48,733 bases of DNA, taken from Neoechinorhynchus agilis (Eukaryota > Animalia > Acanthocephala). Numbering within the stretch: the first letter of the stretch is position 1; each line of letters begins with the position of its first letter. Below the pieces are notes generated by a model. The model was given only the letters and a program-made list of their open reading frames with translations. It had not been told where the DNA came from and ran no database searches. Positions 1 through 48,733 of the stretch are shown piece after piece. A program made the translations under genes and the position numbers. The stretch covers positions 1-48,733 of the forward strand of contig JBMGUZ010000016.1 of the NCBI GenBank assembly GCA_051530055.1, given 5' to 3'.

Positions 1-639
1 ACGTGGATTGGTTGTGGATTGTACTTCGAGACTAGTGAGATCTTGATAGCTAATCCCACACCATGAAGTTTTGGCTCCGTTGCAACCTTTTTCCTATTCC
101 GAAAGTTGTCCTTCATTGGCCGCCGACAGCCACCACATCAATACCATTCCTTCGGAGCTCCTTTGGAATCAATGCCGTGTGCCGTTCAGATCGATCACAT
201 TTGTCTCTGTCGATTCATGTTCTGATGTTTCAAACAAGAGTCCATAAACTTTGAGAAAAACTTGTTCTTTTCTTTTACGGCCGTAGAGGGATATCACCAA
301 GCTTTTTTAGCCCACATTTTCTAGGGCCTTCTCCAACTTGCCGAGAGCACTGCGACGGCTTGAAAAACTCTGCTCCACATATCCGTAACCACCGAAGTTT
401 TGGCGCCAAGTCATCAAAACAGCGATCATCTTGTGTATACCGCTGATGTCAAGGTCCGGACTAAAGGCTTCCAGGGATTTGGCATCTCGAGCCTTCGTTA
501 TCATTCTCTTATCTCCACCAGACTGAAGAAATGAAGTGAAGTAAAAGAAGACGGTGGAATAGGATCGATGAAGTCTTTGGCGTGATGAGATTTAAGTGAA
601 ATTCTAGCGTCACGCCGTCTTCCACTTGTTTTGCTAGTA

Positions 640-1143
640 AGTTTTCTACCAAGTGTTCCGCCACAGATTGACGCAAAGGCCGTTCAGTTTTGCCTATGTA
701 AATGGACTAGCGATTGTCATCGGCCAAATATCATTCGCATGTCATTTTGTAGACCACGTTGCTTCGAGTGCAAATCAAATCTTGTCGGCTATTTGCGTCC
801 CCGGACTTCCATTGTGCGTACACATCAACGACGATGCTGGATATGTTTCCGGTGTTTCATGATGTCCAGGTCGCGTCAGGATTCGCCCAAGTGTAGTTGC
901 CGTTCTATGGACAATCCGAATATCCATTCCCGATCCATTCAACCGTTTCTCGAGTGCACTTATCGTTCTCTCATTTTCGACGTTTGTAGAGAGCGAAACA
1001 AAATCAAAAGGCATTACCTGGCTACCATTTAAGTCATTGCATCGCGCATTCAGAGAATTAAGTAAACCCTCAACATTCTGCAAAAAATGAACCTGTCCTG
1101 TGAAGCAATGGGCAAATTTTCGTCGCCAAGAAGGGGTCTGCAT
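640..1143 (-). mobile_element. Penelope-like element remnant (RT fragment plus GIY-YIG endonuclease), internally deleted
   Basis: ORF 775-1143 contains an RT-like motif MPFDFVSLSTNV and linker IRIVHRTATTLGRIL. Manual translation of about 652-757 (-) gives NVVYKMTCE*...SIYIGKTERPLRQSVAEH, a GIY-YIG motif with stops. Confidence 0.8.
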
Positions 1144-1693
1144 TTAAGAAAAACGCTGTTGTCAATGTTACCGGACTAACCGGCATCTTGTATTCATTTT
1201 GACCGTTGGGTACATTCCGAACACTCGCAACGGTTCCTTCTTTTCAAATATCTTGCGGCTGTAACTTTACGAAAGATGCTTTTCAACTTTTTGCGCTTCA
1301 ATTCTCAATCATCCTTCGATTCCATCATATATATAAGCGGATCTCGCAGTATTTTCTGCATTTTGATCTCTTATCCACCTTTGTCAATCGAAATCAAATC
1401 ACCGCAATTATCACTCAATGAACGTAATATTGTGATGTTTTATAAAGCTTGTTATAGTGAAGAGAGATTTGCGGAGTACAAGAAAATGCCGTCAAAAGCT
1501 GCTATGCACCATCTTTAATGATGAAATTTGTACTACGGGCGATCCCAAAGGAAAAGATAAACGACTCTAAGGTCAAAAATCACTATTCTATAGGCTTCAT
1601 GATTCTTTCTACAATTCTATTGCTTAACGAAAAATTTAAAAGGGGCAGCTAAAAATGAACTATGTAATATCGCGATTAATAAAACGGGATATT

Positions 1694-1930
1694 TATAATT
1701 TTAATGAACATACTCCCGGTCATAACCTATTCGATTTTGATTTATTGGAAATATTTCGAAGGAGGTAATCCCGCCTCATCAGTCATTGTTTGCAAGTTTT
1801 CAGAAAAAACAAAAGAAAAGGAAAATACTTGCAAACAATGACTGATGAGGCGAGGTTACCTCCTTCGAAATATTTCCAATAAATCAAAATCAAATAGATT
1901 ATGACCGGGAGTATGTTCATTAAAATTATA
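1694..1930. repeat. Foldback hairpin: 104-bp inverted arms (1694-1797 / 1827-1930), 29-nt A-rich loop
   Basis: Direct reading finds 4 mismatches in 104 bp, all transitions. Confidence 0.93.
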
Positions 1931-2032
1931 CTTTGACTTACCCGAAGGATTTTCTATCAATGAAAACTGGATATAGCGGATCAAAGATTTTAAAATCATC
2001 TTTTCTATAAAAAAAGATGTTCATTTTTGTGT

Positions 2033-2097
2033 TCTTTGGTGATGAGAAGAATAGATATTGATTTATCGTTCCCAATATTTCGTGCGTTTCGTCGGAC
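2033..2097. repeat. Half copy of the MITE-like foldback at 27502-27648 (mirror at 46637-46701)
   Basis: tttggtgatgagaagaatagatattgattt...aatatttcgtgcgtttcgtcggac matches ttgggtgataagaaaaataaagattgattt...aatatttcgtccgtttcgtcggac. Confidence 0.7.
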
Positions 2098-2139
2098 CGC
2101 AGGCCTAAAACGCAGAGGTAGGTCATATCCTGAGTTTGT

Positions 2140-2390
2140 AATCAAACGCGTTTCTTTCGTTTATACAAGTTTTCAACTCTGCATAAAATCGACTGCGCAC
2201 TTTGATTCGTAGTTTCGAAACCGTTGTCGATTTGCTCTTTTTTGGGTGTTTTCACAAGAGCTCGAGCATTTCGGCTTATTGAGCTAAACGTGTAAGTTTA
2301 TAAATGGATATTTGGCTTTTAATTGTTCTTTCAATAAGTGTTGTTATAGGGTTGAATTAATCAAATCTCTGAGTCTTGCGAAATATTGAT
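2140..2390. repeat. Diverged copy of a ~270-bp dispersed repeat also found at both inner arm boundaries (mirror about 46344-46594)
   Basis: Shares blocks cgtttctttcg, ccgttgt..gctctttt and tcgagcatttcggctt with 16345-16630 and with the reverse complement of 32100-32390. Confidence 0.7.
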
Positions 2391-3238
2391 ACGCTTTTGA
2401 TAAAAACGGTTCAAATGTCCAAATAAAAATTATGCGGCGAAATTTTACTAGTGAAAACTTAAATTCTGCATTTTCTCCAATGTAAAAATTCGAGTTTGTG
2501 AGCATTGATACTTTTCTGAATTTAGGGCCGTACATGAACATCTTTTTAAAAGACGAAGTATTTCCGTATTAAAGTTTTTCGCCATCATCCGCTTACTGAA
2601 ATTATGTTCACACTTGGAATTGAATTTGACATTTCGATTTTTGAGTAATTTTCTCCTGTTTTTTCTAGAAATAATTCATGATGCAGGAACAAAGCAGAGT
2701 GATGAAATTTAAGCGTTCTTTTTAGCGAAAATGGGCGAAATGGTTGTTCGTAAAAAGAACACTTTTTGGGATTTTCATGAGCAAAACAAAGTGGCGCTTT
2801 TAACATTTTGGACTCATCAAAAATGTCTACCCGCCGAGTTCGCAAAAGCTAACACGCGAAAATTCAAATTATTGCACTTTTAATGAAACTCTACTATGCT
2901 GCAAAATAATTTTTAAAGATTGAACTGGTGAATACCTAATGTTTTATCGCAACGAACACGGGGGGAAGTTAAAGGCATCGAAGGATTGAATCGTGCAATT
3001 ATTGAGCCTCAAAATATTGCTGTAGGTGATGATACGTTGGCCCTAGAGCTTGTGAGATTGAACACATCAACCGCTAAAAAACAAATTTTTTTCAATTCGT
3101 TTGCTTGCAATCAGATTGGATCGTTACTCCAAAATATAAGACGAAAATACATATCTGGGCCTTATTAAATTCTAAAGGATTTCCTCTAAGACGACTCGAA
3201 GCTCTAAGAACATTTTAATAGAAAATTTTAGGCAATCA

Positions 3239-3306
3239 CCGCCGTCAACGATGCCACCACCGCCGTCGACGATGCCACCAGTGCCGTCAACGATGCCACC
3301 AGTGCC
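3239..3306 (+). repeat. 21-nt tandem repeat (3.2 units) at the 5' end of the CRE-like element (mirror 45428-45495)
   Basis: Units ccgccgtcaacgatgccacca / ccgccgtcgacgatgccacca / gtgccgtcaacgatgccacca / gtgcc. Confidence 0.92.
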
Positions 3307-3365
3307 ATCCCCTTGCTGGCCCTCGCTCCGCTCGGGCCGAAATCGATAACCAAACAGACGACCTA

Positions 3366-6308
3366 GTGACGACCAACCCCACGTCAATCACCAGCACCGC
3401 TTCCTCTACGCAACGCGACGAAGTTCCGACCACCCCGAAGTCACCGCCCACCACTTTGAAGCAAGTTGGCACCTCCCAGCATGCCCCATACGTTCCCGCG
3501 ATTTGCCCCTTCTGCGAACGGGAAATACATTTAACAAAGGTTGGCCTATTTAGGGTGCATGGGCCCATTGATTCCCGGTGTCCTGGCTCGTACCAACCTC
3601 TCCCATCTCGGCCGAGCATTCCTGCATCCTTATCTTTATCGCGACCGGCTAAACCTAACGAGAGCTTGTCGCCAAACTGTCAAACCCCATCTTTGGAATC
3701 CCTTTCCCGGGTTTTACCAACAACAATTTTAAAGCACATTCCCAAGGGGACAAGAACCCAGGTGGCACAATCATACACAAATCTATTGCAACCTTGTGCT
3801 GAGAACAATGAGGATATTGATTGGGTAAAACTTTTTGCTTTCCCCCGCCTTGTTCTTAGCTCTAGCAACTCAATATCGGGGAATTTGACATCCAACATTA
3901 AAAATAGGTTAGTGGAGTTCGACGCGAATTTAAAGAGAATGACCCAATCCTCAGCGACTCCCGAAAATTCGTCTAGTAAAAGCCGTAAACAAGGCACAGT
4001 CCGGCCACTGGGTCAACGCGTATCGGCGAAGCTCGCAGACGGGGATGTTCGCGGTGCGGTTCGGCTTCTAGCCTCAACTGAAAATTTTGCGCCAAATCAT
4101 GGCACAACTTTTGAGGCTCTATTAAAGTTGCATCCATCATCGGAGTCGAACTCCACCAATTTTACACCAACTGCTCGGGATTTCCGAGCAAATAGTTTAG
4201 AAATAAGGAAAGCTGTGTCCTCCTTCGCCAATGGCTCAGGACACGGGCCGGATGGCTTGCGTCCACAGCACTTCAAAGACATGATGTCTTTTTCTACAGG
4301 TGCTTCGGGAATAGCCCTCGGAACTGCTTTGCTTAAAATAGTTGATATTTTCATCGAGGGCTCCATTGGCAATTTGGCTACACATATTTTCTTCGGCGCC
4401 TCTTTGTGTGCTTTGTCCAAGAAAGATGGTGGAATTCGTCCCATCGCCATTGGCTGTACTTTGCGTAGGTTAGCCACGAAAGTTTTATGCAGGAGAATCT
4501 CCGATAAAACGGGAGAATTTTTAAGACCCTGTCAGTTAGGTTGCTGCACTCCTTGTTGAGTTGAAGCGGTCGTGCATGCTCTGCGAAAATTTATCCCCCA
4601 AAGAACTAAGCCAACAGCAATTCTGAAAATAGATTTTAAAAATGCTTTCAATACCTTAAAAAGGGAAATAATGTTAAAAGCAATTGAGGATGTCGTCCCA
4701 GAGGCTTACCCTATTTCTGGAGAGCATATGCTAAACATGTCACTGCTGTACAACGACAAAATAATTTGGTCGCAGAGCGGTGCACAACAGGGAGATCCAC
4801 TCGGCCCCATAGGCTTCTCCGCCGCAGTAAATAATCTTGCCCATTCAATGTTTTCTTCTTTCAACGCTTGGTACTTGGACAATTCCACACTCGGTGGCGA
4901 TCCAAGTGTTGTTTTGAGCGACCTTCAAAGGATCGCGAATGAAGCTGACCGCTTGGGAATAGAAGTAAATCCCCAAAAATGCGAACTTCTCATCCTGAAC
5001 GCAACTGAAAACGAGCGCTCTCAAATCTCTAGCGATTTTGAATCAGTTGCTCCTGGTCTAGGTTTGATAATCCTTGACCAGCTCACACTCCTCGGGAGCT
5101 GCGTTCTTGCTGAGAATGTTGCGAAGGACCTGCGCGCACAAATCGCGAAAATGGAGTTGCTCTGCGGCCGAACTTCTGAGCTGTCGGCACATGAGGGTCT
5201 CTTCTTGATCAAGAATTGCCTCTATATGCAGAAATTGCTTCATAAGCTAAGAGCAGCTCCATGTTTCGGAGAAGACAAATTGTTAGGAGAGCTCGGCGGG
5301 GTAATTCGTAAGCGGCTGGGACATAAATTGAATGTCAAATTTTCTAACACAGGTTGGCGACAGGCTACTTTTCCCACGGCTTATGGTGGTTTGGGAGTTC
5401 GCACCACTTCAGACGTCGCTTTACCTGCCTTCCTCTCCTCTTGCCGGGCAAGTAAAGTCTATGTCAATGCCATTTTAGGCACATCAGTGAAGGATTTGGT
5501 CTTTGCCACGGGATTATCTCAATGGCATCAATTGACAGGCATCAACCAGCTCCCCGCAAATGAGTGCAAACAGTCGTCTTGAGACATTCCTCTTGTTCAG
5601 AAGATTCACAACTCTTTCAAAGATCTTCTGGATGAGGTGTCTCAGGTCCGGCTGGTAGCCTGTTCCACGAAGGAGCCGGGAGCGTGGCTGAATGCTCTCC
5701 CTGTAGGTAAATTTGGAAATCTCCTTGCTGACTCAGTCGTCAGGATCGCAGTATCCTTGAGATTAGGTCTACCGATTTGCATCCCGCATCGCTGCCGCTG
5801 CGGCACTAGTGGACTCTTCGGGGAGACACGATCTCATATGCAAGACGTCATCGGGACGATTTCCAAGGCATGCTGAAATCAATGCCATTCCGAGTAGGAC
5901 TCTAAAAACGCTTTCCCTTCCAAACAATCTAGAACCCGCTAATCTTTGTAGACCGTATTTCCTTGGCGGGAGGGAAAATGTTTGTTGTGGGATGCAACGT
6001 GTGTGGACACGGTGGCAAACTCCAACATCAGCCACTCGAAAAAAGGTCCAGGAGGAGCGGCGACGGCTGCAGAGGATCGGAAATGCTCAAAATACAGGGA
6101 GCTAAAAAGAAATTACCATTTTGTCCCCTTCGGTGTGGAAACGTATGTGGCCTTGGGAGGGTCGGCGCTAGCCCTCCTGAAGGACTTGGGGAAACGAATC
6201 AACGCGGCGACTGGAGAGCCAAGATCGACGTCGTTCTTGGCGCAAAAAATAAGCATTGCGGTGCAGCGGGGCAATGCGGCCAGCATTTTGGCCAGCGCCG
6301 ATGAATAG
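3366..6308 (+). pseudogene. Disrupted single ORF (Zn motif-RT-RLE) of the CRE-like element
   Basis: ORFs 3366-4559, 4572-5582 and 5637-5876 are in one frame separated by single TGA stops; 5809-6105 and 5982-6308 continue after frameshifts. Catalytic YLDD reads YLDN. Confidence 0.88.
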
Positions 6309-7739
6309 GAGCGTTGAAGAAACTATAAATTATGTATGCTTGCTTAAAAAAAACCCTTTCGTAAAAAAAATTTTTAAATTAAATAAACAATATTACGAAT
6401 ACTGAACTAAGCATTAAGTGGAGAAAGTGCGCTATTTATTAGCAGGATTAAATTGTAGGTATAAATTTTTTCTTTAAATAAAATTCTGTATTATATTGAT
6501 AAAACTGCAATATCGAATTAAACAAGTGCGTTTTTACAATGTGAATTCAAAAATTATGTTCAATAACCAATATTTAATCGGTAGCAAACAATTAAATCCT
6601 TTACCCATTGAACCTAATTTAGTATCTTCTTTTTTAATTATACGCCTTCGAAATTTAGAAAACACGTTGAAGTGGCTTTAAGGGAGCGGCGGCCCTGAAT
6701 TCGTAGAAAAGAAAGATGGCGAGAAGAAGACAGACGAGAAGCTTCATTCGGATTGAAAGTGAAGCTCGAATGAACTCCATTTATACTCCTGTTTGTTTTC
6801 ACGAAAATATTCTATTTTCCCGATACAAAACCGTGATCGAATAGCAACATCAAAATAGATTTCAACTCGAAAACACTCTTCAAGTAAACTGCTTCGTTGA
6901 AAAACGGAGAAGACGAGTAAGCAAAAAAGAGTTTTGCAATTGTGGTACATTTGTACGTGGATGTTTTTCGCTCATTGAACTAAAAAAACTGTAAAATGTC
7001 ATCCTGCCACATAGAATATTTTCGAATTCAGCCTCATAACGCTAATTTCCATTGAACAAACACCATTTGAGATTGTAAAAGTAAGTTTATGCAAATATTT
7101 TGAGGATTTTAAGAGTGTTAGAATCAGTGCTGTCGATGCTTAACAAATAATGTTTCAAACAATAAAACATAAGACATAGAAACGGGAATACAAATTTAAC
7201 TTTAGAACATTGAATCGGTAGTATCCATGATGTTGCTTCCAATAACCTTTTATGACACTCAAGGTTAAGATACTTTAATGAAACTAACTTTTTGGGAATT
7301 TAGTCAAAAATATATTTTGCAGACAGCGAATGGAAATGGATAGGATGAGTTGTATTTATTTCATTAGGAGGCAGCGGTTTGAACGATTACTGTCAGGTTT
7401 TCCAAGGCCCGTCGCCTTTCGATAGATTGCCTTCAAAGGATCCGAAAATCGGAAAACGTTCGAATAACCCAATGTCAAACACAAAGAGTTCATTTTCTTT
7501 TGGTAGTATTGTCACCCCGGATTTAGATTCACTGATTTATTTCCGACATTTCGACGGAAAATTCCGACATTATCAAGGTTTGCCATTGCTTGTAAGTTTT
7601 TTTAACATACATAAAATTTCGGAATTATCCGACGAAATATCGGGGAAATAAATTAGTTTATTAAAATGCCCAGGGTGGTAAAATTAAAAAAAAAGTTTCT
7701 TTTCCTGCGAGAATAATAATCCACGACGCAATAACACAT

Positions 7740-10530
7740 TTTATTTGTTAATGTAAGGGGACCAGTGTATCTTTTGGTCTTCATAAACACTCGAGTTCTG
7801 ATTTGATAAATAAATCTGGGTATTGATTTTGGAGTGGATTACGAGTCCGTGCGGGTGGGAATATCACGTCGGGTTGGAAGGCCCGTTCTTGTGGGGGGAT
7901 TGGCGGTTATAGCTTGCAGGAACGCTTGTAGGTTGGTATTTCCTCAAGTTCATTTCAGATTGGTGAAAAAATCCTTTATGTGTGTGTGTGTGATTTATAA
8001 TAATAACACGTTAAGGAAAGGGAGAGGTGGGGTGGTCAATGGGTGATGAGGGTGATATCATCGGCATATAAGAAAAGCTTTGAGAAAGAGGAAAGAAGTT
8101 GAAGGTCGTCTAAGAAAATATTAAAAAGAAGTAGTGACAGAACAGCACCTTGAGGTACGCCTTAGGTGAGGGATAGGCTGATAGAAGAGGTAGAACGGCA
8201 GTGAATGTATTGTTTGCGATTGTAAAGATTAGATTCAAGCCAGCGGATCTGCTACAAGTTGAGACCAAAATCGGAGAAGGAGTGAATGGTCCACGGAGTA
8301 GAATGCATTCAATAAATCCTGTTAAATGATACGGGTGAATTGGGAGGGATTATTGTCGAGGTTTCGTAGGAGCGTATCATAAATGCAAAGTAGGGCATCG
8401 GTTGCAGAAAATTTGGGCCGGAAACGAATTGAATGGATGAAATTTTTCGATTGAAGGTTGGCAGAAGGTGTGCTTTAAAGCATCTCTCCAAGACTTTAGA
8501 GAATGAAGGTAAGAAAGAGATGGGTCGAAAACTTGAGGTGCATATAAGTTTAGATGCTTTCAGGAGCAGGATTACCCGATCTGTTTTAAGGCGACTAGGG
8601 AAGATTCCGGTCTTGAAACTTCTATTGATTATATGGGTAAGTGAATCAAATAAATCTGGGATGATAAAGCGTAGAGTTCAGTTGTGAATGAGAGAGTTAG
8701 GGGATGATTTGCGAGGTAGTTTCCGAAGAAGCATGAGAATATCATACTTGGAAATCATGAGAGGTGAAGCTGTAGAAACTGAGAACGGTGGTGTAGATAT
8801 GGAAGGGGATGACTATTTGTTTGTGTTCGAATGACAGTCGCAAAGTTGCACATTGATAGGGTTTAGTGCATCAAGGAGGTCGGAGTTTGAAAGTTTGGAA
8901 GGGCGCTTTTCGTGTTTTTCCACGAGAGGTTAGTGGGGGAGGAGGCGAATTTATGTGCAAGAAAGGTATTGCGCGAGTTGAGAATGTGGTGCACCAGCGA
9001 GGATTGAAGGCAGCTCAAATCAGGATTGCATGGATGGTATGTTTTATTCGCCTTTATTTGTAGCATTTTCAAGAAAGGACACTTCCAAAGTGGATCTCGG
9101 CTGGAAAAGCGAATGGTTTTCTTAGGAATAGCTGTTATCATGCAAAAGGAGAATATATTAATTAGAGAAAGCATAACTTTCGAGGCGTTCGGGTGAAAAA
9201 TTGATTTTCTGTGTGAAGAGAGATTACGCGAGACCAATTTCGTGAGTGGGAACGTTGAGGATTAGCGGAAGGAGGGAGGATTATTTGGGAATGGCCAGAG
9301 GATAAGATTCGAGGTAAGTCGTTTTCGTCATTTTTGTTCCGAATACGATTTGTATTTTGTGACTTCATGGAACTTTTTATTACTAAGTTCAATGTCCCAG
9401 CTCGCAGCCGGTGGAGGTCGTGTTCATAAGGCTGGCATAGTTCCTATCTTTTTCCTCAACATCGCTTATAAATCATTTATTGTCTCTGGCTTTAAAATGG
9501 CAATTTCACAATTTTTTGTAAGACGACCCTAACTTCAATGGTTCAGAATCGTAGCTTTAACAACCCATCCTCAGCACAGAAGCAACATTTTTGGGTTCTA
9601 TTGGGACAGTTTTGATTCCAGTGTCGCCACTGTAGGCATATGTGGCATTGTGGGTACACGAGATTTGATTCTGTATTTGAATTTTTTGTAAATGTGATTT
9701 CCATACACTGGAATATCCATTTGCGGGAGCAAAGAGTTTCCATTTTATCCATGTCAATTTCAACTATTCCCACTGGAATTGCCTTTCCCGTCTTCCTGGA
9801 TTTGAAGAAAAATTTAATCTCAAAGTCTTGAATCGTATCAGGCGAAGATAAACTCCCAATGTTGTGAGCAATGAAAGTTGCTTTGTTGCGGAAGGATTGA
9901 ATGTTGGAATTTTTTCGTCGTGCCGACCGTTCACAAAGGATTCGAAATCGTCCATTTCAGTGTTGTTGACGAAGACAATTTTTAAAGTACCATTCCAGAA
10001 TGAAGTTGATCTGATTCTTAGTATACTATCCTTCTTTGTTTTCAGCCATGGTTTGAGGAAACATCCCCATGTGGCTTCCTTTGATGCGATTGGAATCGCA
10101 GATATTTTGGTTACGTAATCGTCCTTTTTAACGGGCCGATCGAAGTATATAATTTTGTATGTATCACCTATTGAAGTTTGAAGCTTTGTGGGTGGCCGTG
10201 TGTCACCCTCTGAACGATCACTTAGAAGGTGCCTCCGTATGTCCGGAGGTACCTTAATTTTCAGTGAATTGGATTGCCGTATGCTATCCTCCGTCGCAAC
10301 ACTTGGTGGTTGCGAAAACATTCTGGATATTAGTTCCGCAGTGGTGGCCCGTGCAAAAAACACAGGGCACACTATTGATTTTAGTGCCGCTACAACACTA
10401 GTTGGCAATGACCGGCGTTTCGAACGTATTATCATCGAAGCCTTATATATAAATAGGTTCGAAACGTTCGAGGACAATAAACTTGATTTCAAATTAAGGA
10501 TGCGACTCCCACCGGATGTATTGTGACGCG
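7740..10530 (-). mobile_element. Decayed APE-group LINE (CR1/L2/jockey-like): ORF1 with CCHC knuckles plus broken RT
   Basis: ORF1 9764-10492 is followed by frameshifted knuckles QCHICLQWRHWNQNC..KCCFC (9543-9773). RT remnants read in the mirror copy: FKTGIFPSRLK, FRPISFLPSFSKVLE, GVPQGAVLSLLLFNIFLDD, LYADD (8057-8068). AATAAA tail near 7745. Confidence 0.82.
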
Positions 10531-12100
10531 TGAATTGAGAATCCCTGTGTATAAATAGAACAAAACCTAAAAAGATGTCTTATTTTGAAGGCCTTACACA
10601 TCGCTGAGTCCAACACAATGGAAGGAAATAAAGCTAATTATAGCTTGAAACTTCAGCCAGCAACGTGTTAAAAATCAATACTAAAATCATGGAAAAACGT
10701 ATCGAGCGGATAATTGGCCCCGAACTTCCGGTTTGGCAGTTTCCCCGAAGGATTTTCAATCGATGATTGTAGATGCTTTATCTAAGAATGACCTTCAACA
10801 TTTTGGTCTGTCGCTTGATAATGAGAGCATTATAATTTGTTTAAAAATTATATTCATATACATATCAAAAGAAGGCAGCATTGAGGACATCAATCCACGG
10901 TTAAGTTTACCTGTCTTCAAATGAAGGGAAGTGAAGCATTTTCTGAATCAACAGTGTTCAAAAGTTTTTATCCAAATTTTTTTCTAAGTACGGATATGCA
11001 TTTGATTACAAAGCTACGCAGCAATACTCTGAAATAAATTGGTATAAAATTCATAAGAACGTTAGAATTCAATCTTTCTTAAAAAATTTTCCGAAACAAA
11101 GTGTTAATATTTGATTTTTGCCGAAGCCACGTCATTTTTTTGGACATTAAATCATTCACACCACCGTCCTGTATTTGCAATTCAATTTCTCCATTTTGAC
11201 AAGAAAAACGAGAAATTTTAGGGGATGTATTCGTTAATTTTTCATTGCCTACTTATCATCGAATCGAACAGTTTTCATCCTCGATTATATTCTTGTCAAA
11301 TAATGATTAAATTCGAAGCATAATTTGCAATCGATAAAACCTTGGTTTTAGCCATGAAACCATTGAGACTATTTGATTCTCAACTCAGCTTTGATGACCG
11401 ATCGCTCTTGATGCTCTGACTAGCATTTCATTTCTGTGATTTACCAATGAATATAATGGTGCGTTGGGAACAACCAATTGAAGTAAGCGATCTGAAAATT
11501 AACATAAACAAAGCGAAAATCGTTTTTAATTTAGGAAGTGTATGAAGCAGGTTTAGTCACAAGAAAATTACAAATAACTCATTTTATAAATTTCCCCTCT
11601 GGAAATTGACTTAGAATACCTTCAAGAAAATAAAATTAAAGAGAATTCATGTTGTCAATCTGGATAATTATATTTTCATGAAGAACAAGAATCCGGTTTT
11701 ATTGGTTTTAGATGCCAAAAGTTTCACTTACCGGCTTAACTTTTGATATTTAGCTCATATTTAAACTTTAGTTTAAATACAAGATAATATTTTTCATAGA
11801 CATTTGAAGTAATCGTTTCCAAAAACTTTAATACATCCAATTATTTAAAATATGGCCTTTTAAACAACTTTAAAAAATCAGTTTAATTTTAGAATTCACG
11901 CCTACTATATAACTGTGCTAACAGCTGAAAATATGCCTAAAAGAATAATTTGTTTTTGGGAATTCATAGAATCGAGAATTTACGTGTGACGTGCGGAAGG
12001 TTTCGCTCATCGATGAAGAAAATCCTTGACCGGAGTCGTACCTTCCACTACTAGTTCATTTGAAGATCTTCTAAACTCACATCGCAAATCCAAACAGTCT

Positions 12101-12905
12101 TTATTTTAAATCGCACATTTCATTTTTAATTTTATTAATCGCTTCAAGACATCTTGTAGCCCTTTCAACATCACTTTCTTGCGATTGAGATAGATCCCGG
12201 ATTGTAGCAAGTGCGCAGATCTTAAGTTCCATTAATGTTTTACGACACTTCTGCGAACTTTCCTTTAGATCTTCTAATGCCTCATTTCGCTCAACCGTAG
12301 GACTCGACTTGTGGTCATTCATCAGTTGTTCAAAACGACTACGAGTTTGAGCAAGAAATTCTAAGAATAATTGGATTGCGACAAGCACACATAAAAACTG
12401 AAAATTTCTACTAACCTATCGTCTTCGCCGTCAACTGTTCAATTTCTCTAACCAGTTTTCTATTGCTCTCAAGTTGGTCTTTATGATGAGAGACTACGCA
12501 GTTTTGGCAGGCACTTCGATTGTAATGGAAGCATAAATCCAAGGCAGCATTTTCGCATGAATCACACTTCTTTGGAGATTGAATTTCAATCGGTTTTAAC
12601 TCGATCAAAGTAGCTGCACGATGATTGCGATATAAAACATCGCTTGGCTTTCCGTTCAGGTTAAATACTCTACGGCAACAAGGACACGATATCCGACGCT
12701 CGTTTTCTACAATTTTCTCAATGCATTGACAACAGAAGGTATGACAACAAGGAAGAGCACGCGGATCTTTAAACGTATCTAAACAGATTGGGCATGTTCG
12801 AAGATCCTCAAGTTGATCTTCGAGGAAAATCTTTAGGGGCCCAACGTCCTTAGGAGCAGGACTAATAACGCTAAATTTATTCGCCGTTGGTGTGTTTGGA
12901 TCCAT
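12101..12905 (-). CDS. TRIM/RBCC-like protein (RING, B-box, coiled coil), 2 exons (12416-12905, 12101-12360), 249 aa
   Basis: C3HC4 RING CPIC-x11-C-x-H-x2-C-x2-C...CPCC; B-box-like CDSC..CFHY..CQNC..H; helical C-terminus. The two track ORFs are joined in frame by a 55-nt GT-AG intron at 12361-12415. Confidence 0.85.
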
Positions 12906-15900
12906 TTATTGTTTTATCTAGAATCTCATATGCAAGACATCGCGTACGACAAACGGAGGATTCTAACTAAAATTCGAAGATTGATACAGGGGTATTCCAT
13001 GAATATATTGTAATTTAAAGAATAAATATTTTGACTTCGGGAAAATATATTTTATGTTAAAAAATAATTTAAACAATAGTTTTTTCCACTACTAAGTACT
13101 CCACAGGATCTGTCTCAAAATGTTCGGTAGTAGCTGTTTAAGTCTCTACTTATCATTCTCAATGTAAATTCAATGTTTTTTGTCTTAATGCCATGCGTTT
13201 AGTGTCAGAATATTCGGAGTATTTTCAAAAATGCTAACATCTAAGAAAATGCCCGGTTCTCTAAGGTTTGATATTTTATAAATAAAGCACATAATTGCCA
13301 AAAAATTCGAACATAAATTTGGAGTATTTAGTGCAACGGATGGTTGTATTTTTCAAAAGCAAATCCCAAAAAGTGAGTGAAGAGTGAATTGCAACTGGTG
13401 ATGAACCCGACGGGATTTGAAATGTATTTAATAAAAAATTATCTAACGGGTGAAGATCTAAATAGAACCTCCAGGGTTTCATTTAGCTTTTTATCCGAAA
13501 ATTTTCAAGAGAAATGTAATGCGAACGTTTTCGCGAAAAACGTACACCTAAGCAAACTGCAATCGGAATCTTTTTATGCAAGAAGATATTACCGGCAGTA
13601 ATACGAAAAATGGGGAATACGGAATGATCATTTGGAAAAACATTGAGCTTACGATAGCGTTATGTTTTGAAACAAAAACCCACGTGAATGATAACAACAT
13701 GCTTTCAAGCGCAATCTAAAATTATCCACTTTTATTTATGCACTAGCAATCCTCGCGCTGAGTCCTATTCGAGAACTTCAACAAGCTTCCGTTATTTGCA
13801 ATCCGTGATATTCATGTTCGTCGTCGAATAAAAATCTTCGACCGGTTCATTGCTTACGAGGTCTAAGAATTTATTTAGAGGAAGTTAAAATAAGCGATCT
13901 TCTTAAAGAAAGGCAACTGCACAAAGTCTGACCATTAAAATTAAAAATAGTACAGTTTTATACGATTATTGAGATTGGTAACTTCATATGAATTCTGATT
14001 CGTCGTAAAGATTTAGATATAAAATTAAAGGCGAATATACTCTTCCATTTATTAAATCTTTTGAATCGTTTGATATAAATGCATACGGCAGATAAATTCT
14101 GCGACCGTCATTTAGCTTTGTAGTCATTTTACTCTAATTCTTAAAATTCAATTGAGCAAAGAATATTAAATGCTCTTTAAGACAAGCAACCAGCTTAAGC
14201 GATCTGTGATTTAGGAATCGCAACGTTAGTGAGAAATTCAAGGCAGCTTATAATAATTGGGAAAAATCGGTTTTTTTCAAATGGTCGTTTATTTAAGACC
14301 ATTCGAATTCTTGGTCTCTTTTTCTTTGTATGTCCGTAAGAAGCAAATCAAGTGATTTCAATATTTCTGCCTTCCACGAAAACCAACTTCCCAGAAATGA
14401 ATCGTAAAAAAGTAGAAGTTCTTAAAACTTAATATTTTAACGGGGTTGATAACCATGGCAATTAATAAAATGCGTAACATATCATTTAGCCGCTTTCTTT
14501 AACTAAGATTAATCAATTTCAATTAAATTTATTTATTCTTAATAAATTTGGAAAAATGTCGACCAGGACTAATCGTTTAACGTTTTTAAGGATTAACAGC
14601 TTAATATTTTTAATTGGTAGGAACCTGTAAATTTCGTCCATAGCAAAAAAAATATTGATCTGGAAAGCGCAGAATTAATCTCCGTAAATGAGATATTCCC
14701 GATTTTGAACAATTTGAACAAACGTGCAAAAGCAGTTTAAAACAAAAAAAAACAAATCAGGTCAATTATCTGCGTTTTTTTACAAAACTATAAACATTTT
14801 CACGTTCTAATTAACATGAATATCTCTTCCAATATTACGATCAATAAAAGTGTTACAAACAAAGACGTCCAAACATAACACCAATAAATTTAACTCGATG
14901 ATATTAACAATGATAAGCATTAATTATTTTTATTGTTTACCTCGTCTTTAAAGGCTGAAAGCATTGTCGCATCAGAACATTTCTCACTAAAGGGACGGAT
15001 ATTATTGATGTTGCGACTTTATTCGCCTGTAGCTCACGGCGAAAGATTAATGTTCTAATTATTAAATTTCGCTGTGTTAATAGTGTAGAATGATGTCGAT
15101 GAAAACTAATTTGTAATTAATATTTGGACTTTGATTAAATCGTAGGTATGAATATTGGGATCGGAGTACATCAAAATTAGTCAATTCATCCACTTTCATT
15201 CCTAAAAATAATGAAATTAAGCTAATATTAAAGAAAACTTTGGATTTAGCTATCTATCTAGAGAAACCGATGCTTAATTTTTTACTCCGAATTCTTTAAA
15301 ATGAGTAAAATTGTTTGAATTAATTATCGACAAAACATAATTGCAATGCAATCGAAGTGAGTTTGAAAATTCAGTTTAGGATTTAACTTTTTGTTTTATT
15401 CTAACACTAAAAATGTTTTGACAATTATAATTGGGTTTTTAGCCCGCTAAATGCTCACAATTATCAATGTCCGTTTGGTTTGGATTTAAACAATTCTTAG
15501 TTGCAATAAACCAAAATCGCTCAAGAATGTAAATACGGCATTGTGTTTGTTTGTTTTATTCTAACCGAAAATAAAGTTTAAAATTTAAAGCGGCTTAGTA
15601 TACCTTAACGAATCTGGACTATACACATAAATTAATCTATAAAATCCAATCCTAATAATAAAAATCAGTAATAAAGTTCGTTGGCATTTTAAACCTTATA
15701 CGAAAATATCTTCTTATTAGTAGTGCTTTTCTTAAAGACAGATCCATTCAAAATCGATTTCGTGCCTTAAATAAATCTCAGATACAGGATCTTTTAGTTT
15801 AGCGAATGATTCCTGGATCCAAGGAGTTTTTAAAACACGCTGTTTAACTTCGTCCAGAGCAAAAATTTAGTTTAAGGTCTTTAGATAGGAATTCACTGTT

Positions 15901-16344
15901 GGTGATTGGTTGTGGTTCCATTCATTTGAAGAATGAAATACCTACGAACCAAAGAGAATTGCGAATTTACTGTTTGTGATTTGGCTAAAAATCAAACGTT
16001 AGATGATGTGAAGTCCTAAATTAAATGGATTACAATTGGACGGCTTAAATTTGTAGGATTTGTTCAGTGTGGATTATCGTCCACAGGAATGATGCGAGTG
16101 TTTCTTTAATTCGGAAGCGAGTTCTGTAGAACTGAACAAGGCATGGAAAAAATGTTTGTTTTAAAGTAGCTTTGTAAATATTCGATGATTTGTTCATCGA
16201 ATGCATCTTCCCTGGGCGGCTTTTTCAATTTTTTTATTATATTTAACACTTTTAGCCATTTCTTTGCTTATTATTCTTCAAAATCGTTACTAAAGAAATC
16301 AACACTTTGAATATCGACGTAACTCGATCGACGTTTCAAAAATT

Positions 16345-16630
16345 AAAAGTCCGTTTCTTTCGTTTTTTCACGTTTTCACTCAACGTCAAATCGAATGCGC
16401 ATCGTAATCCGAAAGTGGTTGCCGTTGTGCTCTTTTATGAATGATTTCGAGGAAATCGAGCATTTCGGCTTTCTCAACTTGATATGTAAATGTTTGTGGG
16501 GAAGATCTGGATTTGAATTTCTCACTTTAATTAGGAAGTTATCCACGCTTAGAATGAAATCGATACTTTAATTTTGCCATTTTGAAGATTTGCTGTAATA
16601 ATTAAAATGTTTGTATCTGGCGAAAATATT
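16345..16630. repeat. Dispersed repeat spanning the left arm/spacer boundary
   Basis: Identical to the right copy up to 16449, then partially similar, e.g. gatactttaattttgccattttgaagatttgctgtaataatt versus aatactttaatttgagcattttaaagatttgctgtaataatt. Confidence 0.8.
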
Positions 16631-17115
16631 AAAGGAATTTATTAAATTCGATATTTCGGCACAATATCGTGCCTTTTTTCAATGTCTAGGAATACGTTTA
16701 AGGGATGCTTACATTCACATTTTACTTAGATTTAGTTTAAAGTCCGTCTTATTCCCAAGTCCACTATCTCGATTTGGCCAATAAATATGGTCTGCGTTAT
16801 AACGCGATTTTGAAAAGATGATTCATAGTTTGTTGGTTGTTTTGGTTGTATTCACCTCTCGCCCAAATGGTGGCATTGTCGATATCCATGACGTGACCTT
16901 GTTGCTCAAAATGCTTAACTATCGCGGAACTGGCATCGATACCTCTCCTCAGAGCATATTTGTGTTCTTTTGTTCTCCTTTCCAAATTGTTTGTTTCGCC
17001 TACGTAAGATTTGCTGCATAGAATTCTGTACACCCTACCTTTGCTTTCAACAACACGTTTTATTTTGTTTAAGAAGGGGACCCATGTACCTCTGGGTAAT
17101 CGTGACCACTTTAGA

Positions 17116-17162
17116 GTGGATGACGGAACCGGTGTGGATGACGGATCCGGAGTGGATGACGG
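17116..17162 (+). repeat. 18-nt tandem repeat (2.6 units)
   Basis: gtggatgacggaaccggt / gtggatgacggatccgga / gtggatgacgg; a degenerate copy lies at about 17864-17900. Confidence 0.85.
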
Positions 17163-17520
17163 TCAACGACGTCGTTTCTTCACAACGGAGCTTGATGATT
17201 TAGCTTTCTTCTTTGGATGCAGCTTCTTTTATCAGATTGTTAATTGCAGTGAACAGCTCATCATAGACGAATGGTGAACCTAAGAAGGCCCTTCGTTCTG
17301 GCTCCTGGCACACTGTTTTCCCTCCATAGAAGGCCTTGCAATTAGCTCTTCTTATCACATAGGCTGGATAGCCCTTTCCTGTGAGCATATTCCTAAGAAC
17401 CTCTAACTCGTTATTGAGGGATTCCTTGTTGGAGCAATAGTTGTAGGTACAATCAAACAGCAACTTAATCTTTGCCATTTTGTACTTAATTGGTGCCTAT
17501 CTTTTTTATTATGAATTATT

Positions 17521-17677
17521 TTAGCACTTTCGGCGGTCGAATTTTATGTTTTACATCAGAGAAGTATCATTTGTTTATTTTGTCAGCTGATTTTCTCGAC
17601 CGGATGTATATATATTACTATTGATGTGCATTAGCAATTTCGGCGGTCGGAGGAACTTTGTTTTTACATCAGAGAAG
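17521..17677 (+). repeat. Diverged direct repeat, period about 110 nt
   Basis: ttagcactttcggcggtcg...ttttacatcagagaagt at 17521 and ttagcaatttcggcggtcg...ttttacatcagagaagt at 17631. Confidence 0.8.
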
Positions 17678-19147
17678 TGATGTTACCACTTTAACTCGGA
17701 TGAAACGTTAAGAGTTCGTACATCTCTCCGGATCCTCAGATACCTCCAAGAGGTGGTACTCATCAGTGATTTTCTTCCCTTCAGCGGTATTTCGTCCCAC
17801 TTAATAATAACACGTTTTATTTGTGATTCACAAAGAGGTCCCATGTACCTTTATGTCCTCATTTGACGGATCCGGAATGGATGACGTATCCGGAGTGGAT
17901 CACCGAACCGTCTACCTCTTGCTGGATCTTGATCTCTTCGCAATTGGTTCGCAGATATCACTGCTTTTTTTATAGCTTTGTATAGTACCTGCAGCAATTC
18001 TTCGGATTTTTCTGCATCCCAGAAAAATTTCTTGGTTATCTCCAATTTTATAGCTCGATCCGACCCGGGTTTATCATTTTGCTCTTTCGAGTCCCACACG
18101 TCCGAGAAACTTTTCTGGCATCTCCGGGAACAAGCGGAGCAAGATGTGTCCAAGCGAGGTTATAGAAGTAAAGTTTGGATGTACCGCTTTTCCTTTATTA
18201 AAGACGGTGACTATTAATCGGAAATTTGCGACCCCGCGTTCTTCAATAACTTGCCGGCTCCAACGACATCTAATAGACTCATTTTGACTAATCTACGAAT
18301 GTCCCCTTCTTTGATACGCTTTATTGAATCATTTAATTCAGTCCAGCTGGTTCCGGTGAGTGCTGCCTGCATGTCATCTGTCTCTTTTTCGATGAGGTTG
18401 TTTCGTACATCAAGACGAAGCTTTGCTTTTCCGTTTACAGTCATAGTGCTCATTCTTGTTAGCTACTTTGAAGTTAATTAGACGGGATTTGTTGCCAAAA
18501 TTCTAACTTTTTTGCCCACCTTTTGCTTATCTGATTGCCTCAGAGAGCTTTCAATTAAGTCAACAACTTTGTGTATCTTCGGGGGGAGATAGAGAAGCGC
18601 ACATTTAACCGATGATGATCTCGTCATGTTGTAAAATTGAGGACTGATCACAGACCGGTTCAACAAATTCCTGAGAAAACCGTTAAATTTAGTTTCTCTG
18701 CTTCCCGTAGGATCTCTAGATAGCCTCGTGAGGCTGGCTCGGCTAATGACAAGTTTGGGCGGCACTTTCCTTTCAGCATGTTCCTAAGAAACTGTTACTC
18801 ATTGTTGATGGAATCCTTGTTGAAGCAATAGTTGTAGGTACGATCAAACAGCAAATCAATCCTAGCCATTTTATACTTAATTGGTGCAATTGTGAAGAAG
18901 GGGGCAATGTCAGTCGGCATACCATTTCTGCCAGAATTTCACACCCGGTAGGCTTGAAACATACTTGGCCTCCCAATCGCGCATGAACAATTCGGCGAGA
19001 TCTGGGGCAAGAGGACTCTTCATGGACAATCTATCAACTTGATGGTAGCTCTTACCTTCGAAACTGACATTCGTGCTGCTCCTGAACATGTGTATTGCGT
19101 TGAGGTATAGGAATCGCTGAGTCCAATGGCGCTTTTGTGAATAGATA

Positions 19148-22100
19148 CTACATCAGCAGGAGAAGAGTCTGAGGATGGAACCAAAAAATCAAGACTAGTG
19201 GGTTCACGATGTAATGCTTTAAACGGGGATGTGCCACGGGCTTTAACGGAAGCCTACCGGCGAGAACTCCCTTCTCACTTGCAGACAAATCAACCTTGTT
19301 GTTGTTCTTCATCATAATTCTCCCTCGAATATCCGGAGGATCTGGTGGTACCTTTTCCTTTGGTTTCGCTTTAGCGCAATTTTTGTTCCCAACTATATTA
19401 GCGCGCATGAACGAACCTTTGTTCGCGATGTGTGACAAGTGTTCAGCTGCATTTACGGCCATGTAACTAGTAAGATAACAATTAGGGTTTTTCGTTAGTC
19501 TAGAAGTTATCGCTGGTCCTTCGTCTGCTCTATTGGACCTCGGACCACCTCGGAGGACCAAAAGACCAAATTAATCTTTTATCCTGGTAGTATTACTTTC
19601 TTGACATTAACCTTTTCCTATCTTTATCCATTAAGAAATTACTTATTGTAAAAAAGTGTGTGCATCATTGAATTCCAATCGAATTGTGCGGGAGCATTGT
19701 GCGCTGAAGTTAAAGTTAGAACGAGAGGAAATAGAATACCTGTTCATTAGATATAAAGAACTTACCTTTATTAGAAAATGAAGGGACGAATAAGATTTTT
19801 CACAAAAATAAGCGTGAGAGGAAAGATAAAAGAGGCTCATAAGATTATAATTTGATAAAAGTTTCTGAAGCTTATTAAAACATCTAAAAAAGAAGGCAAA
19901 CCTAAGTTCAGGAGGGCGACCTCTCCCTAAAAAACAGATAGAGCCTCCTTTGAGAGTTTTTAGAACGGGTAATGTAATGTTAAAATTCAAATCAAGATAT
20001 TTGGCTCTATGAAGAAAATATTTGATTTTTAGAAAGGTATTATTAATCGAAGAATTAATTAAAAATCTAAATGTCTTGGAGGGGAAGTCGATTCCTAGAA
20101 CCCTGGTAAATTTCTTAATGTTGGAGGAGTTACAATTGTGGTATTTAATTAAATTATTGATTAAAACTTTAATAGAAGAGAGCGAGTTAGTGAGGGGAAT
20201 AAAAAGGTTTTATTGGAATTGATGGCTAGATTAGCCAATTTCAACTCTGAGCTAAGGGTACTCAGAGCTGCTTGAATGTTGCATAAAAGAGAGGGACAAG
20301 ACCTGGCCTTGCAGAAGAGAAAGATATCGTCTGCATATATAAGAGGAAAAATACCCCTGGGTAGTTTCAATTTCTTAAAGATAAAAATAAGGCAGATAAG
20401 GAAAAGAGTAGGGGATAGTGGAGAGCTTTGGGGGACCCCCAAACGGGAAAGGAATTTGGTTTTTGAGGGATCCACCTCATAATAAAAGCACTTTGATTCA
20501 AGTAAGTAATTATTTTTTTATAAGATTCAGAGGAATTTTTAGCTCCTCAAGAGCTTTGTATAAAAAGGTTCTATCCAAAGCATCAAATGCTTTGTTCAGG
20601 TCAAGCTGAATAAGAATTTTTTGAACAAATTTAATATTGTTCATACAGTTAAGGGTTTCAAGTAAAGTGTTAACGCCTTTACCTTTGATAAAACCATGGA
20701 AGTAAGAAGGAATAAGCTTCGTAGTTTCCAAAAACCTGTATAAAAGTCTATTTACGACTCTTTCTATGCAAGAGATTATAGGATTCTGAATTGAAATTAC
20801 TCTAATATGAGCCGGTTTTGAAATAATATCCTTGGTTTTCCGTAAAAAGACTTTCTTCACTATATTAATATGAAGAAGATCATCAAAATCTAGTTTTGTA
20901 AATTTTAATTTTGAAAAGAATAAAAATTTAATCTCTTCGTTAATAGCAGCGAAAATTTTCGGGGAGCAGCTCATTGAGTTATTAGACACGGAACCGTGAG
21001 ATCTGCACGATTCCAATAGAAAATTAATGTCTAAGTTCCAAGAGAATAATTTTTTAATAAAAATGGGAAGAGGAGGGGCTCACGTAAGCCGAGAATGTAT
21101 GCACATTTAAAATTTCCTCAATCACCTTGGGATAAGAAATTGAACCAATCCAATTGGCAGCTTTTGATCTCCAACAAGATGGTTTTTTGTTTAAAATGGT
21201 GGACCAAAAACCTTTGCCAAAAGGTTTGAGATTCATTAGGGTTTTCTTCTCCTGTTCAATCTGAAAGAGGAATTTTTCAGTGTAAAATTTCTTCATGAAG
21301 AAATCATGAAGAGTTTTGTTATTAAAAAGATTAGCAATGATTGCTTTTTTATAAAAAATATTTGCAGTCCTACATACAGGAGGACGCTTAATGTAAGATT
21401 GAGTGATAAGATGTTTCTTTACAGAAAGTAAAATGAGGTCGTTAAAGATGCTAAAAGAAATCAAGTTCCTTTTAGAGAACAAGGAACTAAGTTCATTATT
21501 AAAATTTCGTATAGATATGCCATTTAAAATAAAATCTCTAAGTGAGAGTCCGTTAGATTGAAATAAAATCATGTCCCAGGAGATACTGGACCTGTAATTG
21601 ATGAGAGGGATAAAATAAAAGTTCTTTTTAAAAATTGCACCATCCAAAAAGGAGTGCCTGTTTGAACTAAAGTTATGAAAAGATGGAAATTTAGGTAATA
21701 AAAAGTCTTCGGATTTAAAGAACGGTCTGAGGCCTGAGAAAAAATTAGTATTGAAGTCCCCAACTATAAAGTCGGGATGGTAAAAGAGTTAACTTTCTTG
21801 GGTTGAATATAAAGATTGCATATCGTTAAAAGTAGATTAGAGGGTGAGAAGGAGCCGTATAGAGGGTTTTTAATAGACACGATGTGTATCGCAAAGATCT
21901 CGTTCTTCTGAAAGCGCAGCTTGGGGGGCATACTTATCCAGGATAAAAAGTTGAAGTCCACCGGAAAATCCTATACTAGATGAGGGATTAGTAAAACGTG
22001 GAGATAAGAGAAAGCACTTATAGTTTGGATAATGGACCAGTTTCTTGAAAAAAGAGAAGATCCGTATAAGAAGAGTTTATACAGTCAAAAAGGTGAGTGG

Positions 22101-23377
22101 GGAGTTTATATGCTCTAGAGGCATTATATGTTATAAAAGAAAAATTTGAGTCAGGGGTCCAGAGAGGCTCTGCAATTATATTAAGATCTGTTACGTTTTG
22201 GATTTGATTCGTCCAATTCTCTAGAATATGGTGAGATTTGTCTTTTCGTAGAAGAGAAATTAAGCATTTCCCTAATTTTATTAAATGATGTATTTTCCTG
22301 TAAGGATAGTCCATTTGCAAGAGAAGCAAAATCCGGATTTGTCAGTCTCTCAACAATCCACGCAAGCATGGATTTTAAGAGAATTCGTTTTCAAAGTTTA
22401 AACTCCTTTGGGATGAGGAGTGGGATACAGTAATAGAGTCAGTAGGGAAGGGTGAAATGTCCTCCAAGGTACAATGCTGCACTTTCTTACGAACAGATTG
22501 TTTAGTGTTGCCAGCACTTTGAACTGGATGAGGATTGTAAGTAGCCCAGCCCTTACTATTCTCTGTATCCATGAAGGATTGTGTGAGACTTGCACTTCCT
22601 AGCAAAGGCTGGATGTCTCTTTCCACAATTTGCGCAGAGAGGATTATCCTGTGCCTTCCAGTCCTTTTTATGGTGGGAGCCATCGCAAAAGATGCATCTC
22701 GGCGAAGACTTGCAGCCTGATTCCGTATGTCCCCATACAGAGGATTTTTGGCATATAGTCAGGTTGAAGTCGTAAATTGACTCCTGATACCTGGAGAAGG
22801 TCACCCAGTATGACATGATAGCACGACCTGAGGAAGCCAATATGTCTGCAGTCTCCATCGGGGCAGAACAAAGAAGTGCATATGCTGAAACCGAATTTGG
22901 ACTGAATAGGTATTTTATCGGTTTCACACCTAATTCCTTCTCCACCAATCGAAAACCTTCTGCATCCAGTTCTTGAGGCGGATTAAACATCCTAATGGTC
23001 ACCCTTCTTGAAAGATCAACAAACGTAATATCCACGTCCTTCAACATTTTGAAAAATAAGTCCCTCCCTTCCGCATCGAAAAAGCAGAAGATAATATGAA
23101 ACTTGGCAGCGAATAACCTCTTGATGTTGAAATGCCTAAGAGACGCTTTGCCGCCAGGGACCAAATAACGTGAAAAATAGGTTCGTGTAAGCTCAGCAGG
23201 TGATCTGGTACCCAAAGCTTCCTTTTAGATCTTCACAACAAAATCATCCTTCAAGGTTGGACGTTTAATAGTGTTCGAAACTGGGGCACAATCATTCCTA
23301 ACTTCACAATCACACGTGGGGGAAATAACCACGTCCGAAACCAGAGGAAAACTTGAACCGGAAAGCGTAGTGACCAT
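19148..23377 (-). mobile_element. Element A: decayed two-ORF APE-RT non-LTR retrotransposon of a divergent family
   Basis: ORF1 with three degenerate CCHC knuckles. ORF2 fragments carry APE motifs FITYN..FQET (about 22040-22140), TICNLY and frameshifted GDFN, then RT motifs VISIQNP, HGFIKGK, LDLNKAFD, GVPQSSPLSP and YADD, and a possible C-terminal knuckle remnant PNC...EHLSH. Confidence 0.85.
22556..23377 (-). pseudogene. Element A ORF1 (gag-like, triple zinc knuckle)
   Basis: The ATG at 23377 is in frame with track ORF 22556-23215 across one TAA (23225-23227). Knuckles: ICQKSSVWGHTESGC, CIFCDGSHHKKDW, CANCGKRHPAFARKC. Confidence 0.8.
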
Positions 23378-23491
23378 ATCTTCCAATATACTAACCTTTC
23401 GGAGAAGATATAGGCTGCTTACTTGGCTGTTTCTTTGATTTTATCAGAGCGCAAAATTTAAACAAAAAATAGCGCACGGTTTTTTGAAATT

Positions 23492-23513
23492 TCGCAACAT
23501 GTTAGTGTTGCGA
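23492..23513. promoter_or_regulatory. 8-bp perfect inverted repeat (tcgcaaca-N6-tgttgcga) midway between the divergent elements A and B
   Basis: The palindrome is seen directly; a regulatory role is inference only. Confidence 0.25.
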
Positions 23514-23584
23514 CCAATATAGAAGGTTTTTATTCACACTATGTGCGAATGGAAAAATCAATAGTGGCACATTTTAGTGAATAA

Positions 23585-25801
23585 TCAATATCACCACAAT
23601 CATCCCGTTGGAACTGTGGGGGTGCGACCAACCTTTTTAAGCTCACTCGATATTTACCAGGAATATCCATAGCTCTCATTCAAGAGTCAAAAAGCGTTTT
23701 TAATTTAGAGCAACTATATGTTCATCTACCCCTTTTAAAGTCTTCGGTTTTTACATCTTTCGTTCATCCTCCCTATGAACTTGCCACACAAGGCCTTATT
23801 TCAATTTTTCAATCTTCCCTTGTTCCCTCACTGATCATGTCCTATTCCTCTGAGGAATTGTCTTACAGTATTTTTAAAATACTTTTCAAAAAGAACTATC
23901 TCTCCCTTGCGAATATTTACACAAGACTAGGTCTCATTCATCGTTCGCATGTAAAAGACAAAATCAAATGGCTCTTAGGGGCTAACATCGATCTCATTGT
24001 GGGAGATTTTAATGATCCATCCTTGAAATGGTCTCGGGCCATTGTTAACGCTGTCAATCTTTCCCATTCTCTTATCATGCCTAACAATCCTTCCTTTCAC
24101 AATATTTCTACTAACAAACACTCCTTTTTGGATCTAGTAATATTGAAGAAAATTTTAAACCTTTCAATCGAATATGATCGCCAAGTATCTAATTTTGTCC
24201 TCTTAGGACACGGCATCTTGATTTGGTCCATTGATCCCTTTGACAGGCTGCGCAAAGTGTATCACTTATCCCCTTTAAATTTAGCGTTTTTTCGGCTAGT
24301 TTGCGAGAAAATTTTCTTACACTTAGGTTCTGATTGCAAGTTGTCGGATATTTTACCTTTAGCAAACTCCTTAGTTAATAAAGGCGCTAATTCTTCCTTA
24401 TGTCACACCGTTAAAACCTTCTCTCGCCCTTATGTGAGCCGATCACTTCGTTTTCTTGGACGCCAACTCTATGTAGCCCAACGCTCTGGGGATACCATTC
24501 TATGCAAAACCCTATCAAGCCTTCTATGGGCTGAACGTTGCCGACAGCGACAACGAAGGGATGCATTATTTCTTGCTACACTCAAACCTTACTCTTCAAA
24601 CTGGTGGCGTACCTTTTCTAATAAGGGTAAAGTACCTTGGATATCAAAAATTACGGCTTGGTTAAAATCCTCGACTTTGGAGGATATTCTTACTCAAACT
24701 TTTGACTTCCATTCCGCAGGCTCCTCGACCAACGTGCCGTCAGTTTGTTTTCGTAAACTAATACGTAATCGTACTGATATCTCATTAAATGACATTCTCG
24801 AAGTTTGGTCCACAAATCCGAAATTGGGTTCGGCTAACGGCTACCCCGGGACGAAAATTTTCACCTTGCTTCGTAGGGACTGCATAATCCTCCTTGCAAA
24901 GGCTATGCTATGCTGTTCGCCATACGTGTGGAGGGATATCAATGTTCTTAGACGCATTTTCTTGGTCAAAAATGGCAGGAAGGCTATTGTTGAACCAAAG
25001 GATGTTCGTCCAATCTCGCTTCAAAATCCTCTAGTTAGCATATATGAACGCGCCCTTGCAAATAGGTTGAGATCTTTCATTAATAAACATAATTGCATCT
25101 CTCGGAACTGTCATGGCTTTCTAAAAGGGAAATCAGTTCATTCTGCCCTTGCAGAGATTTACTCCAATTTTTCCTGCTCTAACCAGCCCATGCGAGCCAT
25201 TCTTGTCTTGGACATTTCTCAAGCTTTTGATAAGATTTCTCTTTCTTTTATTATTGAAATGCTTGAATTTTTCAGTCTACCTCACAATTTAATAACACGT
25301 ATCCACAATATTTTATTTACAAAATCTTTTTACTACGAAGACGACGCCTCAAAGACACTTTACTACCCGTCCAATGGTGTTCCACAGGGGTCGCCTCTGT
25401 CACCTATTCTTTTCCTTATGGCATCACAATACTTGATTCAGAATTTTAAAGTTCGAGCCTCGCTCACCTGCTACGCGGATGATTTTACTTTTGTCATCTC
25501 CACCCACAGAGTAGCTAGAATGAAGCTCCTGATTGAGCAATGTATTGATTTTCTTAACTCCTTTTTACCTAAAATGAACTTATCGTTGAATAAGTCGAAA
25601 TGTTTGTGCATTTTTAAAGTTCGCTCAAGCAGAATTAGGAAAGATTTAAAATCCTTTTTCAAAAATTTAATGAACAACCCTGATACCTCTTCTTCAGGTT
25701 TTAGGAATACACCCCTTAAAATTAAAATATTGGGTCACGCCTTTACTGCTAATCTCTCGCCTAGATTAGATTTGAATAAAATGAAAAAATGCTCACTTTA
25801 G
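23585..25801 (+). CDS. Element B APE endonuclease-reverse transcriptase frame (738 codons open; first ATG at 23837 gives 654 aa)
   Basis: Manual translation upstream of 23837 stays open to a TAA at 23582 and contains APE motifs WNCGG (23609) and IALIQES (about 23669-23689). Downstream motifs: VGDFN, FLDLV, RPISLQNP, HGFLKGKS, LDISQAFD, GVPQGSPLSP, YADD. Confidence 0.88.
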   Translation, partial: SISPQSSRWNCGGATNLFKLTRYLPGISIALIQESKSVFNLEQLYVHLPLLKSSVFTSFVHPPYELATQGLISIFQSSLVPSLIMSYSSEELSYSIFKILFKKNYLSLANIYTRLGLIHRSHVKDKIKWLLGANIDLIVGDFNDPSLKWSRAIVNAVNLSHSLIMPNNPSFHNISTNKHSFLDLVILKKILNLSIEYDRQVSNFVLLGHGILIWSIDPFDRLRKVYHLSPLNLAFFRLVCEKIFLHLGSDCKLSDILPLANSLVNKGANSSLCHTVKTFSRPYVSRSLRFLGRQLYVAQRSGDTILCKTLSSLLWAERCRQRQRRDALFLATLKPYSSNWWRTFSNKGKVPWISKITAWLKSSTLEDILTQTFDFHSAGSSTNVPSVCFRKLIRNRTDISLNDILEVWSTNPKLGSANGYPGTKIFTLLRRDCIILLAKAMLCCSPYVWRDINVLRRIFLVKNGRKAIVEPKDVRPISLQNPLVSIYERALANRLRSFINKHNCISRNCHGFLKGKSVHSALAEIYSNFSCSNQPMRAILVLDISQAFDKISLSFIIEMLEFFSLPHNLITRIHNILFTKSFYYEDDASKTLYYPSNGVPQGSPLSPILFLMASQYLIQNFKVRASLTCYADDFTFVISTHRVARMKLLIEQCIDFLNSFLPKMNLSLNKSKCLCIFKVRSSRIRKDLKSFFKNLMNNPDTSSSGFRNTPLKIKILGHAFTANLSPRLDLNKMKKCSL

Positions 25802-26100
25802 CATCGAAAAAGACGAAGCGCGCCGTTACTCTCGGGTTAAACGCTAATCAATGCCAAACTATTTACAAAAGCTAGAGCATTCCTGGCCTGGTATTTTTTT
25901 CTCGAGGTCGCCCCGGAACAAAAGGCTTTAATCATCAAAACGTTCTGCGATAACCTTAATACCCTGTCTTTCTCCTGGGCCGGAGAATTGAGGATCTTCT
26001 GCAACAGTAGACTTATGAGATGGTCTAGTTGAACGATACTGATTAGTTTCTTGTTTTTGGTTTTTCCTCTCATACTGCTACATGATGAATAAATCTGTAT
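23585..26100 (+). mobile_element. Element B: ORF1-less APE-RT non-LTR unit, same family as element A, opposite orientation
   Basis: After a frameshift in the A-run near 25785 the thumb continues (MLTLASKKTKRAVTLGLNANQCQTIYKS*...SRGRP). AATAAA lies at about 26089. Confidence 0.75.
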
Positions 26101-26226
26101 TATTTTAGTTTTCGCGCCGGTAATCTCAAATCAGATGAAATTCTCGCCTAAAAATTTGTTTCTTAAATATCGCTGTAGGTTCAACGAATCCATATCTTTT
26201 GTGCAGCCATCGAACAGAAAGAGAAA

Positions 26227-27444
26227 TCAGCATTGCCTTCTGTATACGCCCACGGCGCATACAAATCGTAAGGAACTTCTTGGTTTGTTCGATGCGTTGG
26301 ACGCGTTCTCTCGCTCGTGTTCGCTTAGAGACCGCGGCACGGGGGGCGGGGGGCCGTTCGAAAAGTTGACCGAACTGGACGGATTTCGGTTCATATCTCC
26401 CGCTCTGTGTAGTGGCGAATTCAACATCGCTACCGGATCAATCACCCACATCTTCAGTCGCTCAATCGGCGGATAATTTGTCCTTAACACTTTTGGCTCC
26501 AGCCCTGTCAGACATTTCTCTAAGATCGGAGCTTTATTTAATTTCCGACGATATCATCATCTAGCTGGAAAAGGTCGAAATGGTTAATTTATAAATAACG
26601 CTATATTCCATAAGAAGAACAATTGACATAAAACAGTAAGAAATTTAATCATGAAGAGGCACCGCTGAAGATGGATTTTCAAAGTCCCGTCCAAACTCGT
26701 ACACAAAACGAAGTTCATAAGGTATTCAAACTGCTATTTCTCGAACATTCTTCTCATAGATCGATTCAGTTAAACCTTGTTATATTCGGTAGCTTTTGCT
26801 CACATTTTTCGACTTTTCCGCTTCAGCTTTATTGAGGAATGCGAAATACGTGTAGAATGAATACTTGAGGTTTCAGGACCACTACCTCCAGAATCAGCAA
26901 CTGCATCACTTGCTTCCTCGGTCACCATATTATCACAAATGAGGTCGTCGAAATCGAATTGATCAATGCCTACATCGATATCTACGATTTCACTAATTTT
27001 TTTTGCGTGATTGGATTCAAAAGCGGTATTAAGTCATTCGGATTCTTGGTAATGTCCTCCATATGATGTTTCAACTGAATAATTATGTATAAGCAGGTCA
27101 CTTGATTTCTGATATCTTCCAAATAACATATTTTGGTCGCCGAAAATGAACAACAGCGATATCATGGCAATTCTGGGAGCAAACGTTGATCGATCAATCT
27201 TAAGGTTTATTTTATCTGTATTAAGAGCCAAATACGTTTTCGTTTTATTTCGCTGCTTATATCGCTGGCGTGCAACGGGTTCTTCTACCTGAGCAGGAAT
27301 GATTTCTAACAGGTCTTCGCAAATCGATTGAATGGTATCATATCCCAAACTCTGAATAGTCTTCACAGGAGCGGTCTTTGTTCCCCTCCAGGTAGAAAAT
27401 ATTATATTGCAGATATTTCGAAAGGGAAAGCCTCGCCTCTTCAA
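26227..27444 (-). pseudogene. Decayed coding-like block of unknown family
   Basis: Several long frames broken by isolated stops (27034-27444, an acidic stretch IDQFDFDDLICDNMVTEE near 26890-27030, and 26227-26490). No recognisable domain. Confidence 0.3.
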
Positions 27445-27501
27445 GCAATGACCGAGGCTTCCACTTCACATCTTCAATAAAATATTTTCTTTGGAATACG
27501 G

Positions 27502-27648
27502 TTTTTGGGTGATAAGAAAAATAAAGATTGATTTGTCAATATTTCGTCCGTTTCGTCGGACTTCTTAGGGGCAAGCAACCTGAAAAAGTCGGACGAGACG
27601 GATTTTGGAAATTAATAAATCAATCTCTATTTTTCTTATCACCAAAAA
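27502..27648. mobile_element. MITE-like foldback element (147 bp)
   Basis: About 32-bp near-perfect terminal inverted repeats (tttttgggtgataagaaaaataaagattgattt / aaatcaatctctatttttcttatcaccaaaaa) plus an inner 16-bp imperfect inverted pair. A half copy lies at 2033-2097. Confidence 0.72.
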
Positions 27649-28235
27649 TACATATATATAAGAGCAATTAATTGTTCTGGTACAACTTTACTCTTCCCCG
27701 ATATTGATTGATTTATTGTAAATTTTCGACCGTGTGCGGTCCTCTTCAGATATCTACAATATGGGCTTAAGTAATTAATTGGTGCTTGCATGAAAGGAAC
27801 TCAGGTACCCGGGGTCGTGAAGCCCGAAAATGATCTCACACTTCCTCCAAGGAAGTTAAGAGAAAAGTGGCCAAAACTATTCTCTAATTTTATTCCCCCG
27901 AATACAATCCAAAAAAATATAAGAACAACTTTACAATCTCTTGAAATCTGAATTGCTGAAGAGATCACAGAGGCTGTAAAATATTATACAAATCTGGATA
28001 CTTTAATTGTATGTTGAAGTTACTTTTAGATCTTTTAGCCATTAATACCAGGGTGGCTCTGTTAGAAAAATGGAATTTAGACGAACTCACCATGGAGAAT
28101 ATCCGGCCGATATGGAGCAAACTAATTGTTGCAATCATGTTAGGCGTTGTAGGACATCAGGAACATCTAAGAATTTGGCAAACAAGAAACATTGATCATG
28201 ATTATTATTTAGGTTTCCATCCGGTAAATAATTTT

Positions 28236-28285
28236 TATTAAAAAAACGTTTCGAATCTCGTCGAATTCATCATCAGTTCTAAATA
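28236..28285 (-). ncRNA. Putative minimal type I hammerhead ribozyme (Penelope pLTR type)
   Basis: Minus strand reads tatttagaa CTGATGA t gaat tcgacgag attc GAA ACGT T tttttaata: core boxes, 4-bp stem II, palindromic ACGT in place of stem III, stem I with 8 of 9 pairs. It lies just 3' of a GIY-YIG fragment on the same strand. Confidence 0.62.
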
Positions 28286-28309
28286 CAAGTGAGTAAATGG
28301 TTATTCTGC

Positions 28310-28635
28310 TCTCAAACGCGCTTAGTGCAATATGAAGCGACCAGCTTCTATCAGGAGTTCGGCGGGGATTGTGGCATTTGTCCAATATAGACATAGTCAC
28401 AGTCTTTGCAGGATACTGAGTAGACCACGCAATAATTTCCCTTGAGTTGCTCCTGCATCGACTTGACATGCTCTTTCACATCGTCGATTACAACCTAACG
28501 AATGCAATGTGAAGCGACCAGCCTCTATCAGGAGTTCGGCGGAGATTGTGGCATTCGTCCAATATAGACATAGTCACAGTCCTTGCAGGGTACAGAGTGG
28601 ACCACGCAATCATTGCCCTTAAGTTGCTCCGGCTT
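28310..28635 (-). mobile_element. Two tandem (period about 177 bp) Penelope-like GIY-YIG fragments
   Basis: They translate to CVVYSVSCKDCDYVYIGQ and CVVHSVPCKDCDYVYIGR, and the nucleotide copies are clearly similar. Confidence 0.82.
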
Positions 28636-28643
28636 TGACTTAA

Positions 28644-28791
28644 AATACTTTTGATCAAAATTATAATAAAAACAACATTGAAGATTCCATATTTTAATAA
28701 AAAACATGAAAATAATGCAAAAATCACGGATGGAAATATAAACACGGAAGAATTTGATAAAAAGAACGAATCCGAATTTTAATGACAAAAA
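28644..28791 (+). repeat. 148-bp direct repeat, left copy (candidate long target-site duplication)
   Basis: Hand alignment to 30230-30377 gives about 17 differences (roughly 88% identity). Confidence 0.85.
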
Positions 28792-30229
28792 CGCCGCTAG
28801 TCAAACTGAGATCCTCAACAGCTTTTCGCAGCTAGCACCTAACATCGAAATAATTTCGCGTGCTCAACTGTCTCTTCTGGGTAGTTGCGTTTTTGATGAA
28901 AATATACCTCAGGAGATCCTCCAAATAGCGGCGAGAGTCGAATTGCTCTGCGAGCGTACGAAGGAACTTCCATCCCATCAGGCATTATTTTTAATAAAGA
29001 GTGCCCTGTTCCTTCCGAAGTTGCTGTACAAGTTGCGTACAGCGCCCTTCTTAAAACATCAACACGACGAAAATTGATGATAATTTAAGGAGGTGTCTCG
29101 AAGGGATTATAAGTATCCAACTGTCGGATGCCGCATGGAGACAAGCTTCCTTGCCTGTATCTCCGGCGGTTTGGGTATTCGTAAAACAGCCGATGTTGCG
29201 ATTCCGGCCTTTTTAGGTTCCTATGAGAGCAGCCGAAAGTTGGTAGCTAAATTGCTCGAAAAAGAGTTTTTACTTGATGAAAATTTTAAAGAGGCGGTCT
29301 TCGAATTTTGCCGCATTACGCAGTGCGATGAGGTTACTTTGAGGGGCAAGAGACAGTCAGTTTGGGATAAACCTTTAATCACGCGAGTTCACAACTCAAT
29401 GCTTTCTGACGCGCGTGATGAGGTGACCCGAGCTCGATAGTTGGCGGTCTCCTCGAAGGAATCCGGTGCCTGGCTGAACGCCGTTCCGATTCCCTCGATC
29501 GTAAATTTACTCACATACGAAACAGTAAGGATCGGAGTGTCCTTACGACTGGGAATCCCGATTTGTGTCCCATAGTACTGTCGTTGTGGGGCCCTTGTGG
29601 ATTCTTTGGGTAGACACGGTCTCGTCTGTCGCCAGTCCGGTGGCAGGTATGCTCGCCACGCTGAGATTAACTCGGTTATTAGTCGGGCCTTAAACACGAT
29701 ACACGCACCGAATCTGCTCGAACCGAGTCACCTCTGCAGACTCGACGGTCGAAGACCGGATGGGGTAACTGTGTTCCCGTGGCGAGAAGGGAAATCTCTT
29801 CTCTGGGACGCTACTTGTGTGGACACCCTTGCTCTGTCCAATCTAAGACATTCCTCAAGGCGCGAAGGAGGTGCCGCAATTGCCGCAGAGGAACGCAAGC
29901 GCGGGAAGTACGCGGAGCTCTTGAGGGCACATCACTTCGTCCTTTCGGCGTTGAGACGCTCGGTGCCTTCGGTGCTGAGGCCAAGAACTTTAGGGCGGAT
30001 CTTTCAAGGAAGATGAGGATCGCAACCGGAGACCCAAGAGCAGGAACGTACTTCCTGCAAAACATAGGTCTCGCGATCCAGCGCGGCAACGCTGCAAGTG
30101 TCCTTGCGACAGTTTCGAGTGGTAAAGAGATGGATCTGGGAGGCTCGTAGATACATGAGACTTGATTTGCTGTGAGCTTAGTTTTTGTATGAATTAAATC
30201 TGTCTACTTCAAAAAAATAAAATAACTAG
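28792..30229 (+). mobile_element. 5'-truncated, decayed RLE-type (CRE-like) non-LTR element, second subfamily
   Basis: Fragments LSLLGSCV, ALFLIKSALFLPKLLYKLRTAP, GGLGIRKTADVAIPAFL, RHAEINSVI, RRPDGVTVFPWREGKSLLWDATCVDTLA, FGVETLGAFG, QRGNAASV; A-rich tail at 30210-30225. Confidence 0.88.
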
Positions 30230-30377
30230 AATACTTTTGAGCAAAATTATAGTAAAAACAACACTAAAAATTCCAGATTTTTATTAAAAACATGAAAATA
30301 ATGCAAAAAATCATTGATGAAAAATAAACACGGAAGAATTTGACAAAAAGAACGAATCCCGATTTTACTGACAAAAA
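30230..30377 (+). repeat. 148-bp direct repeat, right copy
   Basis: Begins a few bases after the element's A-rich tail; see the left copy. Confidence 0.85.
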
Positions 30378-30404
30378 ATAAGAGGCGAGCCAACGTATCT
30401 GTCA

Positions 30405-30570
30405 CAAGCTGAGACCGAAATCCGGAGAAGGAGTGAATGGTCCACGGAGTCGAAAGCTTTCGACAAATCCAGTTGAATGCGACGGGTGACGTGGGAGGAA
30501 TTATTGTCCAGGTTGCGTAGGAGCGTGTCATAAATGCAAAGTGGGGCATCCGTTACAGAAAATTTGGGCA
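30405..30570 (-). mobile_element. LINE RT fragment, diverged paralogue of the arm LINE (about 8261-8418)
   Basis: Contains IQLDLSKAFDSVDHSLLL; the nucleotide run ggagaaggagtgaatggtccacggagt...cataaatgcaaagt...cagaaaatttgggc is shared with 8261-8418. Confidence 0.8.
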
Positions 30571-31339
30571 AAGAATATAAAGATTATTTTCCAGAGTCTT
30601 TTCTACACAAGAAGAGTTTATATACATTCCAGCAACCACTCTGGATCACTCAGCTACTATCGTCGAAAGGACGGATGCAGCGTTCCCCTTGCAAAGCCGG
30701 ACTTATGTTTGGCCGAAGAAATTATCCTGTCTTCGGATCGTCAGTGAATTCGTCTGAGTCTTTTAGACATTTGTTTGACCAGGTCCTGCGTCGCTGTGCC
30801 GGGCGACCCGAGCGTCGCAACGGCAAAGAAAACGAAGTAATGATTTCGACCCAGGTCCCATTATTTTGTCTTTTTGCGATCCTCTTTCTAGCAACGCAAT
30901 AGCTTTTGGAGGGCACTTTTGTGACCGAAGGAGGATAATTCTTTTGTTATTTCAACTTGGTTACTTCCTTCCTGATCTCGAGGATAAGAGATCAGCAATT
31001 TATCGAATCAGGAGCGGGGGTAACACAGGGAATGGTACACGTTATCAAGGAAGCTGATTCCTAAGAAATTCTCAGGCGTCATATGCTTTCTTAAAGGCGA
31101 AAATTGGTTGTGAGGCTCGGTTTTCGTTTAATCTTAAAGGGAGTTCTGAAGATGAAACTCGAGGAATTATAGTGTTTTTAAATTTACTCTATTGCAAATA
31201 ATAAAAACCATTACCGAAATGGCGTTTTAAAGTTATCGAAAGTTTATTTATAAACCTGTGCTTCCATGGTTCTTAAGTCTCGGATATAAAAAGAGTTCTA
31301 CACAATACCAATGTTTTCTGGTTGATGGTGGTTCCGCTA

Positions 31340-31603
31340 ACACACCAACAGTTTGCTACACCGGCAAAAGATGCGTCAATAGCAATCACAACGGACGCTT
31401 CTGATTACGCTGTTGGAGCAGTCCTACAACAGAGGATTTCAGGAGATTGGAAGCCATTAGCCTTTTTCAGTCGTCAACTACGAAAGCCAGAGCAAAAGTA
31501 CAGTACATTCGATTGAGAACTGCTGGAAATTTACTTGGCAATCAGACACTTCCGCTATACAGTAGAGGGACGGCCATTAACCGTTTTCACAGATCATCGG
31601 TAA
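31340..31603 (+). mobile_element. Ty3/gypsy-type LTR retrotransposon RNase H fragment
   Basis: ITTDASDYAVGAVLQQ...PLAFFSRQLRKPEQKYSTFD*ELLEIYLAIRHFRYTVEGRPLTVFTDH, with one in-frame stop. Confidence 0.9.
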
Positions 31604-32099
31604 CGAATCAAATGGATTATTTTCTAACATTTCAAGAAAAATGGGCAGGGGCAACTGGAGCTACGCAATGGTATTATCTCCAATAGTGACATCCAAAGTG
31701 TTCAGTAAGCGAAAAGACTGATGAAATATTTAATCGAACAATATAATAATTTTGCCTGTGAAGTAAATGCGTTCTTGAAACAAGGAAAAGTAAGATTCGG
31801 AAAAGAGATAAAACGCATACCAGTGAAGAGTGAACGCGGATCTTTGAAAACATCAAGACCAATCCTTCAAAAATCGGTCAGGAATTTTAGTTCGAAGCTC
31901 TTAGATCTTGTTGGCCCAAGAATCAATTTCCACTAATGAATGTTTTCAATCCAGAAGTGAGTGATAGTAGTAAGCAGGAATTCCGCCTCAATATAAGCCA
32001 ATTGGCCAAGGGCATTGAGTATTTAGAGCAGCCGGATGACATGGACCGAACCCTTACGACTGAGGCTCCTACTGACTATCCCCCACACAACACTTTCAC

Positions 32100-32390
32100 A
32101 ACTCAGAGAACTTTGCTATTTAAATTATTACAGCAAATCTTTAAAATGCTCAAATTAAAGTATTGACTTCATCCTTAATTAGGAGTTGATATCTGTTCAG
32201 TAGCAGTGGGATATTAAAATCCAAATTTGCATTAAAAACATTGACTTACATCTCAAGTTTAGAAAGCCGAAACGCTCGATTTTCCGAAATCATTCATAAA
32301 AGAGCACAACGGCAACCACTTTCGGATTACGATGCGCATTCGATTTGACGTTGAGTGAAAACGTGAAAAAACGAAAGAAACGGACTTTTA
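32100..32390. repeat. Dispersed repeat (inverted) spanning the spacer/right arm boundary
   Basis: Reverse complement of 32117-32284 aligns with mismatches and small indels to 16450-16610. Confidence 0.8.
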
Positions 32391-35300
32391 ATTTTTGAAA
32401 CGTCGATCGAGTTACGTCGATATTCAAAGTGTTGATTTCTTTAGTAACGATTTTGAAGAATAATAAGCAAAGAAATGGCTAAAAGTGTTAAATATAATAA
32501 AAAAATTGAAAAAGCCGCCCAGGGAAGATGCATTCGATGAACAAATCATCGAATATTTACAAAGCTACTTTAAAACAAACATTTTTTCCATGCCTTGTTC
32601 AGTTCTACAGAACTCGCTTCCGAATTAAAGAAACACTCGCATCATTCCTGTGGACGATAATCCACACTGAACAAATCCTACAAATTTAAGCCGTCCAATT
32701 GTAATCCATTTAATTTAGGACTTCACATCATCTAACGTTTGATTTTTAGCCAAATCACAAACAGTAAATTCGCAATTCTCTTTGGTTCGTAGGTATTTCA
32801 TTCTTCAAATGAATGGAACCACAACCAATCACCAACAGTGAATTCCTATCTAAAGACCTTAAACTAAATTTTTGCTCTGGACGAAGTTAAACAGCGTGTT
32901 TTAAAAACTCCTTGGATCCAGGAATCATTCGCTAAACTAAAAGATCCTGTATCTGAGATTTATTTAAGGCACGAAATCGATTTTGAATGGATCTGTCTTT
33001 AAGAAAAGCACTACTAATAAGAAGATATTTTCGTATAAGGTTTAAAATGCCAACGAACTTTATTACTGATTTTTATTATTAGGATTGGATTTTATAGATT
33101 AATTTATGTGTATAGTCCAGATTCGTTAAGGTATACTAAGCCGCTTTAAATTTTAAACTTTATTTTCGGTTAGAATAAAACAAACAAACACAATGCCGTA
33201 TTTACATTCTTGAGCGATTTTGGTTTATTGCAACTAAGAATTGTTTAAATCCAAACCAAACGGACATTGATAATTGTGAGCATTTAGCGGGCTAAAAACC
33301 CAATTATAATTGTCAAAACATTTTTAGTGTTAGAATAAAACAAAAAGTTAAATCCTAAACTGAATTTTCAAACTCACTTCGATTGCATTGCAATTATGTT
33401 TTGTCGATAATTAATTCAAACAATTTTACTCATTTTAAAGAATTCGGAGTAAAAAATTAAGCATCGGTTTCTCTAGATAGATAGCTAAATCCAAAGTTTT
33501 CTTTAATATTAGCTTAATTTCATTATTTTTAGGAATGAAAGTGGATGAATTGACTAATTTTGATGTACTCCGATCCCAATATTCATACCTACGATTTAAT
33601 CAAAGTCCAAATATTAATTACAAATTAGTTTTCATCGACATCATTCTACACTATTAACACAGCGAAATTTAATAATTAGAACATTAATCTTTCGCCGTGA
33701 GCTACAGGCGAATAAAGTCGCAACATCAATAATATCCGTCCCTTTAGTGAGAAATGTTCTGATGCGACAATGCTTTCAGCCTTTAAAGACGAGGTAAACA
33801 ATAAAAATAATTAATGCTTATCATTGTTAATATCATCGAGTTAAATTTATTGGTGTTATGTTTGGACGTCTTTGTTTGTAACACTTTTATTGATCGTAAT
33901 ATTGGAAGAGATATTCATGTTAATTAGAACGTGAAAATGTTTATAGTTTTGTAAAAAAACGCAGATAATTGACCTGATTTGTTTTTTTTTGTTTTAAACT
34001 GCTTTTGCACGTTTGTTCAAATTGTTCAAAATCGGGAATATCTCATTTACGGAGATTAATTCTGCGCTTTCCAGATCAATATTTTTTTTGCTATGGACGA
34101 AATTTACAGGTTCCTACCAATTAAAAATATTAAGCTGTTAATCCTTAAAAACGTTAAACGATTAGTCCTGGTCGACATTTTTCCAAATTTATTAAGAATA
34201 AATAAATTTAATTGAAATTGATTAATCTTAGTTAAAGAAAGCGGCTAAATGATATGTTACGCATTTTATTAATTGCCATGGTTATCAACCCCGTTAAAAT
34301 ATTAAGTTTTAAGAACTTCTACTTTTTTACGATTCATTTCTGGGAAGTTGGTTTTCGTGGAAGGCAGAAATATTGAAATCACTTGATTTGCTTCTTACGG
34401 ACATACAAAGAAAAAGAGACCAAGAATTCGAATGGTCTTAAATAAACGACCATTTGAAAAAAACCGATTTTTCCCAATTATTATAAGCTGCCTTGAATTT
34501 CTCACTAACGTTGCGATTCCTAAATCACAGATCGCTTAAGCTGGTTGCTTGTCTTAAAGAGCATTTAATATTCTTTGCTCAATTGAATTTTAAGAATTAG
34601 AGTAAAATGACTACAAAGCTAAATGACGGTCGCAGAATTTATCTGCCGTATGCATTTATATCAAACGATTCAAAAGATTTAATAAATGGAAGAGTATATT
34701 CGCCTTTAATTTTATATCTAAATCTTTACGACGAATCAGAATTCATATGAAGTTACCAATCTCAATAATCGTATAAAACTGTACTATTTTTAATTTTAAT
34801 GGTCAGACTTTGTGCAGTTGCCTTTCTTTAAGAAGATCGCTTATTTTAACTTCCTCTAAATAAATTCTTAGACCTCGTAAGCAATGAACCGGTCGAAGAT
34901 TTTTATTCGACGACGAACATGAATATCACGGATTGCAAATAACGGAAGCTTGTTGAAGTTCTCGAATAGGACTCAGCGCGAGGATTGCTAGTGCATAAAT
35001 AAAAGTGGATAATTTTAGATTGCGCTTGAAAGCATGTTGTTATCATTCACGTGGGTTTTTGTTTCAAAACATAACGCTATCGTAAGCTCAATGTTTTTCC
35101 AAATGATCATTCCGTATTCCCCATTTTTCGTATTACTGCCGGTAATATCTTCTTGCATAAAAAGATTCCGATTGCAGTTTGCTTAGGTGTACGTTTTTCG
35201 CGAAAACGTTCGCATTACATTTCTCTTGAAAATTTTCGGATAAAAAGCTAAATGAAACCCTGGAGGTTCTATTTAGATCTTCACCCGTTAGATAATTTTT

Positions 35301-35828
35301 TATTAAATACATTTCAAATCCCGTCGGGTTCATCACCAGTTGCAATTCACTCTTCACTCACTTTTTGGGATTTGCTTTTGAAAAATACAACCATCCGTTG
35401 CACTAAATACTCCAAATTTATGTTCGAATTTTTTGGCAATTATGTGCTTTATTTATAAAATATCAAACCTTAGAGAACCGGGCATTTTCTTAGATGTTAG
35501 CATTTTTGAAAATACTCCGAATATTCTGACACTAAACGCATGGCATTAAGACAAAAAACATTGAATTTACATTGAGAATGATAAGTAGAGACTTAAACAG
35601 CTACTACCGAACATTTTGAGACAGATCCTGTGGAGTACTTAGTAGTGGAAAAAACTATTGTTTAAATTATTTTTTAACATAAAATATATTTTCCCGAAGT
35701 CAAAATATTTATTCTTTAAATTACAATATATTCATGGAATACCCCTGTATCAATCTTCGAATTTTAGTTAGAATCCTCCGTTTGTCGTACGCGATGTCTT
35801 GCATATGAGATTCTAGATAAAACAATAA

Positions 35829-36633
35829 ATGGATCCAAACACACCAACGGCGAATAAATTTAGCGTTATTAGTCCTGCTCCTAAGGACGTTGGGCCCCTA
35901 AAGATTTTCCTCGAAGATCAACTTGAGGATCTTCGAACATGCCCAATCTGTTTAGATACGTTTAAAGATCCGCGTGCTCTTCCTTGTTGTCATACCTTCT
36001 GTTGTCAATGCATTGAGAAAATTGTAGAAAACGAGCGTCGGATATCGTGTCCTTGTTGCCGTAGAGTATTTAACCTGAACGGAAAGCCAAGCGATGTTTT
36101 ATATCGCAATCATCGTGCAGCTACTTTGATCGAGTTAAAACCGATTGAAATTCAATCTCCAAAGAAGTGTGATTCATGCGAAAATGCTGCCTTGGATTTA
36201 TGCTTCCATTACAATCGAAGTGCCTGCCAAAACTGCGTAGTCTCTCATCATAAAGACCAACTTGAGAGCAATAGAAAACTGGTTAGAGAAATTGAACAGT
36301 TGACGGCGAAGACGATAGGTTAGTAGAAATTTTCAGTTTTTATGTGTGCTTGTCGCAATCCAATTATTCTTAGAATTTCTTGCTCAAACTCGTAGTCGTT
36401 TTGAACAACTGATGAATGACCACAAGTCGAGTCCTACGGTTGAGCGAAATGAGGCATTAGAAGATCTAAAGGAAAGTTCGCAGAAGTGTCGTAAAACATT
36501 AATGGAACTTAAGATCTGCGCACTTGCTACAATCCGGGATCTATCTCAATCGCAAGAAAGTGATGTTGAAAGGGCTACAAGATGTCTTGAAGCGATTAAT
36601 AAAATTAAAAATGAAATGTGCGATTTAAAATAA
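35829..36633 (+). CDS. TRIM/RBCC-like protein (mirror copy), exons 35829-36318 and 36374-36633, 249 aa
   Basis: Exons of 490 + 260 = 750 nt. The splice junction g|aa rebuilds the GAA (E) of EFLAQ in the frame of ORF 36346-36633. Confidence 0.85.
36319..36373 (+). other. 55-nt spliceosomal intron (phase 1); mirror at 12361-12415 (-)
   Basis: Starts GTTAGT and ends TTCTTAG. It contains the TAG that ends the 164-aa ORF, and removing it restores one reading frame. Confidence 0.85.
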
Positions 36634-38203
36634 AGACTGTTTGGATTTGCGATGTGAGTTTAGAAGATCTTCAAATGAACTAGTAGTGGAAGGTACGACT
36701 CCGGTCAAGGATTTTCTTCATCGATGAGCGAAACCTTCCGCACGTCACACGTAAATTCTCGATTCTATGAATTCCCAAAAACAAATTATTCTTTTAGGCA
36801 TATTTTCAGCTGTTAGCACAGTTATATAGTAGGCGTGAATTCTAAAATTAAACTGATTTTTTAAAGTTGTTTAAAAGGCCATATTTTAAATAATTGGATG
36901 TATTAAAGTTTTTGGAAACGATTACTTCAAATGTCTATGAAAAATATTATCTTGTATTTAAACTAAAGTTTAAATATGAGCTAAATATCAAAAGTTAAGC
37001 CGGTAAGTGAAACTTTTGGCATCTAAAACCAATAAAACCGGATTCTTGTTCTTCATGAAAATATAATTATCCAGATTGACAACATGAATTCTCTTTAATT
37101 TTATTTTCTTGAAGGTATTCTAAGTCAATTTCCAGAGGGGAAATTTATAAAATGAGTTATTTGTAATTTTCTTGTGACTAAACCTGCTTCATACACTTCC
37201 TAAATTAAAAACGATTTTCGCTTTGTTTATGTTAATTTTCAGATCGCTTACTTCAATTGGTTGTTCCCAACGCACCATTATATTCATTGGTAAATCACAG
37301 AAATGAAATGCTAGTCAGAGCATCAAGAGCGATCGGTCATCAAAGCTGAGTTGAGAATCAAATAGTCTCAATGGTTTCATGGCTAAAACCAAGGTTTTAT
37401 CGATTGCAAATTATGCTTCGAATTTAATCATTATTTGACAAGAATATAATCGAGGATGAAAACTGTTCGATTCGATGATAAGTAGGCAATGAAAAATTAA
37501 CGAATACATCCCCTAAAATTTCTCGTTTTTCTTGTCAAAATGGAGAAATTGAATTGCAAATACAGGACGGTGGTGTGAATGATTTAATGTCCAAAAAAAT
37601 GACGTGGCTTCGGCAAAAATCAAATATTAACACTTTGTTTCGGAAAATTTTTTAAGAAAGATTGAATTCTAACGTTCTTATGAATTTTATACCAATTTAT
37701 TTCAGAGTATTGCTGCGTAGCTTTGTAATCAAATGCATATCCGTACTTAGAAAAAAATTTGGATAAAAACTTTTGAACACTGTTGATTCAGAAAATGCTT
37801 CACTTCCCTTCATTTGAAGACAGGTAAACTTAACCGTGGATTGATGTCCTCAATGCTGCCTTCTTTTGATATGTATATGAATATAATTTTTAAACAAATT
37901 ATAATGCTCTCATTATCAAGCGACAGACCAAAATGTTGAAGGTCATTCTTAGATAAAGCATCTACAATCATCGATTGAAAATCCTTCGGGGAAACTGCCA
38001 AACCGGAAGTTCGGGGCCAATTATCCGCTCGATACGTTTTTCCATGATTTTAGTATTGATTTTTAACACGTTGCTGGCTGAAGTTTCAAGCTATAATTAG
38101 CTTTATTTCCTTCCATTGTGTTGGACTCAGCGATGTGTAAGGCCTTCAAAATAAGACATCTTTTTAGGTTTTGTTCTATTTATACACAGGGATTCTCAAT
38201 TCA

Positions 38204-40994
38204 CGCGTCACAATACATCCGGTGGGAGTCGCATCCTTAATTTGAAATCAAGTTTATTGTCCTCGAACGTTTCGAACCTATTTATATATAAGGCTTCGAT
38301 GATAATACGTTCGAAACGCCGGTCATTGCCAACTAGTGTTGTAGCGGCACTAAAATCAATAGTGTGCCCTGTGTTTTTTGCACGGGCCACCACTGCGGAA
38401 CTAATATCCAGAATGTTTTCGCAACCACCAAGTGTTGCGACGGAGGATAGCATACGGCAATCCAATTCACTGAAAATTAAGGTACCTCCGGACATACGGA
38501 GGCACCTTCTAAGTGATCGTTCAGAGGGTGACACACGGCCACCCACAAAGCTTCAAACTTCAATAGGTGATACATACAAAATTATATACTTCGATCGGCC
38601 CGTTAAAAAGGACGATTACGTAACCAAAATATCTGCGATTCCAATCGCATCAAAGGAAGCCACATGGGGATGTTTCCTCAAACCATGGCTGAAAACAAAG
38701 AAGGATAGTATACTAAGAATCAGATCAACTTCATTCTGGAATGGTACTTTAAAAATTGTCTTCGTCAACAACACTGAAATGGACGATTTCGAATCCTTTG
38801 TGAACGGTCGGCACGACGAAAAAATTCCAACATTCAATCCTTCCGCAACAAAGCAACTTTCATTGCTCACAACATTGGGAGTTTATCTTCGCCTGATACG
38901 ATTCAAGACTTTGAGATTAAATTTTTCTTCAAATCCAGGAAGACGGGAAAGGCAATTCCAGTGGGAATAGTTGAAATTGACATGGATAAAATGGAAACTC
39001 TTTGCTCCCGCAAATGGATATTCCAGTGTATGGAAATCACATTTACAAAAAATTCAAATACAGAATCAAATCTCGTGTACCCACAATGCCACATATGCCT
39101 ACAGTGGCGACACTGGAATCAAAACTGTCCCAATAGAACCCAAAAATGTTGCTTCTGTGCTGAGGATGGGTTGTTAAAGCTACGATTCTGAACCATTGAA
39201 GTTAGGGTCGTCTTACAAAAAATTGTGAAATTGCCATTTTAAAGCCAGAGACAATAAATGATTTATAAGCGATGTTGAGGAAAAAGATAGGAACTATGCC
39301 AGCCTTATGAACACGACCTCCACCGGCTGCGAGCTGGGACATTGAACTTAGTAATAAAAAGTTCCATGAAGTCACAAAATACAAATCGTATTCGGAACAA
39401 AAATGACGAAAACGACTTACCTCGAATCTTATCCTCTGGCCATTCCCAAATAATCCTCCCTCCTTCCGCTAATCCTCAACGTTCCCACTCACGAAATTGG
39501 TCTCGCGTAATCTCTCTTCACACAGAAAATCAATTTTTCACCCGAACGCCTCGAAAGTTATGCTTTCTCTAATTAATATATTCTCCTTTTGCATGATAAC
39601 AGCTATTCCTAAGAAAACCATTCGCTTTTCCAGCCGAGATCCACTTTGGAAGTGTCCTTTCTTGAAAATGCTACAAATAAAGGCGAATAAAACATACCAT
39701 CCATGCAATCCTGATTTGAGCTGCCTTCAATCCTCGCTGGTGCACCACATTCTCAACTCGCGCAATACCTTTCTTGCACATAAATTCGCCTCCTCCCCCA
39801 CTAACCTCTCGTGGAAAAACACGAAAAGCGCCCTTCCAAACTTTCAAACTCCGACCTCCTTGATGCACTAAACCCTATCAATGTGCAACTTTGCGACTGT
39901 CATTCGAACACAAACAAATAGTCATCCCCTTCCATATCTACACCACCGTTCTCAGTTTCTACAGCTTCACCTCTCATGATTTCCAAGTATGATATTCTCA
40001 TGCTTCTTCGGAAACTACCTCGCAAATCATCCCCTAACTCTCTCATTCACAACTGAACTCTACGCTTTATCATCCCAGATTTATTTGATTCACTTACCCA
40101 TATAATCAATAGAAGTTTCAAGACCGGAATCTTCCCTAGTCGCCTTAAAACAGATCGGGTAATCCTGCTCCTGAAAGCATCTAAACTTATATGCACCTCA
40201 AGTTTTCGACCCATCTCTTTCTTACCTTCATTCTCTAAAGTCTTGGAGAGATGCTTTAAAGCACACCTTCTGCCAACCTTCAATCGAAAAATTTCATCCA
40301 TTCAATTCGTTTCCGGCCCAAATTTTCTGCAACCGATGCCCTACTTTGCATTTATGATACGCTCCTACGAAACCTCGACAATAATCCCTCCCAATTCACC
40401 CGTATCATTTAACAGGATTTATTGAATGCATTCTACTCCGTGGACCATTCACTCCTTCTCCGATTTTGGTCTCAACTTGTAGCAGATCCGCTGGCTTGAA
40501 TCTAATCTTTACAATCGCAAACAATACATTCACTGCCGTTCTACCTCTTCTATCAGCCTATCCCTCACCTAAGGCGTACCTCAAGGTGCTGTTCTGTCAC
40601 TACTTCTTTTTAATATTTTCTTAGACGACCTTCAACTTCTTTCCTCTTTCTCAAAGCTTTTCTTATATGCCGATGATATCACCCTCATCACCCATTGACC
40701 ACCCCACCTCTCCCTTTCCTTAACGTGTTATTATTATAAATCACACACACACACATAAAGGATTTTTTCACCAATCTGAAATGAACTTGAGGAAATACCA
40801 ACCTACAAGCGTTCCTGCAAGCTATAACCGCCAATCCCCCCACAAGAACGGGCCTTCCAACCCGACGTGATATTCCCACCCGCACGGACTCGTAATCCAC
40901 TCCAAAATCAATACCCAGATTTATTTATCAAATCAGAACTCGAGTGTTTATGAAGACCAAAAGATACACTGGTCCCCTTACATTAACAAATAAA
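38204..40994 (+). mobile_element. Decayed APE-group LINE (mirror copy)
   Basis: Mirror of 7740-10530; YADD codons at 40666-40677. Confidence 0.82.
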
Positions 40995-42353
40995 ATGTGT
41001 TATTGCGTCGTGGATTATTATTCTCGCAGGAAAAGAAACTTTTTTTTTAATTTTACCACCCTGGGCATTTTAATAAACTAATTTATTTCCCCGATATTTC
41101 GTCGGATAATTCCGAAATTTTATGTATGTTAAAAAAACTTACAAGCAATGGCAAACCTTGATAATGTCGGAATTTTCCGTCGAAATGTCGGAAATAAATC
41201 AGTGAATCTAAATCCGGGGTGACAATACTACCAAAAGAAAATGAACTCTTTGTGTTTGACATTGGGTTATTCGAACGTTTTCCGATTTTCGGATCCTTTG
41301 AAGGCAATCTATCGAAAGGCGACGGGCCTTGGAAAACCTGACAGTAATCGTTCAAACCGCTGCCTCCTAATGAAATAAATACAACTCATCCTATCCATTT
41401 CCATTCGCTGTCTGCAAAATATATTTTTGACTAAATTCCCAAAAAGTTAGTTTCATTAAAGTATCTTAACCTTGAGTGTCATAAAAGGTTATTGGAAGCA
41501 ACATCATGGATACTACCGATTCAATGTTCTAAAGTTAAATTTGTATTCCCGTTTCTATGTCTTATGTTTTATTGTTTGAAACATTATTTGTTAAGCATCG
41601 ACAGCACTGATTCTAACACTCTTAAAATCCTCAAAATATTTGCATAAACTTACTTTTACAATCTCAAATGGTGTTTGTTCAATGGAAATTAGCGTTATGA
41701 GGCTGAATTCGAAAATATTCTATGTGGCAGGATGACATTTTACAGTTTTTTTAGTTCAATGAGCGAAAAACATCCACGTACAAATGTACCACAATTGCAA
41801 AACTCTTTTTTGCTTACTCGTCTTCTCCGTTTTTCAACGAAGCAGTTTACTTGAAGAGTGTTTTCGAGTTGAAATCTATTTTGATGTTGCTATTCGATCA
41901 CGGTTTTGTATCGGGAAAATAGAATATTTTCGTGAAAACAAACAGGAGTATAAATGGAGTTCATTCGAGCTTCACTTTCAATCCGAATGAAGCTTCTCGT
42001 CTGTCTTCTTCTCGCCATCTTTCTTTTCTACGAATTCAGGGCCGCCGCTCCCTTAAAGCCACTTCAACGTGTTTTCTAAATTTCGAAGGCGTATAATTAA
42101 AAAAGAAGATACTAAATTAGGTTCAATGGGTAAAGGATTTAATTGTTTGCTACCGATTAAATATTGGTTATTGAACATAATTTTTGAATTCACATTGTAA
42201 AAACGCACTTGTTTAATTCGATATTGCAGTTTTATCAATATAATACAGAATTTTATTTAAAGAAAAAATTTATACCTACAATTTAATCCTGCTAATAAAT
42301 AGCGCACTTTCTCCACTTAATGCTTAGTTCAGTATTCGTAATATTGTTTATTT

Positions 42354-45300
42354 AATTTAAAAATTTTTTTTACGAAAGGGTTTTTTTTAAGCAAGCATAC
42401 ATAATTTATAGTTTCTTCAACGCTCCTATTCATCGGCGCTGGCCAAAATGCTGGCCGCATTGCCCCGCTGCACCGCAATGCTTATTTTTTGCGCCAAGAA
42501 CGACGTCGATCTTGGCTCTCCAGTCGCCGCGTTGATTCGTTTCCCCAAGTCCTTCAGGAGGGCTAGCGCCGACCCTCCCAAGGCCACATACGTTTCCACA
42601 CCGAAGGGGACAAAATGGTAATTTCTTTTTAGCTCCCTGTATTTTGAGCATTTCCGATCCTCTGCAGCCGTCGCCGCTCCTCCTGGACCTTTTTTCGAGT
42701 GGCTGATGTTGGAGTTTGCCACCGTGTCCACACACGTTGCATCCCACAACAAACATTTTCCCTCCCGCCAAGGAAATACGGTCTACAAAGATTAGCGGGT
42801 TCTAGATTGTTTGGAAGGGAAAGCGTTTTTAGAGTCCTACTCGGAATGGCATTGATTTCAGCATGCCTTGGAAATCGTCCCGATGACGTCTTGCATATGA
42901 GATCGTGTCTCCCCGAAGAGTCCACTAGTGCCGCAGCGGCAGCGATGCGGGATGCAAATCGGTAGACCTAATCTCAAGGATACTGCGATCCTGACGACTG
43001 AGTCAGCAAGGAGATTTCCAAATTTACCTACAGGGAGAGCATTCAGCCACGCTCCCGGCTCCTTCGTGGAACAGGCTACCAGCCGGACCTGAGACACCTC
43101 ATCCAGAAGATCTTTGAAAGAGTTGTGAATCTTCTGAACAAGAGGAATGTCTCAAGACGACTGTTTGCACTCATTTGCGGGGAGCTGGTTGATGCCTGTC
43201 AATTGATGCCATTGAGATAATCCCGTGGCAAAGACCAAATCCTTCACTGATGTGCCTAAAATGGCATTGACATAGACTTTACTTGCCCGGCAAGAGGAGA
43301 GGAAGGCAGGTAAAGCGACGTCTGAAGTGGTGCGAACTCCCAAACCACCATAAGCCGTGGGAAAAGTAGCCTGTCGCCAACCTGTGTTAGAAAATTTGAC
43401 ATTCAATTTATGTCCCAGCCGCTTACGAATTACCCCGCCGAGCTCTCCTAACAATTTGTCTTCTCCGAAACATGGAGCTGCTCTTAGCTTATGAAGCAAT
43501 TTCTGCATATAGAGGCAATTCTTGATCAAGAAGAGACCCTCATGTGCCGACAGCTCAGAAGTTCGGCCGCAGAGCAACTCCATTTTCGCGATTTGTGCGC
43601 GCAGGTCCTTCGCAACATTCTCAGCAAGAACGCAGCTCCCGAGGAGTGTGAGCTGGTCAAGGATTATCAAACCTAGACCAGGAGCAACTGATTCAAAATC
43701 GCTAGAGATTTGAGAGCGCTCGTTTTCAGTTGCGTTCAGGATGAGAAGTTCGCATTTTTGGGGATTTACTTCTATTCCCAAGCGGTCAGCTTCATTCGCG
43801 ATCCTTTGAAGGTCGCTCAAAACAACACTTGGATCGCCACCGAGTGTGGAATTGTCCAAGTACCAAGCGTTGAAAGAAGAAAACATTGAATGGGCAAGAT
43901 TATTTACTGCGGCGGAGAAGCCTATGGGGCCGAGTGGATCTCCCTGTTGTGCACCGCTCTGCGACCAAATTATTTTGTCGTTGTACAGCAGTGACATGTT
44001 TAGCATATGCTCTCCAGAAATAGGGTAAGCCTCTGGGACGACATCCTCAATTGCTTTTAACATTATTTCCCTTTTTAAGGTATTGAAAGCATTTTTAAAA
44101 TCTATTTTCAGAATTGCTGTTGGCTTAGTTCTTTGGGGGATAAATTTTCGCAGAGCATGCACGACCGCTTCAACTCAACAAGGAGTGCAGCAACCTAACT
44201 GACAGGGTCTTAAAAATTCTCCCGTTTTATCGGAGATTCTCCTGCATAAAACTTTCGTGGCTAACCTACGCAAAGTACAGCCAATGGCGATGGGACGAAT
44301 TCCACCATCTTTCTTGGACAAAGCACACAAAGAGGCGCCGAAGAAAATATGTGTAGCCAAATTGCCAATGGAGCCCTCGATGAAAATATCAACTATTTTA
44401 AGCAAAGCAGTTCCGAGGGCTATTCCCGAAGCACCTGTAGAAAAAGACATCATGTCTTTGAAGTGCTGTGGACGCAAGCCATCCGGCCCGTGTCCTGAGC
44501 CATTGGCGAAGGAGGACACAGCTTTCCTTATTTCTAAACTATTTGCTCGGAAATCCCGAGCAGTTGGTGTAAAATTGGTGGAGTTCGACTCCGATGATGG
44601 ATGCAACTTTAATAGAGCCTCAAAAGTTGTGCCATGATTTGGCGCAAAATTTTCAGTTGAGGCTAGAAGCCGAACCGCACCGCGAACATCCCCGTCTGCG
44701 AGCTTCGCCGATACGCGTTGACCCAGTGGCCGGACTGTGCCTTGTTTACGGCTTTTACTAGACGAATTTTCGGGAGTCGCTGAGGATTGGGTCATTCTCT
44801 TTAAATTCGCGTCGAACTCCACTAACCTATTTTTAATGTTGGATGTCAAATTCCCCGATATTGAGTTGCTAGAGCTAAGAACAAGGCGGGGGAAAGCAAA
44901 AAGTTTTACCCAATCAATATCCTCATTGTTCTCAGCACAAGGTTGCAATAGATTTGTGTATGATTGTGCCACCTGGGTTCTTGTCCCCTTGGGAATGTGC
45001 TTTAAAATTGTTGTTGGTAAAACCCGGGAAAGGGATTCCAAAGATGGGGTTTGACAGTTTGGCGACAAGCTCTCGTTAGGTTTAGCCGGTCGCGATAAAG
45101 ATAAGGATGCAGGAATGCTCGGCCGAGATGGGAGAGGTTGGTACGAGCCAGGACACCGGGAATCAATGGGCCCATGCACCCTAAATAGGCCAACCTTTGT
45201 TAAATGTATTTCCCGTTCGCAGAAGGGGCAAATCGCGGGAACGTATGGGGCATGCTGGGAGGTGCCAACTTGCTTCAAAGTGGTGGGCGGTGACTTCGGG

Positions 45301-45512
45301 GTGGTCGGAACTTCGTCGCGTTGCGTAGAGGAAGCGGTGCTGGTGATTGACGTGGGGTTGGTCGTCACTAGGTCGTCTGTTTGGTTATCGATTTCGGCCC
45401 GAGCGGAGCGAGGGCCAGCAAGGGGATGGCACTGGTGGCATCGTTGACGGCACTGGTGGCATCGTCGACGGCGGTGGTGGCATCGTTGACGGCGGTGATT
45501 GCCTAAAATTTT
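42354..45512 (-). mobile_element. RLE-type (CRE-like) non-LTR retrotransposon, mirror copy
   Basis: ORFs 44175-45368, 43152-44162, 42858-43097 and 42426-42752 translate identically to the left-arm ORFs. Confidence 0.88.
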
Positions 45513-46803
45513 CTATTAAAATGTTCTTAGAGCTTCGAGTCGTCTTAGAGGAAATCCTTTAGAATTTAATAAGGCCCAGATATGTATTTTCGTCTTATAT
45601 TTTGGAGTAACGATCCAATCTGATTGCAAGCAAACGAATTGAAAAAAATTTGTTTTTTAGCGGTTGATGTGTTCAATCTCACAAGCTCTAGGGCCAACGT
45701 ATCATCACCTACAGCAATATTTTGAGGCTCAATAATTGCACGATTCAATCCTTCGATGCCTTTAACTTCCCCCCGTGTTCGTTGCGATAAAACATTAGGT
45801 ATTCACCAGTTCAATCTTTAAAAATTATTTTGCAGCATAGTAGAGTTTCATTAAAAGTGCAATAATTTGAATTTTCGCGTGTTAGCTTTTGCGAACTCGG
45901 CGGGTAGACATTTTTGATGAGTCCAAAATGTTAAAAGCGCCACTTTGTTTTGCTCATGAAAATCCCAAAAAGTGTTCTTTTTACGAACAACCATTTCGCC
46001 CATTTTCGCTAAAAAGAACGCTTAAATTTCATCACTCTGCTTTGTTCCTGCATCATGAATTATTTCTAGAAAAAACAGGAGAAAATTACTCAAAAATCGA
46101 AATGTCAAATTCAATTCCAAGTGTGAACATAATTTCAGTAAGCGGATGATGGCGAAAAACTTTAATACGGAAATACTTCGTCTTTTAAAAAGATGTTCAT
46201 GTACGGCCCTAAATTCAGAAAAGTATCAATGCTCACAAACTCGAATTTTTACATTGGAGAAAATGCAGAATTTAAGTTTTCACTAGTAAAATTTCGCCGC
46301 ATAATTTTTATTTGGACATTTGAACCGTTTTTATCAAAAGCGTATCAATATTTCGCAAGACTCAGAGATTTGATTAATTCAACCCTATAACAACACTTAT
46401 TGAAAGAACAATTAAAAGCCAAATATCCATTTATAAACTTACACGTTTAGCTCAATAAGCCGAAATGCTCGAGCTCTTGTGAAAACACCCAAAAAAGAGC
46501 AAATCGACAACGGTTTCGAAACTACGAATCAAAGTGCGCAGTCGATTTTATGCAGAGTTGAAAACTTGTATAAACGAAAGAAACGCGTTTGATTACAAAC
46601 TCAGGATATGACCTACCTCTGCGTTTTAGGCCTGCGGTCCGACGAAACGCACGAAATATTGGGAACGATAAATCAATATCTATTCTTCTCATCACCAAAG
46701 AACACAAAAATGAACATCTTTTTTTATAGAAAAGATGATTTTAAAATCTTTGATCCGCTATATCCAGTTTTCATTGATAGAAAATCCTTCGGGTAAGTCA
46801 AAG

Positions 46804-47040
46804 TATAATTTTAATGAACATACTCCCGGTCATAATCTATTTGATTTTGATTTATTGGAAATATTTCGAAGGAGGTAACCTCGCCTCATCAGTCATTGTT
46901 TGCAAGTATTTTCCTTTTCTTTTGTTTTTTCTGAAAACTTGCAAACAATGACTGATGAGGCGGGATTACCTCCTTCGAAATATTTCCAATAAATCAAAAT
47001 CGAATAGGTTATGACCGGGAGTATGTTCATTAAAATTATA
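46804..47040. repeat. Foldback hairpin (mirror copy)
   Basis: Mirror of 1694-1930. Confidence 0.93.
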
Positions 47041-47590
47041 AATATCCCGTTTTATTAATCGCGATATTACATAGTTCATTTTTAGCTGCCCCTTTTAAAT
47101 TTTTCGTTAAGCAATAGAATTGTAGAAAGAATCATGAAGCCTATAGAATAGTGATTTTTGACCTTAGAGTCGTTTATCTTTTCCTTTGGGATCGCCCGTA
47201 GTACAAATTTCATCATTAAAGATGGTGCATAGCAGCTTTTGACGGCATTTTCTTGTACTCCGCAAATCTCTCTTCACTATAACAAGCTTTATAAAACATC
47301 ACAATATTACGTTCATTGAGTGATAATTGCGGTGATTTGATTTCGATTGACAAAGGTGGATAAGAGATCAAAATGCAGAAAATACTGCGAGATCCGCTTA
47401 TATATATGATGGAATCGAAGGATGATTGAGAATTGAAGCGCAAAAAGTTGAAAAGCATCTTTCGTAAAGTTACAGCCGCAAGATATTTGAAAAGAAGGAA
47501 CCGTTGCGAGTGTTCGGAATGTACCCAACGGTCAAAATGAATACAAGATGCCGGTTAGTCCGGTAACATTGACAACAGCGTTTTTCTTAA

Positions 47591-48094
47591 ATGCAGACCC
47601 CTTCTTGGCGACGAAAATTTGCCCATTGCTTCACAGGACAGGTTCATTTTTTGCAGAATGTTGAGGGTTTACTTAATTCTCTGAATGCGCGATGCAATGA
47701 CTTAAATGGTAGCCAGGTAATGCCTTTTGATTTTGTTTCGCTCTCTACAAACGTCGAAAATGAGAGAACGATAAGTGCACTCGAGAAACGGTTGAATGGA
47801 TCGGGAATGGATATTCGGATTGTCCATAGAACGGCAACTACACTTGGGCGAATCCTGACGCGACCTGGACATCATGAAACACCGGAAACATATCCAGCAT
47901 CGTCGTTGATGTGTACGCACAATGGAAGTCCGGGGACGCAAATAGCCGACAAGATTTGATTTGCACTCGAAGCAACGTGGTCTACAAAATGACATGCGAA
48001 TGATATTTGGCCGATGACAATCGCTAGTCCATTTACATAGGCAAAACTGAACGGCCTTTGCGTCAATCTGTGGCGGAACACTTGGTAGAAAACT
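47591..48094 (+). mobile_element. Penelope-like element remnant (mirror copy)
   Basis: Mirror of 640-1143; GIY-YIG VVYKMTC at about 47977 and YIGKTER at about 48034. Confidence 0.8.
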
Positions 48095-48733
48095 TACTAG
48101 CAAAACAAGTGGAAGACGGCGTGACGCTAGAATTTCACTTAAATCTCATCACGCCAAAGACTTCATCGATCCTATTCCACCGTCTTCTTTTACTTCACTT
48201 CATTTCTTCAGTCTGGTGGAGATAAGAGAATGATAACGAAGGCTCGAGATGCCAAATCCCTGGAAGCCTTTAGTCCGGACCTTGACATCAGCGGTATACA
48301 CAAGATGATCGCTGTTTTGATGACTTGGCGCCAAAACTTCGGTGGTTACGGATATGTGGAGCAGAGTTTTTCAAGCCGTCGCAGTGCTCTCGGCAAGTTG
48401 GAGAAGGCCCTAGAAAATGTGGGCTAAAAAAGCTTGGTGATATCCCTCTACGGCCGTAAAAGAAAAGAACAAGTTTTTCTCAAAGTTTATGGACTCTTGT
48501 TTGAAACATCAGAACATGAATCGACAGAGACAAATGTGATCGATCTGAACGGCACACGGCATTGATTCCAAAGGAGCTCCGAAGGAATGGTATTGATGTG
48601 GTGGCTGTCGGCGGCCAATGAAGGACAACTTTCGGAATAGGAAAAAGGTTGCAACGGAGCCAAAACTTCATGGTGTGGGATTAGCTATCAAGATCTCACT
48701 AGTCTCGAAGTACAATCCACAACCAATCCACGT

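Follow-up and report, generated by a model that had tools for sequence, protein, structure and literature searches.

Content and geometry of the contig

The stretch of DNA analysed here (the window, 48,733 bp) is the entire record JBMGUZ010000016.1, an unplaced contig of the assembly GCA_051530055.1 of Neoechinorhynchus agilis (Acanthocephala). It comprises two arms in opposite orientation around a spacer, with a RING-finger gene in each arm and debris of retroelements in arms and spacer. The main features are the following ('A' and 'B' denote putative edges of the assembly graph):

1-16449, plus strand: left arm, putative repeat edge A in forward orientation; bases 2101-16449 equal bases 14349-1 of contig JBMGUZ010000043.1 at 100.000 %
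3222-6305, plus strand: degraded LINE in the arm with RVT_1 at 4572-5582, an in-frame stop and frameshifts; mirror at 42429-45512
12101-12905, minus strand: RING-finger (TRIM-like) gene ACOME3_010504, 249 aa, one short intron, matching Pfam RING families; coordinates from locus L002
16450-32284, no strand: spacer, putative unique edge B, with Penelope-like and LINE debris
16800-17162, minus strand: GIY-YIG ORF in the spacer (Pfam)
20164-21016, minus strand: RVT_1 ORF in the spacer (Pfam)
23585-25798, plus strand: RVT_1 ORF in the spacer (Pfam), plus a weak, sub-threshold endonuclease match
32285-48733, minus strand: right arm, putative edge A reversed; bases 32285-46633 equal bases 1-14349 of JBMGUZ010000043.1 with 0 mismatches and 0 gaps
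35829-36633, plus strand: mirror copy of the RING-finger gene (locus L001)

A base-by-base comparison revealed that bases 1-16449 are the exact reverse complement of bases 32285-48733 (0 mismatches, 0 indels). Every base i from 1 to 16449 is complementary to base 48734-i with no offset, and the first mismatch is found at 16450. The spacer has a length of 15,835 bp and matches its own reverse complement at a random level (24-28 %). Chance is no candidate as the source of a perfect inverted match of 16,449 bp. The original prediction of a giant palindrome with two identical 16.4-kb arms and a 15.8-kb spacer is borne out, as the mirrored bases agree at 16449 of 16449 positions, and the same comparison confirmed that both arms extend to the window edges. 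A count of the differences between the arms, which had been proposed as a check, gave 0 SNPs. It had also been stated that both arms share the stops and frameshifts of their dead transposons; this is correct as a trivial consequence of the identity, for example in the LINE and its mirror listed above.

Above threshold, Pfam matches in the window are limited to RVT_1, GIY-YIG and RING, and the ORF density is low. The best solved relatives of the product of ACOME3_010504 are the RING domains of TRIM2/3/21. The protein record P0153 is 100 % identical to this product, which according to a protein look-up is on record at three places only, namely in both arms and in JBMGUZ010000043.1. Exact-product look-ups gave no record for the ORF-only form of the RING gene, the LINE ORF or an ORF close to the window end. 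A word-indexed protein search with LINE ORF2 returned nothing at E ≤ 1e-10, and an exhaustive protein search found relatives of merely ~30-55 % identity which point to Acanthocephala. The RING gene of the arms is the sole gene listed in the two gene tables, which leave 22906-25828 uncovered, and the spacer contains no annotated genes in them. Furthermore, a search with all ORFs of window bases 1-1650 gave no match to an annotated gene near the outer end of the arm. Matches to rRNA, tRNA or any Rfam family are absent from the window, and so are telomere-like or tandem repeats at its ends. No polymerase, transposase or replication gene was found, just degraded retroelements and the RING gene. 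In addition, there was no plasmid match; given this, the low ORF density and the lack of tRNA and Rfam matches, we reject an origin from a bacterium, phage or plasmid. A 32-mer from the arm end does not occur in the three contig collections searched (viral, GTDB-genome and JGI-metagenome).

Probable reuse of one sequence by the assembler

According to the available part of its description, the N. agilis assembly is a MaSuRCA 4.0.9 hybrid (FLYE_ASSEMBLY=1) with Flye as the final assembler, followed by purge_dups, instaGRAAL and TGS-GapCloser (PMC12690905). The same text states that the ONT DNA came from a pool of ~50 worms, and it describes column or Puregene extractions with PCR-free Illumina as well as standard ONT and HiFi libraries; amplification is unmentioned in that part (PMC12690905). 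The assembly consists of 102 sequences with 46.2 Mb, 94 % of which is held by three of them. The sequencing depth is ~90x for ONT and roughly 370x for Illumina (17.157 Gbp / 46.2 Mb). Changes to contigs by the three tools applied after Flye are conceivable in principle; the redundancy was not removed by purge_dups, which would be slightly unexpected were the arm single-copy.

A Flye contig represents one unique edge of the repeat graph, possibly together with several repeat edges (Flye preprint). An edge counts as repetitive when it is covered at 2x the mean or more, or when several successors follow it and each of these exceeds a read-fraction threshold (Flye description).

The arm is printed a third time in another unplaced contig, JBMGUZ010000043.1 (23,056 bp), whose base 1 is window base 32285, i.e. 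the exact inner boundary of the arm. Over the compared part of this contig (14,349 of 23,056 bp), 14,349/14,349 bases are identical to window 32285-46633. Judged from the record lengths, JBMGUZ010000043.1 exceeds the arm by 6,607 bp, so that the window end is very probably not the end of the sequence; we assume that the two contigs stay colinear in the outermost 2.1 kb of the arm, and what the extra 6.6 kb represent is likewise an assumption.

The palindromic form is with high probability a product of the way in which the assembler writes contigs, with one graph edge printed repeatedly. In the Flye repeat graph, the 15.8-kb unique edge B (16450-32284) would enter the same 16,449-bp edge A at both of its ends, in opposite orientations, and A would have been classed as repetitive and not resolved. 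The contig for B would then have been written as A, B and the reverse complement of A, and the contig of the neighbouring unique edge as the reverse complement of A followed by ~6.6 kb. Such a process predicts arms that differ nowhere and end on the same base, as observed, because the arms would be a single consensus sequence printed several times. Flye does write repeat edges into several contigs, and the arm reappears in JBMGUZ010000043.1 starting at the base of the putative node; moreover, the arms are base-identical and run to both contig ends. With the contigs that Flye forms from a unique edge and flanking repeat edges, the window shares a unique middle, base-identical opposite flanks which stop at nodes, and a flank reprinted in a neighbouring contig. 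However, we infer the exact graph path of JBMGUZ010000016.1 (A, B, -A) from the printed contigs.

Among the readings listed in the original prediction, an A-B-A' contig from an unrolled collapsed repeat is the one that stood: the arm is printed a third time from its boundary base, the assembly was finished by Flye, and Flye contigs are made of unique and repeat edges. Of two others on the same list, a linear element with terminal inverted repeats (TIRs) is not supported and a foldback chimera is unlikely. Nor can it be concluded that the transposons decayed before the duplication or its last homogenisation, since the identity would be there by construction and is therefore no evidence for recent duplication or gene conversion. 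The perfect identity of the arms thus says nothing on biology, and a real inverted repeat may underlie it.

Homology at the arm boundaries and copy number of the arm

The homology between the two halves of the window persists, with indels, for ~160 bp inward of 16449 and reaches position 16608 in the left half and 32118 in the right half. The identity from margin to margin is between 74.5 % (BLAST, 165 columns, E=1.4e-26 within the spacer) and 78.5 % (MAFFT columns). The margins belong to the following segments:

2149-2330, plus strand: older copy of the boundary segment 'r' in the arm, ~72 % identity; mirror at 46404-46585
11478-16608, minus strand: left copy of a ~5.5-kb duplicated segment 'U' with the RING gene; 88-93 % identity (BLAST) to L004 (CM121343.1) 6279-12948 and 17720-18979
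16450-16608, plus strand: left inner margin, distal part of segment r; 74.5-78.5 % identity to the reverse complement of 32118-32284 and 82-86 % to two chromosome paralogues
31656-37256, plus strand: right copy of segment U; 86-93 % identity to L004 (CM121343.1) 6169-12948 and 17276-18979
32118-32284, minus strand: right inner margin, partner of 16450-16608; 88 % identity to the chromosome paralogue L004-I

Two further copies of segment U are located on chromosome CM121343.1, and the members are 88-93 % alike. The left copy in the window ends truncated at 16608 beside a Penelope-like element, and the right copy is colinear with the chromosome paralogues across the arm/spacer boundary at 32285. 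Since both margins are members of the ~5.5-kb duplicated segment, the switch point between arm and spacer sits, to judge from these alignments, inside two old inverted paralogues of 75-78 % identity. In the alignment of both junctions, a hybrid join is marked solely by the contrast of 100 % vs 75-78 %.

Two other views of the boundary were discarded. A simple SINE or MITE is ruled out for the boundary segment, as the chromosome paralogues are colinear on both its sides. The idea that the right junction is ancestral and the left one novel was dropped; both junctions are colinear with the family in the alignment.

Inverted duplications at pre-existing inverted repeats are known from the fusion of nearby inverted repeats in yeast, from human DUP-TRP/INV-DUP rearrangements and from isodicentric Y chromosomes that arise from palindromes. 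The anatomy of the breakpoint fits this mechanism, with a switch within inverted, 75-78 % homologous segments of one family. The change from identical to diverged sequence lies inside an old inverted homologous pair 15.8 kb apart, where such events break; the parallel would hold here only if the arm is truly present twice.

Beneath the graph, either A would truly be present twice and flank B, or one of the A-B joins would be absent from any single chromosome. We consider the chances about even that the arm is physically present twice around the spacer as a recent inverted duplication, which the assembler merely collapsed and reprinted. A real inverted duplication is compatible with the assembler explanation and concerns just the copy number underneath. 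Flye accepts B as unique only if one edge alone follows at either end, and here this edge is A on both sides. A itself would be repetitive either by coverage of at least 2x or by two well-supported successors, which implies that both joins had substantial read support at ~90x ONT. Furthermore, the breakpoint lies within pre-existing inverted homology, as a homology-guided inverted duplication predicts. The identical tract of 16.4 kb extends 11 kb past the 5.5-kb family segment, so that old paralogy alone does not suffice to explain the collapse, and the redundancy was retained by purge_dups, a step named in the available part of the assembly description (PMC12690905). However, two different outer flanks would be expected and one was found (JBMGUZ010000043.1, of which the first 14,349 bp were compared), and the RING protein occurs at three places only in the look-up. 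A real duplication would most likely go back to a homology-guided event in which the two paralogues took part (template switching or fold-back priming, or else an unequal exchange of inverted repeats).

It is conceivable, if rather unlikely, that the arm is single-copy and that one of the joins does not exist as such in any individual chromosome. Such a join could result from a spacer that is inverted in part of the ~50-worm pool, from MaSuRCA mega-reads tiled with the wrong paralogue, or from chimeric molecules. Pooling of the ONT DNA is documented in the available description (PMC12690905), and the family members are, with 88-93 % identity, near the raw ONT error range. In addition, the two margins stem from distinct old members of the family, only 75-78 % alike, and both join an identical arm, so that one of these joins must be a hybrid; hybrid joins are the exact product expected of an inversion by exchange between inverted paralogues. 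However, an inversion polymorphism would provide two successors (A and the other flank) at each end of B, in which case B would not qualify as a unique edge with A attached at either side. With roughly 370x Illumina coverage, an absence of the correct super-reads is unlikely, and the read-fraction threshold that Flye applies to each successor argues against rare chimeras. An additional RING-gene paralogue that could be assigned to the missing flank was not found in the protein collection.

Comparison with other palindromes and meaning of the contig

Gene-bearing arms around a unique spacer are also the hallmark shared with the palindromes of mammalian sex chromosomes, and the RING-finger gene in each arm together with the unique spacer would fit a long-lived palindrome whose arms are held identical by arm-to-arm gene conversion, as on the mammalian Y. 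We regard this as very improbable. The perfect identity would be there by construction and not by measurement, and it is a printed identity in a small unplaced contig. The step from 100 % to 75-78 % is abrupt and lies in one short segment, which indicates a single switch point without a gradient and fits one breakpoint. Moreover, the paralogues on the chromosome, which belong to the same family, are 88-93 % alike and have not been homogenised.

With the palindromic rDNA minichromosomes of Tetrahymena and Dictyostelium and with linear elements carrying long TIRs, the window has the A-B-A' shape in common only. If the window were an extrachromosomal linear palindrome or a giant mobile element with TIRs of 16 kb, its ends would be those of the molecule, and the arms do extend to both of them. 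Close to a chromosome end, inverted repeats might in principle undergo an exchange that frees an acentric palindrome; a hairpin-like fragment of this kind released from a chromosome end would be the most exotic form of the palindrome, and we consider it highly improbable. However, the window lacks rDNA, telomeres and replication genes: its ends are devoid of telomere-like or tandem repeats, rRNA, tRNA and Rfam families are missing, and polymerase or transposase genes are likewise absent from the retroelement debris and the RING gene that make up its content. Furthermore, JBMGUZ010000043.1 is 6,607 bp longer than the arm, which speaks for sequence beyond the end. A linear element with long TIRs is thus unsupported and in our view scarcely credible.

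Artificial inverted duplications from whole-genome amplification are known in assemblies (PMC6218980), and ONT data contain foldback reads (PMC12870357). In foldback artefacts, both strands of a single fragment are linked essentially without a spacer (PMC12870357), in contrast to the 15.8-kb spacer found here. The available part of the methods describes PCR-free Illumina and standard ONT/HiFi sequencing and does not mention amplification (PMC12690905), and weakly supported successors are filtered by Flye. A chimera formed by foldback during amplification or library preparation is therefore extremely unlikely.

The preferred explanation, reuse of one graph edge, calls for caution in reading similar contigs. 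A perfect giant palindrome that fills a small Flye-finished contig should be read as a repeat edge printed twice and not as evidence for duplication or conversion. For users of GCA_051530055.1 it means that 72 kb of unplaced sequence contain three printed copies of the arm with its RING-finger gene, so that gene and repeat counts are inflated. If the arm is truly double, the genome of N. agilis would contain an inverted duplication of very young age, 16.4 kb or more in length (perhaps 23 kb or more), on either side of a 15.8-kb spacer. It would be a clean case of an inverted duplication broken inside old inverted paralogues, useful though unsurprising.

The inverted arms and their content

When the window was compared with its own reverse complement, positions i and 48734-i paired throughout the range i = 1 to 16449, with zero mismatches and no offset, and position 16450 was the first mismatch. 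The perfect inverted arms (1-16449 and 32285-48733) of the original prediction are therefore exact base by base, and an inverted match of 16,449 bases is far beyond chance. In the spacer (16450-32284; 15,835 bp), 24-28% of positions pair in this way, as in random sequence. The predicted arm end at 16449 applies to the perfect part, but not to the homology as a whole: self-BLAST traces it further, through mismatches and indels, as far as 16608 (left side) and 32118 (right side). This diverged continuation, missed originally, has 74.5% identity over 165 columns (E=1.4e-26; BLAST of the spacer alone), or 78.5% by aligned columns.

ORF density is low across the window. The coding remnants that can be recognised come from degraded non-LTR retrotransposons and from Penelope-like elements. 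tRNA genes and Rfam families were not found in the window.

Coding remnants of mobile elements in the window
4572-5582, + strand: RVT_1 (Pfam), degraded non-LTR retrotransposon remnant
20164-21016, - strand: RVT_1 (Pfam), degraded non-LTR retrotransposon remnant
23585-25798, + strand: RVT_1 remnant (Pfam), plus a weak sub-threshold endonuclease match (E=0.012)
16800-17162, - strand: GIY-YIG endonuclease remnant ORF (Pfam, E=2.8e-5), directly adjoining the left arm boundary
about 560-760, - strand: GIY-YIG endonuclease remnant, read by eye

Both GIY-YIG remnants suggest Penelope-like retroelements. In an exhaustive protein search the LINE ORF2 had relatives at 30-55% only, the named ones coming from two acanthocephalans, Pomphorhynchus laevis and N. 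agilis. The spacer contains two LINE copies, related but diverged, in head-to-head arrangement (19151-23224, - strand; 23585-25798, + strand), giving weak inverted matches of 70-75% that are off-centre relative to the symmetry axis of the window. Each arm also contains a 237-bp hairpin, 87% self-complementary and resembling a MITE-like foldback element (1694-1930, mirror 46804-47040), and, at a degraded LINE's 5' end, a 21-bp tandem repeat of 3.1 copies (3241-3306, mirror 45428-45493), which codes for a proline/serine/threonine-rich repeat. Furthermore, one RING-finger ORF is present per arm; its closest solved relatives are the RING domains of TRIM2/3/21, and it is a 100% match to the N. agilis protein ACOME3_010504.

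A third printing of the arm

The record of ACOME3_010504 shows the window to be a complete contig, JBMGUZ010000016.1 (48,733 bp), of assembly GCA_051530055.1. ACOME3_010504 is recorded at a third site, the unplaced contig JBMGUZ010000043.1 (23,056 bp; contig 43). Positions 1-14349 of this contig are identical to window 32285-46633 (100.000%, 0 mismatches, 0 gaps), so contig 43 starts precisely at the arm's inner boundary base and heads outward, exceeding the arm by 6,607 bp. Over the 14,349 bp compared, this identity means that the 16.4-kb sequence is printed three times in the assembly, cut at the same base each time. The assembly comprises 102 sequences, three of which hold 94% of its 46.2 Mb; the window is thus a small unplaced leftover.

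According to the assembly paper (PMC12690905), ONT reads from about 50 pooled worms, Illumina reads and a small amount of HiFi data were assembled into contigs by the MaSuRCA 4.0.9 hybrid pipeline, run with FLYE_ASSEMBLY=1, a setting by which the corrected long reads are assembled by Flye, followed by purge_dups, instaGRAAL and TGS-GapCloser. Flye's authors describe a unique contig as a single unique edge to which several repeat edges may be added. In the graph path we infer, a unique edge B (the spacer) would enter one unresolved edge A (the arm) from both ends in opposite orientations, and the contig for B would read A, then B, then A reverse-complemented. The adjacent unique edge would also be output with A attached, its extension halting at the node beside B. 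Such a scheme yields the pattern found here, an arm-spacer-arm' contig plus a contig 43 that starts at the boundary.

The perfect palindrome, with arms that end where the window ends, is not a feature of the biology. Zero mismatches, common stops and frameshifts, and arms ending at the same base are properties of assembler output, and arm identity consequently carries no information on duplication age or gene conversion. Hence the proposal that duplication or homogenisation is younger than the decay of the transposons loses its basis, while the assembler alternative offered beside it (an A-B-A' contig) gains support from the identity of contig 43 from the boundary base onward and from the Flye-finished assembly.

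A linear palindromic replicon or giant element with long terminal inverted repeats, also proposed, was rejected: the window ends are without telomere-like or tandem repeats, no rDNA (Rfam) and no replication or transposition genes were found in the window, and contig 43 exceeds the arm in length. Nor does an amplification foldback chimera fit. Whole-genome amplification can produce inverted duplications in assemblies (PMC6218980), but the accessible assembly methods mention none (PMC12690905); long-read foldback artefacts fuse both strands of one fragment essentially without a spacer (PMC12870357), whereas the spacer here is 15.8 kb.

The switch point within a RING-gene segment family

A locus on the N. 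agilis chromosome CM121343.1 (L004) carries a paralogue (91%) of the RING protein, together with two copies of a DNA segment that match window 31656-37256 at 88-93% identity. Both copies stay colinear with the window right across the boundary at 32285; on its left side the window matches them just to 16608, where a Penelope-like element comes next.

Identity on either side of the arm/spacer boundary
Spacer side, about 160 bp: left versus right margin 75-78%; each margin versus the chromosome copies 75-88%
Arm side, 244 bp: left versus right margin 100%; each margin versus the chromosome copies 90-92%

These values identify the two margins as different old members of one family of about 5.5 kb, inverted and 15.8 kb apart. 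The identical tract reaches 11 kb past the family segment, so old paralogy does not explain the collapse. Judging from these alignments, one of the two arm-spacer joins must be a hybrid, formed at a single switch point within common homology. A palindrome maintained by conversion, as once considered, is left without support by the printed identity, and the drop from 100% to 75-78% is abrupt, resembling one breakpoint rather than a conversion gradient.

About 214 bp in the right margin (31901-32114) are missing from both chromosome paralogues, reflecting either insertion into the window copy or loss from the chromosomal ones. The RING-gene region of the chromosomal locus is partly tandem-duplicated (L004:8439-12948), window 35409-36878 matching twice, and for this reason the paralogue annotated there (P0154) covers 2.3 kb. 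About 350 bp upstream of a RING-segment paralogue, a 354-aa ORF (L004:4759-5823, + strand; CM121343.1 at about 2.330 Mb) matches Pfam RdRP_1 (E=1.1e-25), a picorna-like viral RNA-dependent RNA polymerase family, and appears to be an endogenous viral fragment carrying a host-gene annotation.

What may lie beneath the palindrome

In Flye, an edge counts as repetitive when coverage reaches at least twice the mean or when several edges succeed it, each above a threshold read fraction; only edges followed by a single other edge are classed as unique. By these rules both arm-spacer joins, left and right, are substantially supported at about 90x ONT and the spacer is without a competing neighbour, which speaks against both rare chimeric reads and a simple inversion polymorphism. 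Applied here, the rules moderately favour a real inverted repeat; overall, we regard its existence under the printed arms as an evenly balanced question. If the duplication is real, its footprint is that expected of template switching, fold-back priming or exchange between nearby inverted repeats; if it is not, a false or polymorphic join would be expected to arise in the same homology. Beneath the palindrome there may be an ordinary unresolved inverted repeat.

Follow-up and report, generated by a model that had tools for sequence, protein, structure and literature searches.

Two divergently oriented reverse transcriptase genes with a short gap between them could belong to one mobile element or to two. 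Such a pair, A on the minus strand and B on the plus strand, is found near the middle of a 48,733-bp stretch of the Neoechinorhynchus agilis genome (assembly GCA_051530055.1, contig JBMGUZ010000016.1, positions 1 to 48,733; hereafter the window). The original prediction saw in the pair either a bidirectional composite retroelement with a shared promoter or an undescribed non-LTR lineage, and kept chance adjacent insertion as a fallback. Tblastn searches and the coordinates bear out that A and B are related, divergent APE-RT non-LTR elements whose 5' ends face each other over 207 bp, and that there is one ORF1, in A only, for two ORF2s. We consider the fallback to be the best reading: with a probability of about 0.8, A and B are two independent LINE insertions, adjacent and oppositely oriented within repeat-rich Neoechinorhynchus DNA.

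The unit structure of the lineage was established from relatives of A and B. ORF1 encodes an RNA-binding RRM-like part and three CCHC knuckles, which in locus L002 read CX2CX4HX4C, CX2CX3HX4C and CX2CX3HX6C (Pfam zf-CCHC, E 3.3e-5). ORF2 (~815-828 aa) comprises an APE endonuclease, a Trp-rich linker, the RT and a short thumb, and ends ~50 aa past the motif RGRPPEQR; the 3' UTR bears AATAAA. Proteins P0004 (828 aa) and P0155 (818 aa) are of this size; both stop ~50 aa beyond the thumb motif and contain no further Pfam domain. ORF1 followed by ORF2 is present in L002, L001c, L005, L006, L007 and, from Pomphorhynchus laevis, L009. ORF2 starts 3-13 aa before the WN of the first APE motif (8-13 in P0004, P0005, P0020 and P0155; 3 in copy L001a), and in one relative the stop of ORF1 and the ATG of ORF2 share nucleotides (ATGAGTGA). 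The N-terminal APE-like endonuclease of LINEs is recognizable from the motifs WN.., QE(T/S), GDFND and S.LD, conserved and collinear in A, B and relatives, and from Pfam matches below cut-off: P0155 matches Exo_endo_phos at E 5e-5 (23.5 bits, just under the 24.5-bit cut-off) and B matches Exo_endo_phos_2 at E 0.015, also under the cut-off. Among solved structures, the family profile matches human LINE-1 ORF2p best (8c8j, E 1.2e-10), and R2 next. The architecture is Jockey/R1-like.

The lineage is dispersed: the ~170 kb of loci sampled from N. agilis and P. laevis contain at least 20 fragments, many of them truncated. Dispersed repeats are common to the window and N. agilis loci, at 80-97% nucleotide identity, while close copies of A or B at the nucleotide level are absent from the sampled data. 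A search of 1.84 billion representative proteins gave just 9 matches to B at E<1e-30. Those that carry a name are hypothetical proteins from N. agilis and P. laevis, and it is only as 'hypothetical proteins' that copies of the lineage appear in public annotation. All the motifs that had been quoted for the pair were recovered, namely both Trp-rich linkers, ISxQNP..ER, HGFxKGK and RGRP. They are indeed unusual compared to textbook LINEs, but they do not single out A and B: the Trp-rich linker, ISIQN..YEKALA, HGF and RGRPPEQR are found across the lineage and are specific to the acanthocephalan set.

Element A has the complete architecture, ORF1 and then APE-RT (Table 1). The ORF1 ATG (23377-23375) is the earliest ATG downstream of stops that lie ~20 codons 5', and the frame is interrupted by a stop at 23227-23225. 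Blastp shows homology between this ORF1 and that of L002 (E 1e-9). The CCHC knuckles of A lie at 22753-22592, the first and second being degenerate. The third is separated from the first APE motif by 457 nt, which retains the canonical spacing of the lineage (~455-490 nt in complete relatives). The APE motifs are FITYNAS (22137), LLFFQET (22059), VGDFNTN (21764) and SFHN..FLD (21683), followed by the Trp-rich linker at 21230-21150; here the frame changes at least twice and is broken by several stops. The RT, which Pfam RVT_1 matches in two pieces (20510-21016, E 1.1e-8; 20161-20475, E 3.2e-12), carries ISIQNPIISCIER (20797-20759), HGFIKGKG (20698-20675) and IYADD (20340-20326). The thumb motif aligns to FFSRGRPPEQR of relatives, and over the whole ORF2 the motif frames run 0, 2, 1, 0, 1. 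A had been drawn as extending to 19148. We place its 3' end near 19756, tentatively, since this position rests on a 7-bp candidate target site duplication (TSD) at chance level; homology to the lineage is absent from 19148-19640. The AATAAA of A is followed by neither poly(A) nor an A-run or microsatellite tail, and the poly(A) may have been lost by decay.

Table 1 Features of elements A and B and of the spacer between them (positions in the window).
Feature	Position	Strand	Remarks
A, ORF1	22556..23377	minus	gag-like protein: RRM-like part and three CCHC-type knuckles
A, ORF1 C-terminal and inter-ORF segment, decayed	22144..22555	minus	
A, APE endonuclease and Trp-rich linker	21054..22143	minus	motif positions, tblastn
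A, RT domain, in two reading frames	20161..21016	minus	Pfam RVT_1; tblastn to B, P0155 and P0004
A, post-RT (thumb) and ORF2 C-terminal region	19643..20137	minus	GRGRPPE at 19927-19907
A, probable 3' end	19756..19772	minus	sole AATAAA at 19772-19767, end ~11 nt further (near 19756)
Spacer, A ORF1 ATG to B open frame	23378..23584	.	207 bp, AT-rich
B, ORF2 open frame	23585..25801	plus	738 codons, stop-free; APE, Trp-rich linker, RT
B, thumb and C-terminus	25802..26032	plus	readable only via two frameshifts and one TGG->TAG
B, 3' UTR	26033..26101	plus	sole AATAAA at 26088-26093, probable end 8 nt on
B, candidate TSD ATTTTAGT, left copy	23571..23578	.	
B, candidate TSD ATTTTAGT, right copy	26102..26109	.	

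Element B consists of APE-RT without an ORF1. Its frame has no ATG before 23837, and an ATA at 23588 stands approximately where relatives have their ATG. The APE motifs RWNCGG (23606-23623), LIQESK (23675) and VGDFNDP (23999), with a C-terminal HD pair that reads HG, precede the Trp-rich linker (24581-24661) and the RT motifs ISLQN (25013), HGFLKGKS (25112), CYADD (25469) and ILGHAF (25727). The RT matches Pfam RVT_1 at E 2.4e-33, and HMMER aligns B over its full length to P0004 (E 1.5e-57) and P0005 (E 2.6e-55). Three lesions lie near the end: two frameshifts at homopolymer runs, and the TGG->TAG at 25873-25875. The predicted RGRP of B is present (SRGRPG, 25900-25917), but it lies outside the long open frame and is reached only across these lesions; the region matches AISGLVFFSRGRPPEQR.. 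of relatives, and the natural ORF2 stop, TGA at 26030-26032, gives ~815 codons. No poly(A), A-run or microsatellite tail follows the AATAAA of B. The candidate TSD ATTTTAGT is an exact 8-mer with P ~0.08 by shuffling and is therefore tentative; it would make B a 2,523-bp unit that starts 9 nt before the likely ORF2 start. That B begins almost exactly at the first APE motif had been regarded as a suspiciously precise point for a truncation. Because ORF2 of the lineage naturally begins 3-13 residues before this motif, the precise start is simply that of an ORF2.

A and B match each other by tblastn at 25-35% identity over APE, linker and RT (E 4.6e-25 and 2e-11), with collinear motifs and spacing differences of <90 nt. 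Their RTs are 33% identical and are not sisters in a neighbour-joining tree. The nearest relatives of B are in L006 (9021-9636, 62.6% in the RT alignment) and L007 (17117-19089, 62% for the RT part by tblastn), whereas those of A reach at most 34-36% RT identity. Judged by these comparisons, A and B are two different families of one acanthocephalan lineage. They also differ in decay, the ORF2 of A having at least four frameshifts plus stops, and its ORF1 a stop, whereas B retains 738 clean codons with its three end lesions. A is an old, thoroughly broken copy and B a younger, nearly intact one; neither is able to move alone.

The sequence between them had been taken for a shared 5' region of ~200 bp. 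Apart from a hairpin with an 8-bp stem at 23492-23513 it holds only small repeats, and nothing similar to it occurs in the sampled loci or elsewhere in the window. The spacer probably combines the short 5' UTR of A with target DNA of older date and includes the initial 6 nt of B; it would be a remnant of such sequences rather than a promoter used by both elements. The composite element, with a two-way promoter in these 207 bp and A and B moving as a unit, has in its favour the 5' ends that face each other over a short AT-rich spacer and the common lineage of the two. Set against this are the unequal decay, the low RT identity together with the closer relatives of B elsewhere, and a spacer that is unique in the sampled data; no TSD above chance brackets the pair, and the A-spacer-B arrangement does not recur in L001 or L004-L009 (~170 kb of related acanthocephalan loci). 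To our knowledge, target-primed reverse transcription cannot copy a divergent pair from one RNA. Neighbouring lineage fragments in L001 and L004-L008, often <1 kb apart, are head-to-head in 3/14 pairs, tail-to-tail in 4/14 and tandem in 7/14, so that in the sampled N. agilis loci the head-to-head share matches the expectation for random orientation; the counts are small and biased because the loci were found via gene models of the same lineage. A composite element is thus extremely improbable, and we regard the question as closed: these are just two LINE copies side by side.

Two other histories would link the insertions in time or place. A single event, in which the two ends of a staggered break prime different LINE RNAs and the cDNAs are joined 5' to 5', would be a variant of twin priming and fits the geometry, with 3' ends outward and 5' ends meeting; L001 contains two more head-to-head junctions with B-like 5' ends (9009/9714 and 13503/13863). 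In classical twin priming the two joined parts come from one RNA and do not overlap, and in L1 the resulting inversions reportedly affect part of a single element. The outcome there is the same, two head-to-head LINE segments with 3' ends outward, but here the arms are two families, each spanning the whole ORF2 from APE to thumb at the 33% RT identity, and they have no common TSD. Moreover, ~160 bp of unrelated sequence separate the candidate ends, and the far greater decay of A would be unexpected unless its template was already dead. We regard such an event as highly unlikely. Nesting, of B into the 5' UTR of A or of A into the ORF1 of B, is improbable to a lesser degree; the first would leave the remainder of the A 5' UTR right of B, the second the ORF1 of B left of A. 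LINE fragments in the sampled loci are often clustered and nested, a B-like copy in L007 is broken at aa 48 by an RT element, and the younger age of B is consistent with B having inserted second. Nevertheless, tblastn found no other ORF1-like sequence in the central loop, the same query finding ORF1 in five other subfamilies, and therefore none is left of A; no B-type ORF1 was found on the far side of A, and the only other ORF1-like matches in the window lie in the arms. Nothing right of B can be linked to A, and a fitting 9-bp repeat, CCATATCTT (23374 / 26190), is at chance level.

For two independent insertions, knowledge of other LINEs suggests that each would have been copied by target-primed reverse transcription and that ORF1 and ORF2 of the lineage may be translationally coupled. 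B starts at most ~30 nt from the ORF2 start and has no ORF1, promoter or start codon. Either it was truncated at its 5' end on insertion, or it represents an ORF2-only form that recurs. Plain random truncation is perhaps too simple, since B-like 5' ends are mirrored in L001a, L001b, L004b and one L008 copy, which like B retain the start of ORF2 but have no detectable ORF1. B might instead be complete for its kind, a member of an ORF2-only subfamily or form (~2.5-2.8 kb) whose 5' terminus is the ORF1/ORF2 junction, a reading that we hold to be possible though doubtful. Such units could stem from an internal transcription start, or from stalling of the RT at a junction RNA structure that serves translational coupling. 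L001a and L001b are 88.6% identical, with similarity beginning ~12 nt before the W codon and unrelated sequence upstream; the assembled contig L003 spans from 99 nt before the ORF2 ATG to ~200 nt past the stop; and both the almost intact ORF2 of B and the unit delimited by its candidate TSD agree with this form. Against it, the sample is very small and was collected through gene models whose start is that of ORF2; L001a and L001b, inverted relative to each other at a distance of 3.7 kb, need not be separate insertion events; and short remnants of the low-complexity, fast-diverging ORF1 C-termini could escape detection. In addition, the resolved 5' ends differ (-12 compared to -30 nt), and complete ORF1+ORF2 units exist in several subfamilies. 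The wider proposal, a deep undescribed Jockey/R1 branch that regularly makes ORF2-only units, B included, with their 5' terminus at the ORF1/ORF2 junction, is equally tentative; if true, it would imply an ORF1-independent form or a programmed reverse-transcription stop at the site of translational coupling. Under the ORF2-only reading, the adjacency to A remains chance. Six other copies do carry ORF1.

The claim of an undescribed lineage holds in so far as no dedicated description was found in the literature, but the architecture is of Jockey/R1 type, and acanthocephalan LINEs have already been reported as abundant and jockey-like (PMC7310846, PMC7943196). LINEs make up ~36% of the P. laevis genome (PMC7310846) and ~52% of its TE content (PMC7943196), and BLAST annotates P. 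laevis repeat transcripts as 'mobile element jockey' (PMC7310846). Compared by description, the lineage resembles Hebe, a Jockey-clade element of the bdelloid rotifer Adineta vaga, which belongs to the same phylum-level group, Syndermata (Gladyshev & Arkhipova 2010, PMC2861651). Both have two ORFs, a gag-like ORF1 with three CCHC knuckles, an ORF2 with APE and then RT but without RNase H or a C-terminal Cys motif, and AATAAA close to the 3' end. Hebe has an ORF1 of 485 aa, an ORF2 of 896 aa, longer than that of the lineage, and poly(A) 11 bp after AATAAA (PMC2861651); this last feature, characteristic of the Jockey clade, is absent from A and B. Copies that are 5'-truncated or lack ORF1 are common in the lineage, whereas Hebe is reported without any (PMC2861651). 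Outside Acanthocephala the best matches are arthropod proteins (Artemia, Cordylochernes, Loxostege, Trichogramma, Bacillus rossius), two of which bear UniRef names of R1 type. Their RTs share 24-29% identity with the lineage in the RT alignment (27-31% over the stretches matched by HMMER), the level usual between clades, and the motifs ISIQN..YEKALA, HGF, the W-rich linker and RGRPPEQR set the acanthocephalan sequences apart from these R1/Jockey/I-group LINEs of arthropods. Site specificity, which is typical of R1, is not evident here.

Unit structure and signature motifs are now defined for a LINE lineage of the LINE-rich acanthocephalan genomes, raising the question of whether its ORF2-only copies have a preferred point of origin. 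An answer would aid repeat annotation in parasite genomes and inform on ORF1/ORF2 coupling in Jockey-type elements. As had been predicted, both sense strands are rich in pyrimidines (~55-56%, compared to 50% for the window overall): A has T 34%, C 21%, A 29% and G 15%, and B has T 33.5%, C 23%, A 27% and G 16.5%. Strand composition flips at this locus because these G-poor, T-rich sense strands sit in opposite orientations. Most sampled relatives have the same G-poor, T-rich sense strand, while L002 is C-rich instead.

The ORF listing and three-frame translation of the window bore out the two divergent APE-RT elements, element A on the minus strand and element B on the plus strand, whose 5' ends face each other across a 207-bp spacer (23378-23584). 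Most likely, the locus carries two inactive LINEs that inserted independently and belong to an acanthocephalan lineage of the Jockey/R1 kind. The coding motifs occur in the same order in A and B, with similar spacing, and Pfam located RVT_1 in both, with a weak endonuclease match in B. As originally predicted, the two are related but distant: a tblastn search with B recovered A from the window, the two being 25-35% identical (E 4.6e-25 and 2e-11). Their sense strands are indeed pyrimidine-rich, at ~55-56% each versus 50% for the window.

Judged from its sequence, A is a decayed copy with complete architecture, because its ORF1 is homologous to that of the fetched locus L002 (E 1e-9) and the 457 nt between its third knuckle and first APE motif match the canonical ~455-490 nt of the lineage. 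Successive ORF2 motifs of A lie in frames 0, 2, 1, 0 and 1, which implies at least four frameshifts, and several stops are present besides. Since the single AATAAA near the 3' end is at 19772-19767 (minus), A probably ends near 19756 and not at 19148, the boundary first drawn; the stretch 19148-19640 has no homology to the lineage.

Coordinates of the features of elements A and B and of other features in the window
Feature	Position	Strand	Remarks
A ORF1 (gag-like), start ATG	23377	minus	first ATG past stops ~20 codons upstream
A ORF1, in-frame stop	23227-23225	minus	
A ORF1, three CCHC-type knuckles	22753-22592	minus	
A ORF1, end	22556	minus	
A APE motifs	FITYNAS 22137, LLFFQET 22059, GDFN 21764	minus	
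A Trp-rich linker	21230-21150	minus	
A RT motifs	ISIQN 20797, HGF 20698, YADD 20340	minus	
A post-RT GRGRPPE	19927	minus	
B open frame	23585-25801	plus	738 codons
B APE motifs	RWNCGG 23606, QES 23675, GDFND 23999	plus	
B Trp-rich linker	24581-24661	plus	
B RT motifs	ISLQN 25013, HGF 25112, YADD 25469	plus	
B nonsense change TGG->TAG	25873-25875	plus	
B natural ORF2 stop TGA	26030-26032	plus	
Other RT element	3366-5902	plus	ORFs 3366-4559 and 4572-5582
Mirror copy of other RT element	42832-45368	minus	
ORF1-like (RRM/CCHC) remnant	9567-10492; mirror 38242-39167	minus; mirror plus	E ~1e-7 vs L002 ORF1
Short dispersed repeat	8188-8418, 30374-30571, 40316-40546; L005 17107-17350		~200-240 bp, 81-85% identity
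RING-finger ORF, intact	12411-12905; mirror 35829-36323	minus; mirror plus	164 aa; Pfam zf-RING_UBOX, E 2e-9
Condensin-subunit-2-like fragment	27004-27381	minus	380 bp; 95-98% vs part of annotated N. agilis L001 gene (12349-12845)
MITE-like hairpins and local ~150-bp repeats (joint)	1694-1930, 27503-27648, 28326-28791, 30227-30377		

Word-indexed protein searches with the whole of B, the A1 profile and the N-terminal half of B returned only P0007 and a few weak LINE matches. Since such searching is nearly blind to the A/B family, an exhaustive HMMER search was required; among 1.84 billion representatives it gave 24,030 RT matches, with only 9 below 1e-30. The named proteins in this group are hypothetical proteins of Neoechinorhynchus agilis and Pomphorhynchus laevis, and the others are ENA/Logan contigs. 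When B was aligned with eleven relatives, the signatures of the lineage emerged, namely a W-rich linker, (D/S)(L/V)RPISIQNxLVSIYEKALA, HGF/HGY and FFSRGRPPEQR. The unusual motifs, previously read as a mark of the A/B pair, are thus common to the lineage. Of the 102 contigs in the 46.2-Mb N. agilis assembly, three account for 94% of the sequence (PMC12690905). The window and the N. agilis loci have dispersed repeats in common, at 80-97% nucleotide identity, for example 4178-5665 against L007 (90%). Together with the HMMER matches, these place the window in N. agilis or a very close relative, probably as one of the small unplaced contigs of the assembly.

The complete unit of the lineage contains two ORFs. 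The ORF1 of L002 is at least 408 aa long and carries knuckles of the forms CX2CX4HX4C, CX2CX3HX4C and CX2CX3HX6C, with a Pfam zf-CCHC match, and its stop overlaps the ORF2 ATG by 8 nt. ORF1 followed by ORF2 is also found in L001c, L005, L006, L007 and P. laevis L009. The ORF2 N-terminus lies 8-13 residues ahead of WN(C/S) in four relatives (P0004, P0005, P0020 and P0155), and ORF2 of the copy L001a starts ATG TTG CAA TGG (M-L-Q-W). It follows that the start of B at the first APE motif, which had seemed suspiciously precise for a truncation, is the natural start of ORF2.

B is an ORF2-only copy. Comparison with relatives places the exit of its ORF2 path from the long open frame near an A6 run (~25795) and the return near T7/C4 runs (25893-25920); along this reconstructed path ORF2 has ~815 codons, like its relatives. 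The RGRP motif attributed to B is therefore present, but outside the long open frame. A lone AATAAA lies near the 3' end (26088-26093). The three lesions of B fall within 130 nt (25795-25920) of the 2.4-kb ORF2, and two of them are frameshifts at homopolymers. Long-read assemblies are error-prone at homopolymers, and these two frameshifts may be assembly errors, in which case a single nonsense codon and the missing ATG would be the only defects of B. An exact protein look-up with the 654-aa ORF of B found no recorded gene with that product.

Other copies also lack a detectable ORF1. From ~12 nt before the W codon onward, L001a and L001b, both B-like, share 88.6% identity, with unrelated sequence upstream; L001b ends after residue 49. 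Their 5' ends, at L001 9706-9836 (+) and 13511-13381 (-), face inward across 3.5 kb with three annotated genes (RRM, fibrillarin and Cnd2-like). Copies that keep the ORF2 start divide into five without detectable ORF1 and six with ORF1, and contig L003 starts 99 nt ahead of its ORF2 ATG. Preferential formation of ORF2-only units in the lineage is a possible but unlikely reading, and the pattern may equally be a sampling artefact.

The original prediction proposed that A and B could form one bidirectional composite retroelement with a shared promoter. The evidence does not support this interpretation. In the RT alignment A and B are only 33% identical, and a neighbor-joining tree does not place them as sisters. 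B is closest to L006 9021-9636 (62.6% in the RT alignment) and L007 17117-19089 (62% over the RT part by tblastn), while the best RT matches of A reach 34-36%. Neither tblastx nor blastn detected similarity between the 5' or the 3' non-coding parts of A and B, and in ~170 kb of fetched loci neither element had a close nucleotide copy and the spacer had no match. The direct repeats that flank the pair did not exceed shuffled controls. The 9-mer candidates AAAAATCAA and CCATATCTT were at chance level too. The spacer contains a hairpin (23492-23513) with a perfect 8-bp stem and a 6-nt loop (TCGCAACA / TGTTGCGA), which by a rough estimate is unlikely to arise by chance within 207 bp; an Rfam scan of the whole window gave no matches. 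Unequal decay also speaks against a composite, and the large difference between A and B points to insertion at different times. A nested arrangement, in which A split a complete B by inserting into its ORF1, was rejected because tblastn with ORF1 queries that detect ORF1 in five other subfamilies found no ORF1-like sequence left of A. Hidden remnants of ORF2 or ORF1 were also sought by profile in the junction regions, and nothing in the spacer was significant.

Two separate insertions are the better description, and each element has a candidate target-site duplication (TSD) of its own. That of B, ATTTTAGT (23571-23578 and 26102-26109; P about 0.08 by shuffling), would bound a 2,523-bp insertion ending 8 nt past the AATAAA. 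The 7-bp candidate of A is at chance level and would put its end 11 nt past the AATAAA. If both are real, the insertions are separated by ~160 bp of older target DNA within the spacer. Neighboring fragments of the lineage are often <1 kb apart in L001 and L004-L008. The 14 adjacent pairs in these loci, a small sample ascertained through the A/B lineage itself, match the random 1:1:2 ratio (3 head-to-head, 4 tail-to-tail and 7 tandem). LINEs account for ~36% of the P. laevis genome in one study (PMC7310846) and for ~52% of its TE content in another (PMC7943196).

The architecture is that of a Jockey-type LINE, and Hebe, from Adineta vaga, a bdelloid rotifer, is the closest described element when compared by description. 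Hebe has an ORF1 of 485 aa with three knuckles, an ORF2 of 896 aa with APE and RT, and a poly(A) tail 11 bp past AATAAA (PMC2861651). In the acanthocephalan lineage, by comparison, ORF2 is shorter, no poly(A) tail is visible and copies often lack ORF1. Beyond Acanthocephala, the best matches are arthropod proteins (24-29% RT identity in the RT alignment; 27-31% over matched stretches by HMMER), some with R1-type UniRef names. The best match among solved structures is human L1 ORF2p.

A and B lie in a 15.5-kb unique loop between inverted copies (1-16449 and 32285-48733) that match perfectly over 16,449 bp and extend exactly to both window ends. The similarity runs ~160 bp further inward at lower identity with indels (16450-16608, 32118-32284), and the arm/loop boundary falls inside a dispersed repeat also found at 2149-2323. 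The inverted repeat is either a real, recently homogenized duplication or an assembly artifact in which a single repeat node was used twice. Each arm carries the other RT element (Pfam RVT_1, E 6e-9; no APE detected), which is 90% identical in nucleotides to N. agilis L007 19097-20632. The L007 element breaks a B-like LINE at residue 48, and the missing 5' part of that LINE was not found beyond it. The ORF1-like remnant comes from the LINE lineage of A and B or a related one and has no ORF2 behind it; a strong G-over-C skew (+0.46) marks the adjacent 8001-9000. The RING ORF, also in both arms, has Cys/His-rich sequence after the RING finger and resembles TRIM proteins; an exact look-up found no recorded gene with exactly its product. 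The condensin-like piece is a duplicated gene fragment, set apart from the L001 gene by a 115-bp indel. A processed, LINE-made retrocopy was rejected, since the indel lacks splice-site ends on either strand. The short dispersed repeat may be SINE-like or another kind of non-autonomous element. Two MITE-like hairpin inverted repeats (87% and 77% complementarity) and a set of ~150-bp local repeats (~88% identity) are also present.
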